Shown: positions 1-64,000 of the stretch, piece after piece
Numbering within the stretch: the first letter of the stretch is position 1
Layout of the letters: every line of letters starts with the position of its first letter
From: Candidatus Kaiserbacteria bacterium
Lineage (GTDB): Bacteria; Patescibacteriota; Minisyncoccia; Phycocordibacterales; JABAAK01
Length of the DNA: 64,000 nucleotides
Direction of reading: 5' to 3'
Assembly: GCA_026713605.1 (NCBI GenBank)
Contig: JAPOOC010000010.1
Coordinates: 10,556-74,555 of the forward strand
Position numbers and translations under genes: made by a program
The notes under the pieces: model-generated
Seen by the model: the letters and a program-made list of their open reading frames with translations, nothing else
Databases searched by the model: none
Told to the model about the DNA's origin: nothing

Positions 1-81
1 TGACCCGAGTGATGTACACTGTTTTTGGCGTGTTCATTTTTATACAGCACATTTAATCTCTGTCTAAGGAGGCATTATCTG

Positions 82-255
82 ATGAAGTATTTTCTGCCGT
101 TCATGGGAATGATTGTCGTAGTGGTGGTGTCTATAGTGTTGATTTGTATCTCACCGATGGTGCGAATGATATTTGTGGTGGGAGTTTTTATCCTGTCAAC
201 CGTATTTGCAATTCATGAAAGTTTCACCATCTATAGAAAGCATAGGGGCGGGTGA
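82..255 (+). CDS. small hydrophobic membrane protein, hypothetical
   Basis: ATG at 82 is preceded by AGGAGG 8 nt upstream; the ~57 aa product is almost entirely hydrophobic (two predicted TM helices). The track ORF starts at a TTG at 25. Confidence 0.4.
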   Translation: MKYFLPFMGMIVVVVVSIVLICISPMVRMIFVVGVFILSTVFAIHESFTIYRKHRGG

Positions 256-638
256 TTGATATGTATCATTTTGCGCCGATGGAGTTATATGTTCTATTTG
301 GAGTCGGAGTTGCCTGTTATGCTATCTCGTCCTCAAGATCAGCGTCAAGGCATCCGCCCTCCAAGATTAGTCGTCTCGTTGAGTGGATGGTTCCTCTTCT
401 TTTTTATGCATCTTGGGTTCCGTTGCTATTGCATTATATAGTAATACTTTTCTGGTTACCGCCTACCATATTTATTAACCTGAGCGGTGTACTGAGTGAT
501 CCGAATGGCCTTCATGAAGTTGGTCAGTACATTGCTTACTATGTTCACATAGGAGCGGTTGCCCTATTCTTTCTCTGGATACTTTTCTTATTGCGGGTAA
601 GGCGTGATGATCAAGACGGTTCGTCCGATGGGGATTGA
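252..638 (+). CDS. hypothetical polytopic membrane protein
   Basis: 128-aa ORF with several hydrophobic stretches; start is uncertain (GTG at 252 or ATG at 261); a terminator hairpin follows. Confidence 0.35.
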   Translation: MIDMYHFAPMELYVLFGVGVACYAISSSRSASRHPPSKISRLVEWMVPLLFYASWVPLLLHYIVILFWLPPTIFINLSGVLSDPNGLHEVGQYIAYYVHIGAVALFFLWILFLLRVRRDDQDGSSDGD

Positions 639-665
639 AATCTCCTCCCATATGAGGTTTTTGTG

Positions 666-699
666 CAGAGACAGCCGTTGGCTGTCTCTGTTATGTTTT
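666..699 (+). terminator. rho-independent terminator
   Basis: Perfect 11-bp stem CAGAGACAGCC/GGCTGTCTCTG with loop GTT, followed by a T-rich run. Confidence 0.55.
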
Positions 700-762
700 A
701 GCGTAGGGAGTATTGAACTCCTTACCTGTAATGAGAAATAAAAAATATTTTTACAGAAATTC

Positions 763-780
763 AATGTTTGGTGAAACATT
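763..780. promoter_or_regulatory. palindromic GTGAAACA-type site upstream of rdgB
   Basis: AATGTTTggtgAAACATT inverted repeat containing GTGAAACA; the same half-site family occurs at 8.1-8.36 kb and 16.98-17.02 kb. Confidence 0.4.
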
Positions 781-810
781 GGTATACTTGAGGTATACGG
801 GTGGTCTTGT

Positions 811-1365
811 ATGTATCCCAACTTTTTTGCAACAGGTAATGAGGATAAGATTCGTGAGGTTCGCGCTATTCTTGGATATGCTGTGCAGCAGGTGTCTATT
901 GATCTTTTTGAGCCGCAAGGTATCAAGGTGGAAGAGGTCGTGCGCAAAAAAGCTGAGGACGCCTTTCAACAGATTGGCAAACCTGTGCTGGTTGAGGATA
1001 CTGGCTTGGAGTTTGCTGCGTGGAATGGGCTCCCCGGTGCGCTTATGAAGTGGTTTCTTGATACTGTTGGTAATGAGGGGATTCTTAAGATGCTATCTGG
1101 TGAGGCAGATCGCGTGGCAGTTGCTAAAACGGTGGTTGGATTTTTTGATGGCGATGCTGTTCATTTTTTTGTTGGAAAGGTTCATGGGACTATTTCAGAA
1201 ACAGTTCGAGGTGTCGGTGGCTTTGGTTGGGATCCCTTATTTGTTCCTGACGGTTATGATAAAAGTTTTGCCGAAATGACTCAATCTGAGAAGAACGCTG
1301 TTTCAATGCGCAGAATCGCGCTTGAGCAGATGAAGTCCTGTTTTTCTTGTGGTGGCAAGGATTAG
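811..1365 (+). CDS. rdgB: non-canonical purine NTP pyrophosphatase (RdgB/Ham1/ITPase family)
   Basis: 184 aa; N-terminal FATGNEDKIREV; GWDPLFVP and SFAEM..EKN..SMR motifs typical of the Ham1/RdgB family. Confidence 0.8.
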   Translation: MYPNFFATGNEDKIREVRAILGYAVQQVSIDLFEPQGIKVEEVVRKKAEDAFQQIGKPVLVEDTGLEFAAWNGLPGALMKWFLDTVGNEGILKMLSGEADRVAVAKTVVGFFDGDAVHFFVGKVHGTISETVRGVGGFGWDPLFVPDGYDKSFAEMTQSEKNAVSMRRIALEQMKSCFSCGGKD

Positions 1366-1382
1366 TGTGTCTGTCGGGAGGT

Positions 1383-1479
1383 GGTACACTTTCTTTATCT
1401 TGTATGATTACTCTTATATCCCGTGTGCAGAGGTGGTTGGATGGTATTACCATGTATCGTGTCGTGACGGGTGGACTTT
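1383..1479. repeat. 97-bp direct repeat, copy 1 (identical to 2035..2131)
   Basis: Base-for-base identical 97 nt (GGTACACTTTCTTTATCTTGTATGATTACTCTTATATCCCGTGTGCAGAGGTGGTTGGATGGTATTACCATGTATCGTGTCGTGACGGGTGGACTTT) to 2035..2131; it encodes the same peptide (TLSLSCMITLISRVQRWLDGITMYRVVTGGL) in both copies. Confidence 0.9.
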
Positions 1480-1480
1480 T

Positions 1481-1930
1481 TCACTCTTTTACGAGCCACA
1501 AAGTGGCTTGTGCAGTTGAGGAAAAAAGCATTGCTTTTGGTTCGTGTGGAGGGTATTTATTACGCTCATTGTATTTCTTTACCATTCCTGGCGATTCTAA
1601 AATGCTCCGCAATTGAGATTCTGGGTAACGAGACCCGAATTCGGTTAAAAATTGAGTGAGGGATTCGTGGTTGTTGCAGTCGTCCTCAATGCTAATAGCG
1701 GAAAGGTCATCGGCGTCATCTGGTTTGACTGGTCTTGCATTTTCATCGTTTTTTGTTATTACCAACTTTGAGTACCCCATTTCTTTAATTTCCGCAATCT
1801 TTTCTGAAAGATATCTCTTTTCTTTCTGAGATATCTCATTTATTTTTTCCTGTTTTTTTGGTGGTTTTTGCTCTTTGCTATTAAACTTTTCTGGCTTCAT
1901 GCTTGTATTATAACATCCTAATTTTGCCAC
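1481..1930 (-). CDS. hypothetical Lys/Glu-rich protein encoded on the insertion between the 97-bp repeats
   Basis: 149-aa ORF that exactly fills the 555-bp segment between the two repeat copies; charged, low-complexity N-terminus (KPEKFNSKEQKPPKKQEKINE); no recognisable domain. Confidence 0.4.
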   Translation of the reverse strand: MAKLGCYNTSMKPEKFNSKEQKPPKKQEKINEISQKEKRYLSEKIAEIKEMGYSKLVITKNDENARPVKPDDADDLSAISIEDDCNNHESLTQFLTEFGSRYPESQLRSILESPGMVKKYNERNKYPPHEPKAMLFSSTAQATLWLVKE

Positions 1931-3573
1931 ACTTCAATCGGTACTCCATGATATGTGTGGAAAACATGGAAAGATCAATGGACAAGCGGTATTTCTGTCT
2001 GTTGTGTGGCTGTTATTCTTTTCGGCTGTCAAATGGTACACTTTCTTTATCTTGTATGATTACTCTTATATCCCGTGTGCAGAGGTGGTTGGATGGTATT
2101 ACCATGTATCGTGTCGTGACGGGTGGACTTTGTTTTTTGGTGGTGGTGAGTTTTTTGTTGGGGTCTGTAGGATTGGTGTCGTACAGTTTTTCTGATCAGG
2201 TTACTTCGTTAGTTGTTGCGCTTGGTGTTGCTGTAGTGAGTAATGTGGTGTTTGCGCGACTGTTTCGGGTTTCTGCTCAGCATGAGTCGGCAGTTATTAC
2301 GGCGTTGATTATTTTCTTTCTTGTTATTCCCGCGACTTCGTTTTCCGGACAGTGGGTTGTTGCTGTCGTTGCTTTTGCTGCTGTCGCTTCAAAGTTCCTT
2401 TTTGTGTGGAGGCAGCAGCACATTGTTAATCCTGCTGCGTTTGGCGTGCTTGTACTCAGCGCACCCGGTTTGGTTGAAGCAGCGTGGTGGATTGGGAGCT
2501 TTTGGTTGTTTGTACCACTTGTTATCGTCGGATTTCTCGTTGTGATGAAAATACGGCGATGGCCACTTGTGTTGTGGTGCATCGGCACTGCGTTTATTGT
2601 GTATGTGTTTGAGGCGTGGCGACTCGATCTTTCTATCTCTTCTTCTGTACCCACCTTTTTCTTGTCGTGGCCTATATTGTTCCTTGCGTTTTTTATGCTC
2701 ACCGAACCGTTCACTACCCCACCAACAAAAAAAATGCAGATGTATTACGGCGCGCTGGTCGGCGGTCTTTCAAGTGCTGTTTTTTTCGCACCATATATTG
2801 CGATGTCTCCTGAACTTGCGCTGATCATTGGTAATCTTACCTTCTTCTCCTTTTCTTTGCGTAGAAAATTGCACCTCACTCTTATTAGAGCAAAGGAGGT
2901 TGCTAAAAATACCCGAGAGTTTGTTTTCACAAAACCGGAAGATGTGCGGTTTCGCGCTGGGCAGTATCTCGAATGGATGTTGCCGCACAGGAAGCCAGAC
3001 AACCGAGGGGTGCGACGATATTTTACTATTGCTTCCGCGCCGCACGAGGATGTGTTGCGGATTGCGGTTCGATTTTCTGAGGGTGGGAGCACCTATAAGC
3101 AGGCATTGCGGCAACTTGCACCTGGTGATTGTATTATTGCCAGTCAACGAGCTGGAGATTTTTTGCTACCGGATGACCCGACAAAAAAACTTGGATTTGT
3201 TGCCGGCGGGATTGGTGTTACCCCGTTCTTGAGTCACTTCGGAGACATCGCACGGCAGGGTGTGCCGCGGGATATTGCTCTGTTCTACTGTAATAACACA
3301 AGTGAGGAGATTGCGTATAGGGACATGCTTGATGCGCTTACTGATTCCGGTCAGTGTACTGTGGTGCATATCTTGGCGGAGGAGAAAGTGGTGGGGTGTG
3401 AGTATGGCTTGTTGACTGAAGATGGTATTAAAAAGTACACGCCTGATTATCAGGATCGGCTTTGGTATCTCTCTGGTCCTCCGGGGATGGTGTATGCCTA
3501 CACCACGCTATTGCAAGGCGTGGGTGTGCCAAACCGCAATATTGTTCGTGACTTCTTTCCCGGATTAGCGTGA
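1903..3573 (+). CDS. polytopic membrane protein fused to a C-terminal FNR-like FAD/NAD(P)H-binding oxidoreductase domain
   Basis: About 8 predicted TM helices in the first ~330 aa. C-terminal RRYFTIAS (RxYS FAD motif) and GGIGVTPF (GGxGxxP NAD(P) motif). The start is ambiguous (ATGs at 1903, 1966 and 2056); the 5' end is duplicated upstream at 1383. Confidence 0.7.
   Translation: MYYNILILPHFNRYSMICVENMERSMDKRYFCLLCGCYSFRLSNGTLSLSCMITLISRVQRWLDGITMYRVVTGGLCFLVVVSFLLGSVGLVSYSFSDQVTSLVVALGVAVVSNVVFARLFRVSAQHESAVITALIIFFLVIPATSFSGQWVVAVVAFAAVASKFLFVWRQQHIVNPAAFGVLVLSAPGLVEAAWWIGSFWLFVPLVIVGFLVVMKIRRWPLVLWCIGTAFIVYVFEAWRLDLSISSSVPTFFLSWPILFLAFFMLTEPFTTPPTKKMQMYYGALVGGLSSAVFFAPYIAMSPELALIIGNLTFFSFSLRRKLHLTLIRAKEVAKNTREFVFTKPEDVRFRAGQYLEWMLPHRKPDNRGVRRYFTIASAPHEDVLRIAVRFSEGGSTYKQALRQLAPGDCIIASQRAGDFLLPDDPTKKLGFVAGGIGVTPFLSHFGDIARQGVPRDIALFYCNNTSEEIAYRDMLDALTDSGQCTVVHILAEEKVVGCEYGLLTEDGIKKYTPDYQDRLWYLSGPPGMVYAYTTLLQGVGVPNRNIVRDFFPGLA
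2035..2131. repeat. 97-bp direct repeat, copy 2
   Basis: Identical to 1383..1479; it lies inside the 5' end of the membrane oxidoreductase gene. Confidence 0.9.
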
Positions 3574-3582
3574 GTTTTTACC

Positions 3583-4098
3583 TTGCTCTCGTGGTATAGT
3601 GATATTTATATGCCTCTCATTCCCATTGTTCTTATTATTGGTGTCGTTGTGATTGCGGGTTTTGTTTTTTTTATGCTCCCGAGCAGGCAGTCGCCGGAGC
3701 CACCAGCACCATCCGCGGCAACGACGGTTACTGATGTTGCTCTCCCCCTTACCCCATCATTGGAGCGTCGCATAGAGGATGTTGTGTTGTTGCAAACGAA
3801 CACCTATCGCAACGGCACTTATACCACTCATGCATCGTACTACACACCGAAGCGGCAAAAGCATGTTATTTCTGTTACCCTTTCGTTGCAGGACGATGTG
3901 ATTACTGCCGCTGATGTGCAGTATGACAGTGCTGCGGCAAAAACACCGAGCCACACACGGTTTGACGGTGCGTACGAGTCGCTCGTTCTTGGTGTGGAGA
4001 TGGATGACCTTGATCTTTCGCGGGTCGGCGGCGCATCTCTTACCACGACCGCCTTTAATGAAACACTGGCGGACATTGCCTCAGATGCATCTTTATAA
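3583..4098 (+). CDS. membrane-anchored protein with a putative FMN-binding (FMN_bind-like) domain; possible flavinylation substrate
   Basis: N-terminal TM helix, then a Pro/Ala-rich linker. C-terminal DLSRVGGASLTTT resembles the Dxx(S/T)GA(T/S) flavin-attachment motif of NqrC/RnfG-type FMN_bind domains. It sits between a flavoprotein gene and apbE. Confidence 0.45.
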   Translation: MLSWYSDIYMPLIPIVLIIGVVVIAGFVFFMLPSRQSPEPPAPSAATTVTDVALPLTPSLERRIEDVVLLQTNTYRNGTYTTHASYYTPKRQKHVISVTLSLQDDVITAADVQYDSAAAKTPSHTRFDGAYESLVLGVEMDDLDLSRVGGASLTTTAFNETLADIASDASL

Positions 4099-4985
4099 TG
4101 GTACAGATTAAGGAAATCCCCGCACTCGGTACCCACTGGTGGTTTGACTTGTTTGCCGTGCCAGCGTCACGAGAAAAAGAGATTGCTGATCGGCTTGTCA
4201 GTCGCCTCAACACCTTTGAGCAACAGTATTCGCGCTTTTTAGATACTTCTTGTGTGGGTGTGTTGAACAAAACTGGCATACTTAAAAACCCGTCTGATGA
4301 ATGCATCTCTCTGCTGCAGTTCGGGCAAAAACTGTACCGAGATACCGGCGGGATGTTTAACTTTCTCTCCGCTCATACGCAAGTTGCGCGTGGCTACGGC
4401 TCTCCTGATAGTGTGCGTGCTGGTGACAGTATGGCGCCCGCGAATCCCACACTTGATCTCGTTATTGATAAGCAGTGCGTTACGCTCCGTCGTGGTGCCG
4501 TTGACCTTGGTGGCTTTGGGAAGGGGTGGCTTATTGATGACTTGGCTGCTCTGTTGCGAACTTCTTTTGGCGTGCAGTATTTTCTTATAAACGGGGGTGG
4601 TGATATCTATGCGAGTACCCTCCCCGACAACTCGCCTGTTGTTATTTTTGTTGAGCATCCAACTGATCAAAAGCGTATTATCGCAAAAGTGCCGCTTGCC
4701 AATCAAGGGTTTGCTGGCTCTGGCACTTACAAGCGTCGGTGGCGACACGCTGATACAATGCACCACCACATCATAGCTGATCATACCGCTGCTATGACGG
4801 CTCACATCATCGCTGACACCGCGCTTACTGCTGATGTCTTCGCGACCCTCGCATGTGCGGTTGCTCCCGCAAGAGTGCCGAAGCTACTCTACGATAACAA
4901 TCTTGAACACCTCCTTATTCAGCGCGATCGTGTTATCTGTTCTGAATATTTTTCGCGGTTCCTCTTTTCATCAGTGGATAAATAA
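4098..4985 (+). CDS. apbE: FAD:protein FMN transferase (ApbE family)
   Basis: 295 aa; ApbE-like blocks DTGGMFN, VDLGGFGKGWLIDD and INGGGDIYA. Confidence 0.8.
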   Translation: MVQIKEIPALGTHWWFDLFAVPASREKEIADRLVSRLNTFEQQYSRFLDTSCVGVLNKTGILKNPSDECISLLQFGQKLYRDTGGMFNFLSAHTQVARGYGSPDSVRAGDSMAPANPTLDLVIDKQCVTLRRGAVDLGGFGKGWLIDDLAALLRTSFGVQYFLINGGGDIYASTLPDNSPVVIFVEHPTDQKRIIAKVPLANQGFAGSGTYKRRWRHADTMHHHIIADHTAAMTAHIIADTALTADVFATLACAVAPARVPKLLYDNNLEHLLIQRDRVICSEYFSRFLFSSVDK

Positions 4986-5048
4986 CGGCGAATCGGCTGT
5001 CGCGTATATGCGACAGCCGATTGTGTTGTGAGATGTCTGTTGGCAAAT

Positions 5049-5777
5049 TTACTGTGTGCTTTCAGTGTCGGATTCGGCTGTGTCGGTTTCTACCATATCC
5101 ATTTCAGTGGTTGTATCTGTTCGTGTCTTTTTGTCTGCACCCATTCTGTGGTTGCCCATGCGCTTGTAATCTTTACCCTGATGTCCCCCGCATGCACCGT
5201 GCCCGTGCCAATTAAAGCCACGGTCATCCGTTGAAGCAATTTTAGTGGCGCGTGTGTTGAACTCTTCTTGTGTCATGTCGTCGTAACGGCTCTTGTATTC
5301 GTCACCGAGCAGTGTTTTCAATTCCTGCACCTTTCCAGTGAATGCCGTAAAATCTTTATCCTCTGCCGCCTGTTTGATTGCCTGTTTGATGGCGATCATC
5401 TGCGCTTTCTTTGTGAAAGCACTTTCTGAGAGCTGGTGCATACTTCCTTCGGTCAGAGTTTTGTATGCCTCGTAATCGTTTGCGGAGAATGTGTCGCTGA
5501 TTTGTTTTTTCTTCGCAATTTTTTTCGCCTGTTCTGCAAATTCATCTTGTGTCAAAACAGTTTCCTCGTGTTTTTGATCCATCGCGGCAGTGTATGCATT
5601 GTAGTCCGCGCTTTCAAATGCTTTGTGTATCGCACTCTTGGTCTCTTCAGATACGCCACCGTGTCCGTGATGCCCTCTTTCAGCGAATACGCTTACTGCA
5701 TAGATGCTCACAAGCACTGCAATCAATAGGGCAGTTAGCATTACCATGCTTTTTGTGTTGTATATTTTTTTCATATC
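5049..5777 (-). CDS. secreted His-rich helical-repeat protein, hypothetical
   Basis: Signal peptide MKKIYNTKSMVMLTALLIAVLVSIYAVSVFA. His clusters ERGHHGHGG and NWHGHGACGGHQG. Repeated QEEF/QDEFAEQAKKIA helical segments. The start is moved from the track ORF (5885) to the signal-peptide Met. Confidence 0.5.
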   Translation of the reverse strand, partial: DMKKIYNTKSMVMLTALLIAVLVSIYAVSVFAERGHHGHGGVSEETKSAIHKAFESADYNAYTAAMDQKHEETVLTQDEFAEQAKKIAKKKQISDTFSANDYEAYKTLTEGSMHQLSESAFTKKAQMIAIKQAIKQAAEDKDFTAFTGKVQELKTLLGDEYKSRYDDMTQEEFNTRATKIASTDDRGFNWHGHGACGGHQGKDYKRMGNHRMGADKKTRTDTTTEMDMVETDTAESDTESTQ

Positions 5778-5878
5778 GGTTTTTTTATTTTTTAGCAATA
5801 CATACGATGTGTTTTCGTATGTATTTGTAGTGTAGCATGCGATATGTTTTCTTTGTTGCGTTTTAGGTAGGTATTCTT

Positions 5879-7801
5879 CTACCATTCAAATGCATTCTTT
5901 AGGTGATGGAGCATGCTTCGCGTGTCGGTGAATGCATCTTCTGATTTGAGTATGACGGTTATGATGTGCCCCTTTTGTGAAGGCGTTTTAGCGACGATGG
6001 TGAGATTGTTTTTTGCCCTCGGCGTTGTGCCGGTCTTGCCACCTAATACCTGTAACACGATTTCCTTGTCGGTGAGTAAATCGTTGGTTGTTGCTATCGG
6101 TATTGTTCGCTTCGTGGTTATTTCTGTTATGGTGTGATTGGTTTTTTGGAGGATGGCAAAAACATCTTTCTTGTTTTCAAAAATGTGTTTTAACAGTAGC
6201 GTGATGTCTGATGCGGTTGTGTAGTTTATGTTTTCACTTCCCTCTTTTGGATCAAGTCCGGTTGTGTTGAAGAAATGTGTGTTGAACATTTTTAATTGGT
6301 GGGCGCGGTCGTTCATTTTTTGTATGAATTTTTCTCTGCCGACTGTTTCTGCGATTGCAATTGCTATTTCGTTGTTTGATTCAATGAGGATTGCATGGAG
6401 TGCGTCATTGAGCAATATAGATTCTCCTGTGATAAACCTTCCTGACACACCCTTGCCGTTTAGTGCGCTTTGATTGATGCTAATACTCCTGTCCGACCGC
6501 AGTGTTTCAGACGCAACCAGTGCGGTCATCAATTTTGTTATACTTGCCATCGGTAGTTTTTTTTCTTTATTCTTTTGGAATAGCGTTTGATCTCCTCCGT
6601 TTGTGCTTGTGATTACTGCTACAGCACTGTTTGCAGATAGGATGGGTTCTTCACTACTAGTACTCTTCGGATTAGGATACCGTGTTGTTCTTTGTTGTGC
6701 CATTGGTGTTACTAGCTGCGCCTGCCAAACATCATTTCGCCAACGCCATTCAGCATCCATACCACCAAAAATCCACACCCTGTCTTTGAATACCGCTGAA
6801 AAGAAATCCTCCCTACCCTTCCACTGTGGATCAGTTACTGTTTTTTTCCACCTTATCCCATCTTCTGAATACCATACATTATTCGGTCCTTTGTTTTTTT
6901 TGTCGTTAAACCTTCCGATGAGCCACATCTTTCCTTTATACACCTCCATTGCGTGACCTTGTCGTTGCCCCCATGGCGGGCTGTTGGTTACTAGTCGCCA
7001 GTGCAATCCGTTTTCTGTTACCCACACATCGTTAAAAATCCCTCCGGTTAAATTCATACCGCCTGTCAGGTACATTTTTCCTTTGAATACTGCCGTTGCA
7101 TGATCCCACCGTGATTCCCATGGCATATTCTCTGCCTCCACCCAAGTTATCCCGTCTTCGGAATACCAAACATCGTTTTTTGTCTCTCGATTGTCATAAT
7201 TCACACCACCGATGAGCCAAATTTTATCTTGGAAAATTTCTACCATCTGCCCTTCCCGCGCAGGCCATTCTGCCTGTTTGGTTGCCTGTGTCCAGTGTAT
7301 CCCATCAGTGGATGACCAAATATCATTTGTGTAACCGGTCACCGGACTCCACCCTCCGAACATCCACAACTTGTCTTTGAAAAGTACCACCGACATAGAC
7401 CGTCTCGGTGGCCACTCTGCCGCTGCTACTGCCTGATGCCACCCCATACCATCTTCGGAATACCATATGTCGTTGAAGTGTGGTGCTTTCCAGTAGTCAA
7501 TGGTGTCGTCCCCTCTGATAGTGCTATTGCCGTTGATTCCACCCATCATCCAGAGTTTGTTTTGGAATAGAAATGCTTCACCAGAATCTCGCGTTTCCCA
7601 TGGCGCCGCTGCAGTCACCTCTGTCCAGCGCATGTCATGCCGTCTTACTATCGGTGTCTTTTTTGTGGTGTCGGTTGCTGCTGTATTTTTTTTCTCACCA
7701 TCTTTTTCGCCTACTCCCGCCAATGGGTCAAACATGGTATACATACCAAAAATAAAGAGGGCGAACATACTTGCGAGAATGACAAATTCTAACCACTTCA
7801 T
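5879..7801 (-). CDS. membrane-anchored Kelch-like beta-propeller fused to a D-alanyl-D-alanine carboxypeptidase (peptidase S11) domain
   Basis: N-terminal TM helix. About six repeats of W..(S/T)EDG..W....(L/I)W(M/L)(F/I)GG type. C-terminal SxxK (ASITK) and SNN (ESNNE) motifs of PBP5/DacA-type DD-carboxypeptidases. Confidence 0.7.
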   Translation of the reverse strand: MKWLEFVILASMFALFIFGMYTMFDPLAGVGEKDGEKKNTAATDTTKKTPIVRRHDMRWTEVTAAAPWETRDSGEAFLFQNKLWMMGGINGNSTIRGDDTIDYWKAPHFNDIWYSEDGMGWHQAVAAAEWPPRRSMSVVLFKDKLWMFGGWSPVTGYTNDIWSSTDGIHWTQATKQAEWPAREGQMVEIFQDKIWLIGGVNYDNRETKNDVWYSEDGITWVEAENMPWESRWDHATAVFKGKMYLTGGMNLTGGIFNDVWVTENGLHWRLVTNSPPWGQRQGHAMEVYKGKMWLIGRFNDKKNKGPNNVWYSEDGIRWKKTVTDPQWKGREDFFSAVFKDRVWIFGGMDAEWRWRNDVWQAQLVTPMAQQRTTRYPNPKSTSSEEPILSANSAVAVITSTNGGDQTLFQKNKEKKLPMASITKLMTALVASETLRSDRSISINQSALNGKGVSGRFITGESILLNDALHAILIESNNEIAIAIAETVGREKFIQKMNDRAHQLKMFNTHFFNTTGLDPKEGSENINYTTASDITLLLKHIFENKKDVFAILQKTNHTITEITTKRTIPIATTNDLLTDKEIVLQVLGGKTGTTPRAKNNLTIVAKTPSQKGHIITVILKSEDAFTDTRSMLHHLKNAFEW

Positions 7802-7826
7802 TTCTGTAGTGTAGCATTATATACTA

Positions 7827-8111
7827 ATGAGTGTGTTTAGAGAAAGTGTACTTACTGTTGTTTCTCGCATCCCAAAAGGGTCGGTCATGTCATACGGCGA
7901 GGTTGCAAGGCGGGCAGGGTCGCCAGGTGCCTCCCGGGCAGTTGGTCGCATCATGGCAAGCAATGTTGATCCGTTAATTCCTTGTCATAGGGTTGTCCGT
8001 TCTGATGGAGGTCTTGGGGGCTACAACCGAGGCGGCATTTCTCAAAAAAAGAAACTTTTACAGTCCGAAGGGGTTTTGATGCATGGTGGGCGTCTTGCTG
8101 TTTCTATGTGA
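7827..8111 (+). CDS. methylated-DNA-protein-cysteine methyltransferase family, DNA-binding domain (Ogt/MGMT C-terminal-like)
   Basis: 94 aa; IPCHRVVRSDGGLGGY matches the PCHRV active-site motif of MGMT. Confidence 0.7.
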   Translation: MSVFRESVLTVVSRIPKGSVMSYGEVARRAGSPGASRAVGRIMASNVDPLIPCHRVVRSDGGLGGYNRGGISQKKKLLQSEGVLMHGGRLAVSM

Positions 8112-8361
8112 AACACTTATGAAAACCCCTTTCCTTTTCCTTGTGTTTCTATGTGAAACATGTTTCACGTGAAACGATTTTTAGTTTTTTTGCCAGAATT
8201 GTTTCATGTGAAACACTTTTTTTGTAAAAGTTTATAAAAAACCCTTATTTTGTGTTGAGTGTTTCACACTGTAACATGTTTCACATGAAACTTTTTTGAT
8301 CTTTTTTCAGGATTGTTTCACGTGAAACACTTTTCCGTGAAACGCGTGAAACACTTTTTAT
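8101..8361. repeat. cluster of GTTTCA(C/T)GTGAAAC / GTGAAACATGTTTCAC palindromic repeats, each followed by a T-tract
   Basis: At least 8 copies of the GTGAAAC/GTTTCAC half-site form perfect 14-16 bp palindromes; several are followed by TTTTT (terminator-like); the cluster sits in the 300-bp intergenic region between the MGMT and yraN-like genes. Confidence 0.75.
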
Positions 8362-8374
8362 AAAATTTCATGAT

Positions 8375-8428
8375 TTGACTTTTTGTCAAGTTATTTTATT
8401 ATTTAATCATTGTTTGACTTTTTGTCAA
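8375..8428. promoter_or_regulatory. two copies of the palindrome TTGACTTTTTGTCAA (8375..8389 and 8414..8428), putative promoter/operator of the yraN-like gene
   Basis: Exact 15-bp inverted repeat present twice, 39 bp apart, containing -35-like TTGACT/TTGACA hexamers on both strands. Confidence 0.45.
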
Positions 8429-8477
8429 ATTATGATTTTACTATATTCTGTTTATCATGTTGTATAGTGCGTATAAT

Positions 8478-8844
8478 TATGTCTACATTGAGTAAATTTT
8501 TTGGAAATATTGGGGAGAAGTATGCTGAAAAATATCTAACATCTCGTGGGTACTCCATTATAGCAACGCAATGCAACGCAAAATTTGTGGAGATTGATAT
8601 TCTAGCTCGGCAGGAGAAAACATTGTATTTGTTTGAGGTGAAAAGTGTTTCACATAGAAACATTGATTCTTCAGCATTTCACCCTGTGCATCGCGTCAAT
8701 CATCGTAAAATCAAAAAAATGGATGCCTTCGCCACCTTCTATTTGAATGATCACCCTGAATACACTGGTGCCGCAATGGGAATTATTACCGTTTCTCTTG
8801 CTGAGGAGTTGCAGTATCCAGATATTCAGATTGTTTGGATTTGA
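8478..8844 (+). CDS. YraN/UPF0102 family predicted endonuclease
   Basis: GEKYAEKYLTSRGYSIIATQCNAKFVEIDILARQEKTLYLFEVKS matches the UPF0102 pattern (GE..A..YL...G..I...N.R...GEIDLIA....LVFVEVK). The start is placed at MSTLSKFF rather than the track ORF start 8410. Confidence 0.6.
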
Positions 8845-8902
8845 GTGAGTAGGGTGAGCGTTTCATTTTGTGTTACAATTTTGGTTGTGATAGTTTCGTT
8901 TA

Positions 8903-8975
8903 CGGGGAATGGTGTAACGGCTAACATGCCCGCTTTGGGAGCGGGTGATTCCGGGTTCGAATCCCGGTTCCCCGA
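8903..8975 (+). tRNA. tRNA-Pro (anticodon TGG), no encoded CCA
   Basis: Cloverleaf with acceptor CGGGGAA/TTCCCCG, anticodon stem CCCGC/GCGGG, loop TTTGGGA, T-arm GGTTCGAATCC. Confidence 0.8.
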
Positions 8976-9057
8976 CTGATTGTTTGAGTGATCATTGAGC
9001 ATTTTTTGACTTATGGGCGTTTGCTGGTTGGGTTTGGTTGTATGGTGTTGGTGTGGG

Positions 9058-9129
9058 CGGAGAGTGGTGTAACGGTAACATACACGATTCGGGTTCGTGT
9101 GACTCCGGGTTCGAATCCCGGCTCTCCGA
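9058..9129 (+). tRNA. tRNA-Pro (anticodon CGG), no encoded CCA
   Basis: Acceptor CGGAGAG/CTCTCCG, anticodon stem CACGA/TCGTG, loop TTCGGGT, T-arm GGTTCGAATCC. Confidence 0.75.
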
Positions 9130-9327
9130 TGCCTGGCAAGGTTCAGATTCATACCATATGTTGTTGTTTGTATCGTTCCGCTGTATACCCTTTTGTTTTT
9201 GTGATTTTTTATATAATTTATTTATATTTTTGTCAAGTTTTTTCACCCCTTGCACTATTGAGGAAAATTGGTGTACTATATAGGTGTCGCCTGTAGGCGA
9301 CTGATTATCAACTAAACGAAACATTTT

Positions 9328-9405
9328 ATGTTTACTATCATGAACCAGGCACCTGGTGGAGACGACAGCGAAGACAACAACAAGATGCCAAGTGACAACA
9401 GCTAG
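9328..9405 (+). CDS. possible 25-aa acidic micropeptide (MFTIMNQAPGGDDSEDNNKMPSDNS), speculative
   Basis: Short ORF in an otherwise gene-free 390-bp spacer; a strong terminator follows; no homology is recognised. Confidence 0.2.
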   Translation: MFTIMNQAPGGDDSEDNNKMPSDNS

Positions 9406-9437
9406 TTTAATTCGACCTACAGAATAGTTTATTCACA

Positions 9438-9470
9438 AAAGCGGAGCGCAATGCTCCGCTTTTGTGTTTT
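9438..9470 (+). terminator. rho-independent terminator
   Basis: Stem GCGGAGC/GCTCCGC, loop GCAAT, flanked by AAA and a TTTTGTGTTTT tail. Confidence 0.65.
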
Positions 9471-9516
9471 AAGTATTCTCTGTATACGCTATACTGCTTA
9501 TGTTCAGTTATGTTCA

Positions 9517-9587
9517 GCGGGCGTAGTTTAGTGGTAGAACATCCGCCTTCCAAGCGGAAAACGAGAGTTCGATTCTCTCCGCCCGCA
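9517..9587 (+). tRNA. tRNA-Gly (anticodon TCC), no encoded CCA
   Basis: Acceptor GCGGGCG/CGCCCGC, anticodon stem TCCGC/GCGGA, loop CTTCCAA, T-arm GAGAGTTCGATTCTCTC. Confidence 0.85.
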
Positions 9588-9692
9588 CATCAGAAAATAT
9601 CTTGCGGTATGCTCCTTTGCTTGTGCAGACCTCTTTGTCTGCAACGCGATTTATCATGTACCCCTCCCTTGACTGTGTGGGTTTGAGGCACT

Positions 9693-11144
9693 TTGAAACT
9701 TTTGTTGACAGTGGCGGTGTTTGGCGGGTATACTGGCACATACATGCGTGTGGTTACAAAACAATTACAACCAGAAAGTCCAGAAGTGATTGTCTATTCG
9801 TTTCATGAGAACAATTTTTTGAGTGGATTGAAGATGCTTAATGCGTCCCTGGCAGTAGTCGCAGAGCGGAAAGGGCTGCAGGGAGAGGTCGGTGATGTTG
9901 TTATCGGCATGAATTCTGATAATGTTTATATCTATTGTGTTGTTGCTGGCTCTGGTGGCGCGAAAACAAGGAGTGCTGGTGGCTCTTGCGCTGCGTGGGC
10001 AATGGAGGAGCGGATAAAAACAGTGGAAATGGTGGAAGGAGTGCCTGAGGATTTTGTGGAAGGATTTATGTTGCGTAACTATGTGTTTTCTGAGTATAAA
10101 ACAGTCGCTAAGACAAAGAAGGTGCCGGTGCGAGTGGTTTTGACAGCGCAGTCGTTTCCACAGGGGCGGGTATATGGCGTGCAAGCTAATCACATCGCAC
10201 GCGACCTCATGAATGAACCACCTAATACTCTACATCCCCCTCGGTACGCCGAAAGAATACAGACACTTTTTGCTGATACAGCGGTTTCTGTTGAGGTGCT
10301 CGGAGAAGAAACCTTGAGGCAGATTGGCATGTGTGCACTACTTGCGGTTGGGCAAGGGTCATCGCAAGAGAGTAAGGTTGTCATTATGCGCTGGAACGGT
10401 GGGCAGGACACTCGTACTGTTGATCTCGCGCTCGTTGGGAAGGGGATTACCTTTGATACGGGGGGCATATCTCTCAAGCCGAGTGATAGGATGGATGAGA
10501 TGCGGTGGGATATGGGTGGATCGGCGGCGGTTGTCAGTGCCTTGCATGCTGCGGCGAAGAGTGGGATGCAGCAAAACATTGTTGGGGTGGTTGGCTTGGT
10601 TGAGAACATGCCGGATGGAAACTCCTATAGGCCTGGGGATATTGTTACCAGTATGTCAGGGAAAACAATAGAAATTATTAATACGGATGCTGAGGGACGG
10701 ATGGTGCTTGCTGATGCGCTTTGGTATGTGCAGGAACAATTCTCACCTCGTGAAATTATTGATTTTGCCACGCTCACCGGTGCGGTCGTTGTTGCACTTG
10801 GTACCGAGTATGGTGGGCTTTTTTCAAACAATTCTGCGTTTGCGGAGCGATTGGTGCGTGCTGGTGAAAAATCTGGTGAGTTGGTGTGGCAGATGCCGAT
10901 TCACGACAATTATCTGGAGCGCATGCAATCACGCACTGCTGATTTGCGTAATACGAGCATCTTGCGAGGTGACTCGGGTGCCGGGACTGCGGCGGCGTTT
11001 CTCCGTGCATTTGTGAAAAAGGAATCTGTATGGGCGCACATTGATATTGCTGGCTGTGCACTTCCTTCTAAGCATAACAAGCTCGCAGGAGGAGATCCGA
11101 GTGGTTTTGGCGCTCGTTTTGTTCACGCCTACCTCACTGGGTAG
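9693..11144 (+). CDS. pepA: leucyl aminopeptidase (peptidase M17)
   Basis: NTDAEGRMVLADAL M17 signature; the track ORF starts at 9693, but an internal Met at 9744 is an alternative start. Confidence 0.85.
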   Translation: MKLLLTVAVFGGYTGTYMRVVTKQLQPESPEVIVYSFHENNFLSGLKMLNASLAVVAERKGLQGEVGDVVIGMNSDNVYIYCVVAGSGGAKTRSAGGSCAAWAMEERIKTVEMVEGVPEDFVEGFMLRNYVFSEYKTVAKTKKVPVRVVLTAQSFPQGRVYGVQANHIARDLMNEPPNTLHPPRYAERIQTLFADTAVSVEVLGEETLRQIGMCALLAVGQGSSQESKVVIMRWNGGQDTRTVDLALVGKGITFDTGGISLKPSDRMDEMRWDMGGSAAVVSALHAAAKSGMQQNIVGVVGLVENMPDGNSYRPGDIVTSMSGKTIEIINTDAEGRMVLADALWYVQEQFSPREIIDFATLTGAVVVALGTEYGGLFSNNSAFAERLVRAGEKSGELVWQMPIHDNYLERMQSRTADLRNTSILRGDSGAGTAAAFLRAFVKKESVWAHIDIAGCALPSKHNKLAGGDPSGFGARFVHAYLTG

Positions 11145-11165
11145 TGGTGTGCTGCCGCGCTTCTG

Positions 11166-12839
11166 CTACTTCGGCTCAATGAGAAGGTGTAGTGTTGTTT
11201 CTTTTGGGAGTGCCCAGAGGAAAGTGCTGAGGCGAGGACCGCTGTTTTGGGTAATGAGGAGTTGGTAGAGGTGTTTAAAAAAGGATCGTTGCGCTTTTTT
11301 GAGTTCCTTTTCGTCGGTGTGTTCTTTTTTTGGTAGGGAATAGAGGTGTTCTTCCAGATTGTGTACTGTTGCCTTTGGATTTTCTTGTAGGTAGGTATAG
11401 AGGTTTTTTATGTGCCCCCTGTTTTCGTTATCCACTGCTTTCCAATGCGTGGTGTTTGGTTCTTTGCGGACGGTGATAACTGCCTCTCTGTTGTATTCGG
11501 TCAACCACGCCCTTGCTTTTGGAAGGCGGGACTGTATTGATTGCGTATCAAAAAAGAGCTGTGATGCTTTGAGTATCATCTGCAGCTTACTCTTGTCCCA
11601 CTGCGCTATCTGCGCCAGTCCAGTAAGGTTGCGAAAGGATATAGGGTTTTTGTAGGCGCTGCGTGCGCATATGTCTTTGACCGCCTTGACAATTTGTTCT
11701 TCTGTGTTATTTTCTTTTGTGTTTCTCTGAAATAATTTTATAAAGAAGTTTTTTTGCTGCTTTGTAAACACGCTGTCCATCTCGTCATACTGGCGGTATA
11801 CCTCGGTGTCAAAGGCGAGTGAGAAGGTTTGAGAGGGAAGTCGGCGAAGATACATCCAGAGGAGCAGTGCTGGCTCGTAGATAGCAAGAAGAGTGTTGGG
11901 GGTAATTGCTACACCCTTTGAGCCGGACATTTTGGTTGAGCCGCCTTGTATGCCGACAAAGCCGTATTCGGTAAATACCGGCGGCTCAATATTAAATATC
12001 TTCTTTGCGATTGTTGCGGACACATCGTAGCTGCCGCCTGGTGCTGCGTGGTCGCTACCACCTGGCTCAAAACAGACCTCTTCATATTTCCAGCGCATTG
12101 CCCAATCTACCTTCCAGTTGAGCTTTGCGATTCGTGTTTCTGCAAGATTTACTGCCTCCTCTTTTTTGGTTATTTTGCAGCGGTAACGAACTGTTTGTTT
12201 GCCATCGTAACTGAGTATCTCAGTTGCGTCTTTGCTGGTGAAGCGGGAATAGAGTGAGATAGGGAAGTACGATTCTCGGTACTCGCTATCCACAATACCC
12301 TTGTTCTTCTTTCCCTTTTCGGTCATAAAAGAAAGTAGTATATCAGCTATCTCTTTTCTTTTGCGGAGTGCATCAAAGAGGTGTTCGTCGTAAGTTCCTT
12401 CCTGATACAACTTTGTTTGATATTTATAGATTGGTTTGATGTTGAATGCCTCTAACCCTTTTTCAAACTCCTGCTGATAATATTCGGCGTATGATTTATT
12501 TTTTTCGTGTGGTGAGGGTATGTTTGAAAGTGCTTTGCCGATGTGTTCTTCGTATACAGGATCAATGTCTGCCGGCACCTTTCTGAAACGATCAAAGTCA
12601 TCCCACGAATAGATGAATTCCGCCCGCTTTCCCTTGTTTTGCAGTGCTTTTACTACTGCAAAGGTGGTAATAACCTCACGAAAGTTGCCGAAGTGAATTG
12701 GTCCGGATGGACTGATACCAGAGGCGCAGACGAATTTCTTCCTGTTTGGGTATTTTTTTATTAGATAGTCAGCAATACCGTCTGCCCAATACGCTGCTTT
12801 TCCGTATTCTTCTCCACTTATTCTGGTGCCATGCTTCAT
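11166..12839 (-). CDS. lysK: lysine--tRNA ligase, class I (archaeal-type LysRS)
   Basis: 557 aa; SPSGPIHFGNFRE (HxGN HIGH-type motif of class I LysRS) and STKMSGSKG (KMSKS-like). Confidence 0.7.
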   Translation of the reverse strand: MKHGTRISGEEYGKAAYWADGIADYLIKKYPNRKKFVCASGISPSGPIHFGNFREVITTFAVVKALQNKGKRAEFIYSWDDFDRFRKVPADIDPVYEEHIGKALSNIPSPHEKNKSYAEYYQQEFEKGLEAFNIKPIYKYQTKLYQEGTYDEHLFDALRKRKEIADILLSFMTEKGKKNKGIVDSEYRESYFPISLYSRFTSKDATEILSYDGKQTVRYRCKITKKEEAVNLAETRIAKLNWKVDWAMRWKYEEVCFEPGGSDHAAPGGSYDVSATIAKKIFNIEPPVFTEYGFVGIQGGSTKMSGSKGVAITPNTLLAIYEPALLLWMYLRRLPSQTFSLAFDTEVYRQYDEMDSVFTKQQKNFFIKLFQRNTKENNTEEQIVKAVKDICARSAYKNPISFRNLTGLAQIAQWDKSKLQMILKASQLFFDTQSIQSRLPKARAWLTEYNREAVITVRKEPNTTHWKAVDNENRGHIKNLYTYLQENPKATVHNLEEHLYSLPKKEHTDEKELKKAQRSFFKHLYQLLITQNSGPRLSTFLWALPKETTLHLLIEPK

Positions 12840-12916
12840 ATAGGTAGTGTATCACGGTGGATTTGTTTGTGCATACAAAAAGATTGCCCCGAGCAGATGC
12901 TCGGGGCGTAGTTAGG

Positions 12917-13321
12917 TTAGCGACGGCGCTTGGTCCGTCGCGTTGTCCGCTCCTCCACCCGTTCGGTGGCGGTGGAGCGGGAGCGGACAGTGCGACGATC
13001 TGGGGCTTGCCGCACCGTTCGGCTCACCCGCTTCCGGCGGGTGATTTCGGACGACCAACCATTGGTCGTCTGCACCCGCCGCGGGGCGGCGGGTGCATAT
13101 TGGGTGTGGTGGTGGTTGGAGGAATAATTCCTCTCCACCACCACTGTCCGATAGTACGAACGATGGTGGTGGTAACCACAGCCGTAGCTGTGGCAGTGGC
13201 CACACCACACCTCGGCGGTGTGGTGATGACGGTACGGGCTCTCCCGTATTACCACCGTACATCCCGATAGTAGCGGCAGCATAACTACCGCCACTGCGGT
13301 TAGGAAAAATCTTACTTTCAT
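12917..13321 (-). CDS. His-rich lipoprotein, hypothetical (possible metal-binding)
   Basis: AGGAGG SD then MKVRFFLTAVAVVMLPLLSGC lipobox. Mature region is His/Tyr/Cys-rich (HHHTAEVWCGHCHSYGCGYHHHRSYY...SSNHHHT). The start is moved from the track ORF (13363) to the lipoprotein-signal Met. Confidence 0.5.
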   Translation of the reverse strand: MKVRFFLTAVAVVMLPLLSGCTVVIRESPYRHHHTAEVWCGHCHSYGCGYHHHRSYYRTVVVERNYSSNHHHTQYAPAAPRRVQTTNGWSSEITRRKRVSRTVRQAPDRRTVRSRSTATERVEERTTRRTKRRR

Positions 13322-13402
13322 GATTTTTCCTCCTTTTTTTTTTAGATTTTGGTGCAAGAGCACCTATTCTAAATTATACAATATAACTATAATTTTGTCA
13401 AT

Positions 13403-13477
13403 GCACGCCCGGTAGGACTTGAACCCACAACCTCCCGGTCCGAAGCCGGACGCTCTATCCAATTGAGCTACGGGCGC
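13403..13477 (-). tRNA. tRNA-Arg (anticodon TCG), no encoded CCA
   Basis: Minus-strand cloverleaf: acceptor GCGCCCG (G1-U72 wobble), anticodon stem TCCGG/CCGGG, loop CTTCGGA, T-arm GTGGGTTCAAGTCCTAC. Confidence 0.65.
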
Positions 13478-13529
13478 TTGGTAGAATTGTAGCACGGAGA
13501 TAGGTTGCTACTGACTACTGATCGTTTCA

Positions 13530-13612
13530 GTGGCGGAATTGGCTGTGCCCAGAAGAGGGCTTGAACCTCCACGAGATTGCTCTCATACGCTCCTGAAGCG
13601 TACGCGTCTACC
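13530..13612 (-). pseudogene. partial tandem duplicate of the tRNA-Leu 3' two-thirds (from the D-loop GGTAGACGCG to the 3' end, plus ~17 nt downstream)
   Basis: 83-bp unit 97% identical to 13656..13738. It lacks the 5' acceptor/D-stem half, so it cannot fold into a complete tRNA. Confidence 0.6.
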
Positions 13613-13671
13613 CGTGCCGGCAATCTCTGATTGACGCTGACTATCAGACGCCACGGTGGCGGAATTGGCTG

Positions 13672-13755
13672 TGCCCAGAAGAGGACTTGAACCTCCACGA
13701 GATTACTCTCATACGCTCCTGAAGCGTACGCGTCTACCAATTCCGCCACCTGGGC
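13672..13755 (-). tRNA. tRNA-Leu (anticodon CAG), long variable arm, no encoded CCA
   Basis: Minus strand GCCCAGGTGGCGGAATTGGTAGACGCG...TTCAGGA...GGTTCAAGTCCTCTTCTGGGCA; strong similarity to canonical bacterial tRNA-Leu. Confidence 0.8.
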
Positions 13756-13829
13756 TACACAGGAAGTATACCGTATTGGCACTTTTGCCTTATCTTTTGA
13801 CGACAGCGGGGTATATACTGTTGGTAAGT

Positions 13830-15320
13830 ATGGCTGAAAAAAATACGCTTTCTTTGTCGGTGCCCGAATTCGCTGTGGAAGTTGCACAAACTCTGCACAG
13901 TGCCGGGTTTGAAGTGTACCTTGTTGGTGGCTGTGTTCGCGGGTTGATTATGGGGCGAGAAGTTGCTGATTGGGATTTTACGACGAATGCCACACCGGGG
14001 CAGATACAAGGTCTTTTTGAACACACCGTATATGAAAACGATTTTGGTACGGTTGGGGTTGTATTGGATGGTGTGCCTGATGGCGACAGCGAGCATACAG
14101 TCGTTGAGGTTACTCCGTATCGCAAGGAAAAAGGGTATAGCGATAATCGGCGTCCGGATGCAGTGGTATTTTGTGACTCTCTTGATGAGGATCTGTCACG
14201 ACGAGATTTCACCATTAATGCGCTGGCGTACAATCCGGTAACAGAGGAGTTGGTTGACCGGTACGGTGGCATTGCTGATCTCCACCTCGGTGTCATACGG
14301 ACTGTCGGTGATCCCGCAGAGCGGTTTGAGGAGGATGCGTTGCGACTGATGCGCGCAGTGCGAATTGCTACACAGCTGCATGGCAGTGTTGAGGAGAGAA
14401 CCCTACAGGTTATACAGGAGAAATCTGACGCCCTTACCTCTGTCGCACCTGAACGAATACGGGATGAGTTTCTGAAGCTTATTATGGCTGATGTGCCTGA
14501 TACTGGTATACGATTGCTCCTACAGACCGGACTGTTGACACATATCATTCCTGAACTTCTACAAGGGGATGGCGTCGAGCAAAGCCAGGCGCACCGGTAT
14601 GATGTGTTAGAGCACAACATTCGGACACTTGCGCACAGTGGAGTGAAGCAATTTCGTCTTGAGGTTCGACTTGCTGCACTGCTGCATGACATCGGCAAGC
14701 CAAAGACCCGGGAATGGCATGAAGAACGAGGGGATTGGTCATTTCATGCGCACGAGGTCGTTGGCGCACGGATGGTGAAGAAGATATTGCAGCGACTGAA
14801 ATTCTCAAAAGAAGTTGTTGACACCGTTACACTGTTTGTCCGGTGGCACATGTTTTTCTCTGACCCTGACAAGGTTTCCCTCTCTGGAGTGCGGCGGATG
14901 GTTGCGCGAGTTGGCGAGCAGCATATTTGGGATTTGATTGATTTGCGGATGTGTGACCGTATTGGTACTGGCAGGCCAAAGGAGCAACCATATCGTTTGC
15001 GAAAGTATGTTTCGTTGGTGGAGGAAGTGTTGCGGGAGCCCGTTACCCCCGGCACACTTGTTATAAATGGTACGATGTTGATGCAAGGGATTGGTCTGAA
15101 ACCCGGACCAAAGATTGGGCATGTTCTCCACATCCTGCTTGCAGAAGTGCTGGATGACCCTGAGAAAAATGTTGTGGATATATTGCTTGCGCGTGCAAAA
15201 GAGTTGTTGCAACTGTCTGAAAAAGATCTCGCCATACTTGGCAAGAAGGGGAAGGTGCGTCGGTTTGAGGAGGAGGAAGGGCAGGTGGCAGAGATACGAA
15301 GGAAATATAGAGTTGACTGA
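13830..15320 (+). CDS. cca: CCA-adding tRNA nucleotidyltransferase with HD domain
   Basis: GGCVRG...DWDFTT pol-beta NT motif, the following RRDFTINA block and HDIGK HD motif; an N-terminal start at MAEKNT fits the downstream tRNA; all tRNAs in the window lack an encoded CCA. Confidence 0.8.
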   Translation: MAEKNTLSLSVPEFAVEVAQTLHSAGFEVYLVGGCVRGLIMGREVADWDFTTNATPGQIQGLFEHTVYENDFGTVGVVLDGVPDGDSEHTVVEVTPYRKEKGYSDNRRPDAVVFCDSLDEDLSRRDFTINALAYNPVTEELVDRYGGIADLHLGVIRTVGDPAERFEEDALRLMRAVRIATQLHGSVEERTLQVIQEKSDALTSVAPERIRDEFLKLIMADVPDTGIRLLLQTGLLTHIIPELLQGDGVEQSQAHRYDVLEHNIRTLAHSGVKQFRLEVRLAALLHDIGKPKTREWHEERGDWSFHAHEVVGARMVKKILQRLKFSKEVVDTVTLFVRWHMFFSDPDKVSLSGVRRMVARVGEQHIWDLIDLRMCDRIGTGRPKEQPYRLRKYVSLVEEVLREPVTPGTLVINGTMLMQGIGLKPGPKIGHVLHILLAEVLDDPEKNVVDILLARAKELLQLSEKDLAILGKKGKVRRFEEEEGQVAEIRRKYRVD

Positions 15321-15367
15321 CTTTTGTTTTATGTGGGGTGGTGCGGGTGTGTTGTATACTGCCCTTG

Positions 15368-15778
15368 ATGGAGGAAACTATTTTTCAGAAAATTATTTCA
15401 GGAGAAGTGCCAGCTGATACGGTGTATGAGACGGATCGGGTGTTGGCGTTTTTGGATATTAAGCCGGTGCACAAAGGCCACACTTTGGTGATACCGAAAA
15501 CGGCGGTGCAGGATATTTTTACACTCGGTGATGAAGATGCGGGTTACCTTATGCGGGCAATTGTGGTGGTAGCGAATGCGGTCAAGCAGGTGACTGCTGC
15601 GCAAGGAATAAATGTTATTGCCAACAATGGTTCAGCGGCGGGGCAAGAGGGCTTTCATTTGCATTTTCATATCATTCCACGCTTTGCAAGAGGGGAGTTT
15701 CACCCATTACCACACACGGCGTATGCAAGTGACGACGAGCGAGTTGAGTTTGCACAAAAAATTGCATCGGTGATGTAG
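15368..15778 (+). CDS. HIT family (histidine triad) nucleotide hydrolase
   Basis: GFHLHFHIIPR HxHxHxx motif. The start is moved from the track ORF (15338) to the internal MEETIF Met. Confidence 0.75.
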   Translation: MEETIFQKIISGEVPADTVYETDRVLAFLDIKPVHKGHTLVIPKTAVQDIFTLGDEDAGYLMRAIVVVANAVKQVTAAQGINVIANNGSAAGQEGFHLHFHIIPRFARGEFHPLPHTAYASDDERVEFAQKIASVM

Positions 15779-15784
15779 TAACCC

Positions 15785-16351
15785 TCATATCGTTACTGCG
15801 CCTTGTCGCAGTATTTTTATCGTATCCCCGCGAGCATCAACCACCGTGCTTGCCGGTCCGTGTAACACCCCACCATCAATCGCCAGTGCGATACCGTTCG
15901 ATAGTTGTTGCAGGATGTCACTGATTGTGTTCGGATCTTTTTCTCCACTGATGTTTGCGCTTGTTGCGGTGATTGGTCCGTATGTGGTGGCTAGTGTTCG
16001 GCAAAACTCGTTGTCCGGTATGCGTACGCCAATTGTTTCTCCTGTGTTTTTTTTGCTTTCCAAAATAATAGTGAGTTTACCCGGTAGATATTTCACTAAT
16101 GATTTGGCAACATCTGTTATCTTGGCATGGTGGCTCACTTGCTCAAGGTCGGAAAAAATATATGCTATCTTTTTTTCTTGTGACCGCTGCTTCAATGTGA
16201 ATAATTTTTCTATCGCTTTCGACTGCTGTGGATCAGCGCCGAGTGCGTAGAGGGTGTCAGTTGGGTATACGATTACCTTACCCGCAGCAAGTGTTTCGCA
16301 TATTTCCTCAATTGGTGCCTCTTGCTCAGTATAGATAATTGGTTCGCTCAT
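15785..16351 (-). CDS. tsaC: L-threonylcarbamoyladenylate synthase (YrdC/TsaC family)
   Basis: VIVYPTDTLYALGADP YrdC signature; 188 aa. Confidence 0.75.
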   Translation of the reverse strand: MSEPIIYTEQEAPIEEICETLAAGKVIVYPTDTLYALGADPQQSKAIEKLFTLKQRSQEKKIAYIFSDLEQVSHHAKITDVAKSLVKYLPGKLTIILESKKNTGETIGVRIPDNEFCRTLATTYGPITATSANISGEKDPNTISDILQQLSNGIALAIDGGVLHGPASTVVDARGDTIKILRQGAVTI

Positions 16352-16359
16352 ACTTTGTG

Positions 16360-16905
16360 CTATGCGTTGCTGTCGGCAATTCCTGCGATTGGCTTCCGTG
16401 GTGTTCGCTCTTCTGTTTTACCCGCCTCTTGTGTTGGCTTGCCAACAGCTATGGCAGCAAAAATCTCATACTCCTTTCTATCTATACTCAACTCATCGTA
16501 TGCGCGCCCTTCATCAAAGCCACCCATCGCATGTGCGCTGAGTCCAACGAGGTGTGCTTGTAGAGCGAGTGCCATCCACGCCGCACCTGTGTCAAATGCA
16601 TAGTGTCGGTTTTGTTCTCCTGTTTCACTGAGTGTTCGTTTTGCCGCTATAAAAAACAGTGTCCCGGTGTTTTTTGCCCATTCTTGGTTGCCATCAAAAA
16701 GTAGGTTAAGAAATTTCTTTCGCTGATTGTCGGTTTTCGGGTAGAAAAACTTCCACGGCTGCTCGTTATAGCTGGACGGTGTCCAGCGGGCTGCCTCAAG
16801 GAGGATGTTTATTTGCTCCTGCGTGAGGAGGGTGCCGTCGTACTCTCGACTGCTCCACCTGTCAACGAACTGTGGTGCAACCCCTTCTGTTTCAGTTTTT
16901 CTCAT
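16360..16905 (-). CDS. nitroreductase family protein
   Basis: FVDRWSSREY (RxSxRxF-like) and SSYNEQPWKFFY nitroreductase hallmark; the start is moved to MRKTETEG so that the palindromic operator-like site falls upstream. Confidence 0.7.
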   Translation of the reverse strand: MRKTETEGVAPQFVDRWSSREYDGTLLTQEQINILLEAARWTPSSYNEQPWKFFYPKTDNQRKKFLNLLFDGNQEWAKNTGTLFFIAAKRTLSETGEQNRHYAFDTGAAWMALALQAHLVGLSAHAMGGFDEGRAYDELSIDRKEYEIFAAIAVGKPTQEAGKTEERTPRKPIAGIADSNA

Positions 16906-16982
16906 TGCTTGTAGTATAGCAATGGTATTTGTTTCTGTGAAACAGGTGCATTGAAAACCTTGAAAGATGGCGTGGACTACCT

Positions 16983-17021
16983 CCGTGAAACGCGTGAAAC
17001 AGTGTTTCACGCGTTTCACGG
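16983..17021. promoter_or_regulatory. 39-bp near-perfect palindrome CCGTGAAACGCGTGAAACAgTGTTTCACGCGTTTCACGG in the divergent promoter region
   Basis: 19-bp arms are exact reverse complements. The arm CCGTGAAACGCGTGAAACA is identical to 8335..8353. It lies upstream of the nitroreductase gene. Confidence 0.7.
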
Positions 17022-17139
17022 AGTATTCCACAAACGCACCTTTGGTGGATTCAATAGGGGGTGCTTCTTACCTGCTATAGTGTTATTAGGATGTGGTGTG
17101 TTTTTTATCGTTTTTTTATGCTTTTGGGAGGGTTTTTAC

Positions 17140-17496
17140 ATGTATGTACTCATCAAATCAGAGGAGGGCTCTGAAGGGAGATTTGGGTTTTTCTTTTCCT
17201 CGAAGCCAAGTGGGCTGTTTCGGCGCGCTATGTATGAAATAAGGTTTCTTCTTTCCCGCTTTAGGTTTAGATATTACTGTGTACAGAAGGAAATTTATGC
17301 ATCGATGCGATCTCCGAGATTTCCAGTCCTGGTGTTGGAACGACCTATCCAAAAAAAAATCGGGGAAATGCTTCAAGGTTTTCATCAAGGGTGTGAAGCA
17401 GTTGTCGGGAGGTGGGACGATGAGTACTTTGTTATGTGCTCCAATGACAGCTCGCCGTGGAACCCTGGTGATATGGTCTCTGTGGAAAACTTGTAG
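17140..17496 (+). CDS. hypothetical protein (weak call)
   Basis: ORF downstream of the palindrome; the track ORF (16951..17496) starts inside the repeat; no domain is recognised. Confidence 0.2.
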   Translation: MYVLIKSEEGSEGRFGFFFSSKPSGLFRRAMYEIRFLLSRFRFRYYCVQKEIYASMRSPRFPVLVLERPIQKKIGEMLQGFHQGCEAVVGRWDDEYFVMCSNDSSPWNPGDMVSVENL

Positions 17497-17533
17497 TTGG
17501 TGAGCCGTGGATTTTTATATCTGCGGCTCTTTT

Positions 17534-18697
17534 TCATTGCGCAACAGGAACTGATTTTGGTCGTTTTATTTTTTTCTTAAACGCTTCAATCACCGGTAGC
17601 GTCCCCTCCGCAAGATAGGTGAGTAGCGATCCGCCACCAGTTGAGATAAACCTCCAGTCATCTAGAAGATCATGTTGTTCTAGTAGTGCAACTGTTTCAC
17701 CACCTCCAACAAATGAATATGCCTGTGTGTTGGCAACTAATCCTGATATCTCGGTTGTTTGTGTACAAAATCCTTTTTCACACCAACCAAGTGGCCCGTT
17801 CAATAGGATTGTTTTTGCATTTTCAAAATGGTGTTGCATCGCCTTGAGTGTTTTGCTTCCAACATCAACGATTATTTCATCAGGTTGCATTTCTTGTAAT
17901 GGTATCATTCTCGTTTCTGAAAAATCTTTTTTAGTAGCGATGACATCGTGCGGTGTTATGACATTTCTGCTGTTCAAAATGTTTTCTGCGATGGGTGTAC
18001 CATCCACCTTTGACGCACCGATCTGAAATCCTCGTTGTTTGAGGATGGCGTTCGCTATGACGCCGCCGACAAACACTGTTTCATACGATTCCAACAGTTG
18101 TTCGATGAGCGGTATTTTTGTTTCACACTTTGCGCCACTGATAATCGCAACAGCAGGTTTTTCTAATCGCTCTGTGAGGCGAAGAACTGCAGTCACCTCT
18201 TCGTAGAAGAGTATGCCTGCGTATGATGGTAGCTCGTTGATGAGTCCTACCGTTGACGCGTGCTCTCTGTGTGCTGCGGAGAAATCATCAAAAACAAATA
18301 TATCAGTTTGTGCTGCCACCTCTTCCACAAATAAATCATCGTTTTCTGTTTCTCTTGGGTCTGTCCTGGTGTTCTCGAGGAGTAGTGCTTCGCCGGGTTC
18401 TATATTTTTTCTTGCCTTGTATGCCATTTCTCCAACTAGCGCTGGGATGAAGGTGAGTGGTGTGATTTGACTCAGCGCACGGTGTACTGGTGCAAGTGAC
18501 TCTCCTTTTCTGCCAAGGTGCCCGATTACGGTGATCCGTGCGCCTTTTTCTTTGAGGAGTTTAATTGTTCGTGCAGTTTGCTGTAGACGGAATGCGCCCG
18601 TAACCTCTCCACCTTGCACTGGCACGTTGAGTGATGCGCGAAGCAGAACTCGTGCACCGTGTGGAATCTGTGCTTGCTGTATTGATGGGAATAGCAT
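17534..18697 (-). CDS. pgk: phosphoglycerate kinase
   Basis: 387 aa; R.SLNVP N-terminal motif and FISTGGGSLLTYLAEG C-terminal motif. Confidence 0.85.
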   Translation of the reverse strand: MLFPSIQQAQIPHGARVLLRASLNVPVQGGEVTGAFRLQQTARTIKLLKEKGARITVIGHLGRKGESLAPVHRALSQITPLTFIPALVGEMAYKARKNIEPGEALLLENTRTDPRETENDDLFVEEVAAQTDIFVFDDFSAAHREHASTVGLINELPSYAGILFYEEVTAVLRLTERLEKPAVAIISGAKCETKIPLIEQLLESYETVFVGGVIANAILKQRGFQIGASKVDGTPIAENILNSRNVITPHDVIATKKDFSETRMIPLQEMQPDEIIVDVGSKTLKAMQHHFENAKTILLNGPLGWCEKGFCTQTTEISGLVANTQAYSFVGGGETVALLEQHDLLDDWRFISTGGGSLLTYLAEGTLPVIEAFKKKIKRPKSVPVAQ

Positions 18698-18698
18698 A

Positions 18699-19433
18699 TT
18701 ACAAAGAGTGAAGGATGGCGTTGGCAGTGTCTGCGTTTGTGCTTGCTCTGCCGAGTAGGAAGCCGTTTACACCTGCGATCTCTAGTATGCCTTCCGCGTT
18801 TTCTGGGTTTACTGCGCCACCATACAGTATTGGGGTGTTTGGCATGGCGTGCTGGGAAAGTGTTGTGCGAATATGCTCTGTTACTTGTTTTATTTTTTCT
18901 GGTGCGAGCGCGTCTCGTGCGCCGATGTGTTGTGTTGGCTCATACGCTATGATGCAATGCTGTCTACTACCGTTTTTCTGTAATCCTTCCTTGTTTTGCT
19001 GTATAATTTCTTCTAATTGTTGTGCGACCTCTTCGCCATCTCCTTGTTCGTTTTCATCTTGTTCGCTCAGACATACTATTGGTATCAGATCAGACATTAG
19101 TGCGTGACTCACCTTGTCAGCGACCATTGCGTTCGTCACGCCGGCAGCGCGGGTTTCCGCATGCCCAACGATGACATGAGACACACCTGCCTCGTGTAGC
19201 TGTGCTCCTGCTATGTTTCCGGTTCTTGGGTTTTCAGCAGAGGTTGATATATCTTGCGCACCGAGTGCGATTTTTTTCCTGCGGACACTTTCTGCAATGG
19301 TGAGTGTGTGGAGTGCGGAAGGGCATACTACCACCTCCGCAGTGTCAGTTTCACTGAGTGCATCGGCAAGTGCCACTGCGTCACCAGCACTGATAATGTA
19401 GGTCTTCCAGTTATGGATAAGAAAAGGTTTCAT
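18699..19433 (-). CDS. tpiA: triosephosphate isomerase
   Basis: IHNWK, GHAETR, AYEPTQHIG and YGGAV motifs; 244 aa; 1-bp spacing from pgk. Confidence 0.85.
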   Translation of the reverse strand: MKPFLIHNWKTYIISAGDAVALADALSETDTAEVVVCPSALHTLTIAESVRRKKIALGAQDISTSAENPRTGNIAGAQLHEAGVSHVIVGHAETRAAGVTNAMVADKVSHALMSDLIPIVCLSEQDENEQGDGEEVAQQLEEIIQQNKEGLQKNGSRQHCIIAYEPTQHIGARDALAPEKIKQVTEHIRTTLSQHAMPNTPILYGGAVNPENAEGILEIAGVNGFLLGRASTNADTANAILHSL

Positions 19434-19507
19434 ATATATAATTGTACACCGAATATGCTCTGTTTTTCAGTTTGCTTATAATTAGATTTTGCGGTACAGT
19501 GTAGGTA

Positions 19508-19753
19508 ATGGCTAAAAAATGTCCAATTACGCAAAAAACAAGTTCCGTCGGTGGCGGGTATAGTAACCGTACTCGAGCAACAAAGTATAACCCAACTGGC
19601 AAGGTGCGAAAACAGACAAATATTCATACAAAAAAGGTGTTTGTGCCGTCGCTTGGTAAGACCATTAAAGTTGCGCTTACCACAAAAGGGCTTCGTGTTT
19701 TGAAAAAGAAAGGAGTTGAGAAGACATTGCGCAATGCGGGAGTTGTCTCATAA
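19508..19753 (+). CDS. rpmB: ribosomal protein L28
   Basis: MAKKCPITQK...G..YSN...TKGLRVLKKKG pattern of bL28. Confidence 0.7.
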   Translation: MAKKCPITQKTSSVGGGYSNRTRATKYNPTGKVRKQTNIHTKKVFVPSLGKTIKVALTTKGLRVLKKKGVEKTLRNAGVVS

Positions 19754-19765
19754 TGCACAGCGTTA

Positions 19766-20446
19766 CTACCATACGATTGGCTTTTTGTTGTGTTGCTTGA
19801 GGTATTCGTTCGCCTGACTGAAGTGCTTGCAGCCAAAAAAACCACTTGTAGCTGAATACGGGGAAGGGTGTGGCGCAGTGAGGATGCGATGTTTGCTTTC
19901 ATCTATGAGTGCCTGTTTTTGCTTTGCAAAATTGCCCCAGAGCATAAAGATGAGGTTCTCTTGTCTGTCTGAAAGCAGTTTGATGACATCATCAGTAAAC
20001 TGCTCCCAACCGATATTGCGGTGCGATGCGGGTTTGCGAGCTTCTACTGTGAGGATTGCGTTGAGGAGGAACACCCCCTGTGTTGCCCAACGCGTGAGAT
20101 CGCCGTCTGATGGTGGCGGTGTGCCGATGTCATCCTGTATTTCTTTGAAGATGTTCTGCAAGGACGGCGGGGAATGCACCCCTTCCGGGACCGAGAAGCA
20201 GAGTCCGTGTGCTTGCCCAGTGCCATGATAGGGGTCTTGCCCAAGTATGACGATCGCCACTTTATTAAATGGGCAGGAGTCAAAAGCGTTGAAGAGATTT
20301 TTTGGTTCCGGGTAAATTGTTTTGCTCAGGTTTTGATAGTGTTGTCGCACGGTATTCCGCAGATCTTGCACATACGGTTTGGTTAGTATCGGTGTTAGGT
20401 TTTCCTTCCACGACTGTTCAATTTTTATGTCTAATTTCTCGGTCAT
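19766..20446 (-). CDS. ung: uracil-DNA glycosylase (family 1)
   Basis: GQDPYHGTGQAHGLCFSV and HPSPYS motifs; the start is probably at MTEKL. Confidence 0.8.
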   Translation of the reverse strand: MTEKLDIKIEQSWKENLTPILTKPYVQDLRNTVRQHYQNLSKTIYPEPKNLFNAFDSCPFNKVAIVILGQDPYHGTGQAHGLCFSVPEGVHSPPSLQNIFKEIQDDIGTPPPSDGDLTRWATQGVFLLNAILTVEARKPASHRNIGWEQFTDDVIKLLSDRQENLIFMLWGNFAKQKQALIDESKHRILTAPHPSPYSATSGFFGCKHFSQANEYLKQHNKKPIVW

Positions 20447-21092
20447 TGTACATTTTTGGCAACATTGATTTTGGGTCCCACTGTCGCACCATTTCTTCAA
20501 GGTTCTCGGTGGTTTGGTATTTACTGCCTTGTTGTATATAATTATCCAGTTTTATTTCCCCCGTGTCAAAAAATACAATTTGGGCGATGCGTCTTCCTAC
20601 AATGATGGGGATGCGATGGTGCCTTGAGTTGTTTGTTACTTCCATTGTCCATCGGTTGGTATAGCCAACATCACCCCAGCCGGCGCACTTGCATACTTCA
20701 ATAAAGTTTCTTCCCCATGATGAGCGAGCTTTCATCATGGTGGTGATGTGGATTCTCCCCCCAACAAACTCTTCGGTGTGTGCCAGCACGGTCTCTCCCG
20801 GCTCTAAGACGATTACTTTATCATCTTCGGCAATGCCGGTGAACTCAAATGGCTCATTCTTAAACGCTTCTTTTGCCGGTTTTGCCTGTTGCGGTTCGGT
20901 ACCCCATACTTGTTCCACATCTTTTTGATTGCATGGATTGTATATGTCGTGTGTGTTGTTTTTTTCGGAAAAATAGTACTCCCCAAGCGTTACATCGTAG
21001 CTTGCGGTTGAGAGGTTTTCCTCCTTGAATGGAGTGATAACGATATGCCCTTTTTCCATCTCGTCAAGAATTCTCTTGTCTGATAATGCCAT
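20418..21092 (-). CDS. dcd: dCTP deaminase
   Basis: MALSDKRILDEMEKGHIVITPF...SYDVTLGEYY and ARSSWGRNFIEVCKCAGWGDVGY match Dcd; 29-nt overlap with ung. Confidence 0.75.
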   Translation of the reverse strand: MALSDKRILDEMEKGHIVITPFKEENLSTASYDVTLGEYYFSEKNNTHDIYNPCNQKDVEQVWGTEPQQAKPAKEAFKNEPFEFTGIAEDDKVIVLEPGETVLAHTEEFVGGRIHITTMMKARSSWGRNFIEVCKCAGWGDVGYTNRWTMEVTNNSRHHRIPIIVGRRIAQIVFFDTGEIKLDNYIQQGSKYQTTENLEEMVRQWDPKSMLPKMYNDREIRHKN

Positions 21093-21175
21093 ACTGTAGT
21101 ATACAATATGTTCAGTGCCGGTGAAAAATATATGGCTATCTGTGTTGCCAAAGAAACGCACCGACACTCTACTTG

Positions 21176-21248
21176 CCACCTGTAGCTCAATTGGTAGAGC
21201 ACTCGTCTTATACACGGGCGGTTCCTGGTTCGAGTCCAGGCGGGTGGA
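21176..21248 (+). tRNA. tRNA-Ile (anticodon TAT/UAU), C1:G72, no encoded CCA
   Basis: Acceptor CCACCTG/CGGGTGG, D-arm GCTCAATTGGTAGAGC, anticodon stem CTCGT/ACGGG with loop CTTATAC, T-arm CCTGGTTCGAGTCCAGG. Confidence 0.6.
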
Positions 21249-21319
21249 CTGAAGAGGTTGATGAGGTCATCTTTTCCGTAAAGGGATATTGTGTTTGTGA
21301 GGCATGCTATACTTTGCAT

Positions 21320-21898
21320 ATGATTACTCGTTATCCCTGTCTTGCAACTTACTTTTTCCTCACCCTGTGCATTGCTTTCAGTTTGTTTGTTGGGCAGGTG
21401 TTTGCATGTGAGGTTTCGTCTCATTATCTTCCACCAGAAGGCGACCTGCAACCCTCTGATGAAGTGCCGAGGGTGCTCCCTCGAGCGCCTTTCGGCGAGG
21501 GCGCACGGACAGAAAATGAGGTTGTTGAAGGGAAGAAGAGGTTTTTCACCTATCGGATTACCTATGATGCGTTTGACAATGTTGTTGCGATGGAGGCGGA
21601 TCTGCCGTTTGGATATACCCTTTCGGAACGGTTTGTATATCATGACAACCAGCACCCGTTTTATCATACGCCCACTGAAGAATGGCGCTGGTTTTCTAAC
21701 GAGCGAGAGTCCAGTGTTTCCTTGGTAGATAAAAATGGGAAGGAGATTGCTTCTGAGCGCAGGGTGTGTGGTACTGACGGTGCATTGATTGAGAAGACAC
21801 ACGGTGGCTCACGAATAGCGGCATATACTATACTTGTTATGCTCTCTGGCATCATTGGCATTGACCCACCTGAACGAAGTGAGGTTGTTGATTCATAG
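21320..21898 (+). CDS. secreted hypothetical protein
   Basis: Start at MITRYPCLATYFFLTLCIAFSLFVGQVFA (signal-peptide-like). The track ORF 21173..21898 overlaps the tRNA. Native GC content. Confidence 0.4.
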   Translation: MITRYPCLATYFFLTLCIAFSLFVGQVFACEVSSHYLPPEGDLQPSDEVPRVLPRAPFGEGARTENEVVEGKKRFFTYRITYDAFDNVVAMEADLPFGYTLSERFVYHDNQHPFYHTPTEEWRWFSNERESSVSLVDKNGKEIASERRVCGTDGALIEKTHGGSRIAAYTILVMLSGIIGIDPPERSEVVDS

Positions 21899-22051
21899 GG
21901 TTGTCGCGAAGGTAACTGCAAGTGGGGGGTGTTCCTGCCAATTGGGTTAAAAAGTTGTGATGGCGAGGGAAAACTCCTGTGATTTGCCTGTATACCTTAT
22001 TTTCAATGTTTTTACTGGTGAATTCCCTATAACCTTGCCAAGTTAAGAAAT

Positions 22052-23251
22052 TTGACAACTAAAGTAAAATTAGTACACTATACTTATATGTATGATAACA
22101 GCACACATAGAGGAAGCGAGGAGCGTCAACAGGGGTGTGAGATATTTTTTCTACAGGTAGGGGAAAATGATTCAGAGAGTAGTCAGAGTGGGGATGCTAT
22201 TGTTCTGACAATGGGCAATCGTTTCAGTAATAATAGGGATGATTATAAAATCATTGTGATTGATGGTGCGTTTACTCATGATGCGCAAACCGTTAAGAAG
22301 CACTTAAATCTTTTGGATGCAAAAAATGAAAATGACAAGTTACAGATTGATTTAATGGTTTCTACACATTCTGATCAGGATCACATAAGTGGTTTGATTA
22401 AGTTGGTGGAAGACGATGATGTTGAGATTAAAAAATTGTGGGTTCATGACTGTAATAAAATTACAGGCAATATTACATGCAGCGTTGATCAGGTAAAAAA
22501 TTTAATTTGGATTGCAGGAAAGAGGGGCATACCTATGGAAGAGCCATTTGCTGGTCTGTCATACAATCCTGATGATATAGATGCTTGTATAGAGGTATTA
22601 GGACCAACAGGAGAATACTATGAGGAATTAATGTGTTCTGTAGATAAGGTATATGTAAAAGGTAAGAGAAAGAACGCTTTTAGTGTTTTAGGAAGAGCTT
22701 GTGACGCATTGCGCAATAGTGTTGGCTCAATGCTTGAGCATGTATTTGATACAGAATTACTGAAAGACCCTGATGAAAATGCAACATCTAATAGTAATAA
22801 TTCTTCAGCAATTTTATTATTAAAATTTTTCAAAAATGATCAAGTGAGTGATCTTGCATTATTCACTGCTGATGCCGGTGTTCCAGCATTGGAGAAGGTT
22901 TTTCCGGCGCTTGAGGAGCATGGTTGGTCTGAATACAGTGTTAAAAGGTTTTTACAAATTCCACACCACGGGAGCAGAAGGAATGTTGGTCCAACACTTT
23001 TAGATGAGTTACTCGGCGAAAAGGAATTTAATTGTAGAAGAGGCTCCTGCTTTGTTTCTGCGCACGAGAAGGATGAGAGCCATCCGAAAGTGCAGGTACT
23101 CAATGCGTTTACAAGAAGAGGTTATAGAGATATTGAAGATATATATCCTGCTAAACGACATCATATGGGTGATACCCCATCAATTAATGGATGGGAGACT
23201 GCTGAGAAGATTGATTTACTGTTAGGAGAGGAGGAGGAAGAACACGATTAA
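22052..23251 (+). CDS. standalone ComEC-C-like metallo-beta-lactamase-fold hydrolase, first gene of the AT-rich island
   Basis: GDAIVLTMGN...YKIIVIDGAF; STHSDQDHISG (TH.D.DHI.G, as in the ComEC MBL domain at 41388..42263); IPHHGSRRN (HHGS motif). Confidence 0.55.
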   Translation: MTTKVKLVHYTYMYDNSTHRGSEERQQGCEIFFLQVGENDSESSQSGDAIVLTMGNRFSNNRDDYKIIVIDGAFTHDAQTVKKHLNLLDAKNENDKLQIDLMVSTHSDQDHISGLIKLVEDDDVEIKKLWVHDCNKITGNITCSVDQVKNLIWIAGKRGIPMEEPFAGLSYNPDDIDACIEVLGPTGEYYEELMCSVDKVYVKGKRKNAFSVLGRACDALRNSVGSMLEHVFDTELLKDPDENATSNSNNSSAILLLKFFKNDQVSDLALFTADAGVPALEKVFPALEEHGWSEYSVKRFLQIPHHGSRRNVGPTLLDELLGEKEFNCRRGSCFVSAHEKDESHPKVQVLNAFTRRGYRDIEDIYPAKRHHMGDTPSINGWETAEKIDLLLGEEEEEHD

Positions 23252-23253
23252 TT

Positions 23254-23754
23254 ATGAAAAGATTAATACAAATAATGACAACTTATAATTTATTAAATTA
23301 TCTATTGCCGGGCATCTTGTTTGTCATTTTTGCAAATCATTTTACCTCGTATTCCTTTTTACAAGAGAATTTGATAATAGGGGGTTTTTTGTACTATTTT
23401 ATAGGTATGGTAATTAGTCGAATAGGGTCGTTATTTATTGAGCCATTCTTAAAAAAAATTCGTTTTTTAAATTTTGCTAATTACAAAGATTTTATTTATG
23501 CTGGCAATAAGGATGAAAAAATAGGAGTTCTTTCTGAACAAAATAATCAATATAGAACCATTGTGGCATTTCTAGTATCAATTGGTTTACTGAAAGTGTG
23601 GGAATTATTTTCTGATTATTTGAACTTAAGCCAATTTGCGGAAGCGGTGATTATTTATGTGGTTCTTTTGATAATATTTTTAGTTTCGTATAGGAAACAA
23701 ACAAATTATATAAGGTCAAGGGTTGAGGCAAACAAAAAAGAGGGCGGGTCATAA
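23254..23754 (+). CDS. small 4-TM membrane protein, hypothetical (island gene)
   Basis: 166 aa with four hydrophobic helices; starts 3 nt after the MBL gene stop; AT-rich. Confidence 0.5.
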   Translation: MKRLIQIMTTYNLLNYLLPGILFVIFANHFTSYSFLQENLIIGGFLYYFIGMVISRIGSLFIEPFLKKIRFLNFANYKDFIYAGNKDEKIGVLSEQNNQYRTIVAFLVSIGLLKVWELFSDYLNLSQFAEAVIIYVVLLIIFLVSYRKQTNYIRSRVEANKKEGGS

Positions 23755-23886
23755 AATAAACATTACAGCCCACCTTGCTAAATTAAGAAAATCCACATAT
23801 TTTGATATAATTCAATATTTTTACCTTATACTATTAGTGTATGTGGTGTGCTATGTGCCGTTTTCTTTCTTCAGGTTTCTTTACTT

Positions 23887-25779
23887 GCTATGGTTGAGAA
23901 AAGTTACAAGATTGGCGAAGTGGCAGAGATGTTGGGGGTGCATGAGGACACCTTGCGAAATTGGGACGCGCATGGGTTGGTGGTGGCAGACAGAGTAGGG
24001 ACGAGGAAAGATAGGAGGTATACAGTGGAACACATAAAGCAGATAAAGGAGAAAGGGCTTGTGTCTGATCTTGCGAGGCGGCAGCCGAGCGGTCGGGATT
24101 ATTCGGATTATTCAAAGGAACAGTTGATTAAGGAGTTGCAAATATTGAAAGAACAGAGAAAGTACGGACTTGTGTGGGAAGATAAGCCGGAAGAGGTTGT
24201 TGAGATGTGTAAGACACAGGCACCCATCTTAAAATCAGTTCCAAAAATGAATGTTGCTGGAAGAAAAGGTGAGCAACGAAATATTATGATAGAGGGAGAT
24301 AACTACCATGCTTTGCAAGTTTTAAACTATACGCACAAAGGAAAGATTGATGTGATATATATTGATCCACCGTATAACACGGGAGCGAAAGATTGGAAAT
24401 ATAACAATGATTATGTTGAGAAAGAAGATGCCTTTCGGCACAGTAAGTGGATTTCAATGCTGTACAAAAGAATGTTATTGGCAAAGTCTTTATTAAAAAG
24501 TGATGGCGTAATGATAGTTACGATTGACGACCACGAATTATTTAGTCTTCTTGGGATTATTGAAGATCTTGATGCTACAACATTGGGTAGAGTTACCGTG
24601 TCAATTAAGCCAGAAGGCAGGCAACAAAGTAGATATGTGATGGAGTCCCATGAATATATTATATTTATGTCTTGGGGTGTACCTAAAATTAGAGGTCTAA
24701 ATATAAATTTCGGCTCAGATTTTACTGAGGAAGATGAAATTTCTAAATTTAAGTGGGAAGGGTTTATGCGTAGGGATGCTGGTCGTGAGGATAGAAGTTC
24801 AAATACTTGGTATCCAATTTATGTAGATCAGCAAGGCAATGTTAGTCTTAAGGAAAAACCAAACACGATTAAAGTGTTGCCTATAAATACAAAAGGCATT
24901 GAACGAGTCTGGCTTTGGTCAGAAGAAAGAGCACAAAAAGATATAAGTGAATTAAAAGCAGTGATCAGAAATAATCGAGCTACTGTTTACTACAAAAGGA
25001 GAGAGCAAGAGCGAGTTAAACCAACCTCAATATGGTTTGGTAGTAAATATAATGCAAATGCATACGGCACAAGACTCTTATCAAGAATCTTGCCGGAGAA
25101 CAATTTCGATTACCCAAAAAGCCTTTATTCTGTGCTGGATGCAATAGATTTATTTTTACCAAAAGATGGGTTGGTATTGGATTTCTTCGCTGGATCAGGA
25201 ACAGCAGGACACGCAGTGATGGAATTAAACAAGGAAGATAGCGGAAGTAGGCGATTTATCCTCTGCACAAATAACGAAAACAACAATGGTAACGGACATG
25301 GTGGGATTGCTGAGAGCGTGTGTCAGCCGAGGATTAAAAAGGTGATGAAGGGATATAAGAAAAATGGGAATGGAGAGAGGGTTGAGGGGCTTGGCGGCAG
25401 TTTGGAATACTTTAAAACAGAGTTTATTGATGTGGAGAATGTGAGTGATGTTCCAGACAAGAAAAGGTTGCGATTTACCCATGAAGCCGGACATGTGGTC
25501 GCTTTGAAAGAAAACGCGTTTACTGAGTTGGAGAAAAATAATTGGTATCAGATATTTACTGATGGATTAGATAAATATGTGGGTCTTTATTTTAGAGAAA
25601 ACATTGAAAAATTAGAGGATTTGGAACAAAAGATTTTAAACAGGGGAGAGGTAAAATTATATATATTTTCACATGGCGGCAGTGATGACTGGAAAAATGA
25701 CTATACAGAGCATGAAAATGTGATAGTTGAAGATATACCAGAGCCGATATTAAAGGTGTATAAAATTTTAAATAGTTAG
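23887..25779 (+). CDS. MerR-type HTH fused to an N6-adenine/N4-cytosine DNA methyltransferase (beta class; Type III Mod-like)
   Basis: YKIGEVAEMLGVHEDTLRNWDAHGLV MerR HTH; IYIDPPYNTG (motif IV) upstream of LDFFAGSGTAGHAV (motif I), the order typical of Type III Mod/beta-class MTases. Confidence 0.8.
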   Translation, partial: AMVEKSYKIGEVAEMLGVHEDTLRNWDAHGLVVADRVGTRKDRRYTVEHIKQIKEKGLVSDLARRQPSGRDYSDYSKEQLIKELQILKEQRKYGLVWEDKPEEVVEMCKTQAPILKSVPKMNVAGRKGEQRNIMIEGDNYHALQVLNYTHKGKIDVIYIDPPYNTGAKDWKYNNDYVEKEDAFRHSKWISMLYKRMLLAKSLLKSDGVMIVTIDDHELFSLLGIIEDLDATTLGRVTVSIKPEGRQQSRYVMESHEYIIFMSWGVPKIRGLNINFGSDFTEEDEISKFKWEGFMRRDAGREDRSSNTWYPIYVDQQGNVSLKEKPNTIKVLPINTKGIERVWLWSEERAQKDISELKAVIRNNRATVYYKRREQERVKPTSIWFGSKYNANAYGTRLLSRILPENNFDYPKSLYSVLDAIDLFLPKDGLVLDFFAGSGTAGHAVMELNKEDSGSRRFILCTNNENNNGNGHGGIAESVCQPRIKKVMKGYKKNGNGERVEGLGGSLEYFKTEFIDVENVSDVPDKKRLRFTHEAGHVVALKENAFTELEKNNWYQIFTDGLDKYVGLYFRENIEKLEDLEQKILNRGEVKLYIFSHGGSDDWKNDYTEHENVIVEDIPEPILKVYKILNS

Positions 25780-25780
25780 T

Positions 25781-26869
25781 ATGAAAAAAATAACATTAAA
25801 ACCATTTCAGATTAATATAATCAAAAGATTGGAAAATTTTTCTTTTCGGAAGTTTGTTGATCTTGATAATTTTTTCAATGTAAAAAATATCGTTTTATTA
25901 TTTGTATTTATCTGGCTTATTGTTGCTTTTTTGTTTATGCATAAAATCGAGATGGAATTATTATCACCTTTGATCAGGATTCTTAGTATTATTGGTTGGG
26001 GAACCATCGGATACTTTGTTATTTGTCATACTGCTGGCTATGGCCTGTATAAGAAAATAATTCCTTGGGGAGAACGAGGAGCGGTAATAAAAATTATTGG
26101 CGTGTGTGTTGGATTATCCATCGGTTGGGTTTTTACATTTTTTGTAAGATGGATGCATGCGCTGCTCTTGAGTGAGGTGCTCGTCATTAGTATTGCTACG
26201 GTATTTGCGATGTTATTTTCTTACCTCGTATTTAGATTTTTCAGATACAGTAATCAAAATATCAAGGGAGGTGTTGCTTACATAGATGGCAATAATTTGC
26301 ATAAGGGGAGTAGGCAATTGGGTTGGGTGTTGGATTATCAAAGATTCAGGCAGTGGTTGAAGGATAAGTATGATATAGAACGGGCAGTAATTTTTATTGG
26401 GTATTTGAAAAAAAATGAGAAATTGTATTCGGATTTGAGAAGTCAAGGTTACGAGCTTTGCTTTAAAGAAGTTTCTTATGGCAGAAGAGGAGAAATCAAG
26501 GGAAATGTAGATTCAGATTTGGTGCAGAAAGTAATGGAAGATTACTCGGAGGAAAAGTTAGGAGAAAATAGTGTTGTTATAGTTTCTGGTGATGGTGATT
26601 ATGCACCGAATATACGATTTTTAAAAAAGAAAGGATTATTTAGAGCGTTGCTTGCTCCATGTAATGAAAGTCAAATGAATAATGGTAAAAGATCTGGAGT
26701 TTCTGTGTTGCTAAAAAAATTAAATATACGAATTGATTACATTGGTAACCATAAAAATGTATTAGAGAAAAAGAAAAGGCGCCCAGCGAAGACGATACAT
26801 CGCAAGGCCCCAATTCATCGTGATAATAAAATTGTATCTAATAATGAGAAAAATGTCAATATTTCATAA
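25781..26869 (+). CDS. membrane-anchored NYN-domain (LabA/PIN-like) predicted ribonuclease
   Basis: About 4 TM helices in the N-terminal 170 aa, then AYIDGNNL...GNVDSDL...VIVSGDGDY NYN motifs. The first 11 aa (MKKITLKPFQIN) are shared with the next gene. Confidence 0.65.
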   Translation: MKKITLKPFQINIIKRLENFSFRKFVDLDNFFNVKNIVLLFVFIWLIVAFLFMHKIEMELLSPLIRILSIIGWGTIGYFVICHTAGYGLYKKIIPWGERGAVIKIIGVCVGLSIGWVFTFFVRWMHALLLSEVLVISIATVFAMLFSYLVFRFFRYSNQNIKGGVAYIDGNNLHKGSRQLGWVLDYQRFRQWLKDKYDIERAVIFIGYLKKNEKLYSDLRSQGYELCFKEVSYGRRGEIKGNVDSDLVQKVMEDYSEEKLGENSVVIVSGDGDYAPNIRFLKKKGLFRALLAPCNESQMNNGKRSGVSVLLKKLNIRIDYIGNHKNVLEKKKRRPAKTIHRKAPIHRDNKIVSNNEKNVNIS

Positions 26870-26880
26870 AGGAGAATAAT

Positions 26881-29112
26881 ATGAAAAAAATAACACTAAA
26901 ACCATTTCAAGTTAATGCGATTGAAGGCCTGAAGAAGGAGGTGTTGCATCGATGGAGGAGAGATACACGGCAGGATATAAAGTTTCAGTCGCCGACAGGA
27001 TCGGGTAAGACGGTGATGATGGCTCAATTTGTGCGTGACTTGGTGAATGCGCCGGAATTATCAAATGCAGATTTTGCCTTTTTATGGGTGAGTATTGGCG
27101 GATCAAGTGATGGGGATCTGGCATATCAGAGCAGGAATAAGTTTGATGAGTACTATGGTGGCGCGTCTGAAGTTGCTGTTACCGGACTGGACAGCTTGAG
27201 TAGAGAGAAAAAAATGGAGCAAAACGAAATACTGTTTTTTAACTGGTCAAAGATTAAAACGAGAAATAAGGATGGCAGGAAACTGAGAAGGGAAAACGAA
27301 CAGGAGATAACGTGGGACGGCATGATACAGAGAACGCACGCAGAAGAGCGAGATATTATCCTCATCATTGACGAGGCGCACAACAGCAGCTCAACACTTC
27401 TTGCTGAGGAAGAGATAAGGTTGATCAATCCAAAGATGGTGATACACATCACCGCAACGCACCGGGATCAAAGTAATATAGATGTGCATGTCACTCCTCA
27501 GGAAGTAGTACAAGCTGGGCTTATAAAAGAGTTAATCAAATCACAAACACAGCAGGATTTTAAGGATAAGCGAGTGAAAGATTTAGACAAACATGTTCTC
27601 AAACTATCTCTCAAAAAGAGAAAAGAGATTGCATCTTTGTATAAAAAAGAAAAAGTGGATGTAAATCCGCTACTTATGATTCAGTTGCCAAATGATGATC
27701 GGGCAAATCAGGAAGAAGAAACAAAAAAAGAATCTGTGCTGCGATGGCTGAAAGAAGAAGGTGTTGATGAAAACACTGTTGCGATATGGCTTGATAAAGA
27801 GAAAACACGATTAGAGAACATAACGATGCATAATAACGGTATCGATATTCTGCTATTCAAGCAGGCACCGGCTACTGGCTGGGATTGTCCAAGGGCACAG
27901 GTATTGTTGATGTATCGTGAAACAAAGGATCCCGTCTTTCAAGTGCAGGTGTTGGGGAGGATTTTGCGCATGCCGGAAGGAAAGCATTACACAAAATCAA
28001 AATTAAACAGTTCGTACCTCTACACCACCTACACAAAAAATGAGATTATTGACAATTACGGTAATTACCAAGGAGAAAATCAATTAGCAATCTTTCGTGC
28101 ATCTATTAAAAAAGCTATTGAGCAAATTAAACTCAAAACATTTGTTTCTCAAAGAACCAGTTACAACGACCTTGGAAAAACATTTCAGTTCACCTTTATC
28201 AAAACTGCCAACAAAGCATTTGATAAAAAGAAATCCTTTCAGTCCTGCTTTACCTTCGGCGAAGAGGTTGAGTTAGATTTGATAGTTGATCAGGATATAC
28301 GAGATTACGATGGCTTTATACAAGCAATTAAAGAGGCGGACAGTTTGGGGCAAAAAATGTCTCGCAATGATATAGAGAAGTTGTATAAGAAATTGTGTAT
28401 TGAGATTTTACATAAACAGGAAGAAGAAACAAAATTTAAAAACATCGCCAGGTCATACGGAAAATTAAAATCTGCTATTAATGTGTGGTTTGAAAAATAT
28501 GTTGGTATTAGAGATAAAAATGAATACTACCCTTGTGTTGTGAATGACCTTAACAGAGGGGCAAACAGCATCCTGCTCCCAGTGATAAATAAGGCATTGG
28601 AACAATATGTTTCTGTAAGAAGTAAGGAGGAGGAGGAGCGAGACAAAAAAAAGGTTGATACCAAGGAAATTCTAATACCCCTAAGTGATTTCTCTTATAC
28701 AAGCAACTATGAAGAAATATCAAGTACCAAATGCGCCATGTCGCCGTGTTATGTAAACAAGAATAATGAAAACGAGAGAAAGTTCATAGAATATCTTGAG
28801 AATAATGCATCTGTTGAGTGGTGGTATAAAAATGGGGAAAACGGATCAGAACATTTCTCTATAAGAAGGGATAGTGGTAATTTATTTTTTCCCGACTGGT
28901 TTATTAAAACAAAAAAAGACATTTGGGTGGTAGACACGAAAGGAGGGTTCACTGCTGAAGGAGAAAGTGCTGTTTCTCGGGCAAAAGCATTAGACATATG
29001 GTTGAAAGAAAACAAAAACTTTAAGGGAGGTCTTGTAAAGGAAGTTTCTGGTCTTTGGAAGATTGCAAAAGATACAAAGTTGGAAAAGTGGGTTGATTGG
29101 AATTTTGAATAA
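26881..29112 (+). CDS. Type III restriction enzyme Res-like DEAH-box helicase with C-terminal PD-(D/E)xK-type nuclease region
   Basis: LKPFQ Q-motif, SPTGSGKT Walker A, IIDEAHN DEAH box; C-terminal FFPDWFIK...VVDTKGG nuclease-like motif. Confidence 0.75.
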   Translation: MKKITLKPFQVNAIEGLKKEVLHRWRRDTRQDIKFQSPTGSGKTVMMAQFVRDLVNAPELSNADFAFLWVSIGGSSDGDLAYQSRNKFDEYYGGASEVAVTGLDSLSREKKMEQNEILFFNWSKIKTRNKDGRKLRRENEQEITWDGMIQRTHAEERDIILIIDEAHNSSSTLLAEEEIRLINPKMVIHITATHRDQSNIDVHVTPQEVVQAGLIKELIKSQTQQDFKDKRVKDLDKHVLKLSLKKRKEIASLYKKEKVDVNPLLMIQLPNDDRANQEEETKKESVLRWLKEEGVDENTVAIWLDKEKTRLENITMHNNGIDILLFKQAPATGWDCPRAQVLLMYRETKDPVFQVQVLGRILRMPEGKHYTKSKLNSSYLYTTYTKNEIIDNYGNYQGENQLAIFRASIKKAIEQIKLKTFVSQRTSYNDLGKTFQFTFIKTANKAFDKKKSFQSCFTFGEEVELDLIVDQDIRDYDGFIQAIKEADSLGQKMSRNDIEKLYKKLCIEILHKQEEETKFKNIARSYGKLKSAINVWFEKYVGIRDKNEYYPCVVNDLNRGANSILLPVINKALEQYVSVRSKEEEERDKKKVDTKEILIPLSDFSYTSNYEEISSTKCAMSPCYVNKNNENERKFIEYLENNASVEWWYKNGENGSEHFSIRRDSGNLFFPDWFIKTKKDIWVVDTKGGFTAEGESAVSRAKALDIWLKENKNFKGGLVKEVSGLWKIAKDTKLEKWVDWNFE

Positions 29113-29223
29113 AAGTTATTTTTCCCATGTGATAATCATGTTCTTGTTCCCTGTCTGGATACCCCTCTTTTTTATAAAATTTATAAAACTGTTAAGTGAG
29201 TAGATGGCGGGAAACATTTTAAA

Positions 29224-29256
29224 AGGGGCGGTCAATGACCGCCCCTTTATTGTTTT
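29224..29256 (+). terminator. rho-independent terminator closing the island operon
   Basis: 9-bp stem GGGGCGGTC/GACCGCCCC, loop AAT, followed by TTTATTGTTTTT. Confidence 0.65.
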
Positions 29257-29367
29257 TATGTATTCTAGTCCGCTCTTGGGAAGTTGTACTTGAAATGAAG
29301 GAGTGTTTTGAAAGTAACTTGCACGATATGTACAATCCTTTGCTTACTAAGTATATACTGTTGGTGT

Positions 29368-30504
29368 ATGCGTTTTTCTCGGTTGTTTTTGCTTCTTGTG
29401 GTGATATTTGGTGTTGTGTTGTATGTGTATTTTCCACTCCATGAATCGGCGGTTGATACTGCCGCTCGTGATGTTTCTGTTGTGACCTCAGATATCGGTT
29501 CGGATGTCGCCGGGTATGAGGTTGTGGCGGACAATTTTGTGATTCCGTGGGACATTGCATTTCTTCCTGATGGTGGCTTGCTCGTAACTGAACGGGGCGG
29601 CGCGCTCATTCGTGTGCGAGAGAATGGTGTTCGGCACCGCATCATGTTTGATGACACATATCATGTTGGGGAGGGAGGGTTGCTCGGTGTTGCGCTGCAC
29701 CCCCTGTTTAAAGAAAATGGATTTGTTTATCTCTACAGCACACAGCATTCCAGTGGTGGCACGGTCAATCGGGTGGAGCGGTTTGTGTTTCGGGATGCGA
29801 ATTCTTCTACTCCAGAGATCACTGACCGAACTGTTATTATTGATGCTATTCCAGGTGCTGTGTATCACGATGGCGGACGAATTGCATTTGGTCCTGATGG
29901 TTATCTTTATATCACTACAGGTGACGCAACAGATCCTGACCTGGCACAGGATAAAACTTCTTTGGCGGGGAAAATTTTGCGGGTAACTGATGATGGTGGT
30001 ATTCCGCCGGACAATCCGTTCGGCACGGCGGTGTATTCCCTTGGACATCGCAATCCACAAGGGATTGCGTGGGATGAGCGTGGTGCGCTTTGGAGTACTG
30101 AGCATGGTCGCTCTGGTGTCCGCTCCGGATTGGATGAGATAAACAAGATTGAACGGGGTGGTAACTATGGTTGGCCGCTCCTGCAGGGAGATGACAAGCG
30201 AGACGGATTTGTGGCGCCGGCATTGCATTCTGGGCAAAATACTTGGGCGCCTGCGAGCGCGGTTTTTGTTGGGAGTACACTTTTCTTCGGTGGCTTGCGA
30301 GGTGAGACATTGTATGCGTATGAGCCGGACACTGGCATACTTCGCTCTTTTTACACCAGCGCCTTTGGTAGGATTCGCACTGTCCGTTACCGATCGCAGG
30401 AAAACGCGCTCTACATAACAACGAGTAATCGTGACGGTCGTGGTACACCACACCTTGGTGATGACAAAATCATCCGCATTCTCGTTGAGGATTTGAGGAT
30501 GTAG
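29368..30504 (+). CDS. PQQ-dependent sugar (glucose/sorbosone) dehydrogenase, beta-propeller, membrane-anchored
   Basis: FVIPWDIAFLPDGGLLVTERGGALIRV, GGLLGVALHP and HDGGRIAFGPDGYLYITTGDA match the soluble GDH/YliI family. Confidence 0.75.
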   Translation: MRFSRLFLLLVVIFGVVLYVYFPLHESAVDTAARDVSVVTSDIGSDVAGYEVVADNFVIPWDIAFLPDGGLLVTERGGALIRVRENGVRHRIMFDDTYHVGEGGLLGVALHPLFKENGFVYLYSTQHSSGGTVNRVERFVFRDANSSTPEITDRTVIIDAIPGAVYHDGGRIAFGPDGYLYITTGDATDPDLAQDKTSLAGKILRVTDDGGIPPDNPFGTAVYSLGHRNPQGIAWDERGALWSTEHGRSGVRSGLDEINKIERGGNYGWPLLQGDDKRDGFVAPALHSGQNTWAPASAVFVGSTLFFGGLRGETLYAYEPDTGILRSFYTSAFGRIRTVRYRSQENALYITTSNRDGRGTPHLGDDKIIRILVEDLRM

Positions 30505-30651
30505 CGGTCTGTGTATATACAGAAGGGTTGTGTGGGCAATAGTTGGATACTCTCCTTATCTTTGCTGTGTATTTTTTATTGAGAAAACATTTACACTGGA
30601 TGCTGCGTTGGTTGCGCTGTGTATTATTTTTTATTGGTATAGTGTGTTTGT

Positions 30652-31029
30652 ATGTATGTTAGGAAAAATATAGGGGAAATAGTGAAGGTCAGTACGGTCC
30701 CGGCGCTTATTGCATCACTGTGCTGTTTTTCTCCGATACTGCTTGTTTCGCTTGGGGTTATTTCAGTTAGTGTTGCTGGTGATCTTGCTCACATGCTGTA
30801 TGGTGAGCTCAAATGGCTGTTTCGCTTGGCTGGGTTTATTGCGCTTGTTGTTTTTCTTGTTTCTTATCTCAGAAGAAAGAAAGGTATCTGCACCTTGAAT
30901 GATGTGAAGAAACGGAGAAATGAGATTATCAATATCGCTGCGCTGGTGCTTATTGCTGGTGCTGTGTTGTATGTAATCTTTTTGTACGGCGTTGCTGAGG
31001 TGATTGGGAAGGCACTGGGTATCTGGTAG
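30652..31029 (+). CDS. hypothetical membrane protein (3-4 TM)
   Basis: 125-aa hydrophobic ORF. Confidence 0.35.
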   Translation: MYVRKNIGEIVKVSTVPALIASLCCFSPILLVSLGVISVSVAGDLAHMLYGELKWLFRLAGFIALVVFLVSYLRRKKGICTLNDVKKRRNEIINIAALVLIAGAVLYVIFLYGVAEVIGKALGIW

Positions 31030-31072
31030 GTTTTTGTAGCACTCTTATGGTATTTCTGATTTTTGTGTTTCT

Positions 31073-31360
31073 CTACTGTGCAATCTGTTGGAGTGTTGCT
31101 TCTATGTCATCTACTGTTTTGAGACAGAAGCGGTAGACATCTGCAAAGAGTGCTTCGTCTTGTGTTAGTGTTTCTATCTTGATACTCTCACTGCCGGTTA
31201 TTTTTGTAATACACTCCTTTATTTGCGTTATGTCGGTTGCTGGCTCGTAGGTATGGTTTATCTTTTTTGGCTGTGCTATCATTATTGTCGCCACGACTAT
31301 TATGCCAACACCCGCAATCACTATCCCTATCATTTTGTTCTTCTTTACCTCTTTGCTCAT
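31073..31360 (-). CDS. small N-terminally anchored hypothetical protein
   Basis: 95 aa; TM helix MIGIVIAGVGIIVVATIMIA then a soluble domain. Confidence 0.35.
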   Translation of the reverse strand: MSKEVKKNKMIGIVIAGVGIIVVATIMIAQPKKINHTYEPATDITQIKECITKITGSESIKIETLTQDEALFADVYRFCLKTVDDIEATLQQIAQ

Positions 31361-31432
31361 TATTATTAATTATACAGCAGGGTTCTTGCGTTGTGTGTAT
31401 TCTTTAGTGTTACGGTGTATAATTGAAATTAT

Positions 31433-31505
31433 GGTGCCTATGGTGTAATGGTTAGCACTTGGGCTTGTGGAGCCCACAGAGAGGGTTCGAATCCCTCTAG
31501 GCACC
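31433..31505 (+). tRNA. tRNA-His (anticodon GTG) with genome-encoded G-1, no encoded CCA
   Basis: G-1 (31433) pairs with discriminator C; acceptor GTGCCTA/TAGGCAC; anticodon stem TGGGC/GCCCA, loop TTGTGGA; T-arm GAGGGTTCGAATCCCTC. Confidence 0.85.
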
Positions 31506-31679
31506 CCTTCTCTCTGTTTTAGTGTTTTTTGTACCTATTCTTATTTTTTTTGACAAAATTGTTATTATATCGTATGGTTTTTGTCAAGATTGCAAGGATT
31601 GGCGACTGTAGGTATACTATCCAAGATGGTGTGTGGTTTGTAAGTAGATTATTACCAATAATTAACTTACAACTATAGC

Positions 31680-32111
31680 ATGATTACAATACAAAAAAAC
31701 AGGCGACTGGCAATACTGAGTGTCATCTGTGCCTTTGCTTTTGTGACTTTTTTGGGGGTTACTACTGATGTAACCGCTGATGGTGTTGTTCAGTCATTGA
31801 CAAATGCGTTTGTCGGTGCTTCTGTAACCACCTCTCCTCATCAGTCATATGGGCAAGGTGTGGCATTGATACCACATCAGGTACACCCACTGCACCGCGA
31901 TCGTAACCTGCACATAACGCAGGTAGACGAGGTGTTTACGGATTCTGCTGTGGCTGGTTCAGTGGCACCTACCTCTGTTGACTCGGCGGATCAGCGGTCA
32001 GATTTGACCACCGTTGAGACACAATATGTCGGGCAAGGGGTTGCACTGATACCGGATCACAATTACTCTTCTGTGCGTCGCAATCGATCTTGGAAGATAT
32101 CACATCTTTAA
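31680..32111 (+). CDS. secreted protein with internal (Y)GQGVALIP(H/D) repeats, hypothetical
   Basis: Signal peptide MITIQKNRRLAILSVICAFAFVTFLGVTTDVTA; two copies of the QGVALIP motif. Confidence 0.45.
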   Translation: MITIQKNRRLAILSVICAFAFVTFLGVTTDVTADGVVQSLTNAFVGASVTTSPHQSYGQGVALIPHQVHPLHRDRNLHITQVDEVFTDSAVAGSVAPTSVDSADQRSDLTTVETQYVGQGVALIPDHNYSSVRRNRSWKISHL

Positions 32112-32136
32112 TCACTTAGATGTCTGAAAAATAAAA

Positions 32137-32177
32137 CCACCCGTGCGTGAATAAACGCATGGGTGGTTTTGTTTTTT
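32137..32177 (+). terminator. rho-independent terminator
   Basis: Stem CCACCCGTGCG/CGCATGGGTGG (one G-U), loop TGAATAAA, T-tract. Confidence 0.6.
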
Positions 32178-32192
32178 GCATGATGGTCTGTT

Positions 32193-33755
32193 TTGCGTGA
32201 TATACTTTTGGTAGGTATGCGTTTTCTTTCCCGCAGGAATGTTAGTATTGTGTTAGCTATAATTGTGGTGGTGGTGGGTGCATATCTTTTTGTGATACAA
32301 CCTATGTCAGAACAGAAAAATCGTACGCAAGTTATGCTCGCCCGACACCAGGATTTCGTGATTGCGACTGGTCGTGTTGAGGCGCGGGATGATGTTACCC
32401 TCTCGTTTGAAGGTGGGGGATCTGTTTCTCGTGTTGTGTACCAGGCAGGTGATACCGTCTCTGATGGATCTGTCATCGCTTCGTTGGATGCAGACACCCT
32501 GCAGGCAGATGTGGAGGCACAGCGGTTGCGAGTGCAGCAGGCGTCTACTCGTTTGGGTGGGCTTGTTGACGGACCTGAGGATGCTGAGCGGATGCGGGTT
32601 GAGGCGGATGTTGCTGTTGCCGAAAAAATGATGGATCAGGAAGTGCATCTTGCTTTGGTCTCAGCACAGAAAATTGCTGGTGGCGTTGAGCATGTGGTAC
32701 GCACAGAATTTGATACACTCTTTGGTCGATCAGGGGAAGATTTTCGCTTCAAGATGAATATCCCCTCTACTGATAAACAGCGTATCGGGGCGATTCGTGA
32801 AGGTTTTGAAGAAGTGTTTGATCGTTGGCGCATCTGGCTGAATAACAGCGAATTTACCTACCACCAGTCCATTATTATTTCAAAACAATTAGAGAGTGAT
32901 TTACGGTTACTGCACGGTGGTCTTGTTGAGATATATGACTTTGTGCTGCCGTTTCGTACTTCTCAGGCGGAAGGGGAGAATGTGTTCTTGCTTTCCTCAA
33001 AGTTGCGTGAAACATTTGTTTCAGCGATTGTTGATGTGGTGCGACATATTAATACTGTTGAGGTTTCCCGAGCAAGGTACCAACTGGCTGTTGCTCAATC
33101 AAAGGAGGTCTTTGCTGGTGGCACAAAATCGGATCAAGAGGCGCAGGAGGCGCAAATTGATATTGAACGAAAGAATCTGCGACGGCTTGAGTTGCAGTTG
33201 GCGAAAACGGAAATTAAAGCACCCTTTGACGGCGTGGTTGGTGAAATTTTTGTTACTGAGGGTGAGGTTATCTCCGCAGGAGCTGATGCGGTTCGGTTTA
33301 TCTCTCAAAAGGGATTCAGTTTGTCGGTTGATGTGACGGAAGTTGAGATACAAGATGTTGTTCTTAATCAGGAAATGCAGGCGTATGTTGAGGTGACTGG
33401 CGATGAGATAGCGGTGCGGGTACGAACTATTGACGCAACTGAAAAGCGGGTGAATGATGTGCCGGTGTATACCGTTGTATTAGATGTCAGTGAGGAGCAC
33501 CCTTCACTTCGTCCCGGCATGACGGTGGATGTGTACATCCCTTCTGGTGAGGCAACCGATGTGTTTTCTGTGCCGCGGACAGCTATCACTAAAAGGGATG
33601 GGAAAGATTTTGTACTGATTGAACGAGGTGGCGACTCTATGTTAATACCGGTTGTGGTAGGTGCATCTCTTGATGATGGTTTCGTTGCAGTAACTGGAGA
33701 ATTGTTTAAGGACGATGTCGTCGTATTTAAGGATCATGGCAATACAAAGAAATGA
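32193..33755 (+). CDS. HlyD-family membrane fusion / periplasmic adaptor protein
   Basis: N-terminal TM anchor, long coiled-coil (LQADVEAQRLRVQQ...), and EIKAPFDGVVGEIFVTEGEVIS lipoyl/beta-barrel hairpin typical of MFPs. Confidence 0.7.
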   Translation: MRDILLVGMRFLSRRNVSIVLAIIVVVVGAYLFVIQPMSEQKNRTQVMLARHQDFVIATGRVEARDDVTLSFEGGGSVSRVVYQAGDTVSDGSVIASLDADTLQADVEAQRLRVQQASTRLGGLVDGPEDAERMRVEADVAVAEKMMDQEVHLALVSAQKIAGGVEHVVRTEFDTLFGRSGEDFRFKMNIPSTDKQRIGAIREGFEEVFDRWRIWLNNSEFTYHQSIIISKQLESDLRLLHGGLVEIYDFVLPFRTSQAEGENVFLLSSKLRETFVSAIVDVVRHINTVEVSRARYQLAVAQSKEVFAGGTKSDQEAQEAQIDIERKNLRRLELQLAKTEIKAPFDGVVGEIFVTEGEVISAGADAVRFISQKGFSLSVDVTEVEIQDVVLNQEMQAYVEVTGDEIAVRVRTIDATEKRVNDVPVYTVVLDVSEEHPSLRPGMTVDVYIPSGEATDVFSVPRTAITKRDGKDFVLIERGGDSMLIPVVVGASLDDGFVAVTGELFKDDVVVFKDHGNTKK

Positions 33756-35076
33756 TTTTTCTGTTGGCTCTTTTTTGACGCTGCGGTACATTCGCGGTGC
33801 TAATCGGTGGACAACTGCGCTTATTGTGTTCGTGATGGTGCTCACATTTTTGAATTTGACCGTTATTGGTGGGCTATTGGAAGGCATTGTGGTCGGTTCG
33901 TTTGTTGGGTTGCGAGACCGTGCGATTGGGGATGTGTTTATTTCTGCAAAGGAAGGTGAATCTTCGGTTGGTAGAACGCAATATATACTGCGTGACCTGC
34001 GAGGTGATGCGCGTATTGTGTCATTTTCACCACGGTATAGTACGCGGGTTGAGGTGATTACTGAGGACGATGTGTACATGGTTACCAATGCAAATGAGCA
34101 ACGGAAGTCGGTGACTGCGACCGCTCTTGGTATTGATCCTGAGGCGGAACAGCGAACGACAAATTTGCCCGCCAGCTTGCTTGAAGGGAGTTATTTCAGT
34201 CCATCTGGATCGCGTCGGGAAATTTTGATTGGTAGCGCACTGTTGGAGCGATACTCACCGTTCGGCGCTGATGTGCTTTCCGGTGTGCACCCAGGAGATT
34301 TTGTTTTTCTTCGTATGGGTGGTGTAGGTGGTAGTGGTTTTGGCTATGACACAGACGATGATCGATTGAGTAACAATGCTTTGTCTGGAGGTCGTAGTGC
34401 TGTTTCTGAAACGACTTTGCAGAAATATCGAGTGCGCGGTGTCTACCGCACAAAAGCAGGTGAGCTTGATCTGGCAATCATCATGCACGATGATGAGGTC
34501 CGTGCTAATAATCCTATTCCTGGCAATAATGCTAACAGTATTGCAATTCGCCTCTCTGATCCTGACAGTGCTGTTCTGGTACGAGATGATTTACTTAGTT
34601 CGTTTGGACGGTATGCGAAAATTGAAACTGTTGATGACGCAATTGGCCCTTTTCTCGGTGATATTCGGACCGTGTTTAAGATGCTTGGTTCTGTGGTCGG
34701 TGCTATTGGGTTAGCGGTTGCATCAGTAACTATTTTTATTATTATTTTTGTTACCGCAGTTTCTCGAAGTCGGTTCATTGGTATTCTAAAAGCAATTGGT
34801 ATTACCCCACATGCGATCCGGATATCATATGTGTTGTATGCTCTTTCATTTGCGGTGGTTGGTTCGCTGGTTGGCGCATCAATTCTTTACTTTGTGTTAG
34901 TGCCATTTTTTGCGGCAAATCCCATACCATTCCCTTTCAGTGATGGCATTTTGTATATTACACCGACTGGTGTTGCATTACAGATCGCCCTTCTTTTTGT
35001 TGCAACCTTTGTCGCAGGGTTGATTCCGGCACACCGGGTGGTACGCCGACCGGCGATAGAGGCAATCAGAGGGTAG
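33715..35076 (+). CDS. ABC transporter permease, FtsX/MacB-like
   Basis: N-terminal TM, large extracytoplasmic domain, C-terminal FtsX-type 3-TM bundle (FVTAVSRSRFIGILKAIGITP...). Confidence 0.7.
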   Translation: MSSYLRIMAIQRNDFSVGSFLTLRYIRGANRWTTALIVFVMVLTFLNLTVIGGLLEGIVVGSFVGLRDRAIGDVFISAKEGESSVGRTQYILRDLRGDARIVSFSPRYSTRVEVITEDDVYMVTNANEQRKSVTATALGIDPEAEQRTTNLPASLLEGSYFSPSGSRREILIGSALLERYSPFGADVLSGVHPGDFVFLRMGGVGGSGFGYDTDDDRLSNNALSGGRSAVSETTLQKYRVRGVYRTKAGELDLAIIMHDDEVRANNPIPGNNANSIAIRLSDPDSAVLVRDDLLSSFGRYAKIETVDDAIGPFLGDIRTVFKMLGSVVGAIGLAVASVTIFIIIFVTAVSRSRFIGILKAIGITPHAIRISYVLYALSFAVVGSLVGASILYFVLVPFFAANPIPFPFSDGILYITPTGVALQIALLFVATFVAGLIPAHRVVRRPAIEAIRG

Positions 35077-35217
35077 CGTGCGTTTTTGTTTCTGATGCGT
35101 GATCGACAAGATTTTTTTATACTATCAGTTTATATGCTTTACCCTGTTTGACGGTATGCGGTGGTACTATGTGAGTGTATGTGTGCAAGAAAGGCAGGTA
35201 GAAAAAAGGTTTCGAAA

Positions 35218-35883
35218 ATGGTGGCAGTTCGGGTGAGTAATCTGGTGAAGTCGTTTGTTGATGGTGACCGGGAGATACAGGTTTTGCGAGGGATTGACTT
35301 TTCTATTGCTCAAGGTGATTTTGTTGCTATCACTGGTGCATCTGGTACAGGTAAGAGTACCTTAGTGTACCAGATGGGTCTGCTGGATGAGCCGACGAGT
35401 GGTTCGGTATTTGTCGGGAATAAAAATGCTGGAAAGATGACGGTTTTGGAGCGAACAGCGTATCGCCTCAACCATTTTGGCTTTGTGTTTCAGGATTACG
35501 CACTCATTCCTGAGTTACGAGCGTGGGAAAATGTCGCCTTGCCGGTATTAATGCGTGGTGCCAGCCGACAGAAGGCACGAAAACAGGCGTCTGTGGTGTT
35601 GGATCGGTTTGGTATGGCTGATCGGATCAACCATTTTCCGAATCAGTTATCCGGCGGGGAAGGGCAACGGGTTTCTATCGCTCGGGCGATTGTGCATCAG
35701 CCGAAAGTGTTGTTTGCTGATGAGCCGACTGCCAATCTTGATTCTGATCGGTCACGACAGATTATAGATATTTTTCACGAACTCCATCGTGACGGGCAGA
35801 CCATTGTGATGGTAACGCATGAGATGGAGTACGCGAAAGAGGCAGTGCAGGTGGTGGTTATGCACGACGGAAGCATTGCCTGA
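35218..35883 (+). CDS. ABC transporter ATP-binding protein (MacB/LolD-like)
   Basis: GASGTGKST Walker A, LSGGEGQRVSIARA signature, LFADEPT Walker B. Confidence 0.85.
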   Translation: MVAVRVSNLVKSFVDGDREIQVLRGIDFSIAQGDFVAITGASGTGKSTLVYQMGLLDEPTSGSVFVGNKNAGKMTVLERTAYRLNHFGFVFQDYALIPELRAWENVALPVLMRGASRQKARKQASVVLDRFGMADRINHFPNQLSGGEGQRVSIARAIVHQPKVLFADEPTANLDSDRSRQIIDIFHELHRDGQTIVMVTHEMEYAKEAVQVVVMHDGSIA

Positions 35884-35922
35884 TTTTCTGTAGAATTATA
35901 TTTCAGTCATAGGCGGTTTGTC

Positions 35923-36171
35923 TTGTTATACTATATCTGTATGGTGTACGGAGTTCTTATTATGTTTTTCATCATTGTGGTGATGGGTATTTTCTTTATT
36001 GTTGTCAGTGGTGGGGTGAGTGATATGTGGGATACCGTGAAGGATGTTTTCCAGTATAAGCAGACGAGTGCACTGCTGGGGGCTGGGATCTTGTTGACAA
36101 TTCTTATTGTTGTCGGTGGTGGTGTTGCGCGGGAAGGGTTGACAATTATGGATATTCTGTTATGGCTGTAA
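35923..36171 (+). CDS. small 2-TM membrane protein, hypothetical
   Basis: 82-aa hydrophobic ORF. Confidence 0.3.
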   Translation: MLYYICMVYGVLIMFFIIVVMGIFFIVVSGGVSDMWDTVKDVFQYKQTSALLGAGILLTILIVVGGGVAREGLTIMDILLWL

Positions 36172-36245
36172 TACCTTTACTTTTTGGGCTATTTATGGTA
36201 TTTTGTCAGTAGTTTCTTGGAAAAAAATCTTTAGGAGGTATTGAA

Positions 36246-37208
36246 ATGTTTAAGGTATTGACAGGTGTATTTTTTTGTTGCGTTGTTTTTTTGGGATTCG
36301 CAGACGCTTCCACAGATCAGTTGCCGGTGGGTGAGGGGGTGTTGATCTCTCAACCAACACCTGTGGAACCTGAAGGTGTTGAGGAAGTTGAAGATGTAGG
36401 TGTTAGTGAAGATGAGGCACCTGAGGTGAGTGATGAGGAAGAAAGTCAGGAAGGTACCACCTCTGATCCAGTTGATGACGACCCCTCCTCGGCAGAACAA
36501 CAGCTGTCAGAGCGGATTCAGCAAATCGCTGATGAGGTAAGGGCAGATGAGGTCGGGTCTGGTCTCACCTTCTCCAGCACGATTGGTTATGCCGATCAGG
36601 GGGTGGACGCAGTACTCCCCGAGCACTTCTTCCGCGGACACATCGTTTCCCAAGGCATCTCTGCCTTCCACCCGGCAGGGTTCCGCCTTGCTGTTGAAAA
36701 CTTAACAAGTGTTTCGGGTGGTGCGTTCAGTGACTTGGGTGATAGGACGATATTGTCTGTTGAGGTGTGGAGAACCTTTGGTTCATTCTACGCCTCGCTC
36801 CAGCACCGGTGGGTGCATACGAATTGTGGTATGGAGTCAGATTTTTTCTATGCTGATCGGCATAGAACAAAATTGCAATCTGGGTTTTCACTCGGACCAC
36901 TGCAACTGTATGCACATGTTTCGTCCGATGTGCCGGCATATACGCCAGTCCATGAGATGGTGGTTTATGGTGGTGGAGGAGTTGACTTGAACATACCCCT
37001 CAGTCCCTTGAACACCGAGCTGTGCTTCGGCGCTTCAATTGCTGGGACAGCGTTCTGGTACCACCAAAGTCCCAGAGCTCTGTGCCGGTTCCGCGCTGGC
37101 ATTATCACCGATTTCGGTGGTTTTTCGGTCAACCCGGAAGCCACCCTCATAGTCGACCCCATCAGTGAGGAACATCTTCCCACTTTTTCTTTCAACATTG
37201 CTTTTTAG
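36246..37208 (+). CDS. secreted protein with acidic N-terminal region and beta-rich C-terminal domain ending in Phe
   Basis: Signal peptide MFKVLTGVFFCCVVFLGFADA; EEVEDVGVSEDEAPEVSDEEESQEG acidic tract; C-terminal ...FSFNIAF. Confidence 0.45.
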   Translation: MFKVLTGVFFCCVVFLGFADASTDQLPVGEGVLISQPTPVEPEGVEEVEDVGVSEDEAPEVSDEEESQEGTTSDPVDDDPSSAEQQLSERIQQIADEVRADEVGSGLTFSSTIGYADQGVDAVLPEHFFRGHIVSQGISAFHPAGFRLAVENLTSVSGGAFSDLGDRTILSVEVWRTFGSFYASLQHRWVHTNCGMESDFFYADRHRTKLQSGFSLGPLQLYAHVSSDVPAYTPVHEMVVYGGGGVDLNIPLSPLNTELCFGASIAGTAFWYHQSPRALCRFRAGIITDFGGFSVNPEATLIVDPISEEHLPTFSFNIAF

Positions 37209-37326
37209 CTTTCACTATTAGACACTTTCCTTGTTTGAGGAGGTGTCTAATTTTTTTGTTTTATATTGGTGGCTATTTCACCTTAACCATATGGATTGCT
37301 ACCAGTGACTCACATTTATTCCTTTG

Positions 37327-37401
37327 CCTCCTCGGTAGGATTCGAACCTACGGCCTACTCCTTAGAAGGGAGTTGCTCTATCCAACTGAGCTACGAGGAG
37401 G
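37327..37401 (-). tRNA. tRNA-Arg (anticodon TCT), no encoded CCA
   Basis: Minus strand: acceptor CTCCTCG/CGAGGAG, D-arm GCTCAGTTGGATAGAGC, anticodon stem ACTCC/GGAGT with loop CTTCTAA, T-arm GTAGGTTCGAATCCTAC. Confidence 0.8.
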
Positions 37402-37454
37402 TTATGTATAGTATATACTTAGTGTGTATATGATCTTTTTCTTGGAGGTTTTGT

Positions 37455-38264
37455 ATGGTCCGTGACTTTTCTTCTTTATTGAAAAAGCGGGAGGGCGAAG
37501 GGAAACACATCTGCGTTGGTCTTGAATCTGTCCTCAACTTAGATTCTGCAACCTTCCCACTTATTCGTGATGTTGCTGACTCTGTTTCTGATCTGGTTTG
37601 TGCGTTTAAGATTAACCCTGCTTTGTTTTTTGGGCGCGGTGACATTGGTTTTGAGTGGTTGTTATCACTTGTTTCTCACATCACCTCCTCCACTGATGTT
37701 CCGGTTATTTTGGATATAAAATGTGGCGATATTGATGTCATGAACGATGCGTGGAAAACATTTGCTTTTGACACCGTTGCTGCTGATGCGGTAACCGTGA
37801 ATCCGTGGGGAGGATTTGATTCTCTGAATTGCTTTTTTCGTGACACCCCCTCAAAGGGTGTTTTTATTTGGTGTCGCTCGTCCGCCTCTGGACATGGCGG
37901 ACCCCAGACATTTTCAACAAACATGATTCATTCGGTATATGAGAGAGTTCTCCACACCGCCTTTAAGCGGTGGGGGTCATATCCTGGTTTTGGTGTTGTT
38001 CTGGGTGCGAACGATGCTCGAGCACTCGCTTTATCTCGCCACATTGTTGGCGATAAAGTGCCCATTCTTGTTCCTGGTGTCGGACATCAGGGCGGCAAGA
38101 TTTCAGAGGTGGTTCCCGCTATTGCGGGTGATGATGGTCGTTTTATCATCAATGTCGGCCGATCCATTATTGACCTCTCTCGCAGTCACAATCTTGCGGA
38201 GGTGGTTCGGCAGAATGTTGAAAACCTTAACCATGCGGTTGTGCATGCGCTCGCACATTGTTAG
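37455..38264 (+). CDS. pyrF: orotidine 5'-phosphate decarboxylase (type 2)
   Basis: 269 aa; ICVGLES and ILDIKCGDI (DxKxxDI) motifs. Confidence 0.7.
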   Translation: MVRDFSSLLKKREGEGKHICVGLESVLNLDSATFPLIRDVADSVSDLVCAFKINPALFFGRGDIGFEWLLSLVSHITSSTDVPVILDIKCGDIDVMNDAWKTFAFDTVAADAVTVNPWGGFDSLNCFFRDTPSKGVFIWCRSSASGHGGPQTFSTNMIHSVYERVLHTAFKRWGSYPGFGVVLGANDARALALSRHIVGDKVPILVPGVGHQGGKISEVVPAIAGDDGRFIINVGRSIIDLSRSHNLAEVVRQNVENLNHAVVHALAHC

Positions 38265-38304
38265 ATTGTGTGGTGCCACTTTGCGGTGGCACTATTTTTA
38301 TACG

Positions 38305-38339
38305 CAAGAACGCCTTCGGCTCTGCCGAAGGCGTTCTTG
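38305..38339. terminator. bidirectional rho-independent terminator between pyrF and ssrA
   Basis: Perfect 15-16 bp stem CAAGAACGCCTTCGGC/CCGAAGGCGTTCTTG with loop TCTG; T-runs on both sides. Confidence 0.7.
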
Positions 38340-38355
38340 TTTGTGTCGGTTTTAG

Positions 38356-38744
38356 TGGAGGTGGCGGGAATTGAGCCCGCGTCCATGTCAACTGTCCTCT
38401 AAAGGTGTTTTACATAGCATCTGCACATGATAGGTTCTGTGCCGACCAATGTCTCTGCTTTTTTTGATGCTCCGGTTATAGCAGGGGATAGAGCCGAAGT
38501 CACTTTTTCTCGCTTTCTTACACCCGTACGGATTAGCGAGAATCATCCGTGGGATGGCTCATACCTTATTTGGATGAGCGAGGCATTTGCGTCGCCTAAG
38601 CGAACGCAGGTGCTGAGCTATTGATAAACTCAGTAAATGCCCGTGCAAATTTGTTTTTGTTTGCAACTTGTGGATGTTTTAGATGATCTCTCATCACTAT
38701 GCACCTATGGGGGACTGTGTTAACTGTCAAGGCCTGACACCCCC
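38356..38744 (-). ncRNA. ssrA: tmRNA (SsrA); proposed tag reading frame 38664..38596 encodes ANKNKFARAFTEFINSSAPAFA*
   Basis: 5' GGGGGTGTCAGGCCTTGACAG... acceptor pairs with 3' ...GCGGGCTCAATTCCCGCCACCTCCA (tRNA-Ala-like T-arm and acceptor). Internal ORF begins with the GCA resume codon and ends ...AFA-TAG. smpB is directly adjacent. Confidence 0.75.
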
Positions 38745-38791
38745 AAAGGGGAGCACCTCGGGTGGGGCTGAGATGCCCCCCTTTCGGAGTG

Positions 38792-39238
38792 TCAGATGCT
38801 TTGGCGCATTAGCCGTCGTATGGATCGATCACTGTCTCGTTTTTTAATTTCCTCTCTTTTGTCTCTTTTTGTTTTCTTGTTTGCAACTCCAATATCCAAC
38901 TTCAACTTCCGATTACAATTATATATCGTAAGCGGCACTAATGTCAACTGTTTCTCCTCACTGGATGTGTATAACCTCCTGATTTCGTTTTTGTTGAGTA
39001 GTAGCCGTCTTGGGCGATCCTCTTCGTACGCTATGATGATGTTCTTCGGTTGGTATGCTGGTATAGTCGCCCCTATTAAGAACGCTTCGTCGCCACGGAT
39101 GAATATTTTTGCCCCGGCAAGTGACCCTTGCCCCGTCCTAATACTCTTGACTTCTGTGCCCAATAATGATAGTCCTGCCCGCAAGGTATCAAGGATTTCG
39201 TAATGTTGCCGTATGTTACGGTTGGTAATGTACGCCAT
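38792..39238 (-). CDS. smpB: SsrA-binding protein SmpB
   Basis: RAGLSLLGTEVKSIR, GDEAFLIGATIPAY, RRLLLNKNEI and the C-terminal basic tail match SmpB. Confidence 0.9.
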   Translation of the reverse strand: MAYITNRNIRQHYEILDTLRAGLSLLGTEVKSIRTGQGSLAGAKIFIRGDEAFLIGATIPAYQPKNIIIAYEEDRPRRLLLNKNEIRRLYTSSEEKQLTLVPLTIYNCNRKLKLDIGVANKKTKRDKREEIKKRDSDRSIRRLMRQSI

Positions 39239-39275
39239 ATGTGTGTATAATACATCGTATATCTATGGTTCAAGT

Positions 39276-41360
39276 ATGCGTGGTGTAAATCCTAAAAATG
39301 GGGATGGTGCTGAGGGTGAAAAAACAGATTCATCCCATACAAAACCTACAAAGCGTAGGTGGTTTTTGCGTGGAAAGAAAGATCGTGATGCCCAGCGCAC
39401 TGGTGAGAGGCGTACTATTTTTAAAAAACTCTTTCAGAAAAAATCAACTACCAGTAAGAACAAGAAGGGGTCTCGTCGTCGTTGGGCGAACACTCTGTTT
39501 TGGATTTTACTCATTTACCTTGTCTTGTCGTTTGGTGTCGGAGGGTTAGGTAATCAGGAGGTGTTGAATCCAACAATCTCTGAGGTGGTTTCCTCAATTC
39601 AAGCGGAGAAGGTTGCAAGTATTGAAGTGAGCGGTAAAAGAGTTACTGTTACCTATGCGGATGATACTGTTGGTGAATTGCAGAAGGACTCTGTTGCTTC
39701 GTTTGATGAAACCTTGGCTAACCTCGGGGTGACTACTGGTGAGTTTGCCCGATTGAAGTATAGTGTTGTGAAGGAGGGCGGCTTTGGGTACTGGATGAAA
39801 CAGATCTTGCCGTTTTTGTTTCCACTTCTTATTTTTGGTGTTTTTTTGTGGTTTATTATGCGGCAAAGTAAGGGGATGGGTGGGATGCAGGTGTTCCAGT
39901 TTGGGCGGTCGCGAGCCCGATTTGTTAACCCTGATGATGAGCATGGGAAGGTTTCATTTAAAGATGTTGCAGGATTGGTGGAGGCAAAGCAAGAGTTGCA
40001 GGAATTTGTTGAATTTCTCAAACAACCGGATCGGTTTTTAAGTATTGGTGCAAAGGTTCCGAAAGGAGTGATGCTTACTGGTGCCCCTGGAACCGGGAAA
40101 ACTCTCCTTGCCCGGGCGGTCGCTGGTGAGGCGAGAGTGCCATTTTTCTCTATTTCTGGCTCTGAGTTTGTGGAGATGTTTGTTGGGGTTGGGGCATCCC
40201 GAGTGCGGGACCTGTTTTCTATGGCAAAGAAATCTGCGCCTTCTATTGTTTTCATTGATGAAATAGATGCGGTCGGGCGGGCGCGAGGTACTGGACTTGG
40301 TGGTGGTAATGATGAGCGGGAGCAGGCGTTGAATCAGATATTAGTTGAAATGGATGGTTTTGAGCAAACGGACAAGGTGATCGTGCTTGCCTCTACGAAT
40401 CGGCCGGATATTTTGGACAATGCGTTGTTGCGTCCAGGGCGCTTTGATCGAAAAATTGTCATTGACCTTCCTGATATAAAGGAGCGTACGGAAATTTTAC
40501 AAGTACACGCAAGAGGGAAGAAGATGGAAGAAGATGTTAGTTTTGAAACTATTGCTCGACGAACGCCTGGGCTATCTGGTGCTGACCTTGCATCTGTGGT
40601 AAATGAAGGGGCCATTTTTGCCGTTCGTGATTCCCGAAAGAGTCTTTGTCAGAAAGATTTACTTGCAGCTATTGAGAAGGTTATGCTTGGGCCTGAGCGG
40701 AAGGGACGCGTGATCACAAAACGGGAGAAACGAATGATCGCCTACCACGAAGCAGGGCATGCACTGTTGGCATCACTCCTTCCGTACGCTGATCCGGTGC
40801 AGAAGATTACTATTGTTTCTCGCGGACATGCCGGTGGTTATGTGCTTTCACTACCTGATTTTGAGCGACGGCTGAAAACACGAAAAGAGTTTGTTGATAC
40901 GATTATTATGGCACTTGGTGGCTATTCCGCGGAACAGTTGGTGTTTGGCGATGTGTCTACTGGGCCTTCCAGCGATCTGGTTGAGGTTTCACGACTGGCA
41001 CATGATATGGTTACCCGGTTTGGTATGAGTGATGTGGTTGGTCCTGTGGCGGTACGGCAGCCGAATTATTATGGTGTTGTAGGTGGTCGAGAAGGGCATT
41101 CGCAAGACCTTGAGAAACAAATTGATGCTGAGGTTGATAAAATTATCAAGCACTCGTATGATAGTGCCTTCTCGTTGCTGAAAAAAAATCGTGAGTCGCT
41201 GGATTCAATTGTTAAAAAACTACTGGAAGAGGAAACCTTAGAGCGAGAGGAATTTGAAGCACTCTTGCAGGAGCGAGGGGTTGAGGTGCAAAATGCGTTT
41301 AAAGATGATGAGGAGGAAAGGCGGGTGCAGGATCAGCAGGTGTCGGAAGCGAAAAAATAA
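39276..41360 (+). CDS. ftsH: ATP-dependent zinc metalloprotease FtsH
   Basis: [18 protein letters not shown] Walker A, AAA SRH, HEAGHAL zinc motif; the start is uncertain (the track ORF begins at 39213). Confidence 0.9.
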
Positions 41361-41387
41361 TCAACAGTCCTGCCATGGGTGTTACTG

Positions 41388-42263
41388 TTAGTTACACACA
41401 CTGAACTGTGTTGGCGTTATGCAGAATGATACCGTGCCGTTTGCGGTGTAGTATTCGGTGAGGTTTTCTGTTGGGTTTTTCTCGGCGTACACCCTGACGC
41501 GGCTGAGGACTATGTCGTGCGGGTGCCCATACGGATTATCTTTTCCTGCGGAGTATACAATTGCATTTGGCTTGGTGTGCTGTAGAAAAGTTGCTGTCGT
41601 TGCGGTTTTTGATCCGTGATGTCCTGCTTTGAGTATCTCTATGTCATCCAGTTTTTCTGGAAAAGATTCTATGAGGAAATTTTCTATTTCGGTGGGCGCG
41701 TCACCGGTGAGTACTATTTCCGTATTGCCGTATGTTACCAGTAGTGCAACTGATGCGGCGTTTGTTTCGGTTACCTCCGTACTCAGTGGCCACAGAATAT
41801 CAAATTGCACACCATCAAGGAGGAACGAGCGTGGTTGCTGTATGGTGTGTACCCCTGCTTTTTCCTTCTCTATCGCCTCCATGACTTGCTTATACACACT
41901 ACTTTCTGACACTGCAAATGACTGCAGTATTGTTCCGACTGTGTATCGCTCCAATATTGGTATGAAACCGCCGATGTGATCCTCATCTGGGTGTGTCATT
42001 ACCACAACATCAATGTTTCTGTTTCTTGTTGACACTATATCATCAAGCGCACTGAGTACCTGTATCCCCCTACCTGCATCAATTACTACTCGATGGCTAT
42101 TTGGTGTCTCAAGTACTATGGCATCTCCTTGCCCGACATCGAGGAAGTGTACACGGAGTGGTTCTTCTTCTGTGAACAGCATGTGCCATACCAGCGCATA
42201 CCACCAGTAACCAATTATGAGTATGGTGGCGGTGAGTACAGTGATTGCTGTTTTTTTGTTCAT
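41388..42263 (-). CDS. ComEC/Rec2-type metallo-beta-lactamase domain protein (separately encoded C-terminal domain of ComEC)
   Basis: N-terminal [30 protein letters not shown] and [12 protein letters not shown] motifs of the ComEC MBL domain. Confidence 0.7.
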
Positions 42264-42308
42264 TTCAGTTGTACTATAGCACTGTGTGATGCTATACTAT
42301 GGGAAATT

Positions 42309-42941
42309 ATGCAGTTGCTTTTTTTAGTTGTCCTTGTGTTTGCGATTATTGTGCATGAAGTTGCGCATGGGTATGTGGCATTATTACTTGGTGATCCGAC
42401 CGCGGAGCAAGAGGGGCGGCTGACCCTGAATCCCATTCCACACATTGACATACTTGGTACCCTCATTATTCCTGGCATATTACTCCTGAGTGGCTCAGGT
42501 ATTTTGTTTGGCTGGGCAAAGCCAGTTCCGTATAATCCATATAACCTGAAAGGGCGGTACGGTGAGGCGATGGTTGCCGCTGCAGGACCAGGAATCAATA
42601 TTGCCTTTGCGGTTGTGTTTGGTCTCCTATTTCGTTTTGGTGGCACCGTCCTCCCCGAGTCCCTACTCTATCTATGTTTGGCTGTGGTGCCAGTTAATCT
42701 TTTTCTTGCGTTCTTTAATTTGATACCCATTCCACCGCTTGATGGCTCAAAAATTCTGATGACTTTTTTACCAACACACCTTCGATTGCGATTTGAGCAA
42801 TGGCTTGCGTCGTTCACTGGTCGGCAGAATATCATCGCGCTTCTTCTTCTGTTGCTGTTTTTGTCATGGTTTGCTCTTGATTATGTGGTGATGTTGGTTG
42901 TTTTCTTGACTGAACACCTTACTGGTTCGGCAATTTTTTGA
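42309..42941 (+). CDS. site-2 protease family (M50) membrane zinc metalloprotease
   Basis: HEVAHGY (HExxH in a TM helix) and [13 protein letters not shown] (LDG motif); the start is at MQLLF rather than the track ORF start 42093. Confidence 0.6.
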
Positions 42942-42982
42942 TGTTGCGTACTGCTTGGAAAATATGGTAGGATATAGGGTAT

Positions 42983-43393
42983 ATGCCGACAATGAATCAG
43001 TTGACCCGCAAGAAGCGGGCGAAACGCATAAAGAAAATCAAGACGGCTGCGTTGCGGCGTGGTTTTAATGCTGGTACAAACCGGACAACTTACTATTTGT
43101 CACCATTTAAGCGGGGTGTGTGTACCAAGGTTAGCACCTTGAATCCACGGAAACCAAACTCTGCAATGCGGAAGATTGCGCGGGTACGCCTTACAAATGG
43201 TATGGAGGTTACTGCGTATATCCCCGGTGAAGGGCACACTCTGCAAGAGCACTCAGTGGTTTTGGTTCGTGGTGGACGGGTAAAAGATATTGGTGTGAAC
43301 TATACCGTTGTCCGTGGCAAATTAAATACTGAAGGAGTTGAAGGTCGGAAACGAGCGCGCAGTCGATATGGCACGAAAAAACCAAAGGAATAG
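42983..43393 (+). CDS. rpsL: ribosomal protein S12
   Basis: [45 protein letters not shown] is a near-canonical uS12. Confidence 0.9.
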
Positions 43394-43396
43394 TGT

Positions 43397-43864
43397 ATGA
43401 GGAGGCCGTTAAAGAAAAAAAGGGTTATGGTGCCGGATGCGAAGTATGGTTCTGCAAAAGTCGGGCGACTTATTAATTATGTTATGGAGCGTGGGCAGAA
43501 GCAGGTTGCGCGGAAGATTGTGTATCAAGCATTTGATGAAATCCAGAAAGCGGAGAACAAGGATCCGCAACTCGTGTTTGAGGAGGCACTTCAAAATGTC
43601 GGACCGTTGACAGAACTGCGATCTCGCAGAGTTGGTGGGGCAAATTATCAAATACCGCAAGAGGTTTCTCCTGATCGACGGCTTGTGTTGGCACTGCGTT
43701 GGATATTGCAGGCAGCAAAGAGTCGGAAAGGTATCCCGATGTATAAAAAATTATCCCGAGAAATTATTGATGCGAGTAAAAATGAAGGGGCCGCGATAAC
43801 TCGTAGGGAAAACACACAAAAGATGGCAGAAGCAAACCGAGCCTTCGCGCATTTAGCGTGGTAA
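43397..43864 (+). CDS. rpsG: ribosomal protein S7
   Basis: GGANYQIPQEVSPDRRLVLALRWIL matches uS7; classic rpsL-rpsG-fusA order. Confidence 0.9.
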   Translation: MRRPLKKKRVMVPDAKYGSAKVGRLINYVMERGQKQVARKIVYQAFDEIQKAENKDPQLVFEEALQNVGPLTELRSRRVGGANYQIPQEVSPDRRLVLALRWILQAAKSRKGIPMYKKLSREIIDASKNEGAAITRRENTQKMAEANRAFAHLAW

Positions 43865-43897
43865 ACTATTATACATTCGTTACTTATATTTTATTGT

Positions 43898-46060
43898 ATG
43901 TCTGACACGAGAGATTATCCGCTGGAAAAAGTAAGAAACTTTGGTATTATTGCGCATATTGATGCGGGTAAAACCACCACGACTGAGCGAGTGCTTTTTT
44001 ATACTGGTGTGTCACATAAAATAGGAGAGGTGCACGACGGTGCGGCAGTTATGGACTGGATGGAGCAGGAGCGAGAACGCGGTATTACCATTACCTCTGC
44101 TGCAACGACTTGTTTTTGGGTGCCAACCCAGTTCGCAGGGAATAAGGAGCACAGTTATCGTTTTAATATCATTGACACCCCCGGACATGTGGACTTTACT
44201 GCGGAGGTTGAGCGATCACTCAAGGTGCTTGACGGTGGCGTGGTGGTATTTGATGGTGTTGCAGGGGTTGAGCCGCAGTCGGAAACTGTGTGGCGACAGG
44301 CGGATAAGTATGTTGTGCCGCGGATATGTTTTATCAATAAGCTGGATCGAACTGGTGCAAGTTTTGATCGGTCTTTTCAGAGTATTCTTGATCGTCTTTC
44401 GCCGAATGCGGTGCGTATGCAGCTGCCAATCGGTGAGGAGGATCAGATGGAGGGAGTAGTTGACCTGGTGGTCATGCGCGCATACTACTTTGAGGGTGAG
44501 ATGGGGTCAGTTATCCGTGATGAGGAGGTGCCGGAATCTATGAAGCAGGCGGCGGAAGAGGCGCGGGAACAGATTGTTGAGAAGGCGGCAGATGTTGATG
44601 ATACAATTGCAGAGAAATATCTTGGCGGTCAAGATATTAGTGTCGCAGAGTTGCAAAAAGCTCTGCGTGAAGGTGTTATTGCTAATAAGATTTTTCCTGT
44701 CTTTACTGGTTCAGCATTAAAGAATATGGGAGTGCAACTGGTGCTTGATGCAGTTGTTTCATACCTACCATCTCCGACAGATGTGCCACCAGTGCAGGGA
44801 ACCCATCCAAAAGATGAAAGTGTGACGCTTGAGCGAAAAGCATCTGATGATGAGCCATTCGCCGCACTGATATTTAAACTGCAAACCGACCCATTTGTCG
44901 GACAATTAGCATTTTTCCGGGTATATTCTGGCACACTGCATGCAGGTTCATATATTTTGAACTCTCGAACAGGGGATAAGGAGCGGATTGGTCGAATTGT
45001 GCGATTGCATGCAGATGAGCGAGAAGAGGTGAAGACGGTGTATGCCGGAGAGATTGCCGCAGCTGTTGGCTTGAAAGATGCGATTACTTCTGACACTATC
45101 TGTGACGAGAAGGAGCCCATTGAGTTGGAAAAGATCGTGTTCCCGGAACCAGTGATCCAGTTGCGTATTGAGCCGAAAACCAAGGCGGATCAGGAAAAGA
45201 TGGGGGTTGCGCTTTCTAAGCTTTCCGGTGAAGATCCGACTTTTCGTGCGTATACCGACGAAGAAACCGCTGAGACCATTATTGCTGGTATGGGGGAGTT
45301 GCACTTGGATATCATTGTTGATCGTATGAAGCGAGAGTTTAATGTTGAAGCGTCGGTTGGACAACCGCAAGTTGCGTATCGTGAAACTATACGCAAGGAG
45401 GCGGATGTTGAGGAGAAGTATATTCGTCAGACCGGTGGTCGCGGACAGTATGGACATGTGAAACTGAGGGTTGCGCCACTACCAGAGATGACCGATGAGG
45501 AAGTTGCGAATTTGCCGAAAAATGCGAAGCACACACCGTCGTTTATGTTTACAAACAATATCAAAGGAGGTGTTATTCCGCAGGAATACATACCAGCTAT
45601 TGAAAAAGGGTTGAAGGAGGTGATGGATAAAGGAGTGTATGCCGGTTATCCGATGGTGAACATTTCCGTTGATCTGTATGACGGATCCTATCACGAAGTT
45701 GATTCGTCTGAAATTGCCTTTAAGATTGCGGCGTCAGCGGCATTTCAAACAGGGGTGAAACAGGCAAACCCCGCTCTCCTTGAGCCAGTGATGAGTTTGG
45801 AGGTAACAACGCCGGAGGATAGTGTTGGTGATGTCAACGGTGACCTCTCCTCCCGTCGTGGACATGTTGAAGAGATGGAGGATCGTGGGAATCTGAAAGT
45901 CATTAAAGCAAAAGCACCGCTCGCTGAACTGTTCGGCTACACCACCAACCTTCGCTCTATCACCAACGGTCGCGGTACTTCTACGATGGAATTTTCCCAC
46001 TACGCGGAGGTACCACAAAATGTCGCTGAGGAAGTTGTTGCTAAACGAACTGGTAAGTAA
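43898..46060 (+). CDS. fusA: elongation factor G
   Basis: [25 protein letters not shown]1 motif, [13 protein letters not shown]. Confidence 0.9.
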
Positions 46061-46131
46061 CTTAGATTCCTACACAGAACAGTAACTCGTTCTCTTAGTG
46101 GGGTGTTTGACCCCTCGTAGCTGAGCGAAGA

Positions 46132-48807
46132 TTATTCTTCTGCTTGGTATACTCGCTGTCTTTCTGTTCTCGTGTGTGGTTGCGCTGTGTCTTGTGCGTT
46201 GTTGTGGCGTGGCAATGCTGTTTGCGGTCTCCGTCTTGGGTGGCGAGCTGGTGGTCGGGAAGGTGTTTCTTCGTCCCTACTGTTATCTGCTCGGCCTCTC
46301 CGATGGGGTTGCTGGAATGGTGGTGTGTCATCCTTGTCATCTGGCACATACCTTGGAACTCTTGGCGGGCGAGGTGGTGTGCTGTTTTGTGGTGATTCGG
46401 TCTTTCTTGGTGATGTCGGCATTTTAAAACTTTCTCTTTCTTTTGGTTTTTGTGCTTGCTTTGGTCTGGTGGCATGTTTGAGGGCGGAATACTGGATGAT
46501 TTTTTCCTTAATTTCTTTTGAGCCACGAGGTGCAAAGCGAATTTTCATTGTGAAAGGAGAGAGTGGCTTACTGTTTGAGAGCATGCCGATAACGCAGTTA
46601 AGGTTTTCTGTTTCGGTGAGCTCTATTGCTGAAAATTGTGGCGTGAATTTCTTTTCCAGTATTTCCGCATCTTCTACACCAACTCGGAATGAAATGGTGG
46701 TGCCGACATTACCGAGTACCGCACCACGAATAGAGTCGGTGAGTTGCGCCATATATTGATGGGCAATGTTCAGGCTGAGTTTGTACTTTCGCGCCTCTGA
46801 AAGAATTTGTTCAATACTGTCGCTGGTGAAGTTCTGAAACTCATCAATGTAGAAGTAGAACGGACGACGGTCATCTTCGGCGACATCATCTCGCGAGAAT
46901 GCTGCGAGTGCGAGTTTACCACTGATGATCATGCCGAGCAGTCGTGCGTTTATTTCACCAATTTTTCCTTTTGGGAGACGGACAAACAAGAGTTTACCGC
47001 TATCCATTACTTCTCGGAATGAGAATGAGGAACGAGGTTGGCTAATGATCGGGCGAACATAGTCGTTTGAGATGAAGTTACTGAATTTTGAGGTGATATA
47101 TGGTGCGATATTTTCCAGCGCAGCATCCCCACCTGCTTTTTGTGCCTCTTCCTCCCAGAATTTTTTCACTGGTTCGTTGTGGCAATTTTTTAACATCTCT
47201 GCCCTGAAATTTTCATCGGTTAGTACTGTTGGCACTTCCATGAGTGTTGCCGGCTCATCTGTTTTACCTTCCATAAGGAGGAGGAGTGCGTTGCGCATAT
47301 ACTGCTCAAACACCGGCCCCATGGTTTCCGCATCAAATAAACTGTAAAAAATAGACAGGATTTCGTTTACAATAAAGGTTTTTTCTTGTGGGCGGGATCG
47401 GTCATACTCCAACATGTTGAGGGCGAGCGGGTATTCGATATTGCTTGGATCAAATACGATCACATCGTCTATTCGTTTCTCTGGCACCGTCGCAAGCATA
47501 TCATCAACCAAATCACCATGCGGATCAATGATACATACCCCCCTTCCTTCTTGGATATCCTGATACGCCATTGATTTAATGATTGCTGTTTTACCGGTAC
47601 CTGTTTGCCCAACGATGTAGAGGTGTCGCATTCGGTCTTTTTCCGGCATATACACCGGTGTTTCTTGTCCGTGGAAAACATTGTCGCCCAGCAAGAGCCC
47701 TTCTGACGCAATCTCAGTCGGAGCTGCCACACGCTTGGTCTTCATCCACTGCAGGTTTGCAACTTCCATGGATTGGTTGAGGAGGTGAAATATGCTGCTG
47801 ATTTCTTGTGCGTTCATTGCCATTGCGCTTTTTTCGTCTGGTAGACGGAATGCGAGGTCAAGTGCTGCTTTTCTATCTTTCTTCTTGGTGAAAACGAAAC
47901 TGTTGTGTCCTGCGGAGCCGAATTGGTCAAATCTTCCTTTCAAGTTATCAAGTAGGAGGTCTGCTTTTTCTTGTGTTTGTGCTGAAACCCCCACTCTAAT
48001 ATTAACCTGATATAACTGCTCCTGTGTTTTCTCCTCAACCTTTTCTGCCTCTGATGATGGTTCAGTGTTTTCATCTGTTTTTTCTGCAATCATCTTTTCT
48101 ACAAATTGATCTACTTTTTCCGTTGTTTTTCTTGGCTTTAATTCTTTCAGTTTTTTTCCTTTTTTTAACCCTTTTAGTACACCCTTTATCTCATCGGTTT
48201 GTTTTTTTGTTGCTTTCTGTAGCACCAACTGCATTGCCATACCGGTTCGTTTTTCTTTTGCGTTCGCAAATGCGGTGAGGATTGGGGCGAATGAATCAGT
48301 TTCGGTTTTTCTGTACGACCGGATGGGGAGCGCGTGGAATTCCTTTAGTGTGAGTGTTGAAAGAATGCTCGGGTTTTGGGCATAGAAAATCGTGTAATCT
48401 GAAACTTCTTGCACTTGTGCACGCTCAAACACCCGTCGCACCTGTGTCTTGACAGTTTCCGCATACGCAGTAGGCGTGGCGATAAAAAACTGTATATCGG
48501 ACCCTTCGTTTGTTATGGCAACCTCAAAGATTATTGGCTTTTTTTCTGGGATGATGGAGTGTAGCAGGTCTTCAAAGAGGCGAATCTGCTCCATCTCTGA
48601 CATCTGTGTGTCTGTGTGTGGTGTTTGGGTGATTTGGAGTAAGATATATTCCGCCGACTCTTTCAAGGTTTTCTTTTTTTTCTTTTTGTTTATATAACGC
48701 GTAAAAAGCATTGTGATGACCCAAAGGGAGAGGATGACTGCGATCAGTATGATTACCTGTGCATTTCTGCCTGCAAGCATGCTCTGTATCTCTGGTGTTA
48801 GTATCAT
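46132..48807 (-). CDS. VirB4/TraG-family conjugation/T4SS-like P-loop ATPase with disordered Pro/Arg-rich C-terminal tail
   Basis: Single N-terminal TM; ~400-aa N-domain; HLYIVGQTGTGKTA Walker A; FYFYIDEFQNF Walker B; AHQYMAQL TraG-D_C-like motif; C-terminal 120 aa low complexity (PRPPRVPRYVPDDKDD...). Confidence 0.55.
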   Translation of the reverse strand: MILTPEIQSMLAGRNAQVIILIAVILSLWVITMLFTRYINKKKKKKTLKESAEYILLQITQTPHTDTQMSEMEQIRLFEDLLHSIIPEKKPIIFEVAITNEGSDIQFFIATPTAYAETVKTQVRRVFERAQVQEVSDYTIFYAQNPSILSTLTLKEFHALPIRSYRKTETDSFAPILTAFANAKEKRTGMAMQLVLQKATKKQTDEIKGVLKGLKKGKKLKELKPRKTTEKVDQFVEKMIAEKTDENTEPSSEAEKVEEKTQEQLYQVNIRVGVSAQTQEKADLLLDNLKGRFDQFGSAGHNSFVFTKKKDRKAALDLAFRLPDEKSAMAMNAQEISSIFHLLNQSMEVANLQWMKTKRVAAPTEIASEGLLLGDNVFHGQETPVYMPEKDRMRHLYIVGQTGTGKTAIIKSMAYQDIQEGRGVCIIDPHGDLVDDMLATVPEKRIDDVIVFDPSNIEYPLALNMLEYDRSRPQEKTFIVNEILSIFYSLFDAETMGPVFEQYMRNALLLLMEGKTDEPATLMEVPTVLTDENFRAEMLKNCHNEPVKKFWEEEAQKAGGDAALENIAPYITSKFSNFISNDYVRPIISQPRSSFSFREVMDSGKLLFVRLPKGKIGEINARLLGMIISGKLALAAFSRDDVAEDDRRPFYFYIDEFQNFTSDSIEQILSEARKYKLSLNIAHQYMAQLTDSIRGAVLGNVGTTISFRVGVEDAEILEKKFTPQFSAIELTETENLNCVIGMLSNSKPLSPFTMKIRFAPRGSKEIKEKIIQYSALKHATRPKQAQKPKERESFKMPTSPRKTESPQNSTPPRPPRVPRYVPDDKDDTPPFQQPHRRGRADNSRDEETPSRPPARHPRRRPQTALPRHNNAQDTAQPHTRTERQRVYQAEE

Positions 48808-49292
48808 AGTAGTCCTTGGTCATGCATTTTTTGATGCAGTAGTTGCGCCAATGAGTCGTGAAATATGTCTATGAGGTATGGATCATTTTTTTTCTGCGCT
48901 TTTTTTACCGCTCCGACTATGCCGTTGTGTACTGCCCCTTGTACCAATTCAGTTACTGGCTCTCTGTATTTTTCCGGCACCTTTTCAAGGTAATTTTCCA
49001 CTTTCGTGCCCTCAAGATTTGCCGGCTGTAGTGTTGCGGTGCTGTCAAACTCTTCCTCGTCTCCGTCATCATCGTCTCCGTCATCATCACTGCCACCTCC
49101 TCCACCGATGTCACCATATGATTCCTGTAATTCGGTGCGAATTTTTTCTAATTCTGCTTCCCGCTGTTGTTCAATGGCATTGCCTTCTTGCTGTTCTGCG
49201 GCATTTTCCCGCGCTTTCTCCCCCCGCACCTTTTCAGCGATAGTACTTACACTTTCTTCAAATGATTCTAATTTTGATTCTTCTGTTGGCAT
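48804..49292 (-). CDS. acidic coiled-coil hypothetical protein
   Basis: GGAG SD before MPTEESKLESF; GGGGSDDDGDDDDGDEEEFD poly-acidic tract. The start is moved from the track ORF (49397) to the SD-preceded Met. Confidence 0.35.
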   Translation of the reverse strand: MPTEESKLESFEESVSTIAEKVRGEKARENAAEQQEGNAIEQQREAELEKIRTELQESYGDIGGGGGSDDDGDDDDGDEEEFDSTATLQPANLEGTKVENYLEKVPEKYREPVTELVQGAVHNGIVGAVKKAQKKNDPYLIDIFHDSLAQLLHQKMHDQGLL

Positions 49293-49379
49293 GTGTACAG
49301 TATACTCCAGTGAAATGTGTACAACTTTCCTGTGTGATAAAAGGTGGTATTCTATAGGTATATGGTAAACCCAAAGGAG

Positions 49380-52300
49380 ATGTGGAGGCGCGTGCAAGAA
49401 GGCACGACGAAGCGAACAAAGAAGAATGAGGAGGTGCTGACCTCACAACCAGCGGATGCGGAAGTTCAAGAAGGCATCCCTCAAGAGACACAGGAGCAAG
49501 GTGGTCAAGAGGGTACGCGCGATACGACGCCCACTGAAACCGTACAGCCGGCAGTGGAATCTGACACACTATCGGATGAGCAGGAAGGGTCTGTTGCTGA
49601 ACAGTATGTCCGTCTTGCGTATGATCTTGATCAAGTTGTTTTTGATTGGAGTGACAAGGTGGCTCACCCCATAAAAACGGCAAAGCAGGGTTTGCGTAAG
49701 GCGATAGATGAGGCGTTTGAAGATCCGAAAGGGCAGGTTTCTACTGACGAGTTGTGGGTTAAGATGTTTTTGTTGGGATTTGGTGTATTATCTAGCAATG
49801 TACGCCAGAGAGACATTGAGACGATTCAGCGTTATGTGGCAGCAAAAGAGAAGGTTGATGAGGAGGTGGAATCTCGTTTAGTCGCTCTGCAGGAAAAGAT
49901 GGGTTCTGATACTGTTGACCCCGATGCTGTTGAGGGGGCGTTGGAGATGATTGCCCACTTTGAGCATCAACTGTTGCATGAAGAGGTTCGTTTGCGTGAG
50001 AGTATGAAAAATGACACTCGGTCGGTGGAGAAGGTGCTGGAGTGGTGGAAATGGTTGGGGGACAAAAATTTGGCATCGTGGTGGTTTTCAGAAGAGAAAG
50101 GGGGAAAGCCGAAAAATACTCTTGGTGGTAAGATTGGTTATGCCGCATTGCGCGCAGCGTCACTTCGAACACTACTACTGGGTTTTTTGGTGCCAGTTGC
50201 TGGGTTCGCCGCTGGCGGCACTGGTGTCGCCGCCGCGTTTACTTTGCGACGAGGGATATCAACGCTGACGGGTTCATCTGCCGGTGCACACGCAGGGCAT
50301 GCGTTCACAAAAGCTTTCTTGGAAAAGAGTTTGAAAGGAAGGATTGATGCTGTGGTTTCTCAGAAAACCTTTGAGCAGGAGGATTATGAGCAGATTATAA
50401 CACTGAAAAAAGAGTACGATGCATTTATTCAGCAATATCACCCCGATACCGCTGAGGAGATGCGAAGTGGAGCGGAATATGAGAACATACAGAATGCATA
50501 CCTTGAAGCGATTAAGTTTTTTTGTGCAGACGCTAAAGATGTGGAAAATCTTCGTATGAAGCAGAATCTTGGTGAAGCGCGCGCGCGGAACACTGTTAGG
50601 AAGAATAAAATTTTACTGTTTGGTGCTGGTGCTGGTGGCGCTCTTGTCGGTGGGGCATTTTCTGCTTTTGCTATGCCGAAGCTCTTTGATTGGGGGCGCG
50701 ATTTGGTTGGTAAGATATTCCCCGACTCACACCCGCTTGATTTAAAAAACATGTCGCAAAAACTGCGTAATCTATATGGAGGTGTGGCACCCTCATATGG
50801 CGCTGAATCTGTTCCACAGGATGCATTGGTAGATTCTCAGGACACTGTGAGTGGTGATGCGGAAGGCCCCACCTCAAAAGAAGATGTTGAGAAAAAACGC
50901 ACTGAACCTGCAGGTAAGGACACACAGACAGTTGATTTGTCGGATATTACTTCAGAAGATGGTGAAAAGGTGGTGCCATCAGAAGTGGTGTTAGATGCAG
51001 GTGCCAAGGAGCGCAGTTTCAGCTTGCAAGACACCCCTGATGCGGCATCACCGGAGCGTGTGCAGCAGGATTCTTCTGCAAATGATGGTCCGGAATCAGC
51101 GAATACCACTGCCGATGTCGACTCGTCGGGAGTGGAGCAATCACCAGTAGAAGATTCTGCGGATTTTGTGGTGGAAAATGGCTTTTACACCGTGCGAGAA
51201 GGAGATTCGTTGTCAAAGATATGGCTGGAAAAAGTGCAGCGTGATGGTGGATCCATGACATCGGGGGAGTTAGCCGCTATGATGGAAGAGTTGGGGAATC
51301 TGGATGATGCGACGCTGCGAGATTTCGGCATTCGCAGCGGTACCATAGATCTCATTTATCCTGATGACAAAATTAATATTGATGCAATACAGACACACTT
51401 GGATTCGAGTGAGGTGCCTGCTGCTACTGAAAAAAGTGCCGACACTTCTTCAGATTGGAGGGACAGGCAATCAGAGCTTGATGAGCGTTTTTCAAAAAGA
51501 TCTGTTCCAAGTCCGGATTCAGGTGTGCCTGACGCAGACACCGCTAATGCTTCTGCGGATGCCCTTGACAACGAGGTGGAAGCAGCGGAGGTACCGATCA
51601 CCTTGACACCGGAAGCGAGGCAAGCAGTTCTGGAGAATCTTTCTAAAAACATTCCATCAGAAATAAATTTGAATGAAATGACGGTTGACGAAATGCTTGG
51701 TGCACACGCAGTGCCTGAGCATCTTGTTACTATTGCTGTTGCAGGTTCCGACTCCGAACCTTTGCCATACACTGTTTTGCAGAAGTACAACCCTGCTGTA
51801 CTGGAAAAAACTTTTCCCCTTGGCTCTTCGGGCGATATTGAGGTTGCTATGGAAAAAGGTGTGGTGATGCATTTGGATGTGGGTGAGGTGAAAGACGGCT
51901 ATACCACCTCCATTCGCAAAGATGACCTTGACACTGGTGACCTTGAGCGCCACCTCCAGAAACCGAGAAAAAATAAGGAGTACTTATTGCAAGAATTGCA
52001 CACCCTTGTGCAGGCATGGTCAATAGACATGTTACCTGGCGACAATGCAGATGGTTTTCAGGCCGCAAAGGAGTTGCTGGTGAGTGATCTTGCAAAGAAA
52101 GATTTTGCAGGATTGAAACAACTGCTGTCAACATATGAAATGCTCTATGATGGGAATAGGGATTCCTTGCGGTTTGCGTATTCCCACGATGGTGATGTGA
52201 CCTCCTTGTCTGTCGACGGAGTGTTCAGGGGTGACACTATTGCAGTTGCAGATGTTTCGTTTCGTGAGGTGCCTGCTACTACTGAAAAAAGTGCCGACAC

Positions 52301-52415
52301 TTATTCAGATTGGAAGAACAGGCAGCCAGAACTTGATGAGCGTTTTTCAAAAAGATCTGTTCCAAGTCCGGATTCAGGCATGCGTGGCGATGATACGGTT
52401 GATGGTGAAAAATAA
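49380..52415 (+). CDS. large (~1010 aa) membrane protein with LysM-like motif and an internal 113-bp duplicated segment; possible T4SS/competence-associated surface or channel protein
   Basis: AAAGGAG SD before MWRRVQEG; two Gly/Ala-rich TM segments mid-protein; FYTVREGDSLSKIW LysM-like motif; two copies of a ~38-aa repeat (EVPA(A/T)TEKSADT(S/Y)SDW(R/K)(D/N)RQ(S/P)ELDERFSKRSVPSPDSG). Confidence 0.45.
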   Translation: MWRRVQEGTTKRTKKNEEVLTSQPADAEVQEGIPQETQEQGGQEGTRDTTPTETVQPAVESDTLSDEQEGSVAEQYVRLAYDLDQVVFDWSDKVAHPIKTAKQGLRKAIDEAFEDPKGQVSTDELWVKMFLLGFGVLSSNVRQRDIETIQRYVAAKEKVDEEVESRLVALQEKMGSDTVDPDAVEGALEMIAHFEHQLLHEEVRLRESMKNDTRSVEKVLEWWKWLGDKNLASWWFSEEKGGKPKNTLGGKIGYAALRAASLRTLLLGFLVPVAGFAAGGTGVAAAFTLRRGISTLTGSSAGAHAGHAFTKAFLEKSLKGRIDAVVSQKTFEQEDYEQIITLKKEYDAFIQQYHPDTAEEMRSGAEYENIQNAYLEAIKFFCADAKDVENLRMKQNLGEARARNTVRKNKILLFGAGAGGALVGGAFSAFAMPKLFDWGRDLVGKIFPDSHPLDLKNMSQKLRNLYGGVAPSYGAESVPQDALVDSQDTVSGDAEGPTSKEDVEKKRTEPAGKDTQTVDLSDITSEDGEKVVPSEVVLDAGAKERSFSLQDTPDAASPERVQQDSSANDGPESANTTADVDSSGVEQSPVEDSADFVVENGFYTVREGDSLSKIWLEKVQRDGGSMTSGELAAMMEELGNLDDATLRDFGIRSGTIDLIYPDDKINIDAIQTHLDSSEVPAATEKSADTSSDWRDRQSELDERFSKRSVPSPDSGVPDADTANASADALDNEVEAAEVPITLTPEARQAVLENLSKNIPSEINLNEMTVDEMLGAHAVPEHLVTIAVAGSDSEPLPYTVLQKYNPAVLEKTFPLGSSGDIEVAMEKGVVMHLDVGEVKDGYTTSIRKDDLDTGDLERHLQKPRKNKEYLLQELHTLVQAWSIDMLPGDNADGFQAAKELLVSDLAKKDFAGLKQLLSTYEMLYDGNRDSLRFAYSHDGDVTSLSVDGVFRGDTIAVADVSFREVPATTEKSADTYSDWKNRQPELDERFSKRSVPSPDSGMRGDDTVDGEK
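51411..51523 (+). repeat. intragenic direct repeat copy 1 (pairs with 52266..52378, ~93% identical)
   Basis: GAGGTGCCTGCTGCTACTGAAAAAAGTGCCGACACTTCTTCAGATTGG...GTCCGGATTCAGG repeated 855 bp downstream in the same frame. Confidence 0.85.
52266..52378 (+). repeat. intragenic direct repeat copy 2
   Basis: See copy 1. Confidence 0.85.
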
Positions 52416-52430
52416 TGGTATAGTAATAGT

Positions 52431-52733
52431 ATGTTGAAAAAAGAGATTAAGAAAAAAAATTTAATTGAAATTTTAGAACTGGAGTCGCTTCCACCTGAAG
52501 CGCAGGTTGAAGTTGTTGACTCTGCGGTGGATGTGATAGAGATGCGGTGTCTGAATGAGGTGCTTGAATCGCTTGATACCCGAGGAAAAAAGCGATTTGT
52601 GAAGCTTATGGATGCCGGTGATGCGGAGGAGGTTGGTATTTTTTTGAAAGACAAATCTATAGATTTGATGCAGATTCTTGATGAGGAGGTGTTGCGTTTC
52701 AAAACAGAGGCGGCAACTGCGTTTAGTAGGTAA
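52431..52733 (+). CDS. small acidic hypothetical protein
   Basis: 100-aa ORF starting 16 nt after the previous gene's stop. Confidence 0.3.
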   Translation: MLKKEIKKKNLIEILELESLPPEAQVEVVDSAVDVIEMRCLNEVLESLDTRGKKRFVKLMDAGDAEEVGIFLKDKSIDLMQILDEEVLRFKTEAATAFSR

Positions 52734-52738
52734 TTTTT

Positions 52739-53026
52739 ATGATGAATGAACGAGGACACAGACAAAACAGTCATTACAAACATGCAGAGCGGGCGTATAA
52801 AGATAAGGTGGCAAAGCGTGATGAAGTGTATGCTCAAGAGGTGGTGAGCAAGGTGCGAACACGGGAGGAGGGTGTTGTCGCCATACAGGAGGTTGAGCGA
52901 TATACCGAAGGAGCCGATGCCAAGCGATTCTTTCGGGAGGTGGCGTACGCTGCGCTTGATAAACGGTTTCCCCACATCACCCCACTGGATGATGTTGGTG
53001 ATGCCTCTCAGAAAAAAGCGGCGTAG
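52739..53026 (+). CDS. small basic hypothetical protein
   Basis: 95-aa ORF starting 6 nt after the previous gene's stop. Confidence 0.3.
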   Translation: MMNERGHRQNSHYKHAERAYKDKVAKRDEVYAQEVVSKVRTREEGVVAIQEVERYTEGADAKRFFREVAYAALDKRFPHITPLDDVGDASQKKAA

Positions 53027-53138
53027 GTTTTTTGTTGTTGTATACTATATAGTATATGTTTGAAGGGAAATCATGGTTACTTCCATTAGTGATTGTTCTT
53101 GTTCTTGTTGCGTTTTTAGGGAAACCGTCAGCACTTCT

Positions 53139-54617
53139 TTAATTTTCATTTTCTCTTTCTTCTTTTTTCCCTTGCGATTGTTGGTATCCGATGTATATGA
53201 GTGTTGCCGTTACTATGAGCGTTACAAACACCCCTATTTCTGGCAGTGGTAGCGTTGCGTGTGGCACCCTTGCCAATATTTCAGTTATGGCAGTTATTAA
53301 TTTCAACGGCAGGTAAGCGATTGGAGACACTATGGTTGCTACCGGTGGTGCTATGGTCGCGATGAGTGTAGTTGCCGCACCGAAGAGCATTGCAACCGGT
53401 ATGATCGGTAAAACGAGTATGTTCGCTGGTATTCCTACCACAGATATTTCTCCTATTGCGTATGCCAGGTAGGGGAATAGGAGTATGTGCGTTGCTAGTG
53501 TCGCTGCCACAATGCTACGCATTTCATATTTTTGAGGTATTTTTTTCATTTTTTTCTCGATACTTTCTGAAAAAAGCAAGAGTCCAAGTGTTGCGAGGAA
53601 CGACAGGTGGAATGCTGTGCTGAACAGTACTTGTGCTGGGTTGTATACCATCATGGCGAGTGCCACAAATGTCAACGCACGGATACCGTCGTATTCACGG
53701 TGTGTTGCTCGGGCGACAAGTGCTATTACTGCCATGCTTCCCGCTCGTATCGCTGCCATTTGTGCCCCCGCAAACAGAACGAATAGTACTATCACTGCTA
53801 AAGATACTGTGAAGCTGACTGTGGTAGGTGTTTTCCTGAGTATTTTTCGTACCCCTTCTGCAATCAAGGTTATATTGTGTCCTGATAACACAATGATATG
53901 TATCAATCCAGTTGCCCTAAATGCCTCCATAAGATCTGCCGGCAGTGTCCCGCGTAGTCCGAGCAATAATCCTCCCAGCAGTGTTGCTTCTTTTGTTGGT
54001 AAAAATGTATGCATTGCTTTTACAAAGTGTGTACGCATCCTCTCAAAAATTGCATACTGTTTTCTCTGACCGACACACCCACTTTCTTGTATGTACGATA
54101 TCGCAGATATGCCCATCTGTTGCAAGTACCGCTTGTATGCGAACACTCTCCCCGCATTAGTCATAAAATCTTCCGCTTCGCTTAATTTTGCCTCAAATGA
54201 TACCTCCTCGCCACTCACACACCGGGATGGGTATGGTTCGTAGACCAGTATCTTCTTTTCTTCTACCACCTCGTTGTTGATTTTGTGTATTACTACGGTA
54301 TACCTGCTCTTTGTGTTCTTATCCTCTATATCGCCCTTTATAACTCCCTCTATGTGTACCTGTTTTTTGTACTGCTCTGTTATAGATATGTCTTGGTTTT
54401 TCATTGGCAGTAGTACCCGCATTATCCCAAGTAGCACAATAATACCACACACGCAAACCAGCATTGCCTTTTCTCTCTTTTGTAATAGCAATACTGCCAC
54501 CGCTAGTCCAACAACACTATACGCGATGTATGGTGCCGCATTCCATGTGATGTGTTGCGCTATGGTGCAACCGAGCGCGAACGCTGCTGTGATTGCGATG
54601 ATAAAAAATCTTGGCAT
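53139..54617 (-). CDS. comEC: ComEC/Rec2 DNA-uptake channel, membrane portion only (no MBL domain)
   Basis: N-terminal DUF4131-like OB region then the competence domain ATLLGGLLLGLRGTLPADLMEAFRATGLIHIIVLSGHNITL; ends after the last TM without an MBL domain. Confidence 0.75.
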   Translation of the reverse strand: MPRFFIIAITAAFALGCTIAQHITWNAAPYIAYSVVGLAVAVLLLQKREKAMLVCVCGIIVLLGIMRVLLPMKNQDISITEQYKKQVHIEGVIKGDIEDKNTKSRYTVVIHKINNEVVEEKKILVYEPYPSRCVSGEEVSFEAKLSEAEDFMTNAGRVFAYKRYLQQMGISAISYIQESGCVGQRKQYAIFERMRTHFVKAMHTFLPTKEATLLGGLLLGLRGTLPADLMEAFRATGLIHIIVLSGHNITLIAEGVRKILRKTPTTVSFTVSLAVIVLFVLFAGAQMAAIRAGSMAVIALVARATHREYDGIRALTFVALAMMVYNPAQVLFSTAFHLSFLATLGLLLFSESIEKKMKKIPQKYEMRSIVAATLATHILLFPYLAYAIGEISVVGIPANILVLPIIPVAMLFGAATTLIATIAPPVATIVSPIAYLPLKLITAITEILARVPHATLPLPEIGVFVTLIVTATLIYIGYQQSQGKKEERENEN

Positions 54618-54624
54618 ACCCCTT

Positions 54625-56319
54625 TTATGGTATACACCGTATTACTCTGATTTGTATTTTTCTTCGGTAGGTGTCCATTTCAACACACCCCACGACTGCG
54701 CGTAGCGTTTGACCTGGCTCTGCGTGCACCTCTTTATTTTCCTTAGCGAAAAAAGCGATGCCATCTAGATATCCCGTCCCGTCAGTGAGTGTGTACCGCA
54801 CATGCTCTTTCTTTTTTCCAAACATTGATTTTTTGTGTATCGTGCATTGTGGTATGGCAATGCGAATCACCTCGTTTTGTACACCAAATGGCGCAAATTG
54901 CTCATAGAGTTTATAGACATCTGCCACCTCACTGATGGTGCATTCGTTATCTACCACCATCTCATGCGCCGACACCTCTTGCTCCTGCTTGCTTGCTGTT
55001 TGGTTGAGAGCATCTTCAAGAGACACCTCTGCTCCGTGTGCTAGTGTGAACCCTCCCGCCTGTTTGTGTCCCCCTGCCTCAGTGAACACCTCTGGTGTGT
55101 TTTTCATCAGTGAGAATACATTGTGTTCTTTTGACCTGCATGAACCCTTTATAACCGCTTTCTCTTCTGTCCCACCCTGTCCCCACACAAACACTGTTTT
55201 TCTATAGGTTTCTGCAATCTTCTGTGCCACCAACCCCACCAGTGATGGTTTCCACTCGCGATTTCCAAATACCCACACCGCTTTTTCTTTACCCTTGCTT
55301 TCTGCTTGTTTTTGTGCCGCTTTTGTCATTGTCGCGACCGCTGTTTTTCTTTTGTTGTTGAGTTCTGTCAAGGTTCTCGCAAGTTGTGCCGCTTCAGTGG
55401 TGCTACTAGTTGTCAGTAATTTGAACGCAGTTTCTGCTCCCCCCATCCTTGATGCCGCATTTATTCTTGGGATGATCAAAAATGAAAGGTCGTCTTGTGT
55501 GACTTTCTGTTGATCAAGGCGCAGTACATCGCAAAGTGCTTGTATACCAGGTCTCGGGCTTTTTCTCAACACCTGTAACCCGTAATGTGCCAACTGTCTG
55601 TTTATGCCGCGGAGTGGCACCATATCAGATAGTGTTGCCAACCCCACAATATCTAATTGCCATTTTTCCCACCCTATTGGCGGTTTTTGTATATTTTCCC
55701 TCCTTTGTGCTTCTCGTATTATCTCCTGTATGACTATGTAGGTTACTCCCGCGGCGCATGGGTGTGGCTGCTCAACCCCTTCTACTGTCGGATTTATCAT
55801 TGCAAATGCGTTTGGCTCTGTTTCGTCGGCAAGGTGGTGGTCTATGATGATGGTGTGCATCCCTTTCTGCTCCATGTCTGCCACCTCTTCTGGACTCGCT
55901 GTGCCGCAGTCAAGCACACACACCACCGATGCATTGTTGGCGGCCATTTTTTTGATTCCTTTTTTATTGAGACCAAACCCTTCACTGTTTCTGTCTGGCA
56001 CATAGTAGGTGATGCGACGGTGTCCGAGCGCATGTAGTGTCGTATACAGTGCTGCCGCTGCCGGTATGCCATCGCAGTCGTAGTCGCTGAATATACCAAT
56101 CATTTCTTCCTTTTCTACGGCATCAAGTATCCTCCCCACTGCCTTTTTTATATTTTTGTACTGCTGTGTCTCAATCGCAATCCATTCTTTTTTGAAAAAG
56201 GCTTCCGCTTCTTCCTGTGTAGTTATGTTTCGCGCATACAGTAATCGTTGTGTTCGGATATCATATTTTTGTAGTGCGTTCTGTACTTCTTTCGGTGGAT
56301 TTTTGCGAACTGTGTACAT
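54625..56319 (-). CDS. recJ: single-stranded-DNA-specific exonuclease RecJ
   Basis: IGIFSDYDCDGIPAAA (DHH motif I), IIIDHH (motif III), DHHA1 C-terminal region. Confidence 0.8.
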   Translation of the reverse strand: MYTVRKNPPKEVQNALQKYDIRTQRLLYARNITTQEEAEAFFKKEWIAIETQQYKNIKKAVGRILDAVEKEEMIGIFSDYDCDGIPAAAALYTTLHALGHRRITYYVPDRNSEGFGLNKKGIKKMAANNASVVCVLDCGTASPEEVADMEQKGMHTIIIDHHLADETEPNAFAMINPTVEGVEQPHPCAAGVTYIVIQEIIREAQRRENIQKPPIGWEKWQLDIVGLATLSDMVPLRGINRQLAHYGLQVLRKSPRPGIQALCDVLRLDQQKVTQDDLSFLIIPRINAASRMGGAETAFKLLTTSSTTEAAQLARTLTELNNKRKTAVATMTKAAQKQAESKGKEKAVWVFGNREWKPSLVGLVAQKIAETYRKTVFVWGQGGTEEKAVIKGSCRSKEHNVFSLMKNTPEVFTEAGGHKQAGGFTLAHGAEVSLEDALNQTASKQEQEVSAHEMVVDNECTISEVADVYKLYEQFAPFGVQNEVIRIAIPQCTIHKKSMFGKKKEHVRYTLTDGTGYLDGIAFFAKENKEVHAEPGQTLRAVVGCVEMDTYRRKIQIRVIRCIP

Positions 56320-56369
56320 GGCACCATGCTACCACCACTATTCCCGTGCCACTCTTTTGTTATTTTTCT

Positions 56370-56378
56370 TTATCCACA
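56370..56378 (+). promoter_or_regulatory. perfect DnaA box TTATCCACA upstream of dnaA
   Basis: Exact consensus 9-mer, 60 bp upstream of the dnaA start, in an AT-rich spacer. Confidence 0.6.
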
Positions 56379-56438
56379 AAAAACACACTCCTCACACCCT
56401 TGCTTTTTACTACTACAGTAGGGAATAATAAATGATAT

Positions 56439-57803
56439 ATGGAAATTACTCAGGAGGCAGACATTCAAACACTCTGGGATGACGCTTCTAAGGTTGTGAA
56501 AGAATATATATCAGCAAACAGTTTTAACACATGGCTCTCGGGAGTGTACCCACTTAAAATTGATGACGGTGGGAGGACTATTGTTCTTGGTGTGCCGAAC
56601 GAGTTGACCCGAAGTTGGATACAAAAAAACTATCAAGGTATCCTTGCGTCTGAGTTTGTTAAAATTAATCCAAGTATACGCAATGTGAAACTCATTATTT
56701 CGCGCAGAGTTTCAAAAAAACCTCCAAGGTCAGTACCGTCACAAAAAACCGTTCCTCTTGATTTGAAAAGTTTTGATCGCGAAACCAACCTTAACCCTGA
56801 TTTGGTATTTGAGAATTTTATTGTTGCGCCGTACAATCGGTTTGCACACACTGCTGCGCAGGCAATTATGGAAAAGTTTGGCACTTTGTATAATCCGTTT
56901 TATGTGTACGGTCCAACCGGTGTTGGGAAGACCCACCTACTTCAAGCGATTGGCAACAAGATTAAGCGGGTGAACCCGTCAATGAATGTGTTTTACACAA
57001 CAACCGAAGCGTTTATGGAAAACTATATTAACGCTATTAAAAAAGATCGTATCAAGGAGTTTAGAAACACTTACCAGAATTACCAACTCTTTATTATTGA
57101 TGATGTCCATTTCTTGCAGAAAAGTGAATCCACCCTTATTGAGGTGTTTCACTTGTTTAATGCCCTGGTAAACAAAAATGCGCAGATAGTGCTTTCTTCT
57201 GATCAACCACCTGCAGACCTTGAAAAAATGGAGGATAGGATACGAACCCGCCTCAATTCTGGTGTTGTCATAGATATTGAAAAACCGAAGTATGAGGATA
57301 TGCGTATTGTGTGTACTGAAAAAGCAGGTAAAATGGGTATAGATATCACTCAAGATGCGATTGATTATGTTGTTGAGAATATATCGCAGAATATACGGGA
57401 GATTAATGGTGCGCTGAAGAGCATCCATCTGCACATTGTAAACCAAGGAAGCGGGAAAGTTGATATTGTTGATGTTAAAAAATATATCAAGAATCATGTT
57501 CGTGCGAAAACAACCATGTCACATGAGAAAATGATTCAGGTTGTATGTGACTTTTACCAAATAAAGCCCGAGTTGCTGGGAACAAAACTGAGAAAGAAAG
57601 AGGTGGTGCATGCGCGGCAAATTATTATGTATGTCTTTCGAGAGCATTTGAACTTGTCATACTCATTTATTGGCAAGCAGTTTGGTAACCGAGATCACAC
57701 AACCGTTATGCACGCATGCACGAAGATAACAAAAGAGTTGCAGGACAATTCAACCATTCAAAGAGATTTTGAAGTTTTGGTGAAGCGTTTAGATATTGTA
57801 TAG
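56439..57803 (+). CDS. dnaA: chromosomal replication initiator DnaA
   Basis: GPTGVGKTHLLQAIGN Walker A, and C-terminal HTTVMHACTKI DnaA signature. Confidence 0.9.
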   Translation: MEITQEADIQTLWDDASKVVKEYISANSFNTWLSGVYPLKIDDGGRTIVLGVPNELTRSWIQKNYQGILASEFVKINPSIRNVKLIISRRVSKKPPRSVPSQKTVPLDLKSFDRETNLNPDLVFENFIVAPYNRFAHTAAQAIMEKFGTLYNPFYVYGPTGVGKTHLLQAIGNKIKRVNPSMNVFYTTTEAFMENYINAIKKDRIKEFRNTYQNYQLFIIDDVHFLQKSESTLIEVFHLFNALVNKNAQIVLSSDQPPADLEKMEDRIRTRLNSGVVIDIEKPKYEDMRIVCTEKAGKMGIDITQDAIDYVVENISQNIREINGALKSIHLHIVNQGSGKVDIVDVKKYIKNHVRAKTTMSHEKMIQVVCDFYQIKPELLGTKLRKKEVVHARQIIMYVFREHLNLSYSFIGKQFGNRDHTTVMHACTKITKELQDNSTIQRDFEVLVKRLDIV

Positions 57804-58039
57804 CGTAGTGGAAACCGTGTGGATATTGTGGTTATCTTTTCTTTGGTTTTGTGTGTATAACAAGTGTACTGTCGAAATGTTTCCACAGTGGAAATTTTTT
57901 GAGATGTGTTTTTCACAACTTTTTAAAAGTTGTACACACCTTTATACCAATTCATAATTGAAAAAATGTTTTGTATGTCCTGCGCATTTTTTGCTTATAC
58001 ACTTTTGCACATTATTAGTAGTACTAGTATACTTTATAT
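57804..58039. promoter_or_regulatory. putative oriC (dnaA-dnaN intergenic): degenerate DnaA boxes plus AT-rich unwinding region
   Basis: TGTGGATAT (57818..57826) and TGTGGTTAT in tandem, TTCCACAGTGGAAA, TTTTCACAA; strongly AT-rich 57940..58039. Gene-strand polarity switches here. Confidence 0.6.
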
Positions 58040-59149
58040 ATGAAATTAAAAATAAAAACAGATGTATTAAAAAATATAACGAGTACCCTTGCCAAGGTGA
58101 CCGCGAAAGATGGACTCGGGTCTGTGTTCAATGGTGTGCATGTAGAAGTTGCGCAAGAAAAAGTTTTTTTGCAAGCACAGCAGATTGGTTTTGGTGTGCA
58201 GTATGTGTCCGAGGTTGAAGGTGCGGAGGGTGGTTCGATGTTTGTTCCAATACAGGTTCTTGATGGTGTGGTTGGCTCACTTGTTGATACGACCACCACT
58301 GCTGCTTTGCGTGAAAAAAAATTGACCGTCACCACGCATGCCAGCTCTTCTGATGTGTATATTCTTGAAGAAGGGGAGAAGCCGACGATTGGGAAGCCGA
58401 ATGGATCCCCCTTGTTTTCAATACGGCGAGAAGTTTTGGTGCAAGGTTTTAAAGATGTGCAGCATGCTGCCGCTGAGAGTGTTGTTAAGCCGGAAATTGC
58501 CAGTGTGTATATGTACACAAAAGATAACTCTATTTACTTTGTCTCTACCGATGCTTTTCGATTAGCTGAATCTCGTTTTCTTTCTGATGATTCAGTCGAT
58601 ACTGACTTTGAGGTTATCATGCCTATTAAGAATGTTATGAAAGTGCTTCGTATTTTAGAGAGTGTTTCGGATACGATGGTTCACTTGTTTGTACAGGAAG
58701 GGGTGGTGCATTTTCAGACGGACAATGTTTTGATTCAGACAAATAGCGTAAAGGGTTCTTTTCCTGACTATAAGAATATTATGCCGACCGATTTTGATGT
58801 TACTATCACTGCTTTGCGTGGTGATGTTGCAAATTTTCTCAAGAAGGCACGCCTGTTTGCTGACAAGTTGAATAAACTATCGCTGTCTGTTGAGGATGAA
58901 AAAACCATAGCCCTTGAGTTTAGTAATGAGGCCGTTGGTGTTACAAAGAATACCATTCCTGTTGTTATGAAAGGGTCTGTTGATGCACTTCCTTCGTTTA
59001 ATTACAAGTTTGTTACTGATGCGTTGTCAGTTATTACTGATGATCGTGTCGTTCTTAGTGCAGTTAATGATAAAACAAAGCCAATGATGATTCGTGGGGC
59101 AGAGGATACCTCGTTTACTGCTATACTTTCCCCGTTATTGGATAAGTGA
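58040..59149 (+). CDS. dnaN: DNA polymerase III beta sliding clamp
   Basis: 369 aa directly after dnaA and oriC; three-domain clamp-like pattern, N-terminal [12 protein letters not shown]... Confidence 0.8.
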
Positions 59150-59184
59150 TTGTATTCCTTGGTGCTATACGGTATACTTGTGCT

Positions 59185-59319
59185 ATGAAGATAAATAGGA
59201 AAAAAAGGGTTAGGAAGCACGGTTTTTTAGCGCGAAGCAGTACGCCATCAGGGCGGCGAGTGCTTGCGCGTCGGCGAGCAAAAGGGAGGAAGCGAGTTGC
59301 TGTTTCGCAATCTCGTTAA
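59185..59319 (+). CDS. rpmH: ribosomal protein L34 (not in the ORF track)
   Basis: Translation [44 protein letters not shown] matches the bL34 consensus (MKRTFQP..KRKR.HGFRAR..T..GR.VL.RRR.KGRKRL); directly upstream of rnpA. Confidence 0.8.
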
Positions 59320-59335
59320 GTACGCAAATTGTCTG

Positions 59336-59650
59336 ATGAAACTATCATTACGCCGTGAGGAGGTGCAACATATTCTCAAACATGGGAAGCGGTATACCTG
59401 CGATGGTTTTGTTGTCTGTGTGTTGCGATCTGATGCTAGTTCTGGGAGGTTCTCAATACTCATTCCTAAAAAAGTAGCGAAAGGTGCTGTTGCAAGGAAT
59501 AGGGTGCGACGAGTGTTGCGTGATGTGATCTCATGTGTCGGCTATACTGGCAGCGATTTTGTGGTGTTGCATAATAAAAAGCAAGATTCCGAAGAGGTTT
59601 CTAAGGAACACTTGAGAACACTTCTGACAACCATTGCACATACAGTGTGA
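59336..59650 (+). CDS. rnpA: ribonuclease P protein component
   Basis: KHGKRY...FSILIPKKVAKGAVARNRVRRVLRDVI (RNR motif); position after rpmH. Confidence 0.75.
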   Translation: MKLSLRREEVQHILKHGKRYTCDGFVVCVLRSDASSGRFSILIPKKVAKGAVARNRVRRVLRDVISCVGYTGSDFVVLHNKKQDSEEVSKEHLRTLLTTIAHTV

Positions 59651-59662
59651 TGCTGGTGTGGT

Positions 59663-60430
59663 ATGCTGTATATGTTTTTTATGAACATCCTCTTTATCGT
59701 TTTTTATCAACCCATAGCAAACTTGCTGTTTTTTTTGATGGATGTGGTGCGTACTGACAGTATTGTTGTTGGTGTTCTTTTGCTCGTTGTTGTGGTGAAA
59801 CTCATCTTACTACCGAGTTCAATAAAAAATTCAAAAATACAGCAGAAATTGAGTGAAATATCGGGTGACCTGAAGGATATAAAAGAGAACATTAAGGATA
59901 AAAAACAGCAAATGGAAAAAACGCTTGAGGTGTATAAGAGGGTTGGAGTGAATCCGTTTAGCCCAATCGTTTTTTTGTTGCTACAGATTCCTTTTTTTAT
60001 CAGTATATTTTTTGTTACGAAAGATTTGGGTACTATGGGGAATGATTTTTTTGCTACCAAAAATGTGCTGTATGATTTTGTTGCACAACCGGCGCATATT
60101 GATTTTACCCTCAGTTTTGGCTCTTTTTTCCTTGATACTATGCAGAGTGGTGCAATCATTATTGCGGTATTGATAGGTGTTTCGCAATTTGTACTGATGC
60201 ACCAGACGCAGAAGAAGGCCGTTACTACACAGAAAAATATGAAGGCATTGGTGTATGTTCTCCCTATTTTTATTGCTTTTCTGTCTCTCAGTATTGCGGC
60301 GACTATCGGAGTGTATTGGCTGTTCAATAATCTCATATCAATACTGCAGGAGGTTTTTATTAATCGATTCAGCAACGGTGGTGATGTTGCCCCCTCACTC
60401 ACTCCAACTGATCAGGGTGGTACACTGTGA
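59663..60430 (+). CDS. yidC: membrane protein insertase YidC (short, Oxa1-like form)
   Basis: 5 TM helices; conserved NPFSPIVFLLLQIPFFISIF motif; synteny rnpA-yidC. Confidence 0.7.
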   Translation: MLYMFFMNILFIVFYQPIANLLFFLMDVVRTDSIVVGVLLLVVVVKLILLPSSIKNSKIQQKLSEISGDLKDIKENIKDKKQQMEKTLEVYKRVGVNPFSPIVFLLLQIPFFISIFFVTKDLGTMGNDFFATKNVLYDFVAQPAHIDFTLSFGSFFLDTMQSGAIIIAVLIGVSQFVLMHQTQKKAVTTQKNMKALVYVLPIFIAFLSLSIAATIGVYWLFNNLISILQEVFINRFSNGGDVAPSLTPTDQGGTL

Positions 60431-60433
60431 TCG

Positions 60434-60886
60434 ATGGATACTGTTGTGCGATCTCTTGGTGATACGCAAGCATTTGCTGATCGGGCGGTCACCTTTTTGC
60501 GTTCAGTTGAGTGGGCATCTGATCGGGCGGTAGTGGTGGGGTTGTCGGGCAATCTTGGGGCAGGGAAGACGGCATTTGTGCAGTGTGTTGCGAAATCGTT
60601 AGGAATTACTGATGCTGTGACCAGTCCAACTTTCGTATTGCGTGTTGATTACGCTACCACTGATATTGTTTTTAAGAAACTTATTCATATTGATGCGTAT
60701 CGCATAGAGCGTGTTGATGAACTTACTACTATCGGTTGGGACGACATTCTTGCAGAACCAAATACCCTTGTTGTTGTTGAGTGGGCTGATGCGGTCTCTG
60801 ATCGCATGCCCGCCGATGCATGCTCTGTCTCCGTCACGGTTCGTGGTGATGAACGGATTTTTACTACCAGCATGTTTGCTGATTAG
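60434..60886 (+). CDS. tsaE: tRNA threonylcarbamoyladenosine biosynthesis ATPase TsaE
   Basis: GLSGNLGAGKTAFVQ P-loop in a 150-aa protein; typical TsaE. Confidence 0.75.
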   Translation: MDTVVRSLGDTQAFADRAVTFLRSVEWASDRAVVVGLSGNLGAGKTAFVQCVAKSLGITDAVTSPTFVLRVDYATTDIVFKKLIHIDAYRIERVDELTTIGWDDILAEPNTLVVVEWADAVSDRMPADACSVSVTVRGDERIFTTSMFAD

Positions 60887-60957
60887 TGTGCTATCATAAG
60901 AGGTAGTTTGTTTTGATACGCCGTCTTTCAATCTTTTAGAATAAGGGGGATGGGGAA

Positions 60958-61482
60958 ATGAAGTGTGTTTATTCTTATACTTGTCACTCCTATTGCAGTG
61001 GGTATCGTTCTTCTTTTGAGTATCTTGATAAAGTTCCTCCTATCTTTTATGATCGTCATTTTTCTCACCGAATCATGATGTTGGAGAGGAAAAAGCGTTT
61101 TTATTTACTATCTACCTTGACGGGGCCACGAGGGTTTCTGAGAAAATGTGTGCGTCGTATTACGCGAGTGAATTCTTTGCAAGATTGGGAGGTGAAGATG
61201 TTCTTAATGCAGGAGTTTTACTATCAAACTGAGCGGGCAGTTAGTATTGGTTCTCAGTGGTCGTTTCGTTCGTTGGCAAAACCCATCATCAGAATACTCC
61301 AAGACATTTTCCCTTCTGATCATTTTGTTGGTGAAAGATACCTCTCGGAAGTTGAGTCAAGGATTGCTTTAATTGCAGATCGTATTCAGCGGATCAAAAT
61401 TGATCGTATGGAATACGAAAAAGATGTGTGTCGCGCGGTGTTTCCGAGGTTGGCATTGCCTCCAAAAATATTACATGTCTGA
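60958..61482 (+). CDS. hypothetical protein
   Basis: 174-aa ORF, no recognised domain. Confidence 0.3.
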   Translation: MKCVYSYTCHSYCSGYRSSFEYLDKVPPIFYDRHFSHRIMMLERKKRFYLLSTLTGPRGFLRKCVRRITRVNSLQDWEVKMFLMQEFYYQTERAVSIGSQWSFRSLAKPIIRILQDIFPSDHFVGERYLSEVESRIALIADRIQRIKIDRMEYEKDVCRAVFPRLALPPKILHV

Positions 61483-61576
61483 TTCGTATCACACCCTTGA
61501 AACGATTGTTTTGGGGGTGTGTTTTTTATGTCGGGTGGTATACTGAAGGTATTATGTGTGTCCTGCTTCCTTGTGT

Positions 61577-63916
61577 ATGATATTGTATGTTGACACTCTT
61601 GCTCTGTTGTATCGTGCGTACTATGCGGTGCAAGGGTTGGTAGCGAAGGATGGGACACCGACAGGGGCGTTGTTTGGTTTGACGAATTCTCTGTTTCGGA
61701 TTATTGCGGAGATGGAGCCGGAGCATGTTATTGCATGCTTTGATCGTCCAGAGGAGACCTTTCGGCAACAGTCGCACCAAGAGTATAAAGCGAATCGTGA
61801 GATCCCTGAGGAGGATATGATTACACAGATTGAGTTGTCTCGAGAGCTGTTGCAGGCGTACGGGGTACATATCGTTGAAGAGCCAGGGTATGAGGCGGAT
61901 GATCTGTTGGGAACCCTTGCTGTTTCTGATGCGCAGGACGGGAAAGAGGTGGTGATTGTATCGTGTGATGGAGATTTGTTGCAGTTGACGGTGCATGCAG
62001 GAGTGCGTGTGTATTTTTTGCGGAAAGGGATGGCTGATTTTGTGCTCTATGACGAGAAGGAGGTTGAGAAAAAGAATGGCTATCCTGCTGCGCGTATTGT
62101 TGATTATAAGGGGTTGGCGGGGGATAGTTCTGATAATATTGCTGGGGTGCCAGGTATTGGCGATGTGTATGCGAAGCGATTACTTGCTATGTTTGCTGAT
62201 CTTGATGGTGTGTATACAGCGCTTGATGCTGGTGAGGTTCAGGAAAAAGGATTTACGAAACGGGTGGTAACCCTTTTGACAGAAGGGCGGGAGAGTGCTT
62301 TTGTCTCCCGAGAATTGGCAACTATTCACACTGATGTTCCTATTACTGCCCCACACAAAGGGGCGGTGGTGTGGAGAGAGCGGGTTGTATATGCTGATGC
62401 GCGGGCTATGTTGGAGCGGTTTGATTTTTCCTCATTACTGTCGCGACTGGATACGATAGTGGGAGTGCAAGGGGGTGTTGATGGTTCTGCTGTTGAGGAG
62501 AAAGTGCTTCCCCCACCTGACCTTTCGGCAGTTCGAGCGGTTGCAGTTGCGCTGTGGGTACTTGATGCGACCCGGACAAATGCGAGTTTTGAGGATGTGT
62601 GTGCGTACACCGGCAAGCAATCTCTTGAGGAGTCGCTGATGTTTATAGAAAAAAAGTTGCAGGAGGAGAACCTGTTGTCGGTGTGGAGAGATATTGAGCA
62701 ACCACTACTGCCGGTCATTGAGAATATGGAGCAGGTCGGTGTGTGCTTTGATGTTGCTGGTGCGAAGAAGTTGAGTGTGCGGTATACAAAAAAGGTTGTT
62801 ACATTGACGAAAAAGATACATGCGCTTGCCGGGAAGGAGTTTAATATCAGCTCGCCAAAGCAGTTGGGAGAAGTGCTTTACAGCGATCTCGGACTGAAGC
62901 CGAAACGCGCATCCAAGACAGCGACTGGCGGGAAGACCACCAAAGAGGCCGTGCTGTTGCAAATGGTTACTGATCACCCTATTGTCCCTCTTGTTCTTGA
63001 GTATCGGCATTATGAGAAGTTGCGATCCACCTATGTTGATGCATTACCTGACTTTGTTGCTGCTGATGGGCGGATACACACAACCCTGCAGCAGAATGGG
63101 ACGGTGACCGGACGGTTTTCTTCACGAGATCCGAATTTGCAGAATATACCGATTGGTGGTGAAGATGGTACTGCCATTCGTGAACTCTTCATCGCTGCTG
63201 ATGGGTGGGATTTGGTGGCAATTGACTACTCACAAGTTGAGTTGCGGCTTGCAGCTCTTTTGTCGCAAGATAAAGCGTTGTTGGAAGTGTTTCGACAGGG
63301 GGTTGATGTTCATCAGGCGGTTGCATCACGGATGTTTTCTGTGGCACGGGATGTAGTTACGCCAGAACAGCGAAACAGTGCAAAAGCCATTAATTTTGGG
63401 GTGCTGTATGGTATGGGGTCGCAATCGTTGAGCCGCTCACTTAAGGTTTCATTGACAGAGGCAGATGCATTTCTTGCTGATTACAAAAAGGCATTTCCGG
63501 CACTGTTTGACTACCTCGCTGCCATCAAGAAAGAGGTGGCGGAGACCGGGTTTGTGACGACTGCGTTTGGACGAGTGCGCCCTATTGGTGGCATCTCATC
63601 CCCGCTTGCGTATGTGCGGGCACAAGCAGAGCGGACCGCCGCTAACACCGTGATACAGGGTACCGCCGCCGATATTATTAAGTTGGCGATGATTCGGGTT
63701 GCTGCTATGTTGCAAAAAGAGGGGTTAGAGAATGATGTTCGGATGTTGTTGCAAATTCACGACGAGCTGCTGTTTGAGGTTCGTCCGAAAGTCGCTGATG
63801 TGGCGATTCAAAAGATTGTGGAGGTGATGGAGTCAGTATACCCGGAGGATGGGGAGCCGATACGGTTACTGGCAAGTGTGGGGCGGGGCAAGAATTGGGG
63901 GTCGTTGAAAGGTTGA
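61577..63916 (+). CDS. polA: DNA polymerase I (5'-3' exonuclease plus polymerase domains)
   Basis: N-terminal 5'-nuclease (LYRAYYA, GDSSDNIAGVPGIG H3TH), DYSQVELRLAA motif A, KAINFGVLYG motif B, LLQIHDELLFE motif C. Confidence 0.85.
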   Translation: MILYVDTLALLYRAYYAVQGLVAKDGTPTGALFGLTNSLFRIIAEMEPEHVIACFDRPEETFRQQSHQEYKANREIPEEDMITQIELSRELLQAYGVHIVEEPGYEADDLLGTLAVSDAQDGKEVVIVSCDGDLLQLTVHAGVRVYFLRKGMADFVLYDEKEVEKKNGYPAARIVDYKGLAGDSSDNIAGVPGIGDVYAKRLLAMFADLDGVYTALDAGEVQEKGFTKRVVTLLTEGRESAFVSRELATIHTDVPITAPHKGAVVWRERVVYADARAMLERFDFSSLLSRLDTIVGVQGGVDGSAVEEKVLPPPDLSAVRAVAVALWVLDATRTNASFEDVCAYTGKQSLEESLMFIEKKLQEENLLSVWRDIEQPLLPVIENMEQVGVCFDVAGAKKLSVRYTKKVVTLTKKIHALAGKEFNISSPKQLGEVLYSDLGLKPKRASKTATGGKTTKEAVLLQMVTDHPIVPLVLEYRHYEKLRSTYVDALPDFVAADGRIHTTLQQNGTVTGRFSSRDPNLQNIPIGGEDGTAIRELFIAADGWDLVAIDYSQVELRLAALLSQDKALLEVFRQGVDVHQAVASRMFSVARDVVTPEQRNSAKAINFGVLYGMGSQSLSRSLKVSLTEADAFLADYKKAFPALFDYLAAIKKEVAETGFVTTAFGRVRPIGGISSPLAYVRAQAERTAANTVIQGTAADIIKLAMIRVAAMLQKEGLENDVRMLLQIHDELLFEVRPKVADVAIQKIVEVMESVYPEDGEPIRLLASVGRGKNWGSLKG

Positions 63917-64000
63917 GGTTTTTCTGTGGCATTTTGCCATTTTTTATTTACTGCAGCGATTTAAAAGATTTGACTGTGGTTTGGGAGGTGTGCGTTTGGT

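Follow-up and report, generated by a model that had tools for sequence, protein, structure and literature searches.

A probable parS array near dnaA and a four-half-site palindrome at a nitroreductase promoter in a Candidatus Paceibacterota chromosome

Introduction

Chromosomal parS, the site bound by ParB/Spo0J, has the consensus tGTTNCACGTGAAACa in the literature, with TGTTTCACGTGAAACA and TGTTNCACGTGAAACA as published forms. Plasmids offer related arrangements: sopC of the F plasmid consists of 12 tandem 43-bp units with one 16-bp inverted repeat each, and KorB of plasmid RK2 is a ParB-type local transcriptional repressor. The parS sites of model species are spread over tens of kb (PMC7022226, Table 1). 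Pseudomonas aeruginosa ParB and some other ParBs also bind half-parS heptamers (GTTCCAC/GTTTCAC); in P. aeruginosa this binding does not need spreading and gives narrow ChIP peaks, and the half-sites are scattered in their hundreds, mostly within genes (PMC5961200, PMC10419367, PMC7022226). The same ParB represses parS-adjacent promoters, at parS3 and parS4 (PMC5521831). For CPR bacteria, a literature search on parS or ParB in CPR, Patescibacteria or Parcubacteria found nothing relevant, so that chromosome segregation in the CPR appears uncharted.

Here we analyze a 64,000-nucleotide stretch of DNA (the window) from a CPR bacterium of Candidatus Paceibacterota, whose relatives have chromosomes of 0.65–1.1 Mb. 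An earlier note on this DNA had described palindromes built from GTGAAAC/GTTTCAC at three loci, and every string that it quoted is present in the window at the positions it gave. We put the probability at roughly 85% that this heptamer family is parS, with one locus an array serving as centromere, a second locus operator-like or architectural in nature, and a third, the hairpin upstream of rdgB, standing apart. The element is thus of a known kind, in an unusual arrangement.

Results

The window contains 33 copies of GTGAAAC/GTTTCAC where 11.2 ± 2.9 are expected, a count reached in none of 100 dinucleotide shuffles. Eleven copies cluster in 8108–8352 and five in 16937–17019; the remaining 17 lie mostly in coding regions and are near chance (11 expected for the whole window). 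The head-to-head 16-mer TGTTTCACGTGAAACA occurs four times with up to three mismatches, all within 8161–8329, against 0.63 expected, and the looser pattern GTTTC-N0-8-GAAAC ten times against 0.5. The tail-to-tail form is not significant by itself (3 matches against 0.62 expected, with 1 of 100 shuffles reaching 3). Flanking contigs from the same organism, another ~20 kb, contained no such 16-mer. As a negative control we used 602 kb of unrelated metagenome contigs, found with the nitroreductase as bait and carrying homologues of at most 51% identity; the site with up to two mismatches appeared in two of these contigs only, and the bait-found homologues lacked the half-site element described below.

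The larger cluster fills the spacer between an MGMT-like gene and yraN, and resolves into the following features:

8099–8353, unstranded: parS array of four full or near-full parS and five extra half-sites, in the MGMT-like/yraN spacer
8314–8329, unstranded: perfect parS, TGTTTCACGTGAAACA (mismatch scan with the consensus from the literature)
8161–8176, unstranded: parS with one mismatch, TGTTTCACGTGAAACG (mismatch scan)
8200–8215, unstranded: parS with one central mismatch, TGTTTCATGTGAAACA (mismatch scan)
8277–8292, unstranded: parS with two mismatches, TGTTTCACATGAAACT (mismatch scan)
8337–8352, + strand: GTGAAAC-GC-GTGAAAC, a pair of half-sites in direct orientation where the array comes closest to yraN; equal to one arm of the palindrome at 16983–17021
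8108–8114, + strand: isolated half-site within GTTTCTATGTGAAACA, overlapping the TGA stop of the MGMT-like gene
8261–8267, − strand: isolated half-site GTTTCAC (heptamer scan)
7827–8111, + strand: gene for a stand-alone MGMT C-terminal domain (94 aa, with a PCHR motif), the conserved left neighbour of the array
8479–8844, + strand: yraN (UPF0102), the conserved right neighbour

The site at 8314–8329 is identical, letter for letter, to published chromosomal parS. The other three depart from the consensus, two by one mismatch and one by two, which we counted against a parS reading. Across 42 sites from seven species, positions 3–7 and 10–14 are invariant and changes fall only at positions 1–2, 8–9 and 15–16, in agreement with where the known parS consensus varies. 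A T-rich tract lies 3' of each parS on the + strand, with 63% T where the upstream side has 26%. In this genome the strand as a whole is rich in T.

The array is conserved in relatives whose LysRS or nitroreductase is 74–79% identical. Four related loci (L016, L017, L118 and L119), to which the comparison of spacers applies, carry six to eight parS in tandem units of 137–182 bp, likewise between the MGMT-like gene and yraN. At least six parS lie at the end of the L018 locus, and in the Kaiserbacteria contig L124 four degenerate sites adjoin the MGMT-like gene; that gene also adjoins the array in L118 and L119. In L118 the array is kept although a transposase interrupts the gene. The sequence between sites has diverged while the 16-mers have stayed constant, so that the sites are retained in related genomes within non-coding DNA that has otherwise changed. 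Finer details are shared too: the half-site at 8153–8159 abuts the parS at 8161–8176 to give a > < > triple that recurs in L016, L017 and L118, and the edge element of direct half-sites is found in L016 at 14345/14354. Array sites are spaced 37–97 bp apart within the tandem 137–182-bp repeat units, in a single intergenic spacer. Strains of the same species are polymorphic for a 182-bp tandem duplication and have four or seven full sites; these 4-site and 7-site alleles are a direct sight of the change in unit number that unequal recombination would produce.

The reference point for the origin is:

56439–59149, + strand: dnaA-dnaN, with canonical DnaA boxes

The array lies 48 kb from dnaA/dnaN, which amounts to about 4–7% of a chromosome if those of the relatives (0.65–1.1 Mb) are taken as a guide. 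Neither GC nor AT skew changes sign at dnaA, and the array is presumed to lie near the true origin solely on account of dnaA and its DnaA boxes.

We searched for the cognate proteins with Pfam on ~60 window ORFs (unknowns at a relaxed threshold), with the Pfam tables of related contigs, and by tblastn of Spo0J and Soj queries (Pfam recognised the Spo0J query as ParB) against 1.24 Mb of loci. Neither parB nor parA turned up in the window, in its two 10-kb flanks, or within 10 kb to each side of 11 related loci; the search covered ~84 kb of this genome, about 12% of its length, and some 3% of each relative's genome. A parAB operon is likewise absent within 10 kb of the array and across the 48 kb between array and dnaA.

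By analogy with established ParB biology, ParB dimers would recognise the 16-bp palindromes of the array and close as CTP-dependent clamps, and clamped ParB would slide to flanking DNA, forming a partition/SMC-loading complex near the origin. Four to eight sites in tandem 137–182-bp units would concentrate many loading sites in a few hundred bp. The array shares with chromosomal parS of B. subtilis, Caulobacter, Mycobacterium, Hyphomonas and others both the 16-bp palindrome and its variable outer and central positions; as in model species, several copies lie near dnaA and are conserved across related genomes. Unlike in those species, the copies are packed into one spacer, vary in number within a species, have no parAB within 10 kb, and belong to a host from an unstudied CPR lineage. 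Plasmid arrays of the sopC type also consist of tandem direct repeats with a ParB-type inverted repeat, next to the parAB operon, and here too tandem units are present, although an adjacent parAB was not found within 10 kb; the present array is chromosomal, positionally conserved and next to housekeeping genes, and its units are longer and more heterogeneous.

The second cluster lies upstream of a nitroreductase gene:

16981–17023, unstranded: 43-bp palindrome of four parS half-sites, GTGAAAC-N2-GTGAAAC-N3-GTTTCAC-N2-GTTTCAC (>> <<)
16930–16944, unstranded: degenerate parS, 1 bp short, reading TGTTTCACAGAAACA on the − strand, which overlaps the nitroreductase −35 hexamer
16913–16941, − strand: sigma-70-like nitroreductase promoter (TTCACA, 17 nt, TG-n-TATACT; 10 of 12 matches; ATG at 16905)
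16360–16905, − strand: nitroreductase-family gene (181 aa), with the half-site element in its upstream region

The palindrome, which the earlier note had given as 39 bp, is present and extends to 43 bp. The 19-mer CCGTGAAACGCGTGAAACA is common to it (16983–17001) and to the array edge (8335–8353), as that note had also observed. The palindrome sits ~37 bp upstream of the −35, and its half-sites are spaced 9/10/9 bp. Eight species have the element ahead of this nitroreductase gene, with no difference among them at any of the 28 heptamer bases, while flanks, N2 spacers (GC/GC, GC/AT, AC/AC, CC/GG and CT/AC as pairs) and centre (3, 4 or 14 nt) vary. Each of the eight also has an equivalent of the degenerate parS over the −35. 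Where a small ORF has been inserted between the element and pgk, the element stays with the nitroreductase gene. The exact four-half-site pattern had no match in JGI metagenome contigs or in IMG/VR.

The second locus (16930–17023) uses the half-sites of the array in a non-canonical > > < < arrangement, accompanied by a degenerate parS. No ParB loading site of this composite form is known; the palindrome is probably a ParB-type operator. Most likely, ParB or a paralogue of the same specificity would bind here without clamp loading, at an operator-like or architectural site, and the bound protein could repress or tune the nitroreductase promoter. The heptamer GTTTCAC is the one bound as half-parS in P. 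aeruginosa, yet isolated heptamers in our window are near chance rather than scattered in excess, and the conserved ones are an ordered four-site promoter composite and oriented half-sites within the array. As in known ParB-repressor systems, a parS-like site covers the core promoter of the neighbouring gene; in contrast to them, this site is degenerate and 1 bp short, the four-half-site composite upstream has no described counterpart, and regulation here is putative.

At the third locus (763–782), a single heptamer lies inside a different hairpin with an 8-bp stem. We rejected this hairpin as a member of the family after finding no counterpart upstream of rdgB in the relative L016. The 17 heptamers outside the two clusters are near chance and mostly coding, so membership of the rdgB copy is not established, and the hairpin is probably unrelated to parS. 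Of the three loci that the earlier note had joined into one family, two thus stand far beyond chance.

Discussion

The earlier note proposed that the sites are operators of one dimeric HTH protein, controlling a DNA-repair and detoxification regulon. Part of this survives, as the sites are recognition sites of such a protein and the nitroreductase site is operator-like, but the spacer cluster is a centromere-type parS array, found at the same place in related genomes, and not a set of MGMT/YraN operators. A regulon of the MGMT-like gene, yraN, nitroreductase and rdgB under a transcription factor other than ParB would account for sites in promoter-bearing spacers, for a nitroreductase site that overlaps the −35 and is kept in eight species, and for direct repeats with a 9-bp period, which are not canonical for ParB. 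We nonetheless consider it improbable: the full site is the pan-bacterial parS; six to eight copies in tandem units are unlike operators; the L118 array persists beside a transposase-broken MGMT-like gene; and the nitroreductase promoter site is the only one conserved, that of rdgB not being so. The candidate HTH regulator was looked for, and no dedicated regulator gene lies near the loci (an adjacent one in 0 of 12), while the other heptamers are background and mostly in genes. Our analysis yields no evidence for a repair/detox regulon, which is not supported. Still harder to credit is that the sites are a dispersed hairpin repeat (REP- or MITE-like), which the note had offered as its alternative, or the iterons or DnaA boxes of a replication origin. 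The sites are indeed palindromic, intergenic and repeated, and the copy number of the tandem units varies between strains. However, they occupy only two loci in ~84 kb, both syntenic across species, their 16-mers and heptamers are conserved while the unit sequence between them diverges, and canonical DnaA boxes (TTATCCACA) are at dnaA and in the dnaA-dnaN spacer, with none in the array.

Two explanations through nucleic-acid structure bear on one locus each. The 43-bp palindrome might act as a hairpin without binding protein, either as an RNA stem-loop that ends or stabilises the pgk transcript or as a DNA cruciform. Its predicted stability is high (−36 kcal/mol as RNA, z = −9.8; −25.6 kcal/mol as DNA), it lies directly 3' of pgk in L017 (where it carries an A4T6 tail), L118, L119, L120 and L125, and 89% of cells are paired, including a double change in L125 (CC/GG) and a change of an outer flank pair from C-G to T-A. 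Yet none of the 14 stem pairs within the heptamers differs among eight species, even though compensatory changes would cost nothing; the N2 spacers, which do vary, fail to pair in three of the eight; four relatives have less stable hairpins of −11.6 to −14.5 kcal/mol; and the loop reaches 14 nt in L120. In the window, L016 and L121 an opposite-strand ORF parts the element from pgk while the link to nitroreductase is kept, and the window and L016 have no U-tract; we therefore regard a pure hairpin role as unlikely. For the array, the corresponding idea is that successive intrinsic terminators, or tiny promoter-hairpin-T-tract transcription units, insulate the MGMT-like gene against yraN and tRNA genes. 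The T-rich tracts after each parS would fit, as would extended −10-like motifs (TGTATAAT) ahead of some sites in L017 and L118. This is very improbable, as the hairpins of individual sites have little stability (−4.6 to −4.9 kcal/mol, z about −1), a terminator scan gave none in the array, T-tracts are missing from the L018 and L124 arrays, T-richness is general to the strand, and no Rfam family matched (at E ≤ 1, 1–20 kb of the window gave tRNAs and sub-threshold noise only).

If the heptamer family is parS, the array would place the centromere of a Paceibacterota chromosome, and the pan-bacterial parS word would be unchanged in genomes of 0.65–1.1 Mb. In metagenome-assembled genomes (MAGs) of CPR bacteria the array could serve to mark the origin-proximal domain, and it would account for short-read assembly breaks at this spot. 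The four-half-site element is a concrete test case for ParB as a gene regulator in an unculturable lineage. It is conceivable, though speculative, that in Paceibacteria ParB, or a paralogue with this heptamer as its target, has a second role as a sequence-specific transcription factor for the conserved nitroreductase. Expression of that gene would then be tied to ParB occupancy, and hence to the state of segregation or the cell cycle. As the half-sites are oriented wrongly for a clamp to close, ParB would be retained at the composite with no spreading, a binding mode distinct both from canonical parS and from the half-parS scattered in Pseudomonas. Taken further, the idea would have these reduced genomes lack ParB, with another protein having taken over parS.

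Arrays of parS also occur on phage or plasmid-like contigs: 106 IMG/VR contigs have at least two perfect chromosomal-type parS 20–50 bp apart, with up to eight in 38-bp units. None of these contigs carries a homologue of a window protein, and we rejected the idea that they are misbinned CPR fragments.

A parS array between an MGMT-like gene and yraN

The 64 kb contain 33 copies of the heptamer GTGAAAC or its complement against 11.2 ± 2.9 expected, a count reached by none of 100 dinucleotide-preserving shuffles. The copies form clusters, with 11 within 8108-8352 and five within 16937-17019. The related form GTTTC-N0-8-GAAAC occurs 10 times in the window against 0.5 expected. Two heptamers set head to head make up the 16-mer TGTTTCACGTGAAACA, for which the window holds four matches at up to three mismatches (0.63 expected), all within 8161-8329; the tail-to-tail form by itself shows no significant excess there. 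The sequences that the earlier note quoted at three loci were as it gave them.

Judged by its sequence, TGTTTCACGTGAAACA is a chromosomal parS site, and a literature search with the exact string returned, among the matches listed, work on ParB-parS, chromosome origins or chromosome organization. According to a 2020 review (PMC7022226), TGTTNCACGTGAAACA is a strongly conserved palindrome present on the great majority of bacterial chromosomes; its table lists the same parS word for Bacillus, Corynebacterium, Mycobacterium, Caulobacter and Hyphomonas. Binding of several ParBs to the single heptamer GTTTCAC/GTTCCAC ("half-parS") is reported there and in two Pseudomonas papers, as is repression by ParB of promoters beside parS3 and parS4. 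The sites form an array with the following surroundings (genes assigned by Pfam):

7827-8111, stand-alone MGMT C-terminal-domain gene (94 aa, PCHR motif intact), on one side of the array
8099-8353, parS array
8479-8844, yraN, on the other side, with tRNA genes next
56439-57803, dnaA
58040-59149, dnaN

A perfect DnaA box lies at 56370 and the AT-rich dnaA-dnaN spacer (57806-58039) holds DnaA-box-like 9-mers, which together with dnaA and dnaN place the presumptive origin 48 kb from the array. Plus-strand skew is G>C and T>A on either side of dnaA-dnaN and tracks gene orientation, so skew does not locate the origin, and the array is called origin-proximal only from dnaA and its DnaA boxes. In a class I lysyl-tRNA synthetase search the closest genomes belong to Candidatus Paceibacterota and are complete chromosomes of 662, 697 and 725 kb, which assigns the window to a CPR bacterium. 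In sequence, position and conservation the array agrees with chromosomal parS, and we accordingly class it, from these comparisons, as an already known type of element.

A second type of palindrome, TTGAC-N5-GTCAA, occurs twice between the array and yraN (8375-8389 and 8413-8427), where it overlaps promoter-like hexamers (TTGACT, 16 nt, TATTAT); two contigs of relatives, L017 and L118, have one similar copy each. These palindromes possibly act as an operator of their own at the yraN/tRNA promoter.

Conservation and copy-number variation of the array

Related contigs carry parS arrays as well:

Table. parS arrays on contigs of relatives
L016: 8 sites, 7 perfect; MGMT-like/yraN spacer
L017: 7 sites; MGMT-like/yraN spacer
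L118: 7 sites, 6 perfect; MGMT-like/yraN spacer
L119: 6 sites; MGMT-like/yraN spacer
L018: at least 6 perfect sites; where the retrieved sequence ends
L124 (Kaiserbacteria): four degenerate sites; adjoins the MGMT-like gene

The arrays of L016, L017, L118 and L119 are built of tandem units of ~137-175 bp. Among 42 parS sites compared across seven species, no variation occurs at positions 3-7 and 10-14, and changes are limited to positions 1-2, 8-9 and 15-16. The DNA between sites differs from species to species. Compared in this way, the array is a conserved feature and no accident of the window sequence. Two alleles occur among same-species contigs from other metagenomes: the first has four sites, as in the window, and the second has seven, through a 182-183-bp tandem duplication. 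Array spacer lengths of 368 and 550 bp coexist in public samples (contig L002, 1069-1619), and several short-read assemblies break within the array (contig ends L004-L006 and L008-L010).

On L118 (19021-20050) the MGMT-like gene is reduced to 57 aa, with an IS (DDE_Tnp_1) transposase at its flank. The parS array beside it is intact, so the array is independent of this gene.

A four-half-site palindrome at the nitroreductase promoter

The second cluster lies at the following locus:

16981-17023, palindrome of four half-sites (> > < <), 77 bp upstream of the nitroreductase ATG
ATG at 16905, minus strand, nitroreductase-family gene (181 aa)
17140-17496, plus strand, small ORF (118 aa, no Pfam match), between the palindrome and pgk, divergent from the nitroreductase gene

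The earlier note had described a 39-bp palindrome here, which is present with a full length of 43 bp; its arm is indeed identical to 8335-8353, the common 19-mer being CCGTGAAACGCGTGAAACA (8335-8353 and 16983-17001). We collected nitroreductase orthologues and compared the surrounding DNA. Eight species, whose nitroreductases are 68-100% identical, have GTGAAAC-N2-GTGAAAC-N(3, 4 or 14)-GTTTCAC-N2-GTTTCAC upstream of the gene, and all 28 heptamer positions agree among them; the flanks, the centre and the dinucleotide spacers (GC/GC, GC/AT, AC/AC, CC/GG, CT/AC) vary. One species with a 56%-identical nitroreductase keeps only two direct heptamers, and two with 57-59% identity have no heptamers upstream. 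The palindrome accompanies the nitroreductase gene both with and without an extra ORF between palindrome and pgk. The window, L016 and L121 have the 118-aa ORF; five other species lack it, and there pgk abuts the palindrome.

A degenerate parS lies in the core promoter region, between the palindrome and the ATG, in 8/8 species (TGTTTCACAGAAACA in the window; GGTTTCACGGGAAACA, GTTTCGGTGAAACA or GTTTCTTGTGAAACA in the others), and the TTCACA of the window copy forms the -35 element of a sigma-70-like promoter (10/12). We read the palindrome and the promoter site as pointing to sequence-specific protein recognition of the heptamers at this promoter. The hairpin that the palindrome can form may itself have a role. 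Among its 20 pairs, 14 never vary across the eight species; the spacer pairs are unpaired in 3/8. Symmetry is preserved by one double change (CC/GG) and by an outer-flank switch, C-G/T-A. As DNA, the hairpin has a stability between -25.6 and -11.6 kcal/mol, depending on the species. An exact search for the four-half-site form matched nothing in the JGI metagenome and IMG/VR collections, and we found no described counterpart; it is possibly a new variant attached to the parS array.

ParB and alternative explanations

Pfam found no parB or parA among ~60 window ORFs (unknown ones at E <= 1), nor do these genes appear in the Pfam tables for contigs reaching 10 kb to each side or for 11 related loci; tblastn with Spo0J and Soj queries, the former verified by Pfam as ParB_N + HTH_ParB + ParB_C, gave no match. 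In this genome the search covered ~84 kb of roughly 0.7 Mb. Because the unchanged 16-mer is kept in multiple copies across species, we infer that ParB exists in this genome. Following established ParB biology, the 16-mers would be nucleation points for ParB dimers, which would then close into CTP clamps and spread, giving a complex acted on by ParA and/or SMC, and many neighbouring sites would raise the loading rate. More tentatively, ParB or a paralogue might be retained at the > > < < palindrome and promoter site without being loaded. Bound there, it might repress the nitroreductase gene or adjust its expression, or form a bridge to the array, which lies 7-9 kb away in five species.

The earlier note had read the heptamers as operators of a single factor governing repair and detoxification genes, or as a small dispersed hairpin repeat. 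A regulon of a non-ParB factor is contradicted, its rdgB site having no counterpart in L016. That site is an 8-bp-stem hairpin at 763-782 (CAATGTTT-GGTG-AAACATTG; -7.7 kcal/mol, z = -3.1), 4 nt upstream of the TATACT hexamer before rdgB. Nothing similar lies upstream of the L016 orthologue, and its single heptamer falls within a background of 17 non-clustered copies in the window; we therefore rejected it as a family member. A dispersed hairpin repeat is likewise contradicted, with only two loci in ~84 kb, both kept at the same position across species. There is no further parS site with up to three mismatches in the window or ~20 kb of flanking contigs, and among unrelated metagenome contigs (602 kb) a site with up to two mismatches occurs on only two. 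Origin iterons, a third reading, are contradicted by the DnaA boxes, which are located at 56370 and in the dnaA-dnaN spacer.

A series of terminators is also contradicted, the hairpins of single sites being weak and a terminator scan giving no match in the array. On the MGMT-to-yraN strand, T makes up 63% of the 10 nt downstream of each parS, compared with 26% upstream, in the five arrays whose orientation is known (window, L016, L017, L118, L119); the L018 and L124 arrays show no T-rich tract. Extra half-sites within arrays are almost all in GTGAAAC orientation, and in the same five arrays an AAAACC(C/T)TT(G)ATTTT-like motif recurs once per repeat unit. This pattern could reflect DNA bending, transcription insulation or strand bias.

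Unlike the parS of model organisms, the sites here form a dense tandem array, closer to plasmid centromeres. The architecture is not unique, since 106 viral contigs in IMG/VR (L126-L231) carry at least two perfect chromosomal-type parS 20-50 bp apart, and as many as 8 in tandem units of 38 bp (for example L211, 6137-6460). By tblastn against the retrieved sequence, only 1/106 has a Spo0J-like ORF, and Pfam gives no match for the ORFs of L211; phages or phage-plasmids may borrow host ParB.

Other features of the window

A low-GC island at 21176-30500 (GC 0.36-0.39 against 0.45-0.50, AT skew reversed) adjoins a tRNA-Ile with the rare anticodon TAT and looks like an acquired restriction or defence island. 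It and the remaining window contain:

23848-25779, N6/N4 DNA methylase with MerR-type HTH (island)
25781-26869, NYN-domain protein (island)
26881-29112, ResIII/SNF2 helicase (island)
38355-38744, tmRNA with a long tag, ANKNKFARAFTEFINSSAPAFA
46132-48807, TrwB/TraG-like ATPase
49344-52415, 1023-aa protein, no Pfam match
53139-54617, comEC

The set of tmRNA, TrwB/TraG-like ATPase, 1023-aa protein and comEC is typical of CPR genomes.

Follow-up and report, generated by a model that had tools for sequence, protein, structure and literature searches.

Template-switch insertions of the FoSTeS/MMBIR type place a target duplication on either side of the inserted DNA, with sharp junctions and no recombinase, and their mechanism has been characterised mainly in eukaryotes and Escherichia coli, not in CPR bacteria. 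Phage 'morons' are single extra genes, each with its own promoter, set between conserved genes. In experiments where a circular molecule recombined with the E. coli chromosome by a single crossover, the insert was left flanked by duplications of 109-950 bp (PMC3240628).

The locus described here lies in a 64-kb window (the whole stretch of DNA that was analysed, 64,000 nucleotides) from Candidatus Kaiserbacteria and consists of one small gene bracketed by perfect direct repeats. It resembles Campbell-type insertion-duplication, as in E. coli conjugation (PMC3240628) and insertion-duplication mutagenesis, in that a contiguous chromosomal segment is directly duplicated over a length of at least about 100 bp in those systems, the gene ends up in one complete and one truncated copy, no element enzyme is needed and the event is reversible via the repeats. 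Unlike those experiments, it is a natural event in an uncultured CPR bacterium, its 98 bp fall just under the experimental range, and the duplicate is exactly a promoter and the 5' end of a gene, so the operon it belongs to is undisrupted. With FoSTeS/MMBIR template switching it shares an insertion bracketed by target duplication, and such switching can relocate housekeeping genes (compare pyrD in the relative L025, below). Like a moron, the inserted gene is independently promoted, of unknown family, confined to one lineage and set between ordinary genes, but the context is chromosomal with no prophage and a long target duplication flanks the insert. The target is directly duplicated on both sides of the insert, as after transposon or IS insertion; nevertheless, we rejected an IS or transposon, because the duplication is 98 bp as against roughly 2-15 bp, no terminal inverted repeats were found (no inverted repeat pairs the two ends of the insert), the inserted gene has no transposase match, 554 bp leave no room for another open reading frame (ORF), and the insert is single-copy, with no second copy in the window. 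A first-pass annotation had likewise judged the duplication too long for a transposase target-site duplication. The features of the locus, in window coordinates, are as follows.

780-788: rdgB promoter TGGTATACT, from motif analysis
811-1365, plus strand: rdgB/HAM1, 184 aa, the left neighbour (Pfam Ham1p_like, E=1.8e-47)
1382-1479, plus strand: repeat copy 1 (R, 98 nt), with an orphan extended -10 promoter (1382-1390), a 13-nt leader, ATG 1404 and 25 codons, from identity to 2034-2131 and motif analysis
1404-1616, plus strand: chimeric 70-aa stub ORF, 25 oxidoreductase codons followed by 45 codons antisense to orf139
1441-1453, also 2093-2105: 13-bp palindrome ATGGTATTACCAT within R, absent from the relatives' sequences
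1480-2033: insert X, 554 nt, unique, between the R copies; GC 38.8% versus 44.9% for the window
1481-1900, minus strand: orf139, 139 aa, the sole gene in X
1907-1915, minus strand: orf139 promoter, an extended -10 TGTTATAAT followed by 6 nt (ACAAGC) and then the ATG, a leaderless-type arrangement
2034-2131, plus strand: repeat copy 2 (R), the oxidoreductase's functional promoter, leader and first 25 codons, from identity and ortholog conservation
2056-3573, plus strand: membrane flavoprotein (oxidoreductase), 505 aa (Pfam NQR2_RnfD_RnfE, FAD_binding_6, NAD_binding_1)
3583-4985, plus strand: the downstream partners, a 171-aa protein and an ApbE flavin transferase (4098-4985; Pfam ApbE, E=4e-32)

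The two copies of R, previously described as 97-bp perfect direct repeats, are indeed perfect (100% identical) but extend one base further to the left, giving a maximal repeat of 98 nt, and the interval between them measures 554 nt rather than the 555 bp first given. Shuffled controls produced 0 chance matches in 100 shuffles, identity ends abruptly at both edges, and the 40 nt 5' of each copy do not significantly resemble one another (p~0.18). R covers positions -22 to +76 of the oxidoreductase gene and carries its extended -10 promoter TGGTACACT, 13-nt leader and first 25 codons; its left boundary coincides with the start of that -10 box, and at the orthologous loci of three relatives (L005, L007 and L008) sequence conservation starts at the first base of R, with unrelated genes upstream. 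Copy 1 begins 16 nt after the rdgB stop.

The gene that copy 2 completes encodes an RnfD/NqrB-like membrane domain fused to an FNR-like FAD/NAD-binding domain and is the first of a conserved three-gene unit. It has 2,821 homologues, the closest of which, among those listed, are nearly all about 505 aa long (489-522) and cover the query from ATG 2056; since these lengths and coverage agree with the NCBI gene call of 505 aa, ATG 2056 is taken as the true start. Copy 2 is in-frame 5' sequence of this gene, as had been stated, but the ORF of 1903-3573 to which it had been assigned opens at TTG 1903, a purely mechanical start. The 171-aa downstream protein has no match in Pfam or NCBIfam. Synteny of the operon with its downstream partners is kept in all relatives examined (L005, L007, L008, L025 and L026), and its upstream side is a synteny breakpoint in every one of them.

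The repeat might be an assembly artefact, either a contig edge that was collapsed or duplicated, as the first-pass annotation had allowed for, or two sequences wrongly joined via a k-1 overlap. The k-mer size 99 is used by common assemblers and gives a k-1 of exactly 98, and many contigs of other samples (L012-L017) break inside copy 1, as expected of a 98-nt repeat assembled from short reads. However, two MEGAHIT contigs built at k=141 from different samples (L001 and L002) cross both copies with unique flanks and are 100% identical to the window throughout; a k-mer longer than 98 nt must hold R together with both flanks, and therefore the paths from rdgB through R into X and from X through R into the oxidoreductase gene are each read-supported. 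The same sequence, to the base, appears in further JGI contigs and in the NCBI annotation: JGI contig L003 continues from 96 nt of copy 1 through X and copy 2 into the gene, contig L011 reads rdgB, R and 13 nt of X, and NCBI lists rdgB, orf139 and the oxidoreductase under consecutive protein accessions. With independent assemblies in such agreement, an artefact is scarcely credible. Separately, contig L013 stops precisely where copy 1 does; we did not retain this as a sign of a mixed empty and occupied population, because low coverage and graph effects explain it equally well.

As first annotated, the segment between the copies holds a single reverse-strand gene, although ATG 1900 is a better start than the GTG at 1930 that had been chosen, so that the product has 139 aa, as in public gene calls, and not 149. 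Just 1 nt separates copy 1 from the stop codon of orf139 (1481-1483). Homology searches with the protein recovered only itself among 5.8e9 clusters, its own cluster having a single member, and none but itself by phmmer against 1.84 billion (1.84e9) representative proteins; family libraries gave no Pfam match above cut-off and no PHROG, PADLOC or NCBIfam match. Its AlphaFold model has a pLDDT of 64.5 and found no match in a PDB fold search (best E=0.2). X as a whole showed no similarity to the loci of seven relatives or to phage and plasmid records, and Rfam over positions 1-6000 gave no match at E<=1. A diverged copy of sequence in relatives or elsewhere in the window was rejected for want of any match, and a resemblance of the final ~18 nt of X to the upstream region of the L008 orthologue was dropped after a shuffle test (p~0.12).

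X resembles its host in composition. Its GC content is only mildly low (12% of equal-sized windows are equal or lower), and orf139 has an in-frame codon score of 0.18, against 0.27±0.10 for true frames and an off-frame maximum of 0.055. The spacing of its promoter is also seen at the Kelch/S11, LysRS and TsaE genes, and at a nitroreductase gene with a downstream ATG; the motif TGNTAYAHT has 33 matches in the window, about half of them just 5' of a start codon or tRNA. In codon usage and promoter type alike it follows the host, and X gives the impression of host-adapted rather than foreign DNA.

These properties also suit an alternative in which X and orf139 belong natively on the upstream side of the operon and copy 1 is the newcomer, a 98-nt templated copy of the promoter and 5' end that was placed 554 bp ahead of the original, in the gap separating rdgB from the 3' end of orf139, and that would thereby have made an antisense promoter against orf139. 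Such a history takes one event, the same as the insertion of X that we prefer, and yields an identical final sequence, and, because synteny breaks 5' of the operon in every relative examined, no ancestral state is known for that region with which the two could be compared. It is nonetheless rather unlikely: no homologue of orf139 turned up in any relative or database searched, a result one would not expect of a native neighbour, even if a small protein that evolves fast could give it; the final 40 nt of X do not significantly resemble the relatives' upstream regions; and the clearest parallel, in L025, where the two copies complete different genes, is explained only by insertion into a once-contiguous target.

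On the other side of X, copy 1 retains an orphan promoter that, judged by its motif, would transcribe antisense into orf139. The orphan ORF reported to overlap the rdgB stop and to encode the same peptide as copy 2 is present (1347-1616), its meaningful part being the 70-aa stub from ATG 1404. The stub has a codon-usage score of -0.008, under the range typical for true frames, and no PHROG match; it probably does not yield a functional protein.

Site-specific integration had been among the first explanations offered, and the locus could in principle be the remnant or satellite of an integrative element, with the R copies as attL and attR and the integrase lost or acting in trans, as in CIME-type cis-mobilisable elements. 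The likeness to the attL/attR of integrase-mediated islands, including CIME-type ones, is real: 98-nt perfect repeats stand at both ends, the downstream copy completes a gene, identical direct repeats of ~100 bp that rebuild a gene end are typical of integrase-mediated integration, the 13-bp palindrome in R is absent from relatives, and complete identity with sharp edges also fits site-specific recombination. But none of the ~60 ORFs scanned across the 64-kb window has a recombinase or transposase Pfam match above the curated cut-off, and no attP-bearing partner was found in viral, plasmid or phage collections (IMG/VR had no match to R fragments or orf139, and phage and plasmid records none to R plus X). 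R folds no better than shuffled sequence (z=0.64) and contains no att- or attC-like structure; any known integrative element is far larger than this 554-bp cargo, whose one gene is of unknown family; an empty attB was not seen in contigs, gene products or pattern scans; and the parallels within the lineage bracket the housekeeping gene pyrD, likewise with no integrase. We regard this origin as improbable, and the locus looks like an ordinary recombination scar rather than a new mobile element. An integron gene cassette was rejected on the same fold score, the lack of an attC-like hairpin and the lack of an integrase among the ORFs scanned, and a diversity-generating retroelement because no scanned ORF matches a reverse-transcriptase Pfam and because the copies, which in such a system differ at adenines and include a variable one at the 3' end of the target gene, show 100% identity here and occupy the 5' end.

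The unoccupied arrangement, rdgB followed by a single R, had been proposed as the thing to look for. It is absent at the places shown for 13 contigs with identical rdgB, the records contain no gene product corresponding to it, and exact-match pattern scans gave nothing in either the JGI or the GTDB collection. Because these searches found no empty site, the structure looks fixed in this clonal lineage. No relative in the databases exceeds ~80% protein identity, and in the relatives that exist the neighbouring genes differ. The same results bear on the idea of a programmed, recombination-prone cassette, regulated or phase-variable, in which orf139 would be turned on and off by recombinational deletion across the repeats or by antisense RNA started in copy 1. 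Copy 1 does hold an intact-looking promoter aimed antisense at orf139, and perfect identity maximises recombination between the copies; yet all assemblies that cross the locus show the occupied form, with no empty-site contig or gene product on record, and a switch is accordingly highly improbable. A flip of the cassette, as suggested earlier, is impossible in principle: recombination between direct repeats can delete or excise X but never invert it.

The reading that we prefer, and hold with about even confidence, is an insertion-duplication scar made by the host's recombination or replication machinery and not by an enzyme encoded in the insert; of the three options first proposed, a duplication-insertion event fits best. 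It is consistent with the anatomy of the locus: 98 contiguous nt of the target are duplicated without a mismatch, the edges are sharp, and one gene copy is intact and the other truncated. The ancestor would have read rdgB, 16 nt and then the oxidoreductase operon with its own promoter, into which a 554-bp segment carrying the promoter-equipped orf139 would have entered together with a second copy of the 98-bp target stretch. Two routes are possible and fit the sequence alike. In one, a DNA fragment would have circularised and then entered the chromosome through one Campbell-type crossover within 98 bp of homology, a route requiring that the circle already carried the 98-bp target segment; this length is compatible with homologous recombination when set against the 109-950 bp of the E. 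coli experiments (PMC3240628), and the DNA-uptake and recombination genes ComEC and RecJ lie within the window. In the other, a replication template switch would have copied X and re-entered the template 98 nt behind its exit point. The outcome is visible in the sequence. Copy 2, on the downstream side, supplies the -10 box, leader and start codon that make the operon complete, copy 1 amounts to an orphan promoter with a 25-codon stub, and orf139 has its own leaderless-type promoter. RecA-type recombination between the direct repeats could only delete X and one copy, restoring the ancestral site. We caution that the searches turned up no empty site, donor circle or source copy of X, so that which way the event ran, and by what mechanism, is read only from the anatomy.

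Comparable scars occur elsewhere in the lineage. A 40-nt duplication of the res 5' end (25777/26877) brackets an NYN gene between mod and res, and the NYN gene now begins with the duplicated res start codon. In the relative L025, a duplication of ~135 nt, comprising the GSDH 3' end and the 5' half of tRNA-Gly, brackets pyrD; each copy completes a different flanking gene, which proves insertion with target duplication. Neither case has a recombinase, like the orf139 locus. On the strength of three to four cases in ~130 kb of lineage sequence, it is conceivable, if on balance doubtful, that Kaiserbacteria, and perhaps CPR bacteria more widely, undergo recurrent single-gene insertion or relocation, by an enzyme-independent or as yet unrecognised route, that duplicates 40-135 bp of target and leaves neighbours and promoter intact, the stubs being reusable and the orf139 locus, its scar still perfect, the youngest example. 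A literature search on long target duplications or direct-repeat rearrangements in Patescibacteria found nothing specific. If the recurrence holds genome-wide, it would suggest that gene order in these symbiont-like bacteria changes in a way characteristic of them and would provide a simple sequence signature for dating insertions.

Taken alone, the locus is probably a small, neutral structural scar with an orphan gene. It offers a clean, very recent example of a lineage-specific orphan gene placed beside a conserved operon in a reduced CPR genome with the operon unbroken, and a natural convergent-promoter arrangement that is usable as a test case for antisense regulation. At its left border, the C-terminal tail of rdgB is 5 aa longer in the alignment than in most relatives.

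A perfect direct repeat, R, brackets an insert, X, between rdgB (811-1365, +) and the gene of a membrane flavoprotein oxidoreductase (2056-3573, +). The first-pass annotation had recognized the perfect repeats, but their length is 98 rather than 97 nt and the insert measures 554 rather than 555 nt; the single reverse-strand gene that it placed at 1481-1930 stands, with its 5' end moved to 1900, as in NCBI and other public calls. The features of the locus are:

1382-1479, +, R copy 1, 98 nt, perfect match to copy 2
1480-2033, X, 554 nt, bracketed by both R copies
1481-1900, -, orf139, 139 aa, sole plausible gene in X
2034-2131, +, R copy 2, 98 nt, perfect match to copy 1
1404-1616, +, chimeric ORF, 70 aa, opened by copy 1, antisense to the 3' part of orf139

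No 98-nt match arose in 100 shuffles, and identity breaks off sharply at both edges, the 40 nt upstream of copy 1 bearing no significant likeness to those upstream of copy 2. An assembly artefact was rejected, because MEGAHIT contigs built with k=141 from two different ENA samples (L001 and L002) span both copies with unique flanks and agree with other assemblies, all at 100% identity: a JGI contig (L003) runs from 96 nt of copy 1 through X and copy 2 into the gene, another (L011) from rdgB through R into 13 nt of X, and a third (L024) from within X into the oxidoreductase gene. Since any k-mer of more than 98 nt has to take in R and both flanks, the rdgB-R-X and X-R-gene junction paths are each supported by reads. 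Short-read assemblers normally break at repeats such as R, and contigs from other samples, L012-L017 among many, end within copy 1. The proteins of rdgB, orf139 and the oxidoreductase gene have consecutive NCBI accessions, annotated as a Candidatus Kaiserbacteria MAG.

The oxidoreductase combines RnfD/NqrB-like membrane and FNR-like FAD/NAD domains (Pfam). Nearly all of its closest homologues among the matches listed have about 505 aa (489-522) and align from the query's first residues; this places its start at ATG 2056 instead of the mechanical TTG 1903 adopted in the first-pass annotation, and R extends from -22 to +76 relative to the gene. The first nine bases of R, TGGTACACT, fit a predicted extended -10 box. 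In three relatives with 77-80% protein identity and each a different upstream neighbour (L005, L007 and L008), similarity starts at base 1 of R, and L008 shares with the window all 25 nt up to the ATG; two further relatives (L025, 71%; L026, 68%) have a box of similar TATAC type some 20 nt before the ATG. From the -10 fit and this point of onset in relatives, R is the operon's own predicted promoter core, followed by a 13-nt leader, the first 25 codons and one base. The motif TGNTAYAHT has 33 matches in the window, about half of them, read by eye, lying 6-25 nt before a start codon or directly before a tRNA gene. Examples are at 780, 1915(-), 2034, 7816(-), 12854(-), 16921(-), 60418 and 61536, and before tRNA genes at 8871 and 13494. 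Several matches lie 6-8 nt from the start, a spacing typical for leaderless mRNAs, which suggests that such mRNAs may be widespread in the organism.

Copy 2 keeps the operon whole; its three genes, for the oxidoreductase, a 171-aa protein and ApbE, form a unit that every relative examined shares. Copy 1 is an orphan predicted promoter with a start codon. The codon score of the chimeric ORF that it opens (-0.008) argues against a real protein. To the left of copy 1, RdgB conservation ends at ...LEQMK, and the C-terminal tail SCFSCGGKD (1339-1365) is 5 aa longer than, and unrelated to, those of most relatives; it might be an older rearrangement edge or merely a variable tail.

Upstream of orf139 stands TGTTATAAT, then 6 nt, then ATG, a spacing shared by several housekeeping genes in the window. 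Read in frame, orf139 has a codon score of 0.18 (true frames 0.27±0.10, off-frames <=0.055), and by composition and spacing it has the look of a genuine gene adapted to its host. The homologue search proposed in the first-pass annotation returned only the protein itself, with no homologue among 5.8 billion clusters or in a full HMMER scan of 1.84 billion representatives, and no match in PHROGs, PADLOC, NCBIfam or IMG/VR; the sole Pfam match, Cpn60_TCP1, is sub-threshold (19.5 bits vs a cut-off of 34.3), and a mediocre single-sequence structure model (pLDDT 64.5) matched no solved fold. X has no Rfam match, no terminal inverted repeats and no second copy within the window, and nothing similar to it turned up at the loci of seven relatives or among phage and plasmid records. 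Its GC content of 38.8% (12th percentile of equal-sized windows) is only mildly low.

One contiguous target segment lies on both sides of X, with one gene copy complete and one truncated, and this anatomy is best explained as an insertion-duplication, one of the options raised in the first-pass annotation. The alternative that X is native and copy 1 was added later we consider less likely. Site-specific integration, also proposed in the first-pass annotation, is less likely still and has no positive support, no recombinase or transposase being recognizable in X or among the ~60 ORFs scanned across the 64-kb window; the suggestion that the cassette could flip is impossible with direct repeats. 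A transposase target duplication, already doubted for its length, is ruled out, 98 bp being incompatible with it; an attC site was rejected, R being without attC-like folding, as were diversity-type DGR repeats, which differ from one another, whereas the R copies are identical and placed at the 5' end. Single crossovers between the E. coli chromosome and circular molecules produce the same anatomy, with duplications of 109-950 bp (PMC3240628) compared with 98 bp here. A circular molecule might thus have integrated through a single crossover, duplicating R, or a replication template switch with re-entry upstream of the exit point would give the identical product. DNA uptake and recombination are plausible, the window having genes for ComEC and RecJ. 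The feature looks like a recent recombination scar that left an orphan gene ahead of a conserved operon, a new example of an event of known kind.

An empty site, rdgB followed by a single repeat copy, was sought among contigs, gene products and pattern scans, and none was found: rdgB does not directly precede the operon among the places listed for 13 contigs with identical RdgB, the oxidoreductase 90%-identity cluster holds only 505-aa and 531-aa forms, the latter starting within X, and exact-match searches for the empty-site pattern in JGI metagenome and GTDB genome collections returned nothing. In the nearest relatives, at only about 80% protein identity, the operon is preceded and rdgB followed by other genes. 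The scar is apparently fixed.

Similar duplications occur elsewhere in the window and in relatives' contigs:

25777-25816 and 26877-26916, window, 40-nt direct repeat, 90% identical, res start codon and first 12 codons
23848-25779, mod
25781-26869, NYN-domain gene, between mod and res
26881-29112, Type III res
757-891 and 2319-2452, L025, ~135-nt direct repeat, 87% identical (first 63 nt identical), brackets pyrD (1154-2104)
~1535-1630 and ~2465-2560, L019, ~95-nt intergenic direct repeat, ~80% identical, brackets two small ORFs

The duplicated res 5' end precedes the NYN-domain gene, whose protein has MKKITLKPFQ, the N-terminus of res, at its start; the arrangement matches R-X-R but is older. 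The L025 repeat (ENA ERZ25067264 ctg835787; oxidoreductase identity 71%), sits right before the orthologous oxidoreductase operon and runs from the final 27 codons of GSDH across a spacer into tRNA-Gly(ccc), of which it covers the first ~46 nt. GSDH is whole at copy 1, its C-terminus aligning with those of homologues, and the tRNA (2411-2484) is whole at copy 2, which only insertion into a once-contiguous target with its duplication explains. One of the L019 ORFs has 92 aa (85 aa as publicly called), the other encodes a retropepsin-like Asp_protease_2 of 128 aa, and their repeat may be a further insertion-duplication or a repeated regulatory element. All three cases again lack a recombinase. 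They hint at a habit of the lineage more than at an isolated event, but three to four cases in ~130 kb are too small a sample to claim it; if true, long-duplication insertions could be a general, as yet unproven, way in which gene order changes in these bacteria.

Two genes (22052-23754) lying just before the Type III R-M genes, with which they form a small defence island, match PDC-M48, a candidate defence system in PADLOC (M48B/LmuA-like, 399 aa, E=1e-45; M48A, 166 aa, E=2e-60). A repeat cluster around the palindrome TGTTTCACGTGAAACA (8139-8662) adjoins a UPF0102/NERD-like gene (8410-8844); similar repeats are kept in L005 (9178-9422), and the equivalent place in L019 (9541-10059) holds a 173-nt tandem repeat in three copies. 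Two tandem tRNA-Leu(cag) genes (13547-13631 and 13671-13755) lie inside a 112-nt repeat (87% identical) adjoining tRNA-Arg(tcg), and a mechanical ORF of the CCA-adding enzyme/poly(A) polymerase family (13656-15320) overlaps one of them, so the true start of this ORF has to lie downstream of the mechanical one. A 141-nt repeat (88% identical; 51409-51549 and 52264-52404) within a 1,023-aa ORF without a Pfam match (49344-52415) is probably an internal protein repeat. A VirD4/TraG-like coupling ATPase is followed by ComEC, RecJ, DnaA and DnaN (46132-48807 and 53139-59149), the replication origin region probably lying near 56-58 kb, and tmRNA (38355-38744) adjoins the SmpB gene.

Follow-up and report, generated by a model that had tools for sequence, protein, structure and literature searches.

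A stand-alone 'NQR/RNF-like' (half-Rnf) module for flavin-based transmembrane electron transfer is probably encoded, with a likelihood of about 0.68, by three adjacent or overlapping genes of Candidatus Kaiserbacteria, found in a stretch of 64,000 nt (contig JAPOOC010000010.1 of assembly GCA_026713605.1, positions 10,556 to 74,555; hereafter the window). The genes code for a fusion of an NqrB/RnfD-like membrane domain to an FNR-type domain, a small anchored subunit with a divergent FMN_bind domain, and an ApbE protein without leader (Table 1). The original prediction had called three forward-strand ORFs (1903..3573, 3583..4098 and 4098..4985) and read them as a set for flavinylation and electron transfer. 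All three ORFs are real, and the reading is supported and essentially right, each check that it had suggested having turned out in its favour, as is the remark that respiratory genes are otherwise missing, none being found elsewhere within the 64 kb. The type of module has already been published on bioinformatic grounds, and the locus adds little beyond that description; it confirms the system in Kaiserbacteria.

Genomes of CPR/Patescibacteria are tiny and generally code for no electron-transport chain, which raises the question of how these organisms reoxidise NAD(P)H and run redox chemistry at the cell surface. A compact three-gene module, very widespread in the group, is a plausible answer, and one tractable for heterologous expression. 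NAD(P)H would reduce the FAD of the cytoplasmic FNR-like domain in the 505-aa protein, and electrons would then cross via flavin(s) held non-covalently in the membrane domain. ApbE would attach FMN covalently, as a phosphoester derived from FAD, to Ser152 of the small subunit at the outer face, and electrons reaching Ser152-FMN would pass to some extracytoplasmic acceptor. The module would in effect correspond to the RnfC-RnfD-RnfG arm of Rnf, with the fused FNR domain replacing RnfC and the covalent-FMN loop of RnfD deleted; a CPR bacterium that has no respiratory chain would thereby gain a way to dispose of electrons from NAD(P)H, or to bring reducing power to the cell surface.

Table 1. Features of the locus (window coordinates).
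Feature	Position	Strand	Basis
Perfect direct repeat, 98 bp	1382-1479 and 2034-2131 (span 1382..2131)	.	Repeat search
Insert, 554 bp	1480-2033		Bracketed by the 98-bp repeat copies
Fusion gene, 505 aa (10-helix NqrB/RnfD-like membrane domain and C-terminal FNR-type FAD/NAD(P)H domain)	2056..3573	+	Pfam, homology, AF2
Membrane domain, aa 1-271	2056..2868	+	Pfam PF03116, hhalign to RsxD
Cytoplasmic FNR-like domain, aa 272-505	2869..3570	+	Pfam, Foldseek, phmmer vs PDB
FAD motif RRYFTIAS, aa 320-327	3013-3036	+	
NAD(P)H motif GGIGVTP	3205-3225	+	
NAD(P)H motif SGPPGM	3472-3489	+	
Small subunit, 162 aa from ATG 3610 (ORF opens at TTG 3583, 171 aa)	3610..4098	+	
N-terminal TM anchor of the small subunit	3610-3678	+	
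Predicted flavinylation site SRVGGAS152LTT (Ser152 codon 4036-4038)	4018..4047	+	
Leaderless ApbE FAD:protein FMN transferase, 295 aa	4098..4985	+	PF02424, alignment to E. coli ApbE

Gene starts and conservation of the trio

The fusion gene exists, as its Pfam matches indicate, but the start originally assigned to it (TTG 1903, for a product of 556 aa) is wrong. The true start is ATG 2056, because the resulting protein is 100% identical to a 505-aa NCBI protein from a Kaiserbacteria MAG, and homologs mostly have a length of about 500-525 aa. Bases 1903-2055 fall partly inside the 554-bp insert, which is unique and missing in relatives, and the true 5' end of the gene is carried by the downstream copy of the repeat. 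The small gene is likewise real, and its product has one TM helix, at the N-terminus, as well as a GGAS motif; it probably opens at ATG 3610 (MPLIP...), as nearly all homologs do, rather than at TTG 3583.

The duplication and insert at the 5' end of the fusion gene, and the presence of RnfD-like and RnfG-like pieces only, could denote the remnant of a decaying Rnf/Nqr operon, or a mis-assembly, with no coherent function. This explanation is disfavoured, and we regard it as very improbable: the ORFs are intact, an intact copy of the gene lies downstream of the insert, the 120 homologs listed are about 50-80% identical and have invariant cofactor motifs, and the trio recurs in at least 65 species-level genomes.

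Across 80 related loci, almost all from CPR/Patescibacteria, these three genes alone are conserved as a set. Their arrangement is kept in 58 of 84 loci, and the association persists through changes of gene order and orientation. Fusion, small subunit and apbE genes were found at 77, 68 and 65 loci, respectively, of the 77 left after de-duplication. With a small-subunit motif that does not vary among 52 homologs, and a trio kept in 58/84 loci, the signal is far above chance. Other Rnf/Nqr core subunits (RnfA/E/B/C, NqrA/D/E/F) are missing both in the window and among the conserved neighbours of the 77 loci, and no conserved acceptor enzyme was found among the neighbours of the module in the same set.

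The fusion protein

PF03116 (NQR2_RnfD_RnfE) matches the ORF 1903..3573 with E=1.6e-10 (41.3 bits, cutoff 27.7), PF00970 (FAD_binding_6) matches the same ORF, and PF00175 (NAD_binding_1) matches the protein at 45 bits (cutoff 22). The AF2 model of the 505-aa protein has a pLDDT of 89.6 and a pTM of 0.85. The membrane domain aligns to E. coli RsxD over 211 columns (hhalign, probability 88%, E=3e-6), and NHES, QH-x-x-NPA, WW and MLTEPFTTP are conserved in it. The domain is of the flavin type (NqrB/RnfD) and not of the heme type, a point that the original prediction had left to be checked; the specific likeness to NqrB/RnfD had been missed. The flavinylation loop of RsxD (GISQAT-PLD) is absent, the aligned segment being missing in hhalign comparisons, and an outward loop (SAPGLVEAAWW, nt 2458-2490) stands in place of the flavinylation loop of RnfD. 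Moreover, any [STG]G[AS][ST] motif is missing from the membrane domain in 182 of 191 family members. More speculatively, the NqrB-like domain may couple electron flow to ion translocation.

Charge and hydrophobicity indicate an N-in/C-in topology for the membrane domain. The side on which the FNR-like domain lies had been left to be checked: it is cytoplasmic, since the N-terminus is inside and the TM helices that precede the domain are even in number. The FAD motif and both NAD(P)H motifs of Table 1 are present in it, and the protein ends with DFFPGLA. The two-domain fold, the R-x-[YF]-[ST] FAD motif and the GGxGxxP NAD(P)H motif of FNR-like reductases are all present. Best Foldseek matches are GcoB (5ogx, 1e-16), Hmp (1gvh) and NqrF (8a1t_F, 1.6e-14), the likeness to NqrF emerging also via TIGR01941. 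The nucleotide used is predicted from the motifs to be NADH or NADPH.

The small subunit and its predicted flavinylation site

The small subunit is made up by the TM anchor, a linker rich in Pro, Thr and Ala, and a divergent FMN_bind domain (aa ~70-171). The original prediction had made its case depend on this domain, which is assigned by transitive homology, by the fold match to 3O6U and by the invariant site. PF04205 matches 19 of 52 close homologs (best 3.4e-5), and five syntenic orthologs score 22.3-31.7 bits (cutoff 22). The AF2 model of the domain (pLDDT >90) has a beta-beta-beta-alpha-loop-alpha topology, and the top three PDB fold matches found by Foldseek are all chains of 3O6U, the reference structure for FMN_bind (probability 0.98-0.99, E 0.009-0.02, TMt 0.43-0.48). 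The match is modest, E being about 0.01 and TM 0.43-0.48. What counts against the assignment is the behavior of the window protein itself, which has no match in Pfam (PF04205 included) or NCBIfam, scored nothing against PDB sequence profiles, and was negative when directly aligned to E. coli RsxG by hhalign. FMN_bind is absent from the precomputed Pfam domains of 63 homologs.

Residues R147, G150, A151, S152, L153 and T154 are invariant among 52 aligned small subunits. In the AF2 model the last helix (152-169) begins at S152, and the site is a helix N-cap. SRVGGAS is the sole credible flavinylation motif within the window. Compared with the canonical recognition motif of ApbE, described as D-x-x-[S/T]-G-A-[S/T] (PMC12052999), S-R-V-G-G-A-S keeps the G-A-S core and misses the Asp and the first S/T, which counts against flavinylation of the window protein; orthologs feature D-K-V-S-G-S-S or D-I-V-S-G-A-S.

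A degenerate motif lacking Asp and first S/T, next to an ApbE without leader, would also fit a protein which is not the transferase of the small subunit. Such an ApbE could be a cytoplasmic FAD pyrophosphatase or an Ftp-like flavin chaperone, supplying FMN or loading non-covalent flavin into the membrane protein, the small subunit binding flavin non-covalently or not at all; FAD pyrophosphatases are reported among ApbE/Ftp homologs (PMC4767422). We consider this improbable, since G150, A151, S152 and their flanking residues do not vary over more than 50 sequences, and relatives show a continuous gradation of the motif towards the canonical D-I-V-S-G-A-S. Replacement of the Asp is described as having only a minor experimental effect (PMC12052999). 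Finally, apbE co-occurs with the small gene in 65 loci, and in the window it is translationally coupled to this gene, its start overlapping the small-gene stop (TAATG).

The side of the membrane on which the FMN_bind domain resides is a point on which the readings diverge. The anchor of the window protein (MPLIPIV...) looks uncleaved, and has neither lipobox nor AXA site. Distant orthologs in other lineages bear signal anchors with a K/R n-region, lipoboxes, or an RRR+lipobox signal, and the FMN_bind domain is therefore taken to be exported. Alternatively, the small subunit could be oriented N-out/C-in, and its domain, flavinylated in the cytoplasm, would shuttle electrons from the FNR domain to the membrane domain, which would reduce an acceptor in the membrane or outside, or pump Na+/H+, as NqrB is thought to do. 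The signals of the orthologs speak against this relay, which is unlikely on balance, as does the net acidic flank C-terminal to the anchor (mean 2.0 D/E vs. 0.8 K/R), which favours C-out; yet in 53 of 80 small subunits an initial 'MPx' leads straight into the TM helix, K/R being absent before the helix and usually present once behind it, and all 65 ApbEs from 65 modules lack a leader. Cytosolic ApbEs that act on cytosolic targets have been described (PMC12052999), but the FMN site of RnfD sits in an outward-facing loop, and the published AF-multimer model places the subunit outside (PMC10979944). In 25 of 77 loci the module lies next to an ATP synthase operon, which would suit the relay; adjacency falls to 6 of 35 when loci with full flanks are counted, and seems to reflect synteny.

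ApbE without leader

The third protein is an ApbE, as predicted, with a PF02424 match at E=4.3e-32 (112 bits) and intact catalytic motifs (ALGTHWW, GFGKGW, NGGGD, H224, TADVFAT). GT, SRF..DS, GKGY, NGGGD, His224 and ADxxAT are kept across 65 ApbE sequences. The window protein aligns from residue 5 across the whole mature domain of E. coli ApbE (4xgw). No signal peptide or anchor was found in it, nor in any of the 65 module relatives; E. coli ApbE, the positive control, does have a leader. The ORF is not extendable upstream, the HMM begins at residue 1, and hydrophobic segments are missing.

Characterised ApbEs typically have an N-terminal lipoprotein or secretion signal, though this is not strictly defining. 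The lack of a leader in the window protein and in 65 relatives conflicts with flavinylation outside the cell, and counts against the export reading; the original prediction had overlooked this complication of the extracytoplasmic step. A tentative solution, which we hold possible and rather doubtful, is that the leaderless ApbE flavinylates the small subunit in the cytoplasm, before or during export or insertion, and that organisms lacking a respiratory chain have in the trio their principal, self-contained outlet for NAD(P)H. The export route might be Tat-like in actinobacteria, and some other one in CPR. If true, FAD export would not be needed, and extracytosolic flavoproteins would have a maturation route apart from the paradigm of the periplasmic lipoprotein ApbE. 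The uniform lack of a leader bears in any case on the place and manner of flavin attachment. The pairing of a leaderless ApbE with an export-signalled target is a point absent from the literature searchable here.

Comparison with known systems

Na+-NQR shares with the module an NqrB-like membrane domain, an FAD/NADH domain (that of NqrF) resembling the FNR domain, a flavinylated NqrC-like subunit, predicted as such here, and ApbE as maturation factor. In contrast, NqrA, NqrD, NqrE, Fe-S centres, evidence for a quinone site and the Thr236-type site of NqrB are all missing in the module; we know of no quinone pool in the CPR host. Rnf (E. coli RsxCDG; A. vinelandii 8AHX), the electron pathway of which is established by structural work, has a homologous membrane domain in RnfD, an FMN_bind partner like RnfG, and a cytoplasmic NAD(H)-binding module feeding the D subunit. 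The module differs by lacking RnfA, RnfE, RnfB and RnfC genes, the covalent-FMN loop of RnfD and a ferredoxin side, the NADH module being an FNR-type fusion. Without a ferredoxin side, electrons probably flow in one direction, and the flow need not be coupled to ions. Lacking the other core subunits, and the S/T-G-A-T covalent-FMN loop in the D/B subunit, the module is not a bona fide Rnf or Na+-NQR.

The Ndh2-EetAB-PplA-FmnB system for extracellular electron transfer in Listeria follows the same logic, from cytoplasmic NADH through the membrane to an ApbE-flavinylated FMN_bind protein at the surface and to external acceptors. Its membrane components are unrelated (Ndh2/quinone/EetAB vs. an RnfD-FNR fusion), and FmnB is a secreted lipoprotein, whereas the ApbE described here has no export signal; ECF/FAD export genes are missing among the neighbours of the module in 77 loci. 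A leaderless ApbE with intact catalytic motifs occurs also in Klebsiella pneumoniae, where it serves a soluble cytoplasmic fumarate reductase (PMC12052999), the target here being membrane-anchored and export-signalled.

The closest counterpart is the NQR/RNF-like system defined by Méheust et al. (2021, eLife; PMC8238504), and modelled in Ktedonobacter racemifer by Huang et al. (2024; PMC10979944), an architecture already in print which the original prediction had not recognised. The definition includes an N-terminal PF03116 and a C-terminal PF00175 in one protein, with an ApbE and/or FMN-binding gene at a distance of five genes at most (PMC8238504); the flavinylated Thr of the RnfD-like subunit is described as not conserved (PMC10979944), and the systems are reported from 'Actinobacteria and candidate phyla radiation'. 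Both domains are found in the fusion protein, the genes are adjacent or overlapping, and the Thr is lost. The two-subunit plan with apbE, and the anchored NqrC/RnfG-like FMN_bind subunit, are the same. Different are the divergence of the FMN_bind subunit, too large for Pfam, the leaderless ApbE, and the anchor, which is not a cleavable signal peptide. Experimental characterisation of any family member was not found in the literature searched.

To be counted in the survey, a cluster had to include a Pfam-detected component with a signal peptide, and 127 clusters passed (PMC8238504). Much of the family escapes both Pfam FMN_bind and filters based on signal peptides, and clusters of this kind may therefore have been under-counted. 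For comparison of scale, the small subunit alone counts 3,265 representatives at 50% identity.

The three-gene locus and its assignment

All three plus-strand ORFs of the original prediction are present in the window. They encode a fusion of an NqrB/RnfD-like membrane domain with an FNR-type FAD/NAD(P)H domain, a small anchored protein and the flavin transferase ApbE, and the locus is assigned, at a probability of roughly 85%, to the NQR/RNF-like systems. These were described as PF03116+PF00175 fusions clustered with ApbE/FMN_bind proteins by Méheust et al. 2021 (PMC8238504, sections 13 and 23). Huang et al. 2024 (PMC10979944, section 8) modelled the two-subunit complex of Ktedonobacter racemifer, found the RnfD-like flavinylation site unconserved in the membrane subunit, and proposed that the covalently attached FMN of the NqrC/RnfG-like partner samples the pocket in which the membrane subunit holds flavin non-covalently. 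The window locus agrees with these descriptions in its domain fusion, its gene cluster and the loss of the RnfD-like flavinylation site. It is of a known kind, defined bioinformatically and found here in a Kaiserbacteria MAG; a literature search found no experimental characterisation of the module.

Two of the predicted gene starts were moved. The fusion gene begins at ATG 2056 rather than 1903, and its 505-aa product has a 100% identical counterpart at NCBI under the annotation 'RnfABCDGE type electron transport complex subunit D [Candidatus Kaiserbacteria bacterium]'; about 500-525 aa is the length of most of the 120 best matches. For the small gene the most likely start is ATG 3610 (MPLIP...), which almost all homologs use. 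The small gene's stop codon and the ATG of apbE share bases (TAATG), which suggests that the two genes are translationally coupled.

Two identical 98-bp copies of a direct repeat (1382-1479 and 2034-2131) lie on either side of a unique 554-bp insert, which carries a 139-aa ORF and is missing from close relatives. The repeat is made up of 22 nt of upstream sequence and the opening 76 nt of the fusion gene. A truncated 5' copy of the gene thus sits upstream, and the genuine 5' end resides in the downstream copy. Duplication and insert may be genuine, as an insertion accompanied by a long duplication, or may be an artefact of assembly.

The fusion protein

The fusion ORF matches PF03116 (NQR2_RnfD_RnfE; residues 202-312 of the 556-aa ORF, E=1.6e-10, 41.3 bits vs. 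a cutoff of 27.7), as well as FAD_binding_6 and NAD_binding_1 in Pfam; below-threshold NCBIfam matches are to flavohemoprotein reductase, NqrF and RnfD models. By hhalign, the membrane-domain profile aligns with the RnfD of E. coli, RsxD, along 211 columns (probability 88%, E=3e-6); against PDB sequences the one match is a weak one, to an RnfD (8ahx_D, E=0.06). The segment holding the periplasmic RsxD loop and its flavinylated threonine (…GIDGISQATPLD…) is missing from the fusion family, and the window protein has a short loop, SAPGLVEAAWW, in place of the RsxD loop. The pattern [STG]G[AS][ST] is absent from the whole membrane domain in 182 of the 191 family members.

Hydrophobicity and charge analysis and an AlphaFold2 model (pLDDT 89.6, pTM 0.85) indicate about ten helices. 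The N-terminus is K/R-rich, as are alternate loops, which carry K/R clusters, and the linker SLRRKLHL preceding the FNR domain. This distribution, with about ten helices, points to an N-in/C-in topology, in which the FNR domain is cytoplasmic, as had been proposed, and the shortened loop faces outward. The FAD/NAD(P)H motifs noted earlier are found in the C-terminal half as RRYFTIAS, GGIGVTP and SGPPGM, and this half is a typical FNR-type reductase by Foldseek (GcoB, 1e-16; flavohemoglobin; NqrF, 1.6e-14). With the full 505-aa model, all of the 50 Foldseek matches listed are to the FNR domain; the NqrB/RnfD-like assignment of the membrane domain comes from the sequence matches. The PF03116 and RsxD matches point to a membrane domain of the flavin rather than the heme type. 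A heme- or Fe-S-based membrane domain was rejected: no such Pfam match or other sign was found, and the domain is homologous to NqrB/RnfD, a flavin-binding family.

The small protein as a divergent FMN_bind domain

In the small protein, a low-complexity linker rich in Pro/Thr/Glu joins an N-terminal TM helix to a domain some 100 residues long. Clustering at 90% leaves 63 homologs, nearly all of them without annotation, and an exhaustive library holds 3,265 representatives (50% identity, E<=1e-3). Searched directly, the 171-aa ORF has no match in Pfam or NCBIfam. The family profile gives noise only against PDB sequences, NqrC/RnfG not being among the matches, and nothing against the single sequence of E. 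coli RsxG (hhalign, probability 0.4%). Because this direct comparison is negative, the FMN_bind assignment goes through transitive Pfam matches and the fold.

Three syntenic orthologs (L079, L055, L084), matched by the small-family HMM at 5e-27 to 5e-36, score above the Pfam FMN_bind gathering score; two more (L074, L081), matched by that HMM at ~1e-5 only, reach 30-32 bits. FMN_bind is matched individually by 19 of 52 close family members (best E 3.4e-5), and no rival family comes close. The AlphaFold2 model of the domain (pLDDT >90) runs from three strands through a helix and a loop to a last helix, which starts exactly at Ser152 (numbered on the 171-aa ORF). Its best PDB fold matches are three chains of 3O6U (probability 0.98-0.99, E 0.009-0.02), the reference 'FMN_bind1' domain in Huang et al. 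2024 (PMC10979944, legend to Fig. 1).

The GA(S/T)-like attachment motif of the original prediction lies in an essentially invariant segment, L-S-R-V-G-G-A-S152-L-T-T-x-A-F-N. The motif recognised by ApbE has been defined by experiment as D-x-x-[S/T]-G-A-[S/T] (PMC12052999, section 8); the window protein has S-R-V-G-G-A-S, and relatives have D-K-V-S-G-S-S or D-I-V-S-G-A-S. A motif search of the whole 64-kb window yielded no other credible flavinylation site. Transitive matches and graded motif together argue for a divergent but genuine FMN_bind domain, Ser152 being the predicted flavin acceptor.

Some of the 3,265 relatives carry 2-7 tandem copies of the domain; the family, with proteins P0184-P0187 and P0206, extends to multi-repeat members in which as many as 7 domains are packed into 1,005 aa. 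These are reminiscent of the published 'multi-flavinylated proteins'. Two tandem small-subunit paralogs are found in some genomes (loci L002/L025, L004, L019, L032, L034, L036 and L041).

ApbE lacks an export signal

The ApbE identity predicted for the third ORF is borne out by a match to PF02424 (E=4.3e-32) and by the family signatures (GT, SRF..DS, GKGY, NGGGD, an invariant His and ADxxAT), kept across 65 module ApbEs. The window protein aligns from its own fifth residue to the mature E. coli enzyme; it has no export signal, and the ORF cannot be extended upstream. A hydrophobic leader is found in 0 of the 65 distinct module ApbEs, and the family HMM begins at residues 1-8 in nearly all. In the positive control, E. 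coli ApbE, the same procedure detects the lipoprotein leader, HMM position 6 lying at residue 38. For the 12-residue hydrophobicity maximum, E. coli ApbE scores 2.68, the module ApbEs 0.82 at the median and 1.74 at most. In the few longer ORFs the extensions are non-hydrophobic and overlap the upstream gene out of frame. On this ground, and because homologs share the C-terminus of the small protein, a frameshift that fuses the small gene to apbE and so tethers ApbE outside was rejected.

The lack of a leader is the sole aspect of the locus going beyond the published description. Known cytosolic ApbEs have soluble, cytosolic targets (PMC12052999). The small subunit looks exported, judging from signals in distant orthologs, which include signal anchors with K/R n-regions, lipoboxes (LSGC in L055, MVGC in L053) and an RRR+lipobox signal in Cellulomonas. 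Export is also favoured in the 'MPx' group, small subunits starting directly at the TM helix, by a net acidic flank on the C-terminal side of the anchor. Flavinylation in the cytoplasm prior to export of the small subunit is one possible explanation. Another is that the FMN_bind domain faces the cytoplasm in some lineages. Unconventional export of ApbE, or a role of ApbE other than that of a transferase, are possible too.

Proposed electron path

NAD(P)H would reduce the FAD of the cytoplasmic FNR domain, and electrons would pass to the flavin(s) of the NqrB/RnfD-like domain, a step suggested by homology, since NqrB and RnfD hold riboflavin and FMN. They would then move to the FMN on Ser152 of the anchored small subunit, at the outer face, and from there to a final acceptor. 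The module would effectively correspond to the RnfC-D-G arm of Rnf, the fused FNR domain replacing RnfC. The minimal NAD(P)H-to-extracytoplasmic chain originally envisaged is supported by the domains, the topology, the conserved trio and the published match; the mechanism in full is fairly likely, less so than the assignment of the locus.

Conservation of the trio

A scan of species-representative genomes gave 80 loci, nearly all in Patescibacteria/CPR (Paceibacteria, Kaiserbacteria, Parcubacteria, Daviesbacteria, Levyibacteria and others), plus one in Cellulomonas and one in Kapaibacterium. The full trio is found in 58 of 84 loci, most exceptions being broken by contig ends, and the association is kept despite altered gene order and orientation. 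Over 77 de-duplicated loci the trio is the sole conserved gene set (77, 68 and 65 loci). The next commonest neighbours, UDG (25), Fpg (23) and ATP synthase subunits, look like lineage synteny. Conserved neighbours at the 77 loci include no other Rnf/Nqr subunit; no conserved terminal reductase, flavin/FAD exporter or second ApbE occurs among them or in the window.

In 25 of the 77 loci (6 of the 35 with full flanks), though not in the window, an F1Fo ATP synthase operon is found no more than 8 kb from the module, on one side or the other; this proximity is probably lineage synteny, and is compatible with an energy-coupling link. In 12 loci, in two arrangements, the module directly adjoins an anchored His/Cys-rich protein of 215-235 aa (HVHGDFRMY...HFHDG...HRH...C-x-C motifs, N-terminal anchor), a candidate extracytoplasmic partner or acceptor.

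Other features of the window

Features of the window and of two related loci
Feature	Position	Strand	Remarks
139-aa ORF in 554-bp insert	1481-1900	-	Lys/Glu-rich N-terminus; no Pfam match
Fusion ORF	1903-3573	+
Small-protein ORF	3583-4098	+
apbE	4098-4985	+	295 aa
Anchored/secreted protein, His-rich ends (HHGHGG...; HGHGACGGHQG...)	5049-5885	-	no Pfam match
Kelch beta-propeller + D-Ala-D-Ala carboxypeptidase (Peptidase_S11) fusion	5879-7801	-	640 aa; N-terminal anchor
Nitroreductase-family protein	16360-17031	-
MerR-fused N6/N4 DNA methylase	23848-25779		low-GC island
NYN-domain protein	25781-26869		low-GC island
ResIII/SNF2 helicase	26881-29112		low-GC island
PQQ-type glucose/sorbosone dehydrogenase homolog (GSDH)	29308-30504	+	E=2e-73
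tmRNA	38353-38744	-	68 bits
TrwB/TraG/HerA-like coupling ATPase	within 46132-52415	-	891 aa
recJ, comEC	within 54000-60500	-	before dnaA
dnaA	56439-57803	+
dnaN	58040-59149	+
yidC	59663-60430	+
His/Cys-rich neighbour, locus L026	5772-6479	-	no Pfam match
His/Cys-rich neighbour, locus L039	5674-6333	-	no Pfam match

The His-rich protein converging on apbE (gap 64 nt; 278 aa, or probably some 242 aa if read from an internal ATG) is missing at the same position in the close relative L001/L005; it could be a metal-binding surface protein. It was tested as a counterpart of the recurrent His/Cys-rich neighbour, and is not homologous to it. The Kelch/Peptidase_S11 fusion also adjoins the module in L001.

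Elsewhere the window has housekeeping content (dnaA, dnaN, yidC, polA, fusA, ftsH, pgk, tpi, lysS, the CCA-adding enzyme, a restriction-modification island and others), and the absence of other respiratory genes holds across the 64 kb. The GSDH homolog and the nitroreductase-family protein are the sole further redox enzymes noted; enzymes of the GSDH type are usually extracytoplasmic and need an electron acceptor. The low-GC island (~22000-29200; GC 0.36-0.39 vs. about 0.47, AT skew positive) is likely a horizontally acquired restriction-modification or defence island. The genes at 46132-52415, among which a 1,023-aa ORF adjoining the coupling ATPase has no Pfam match, may belong to type IV secretion or DNA-uptake related machinery. 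At 54-56 kb the GC skew turns negative locally, and the 54000-60500 segment is probably the replication origin region. Eight tRNA genes are found in the window, three of them clustered at 8903-9587.
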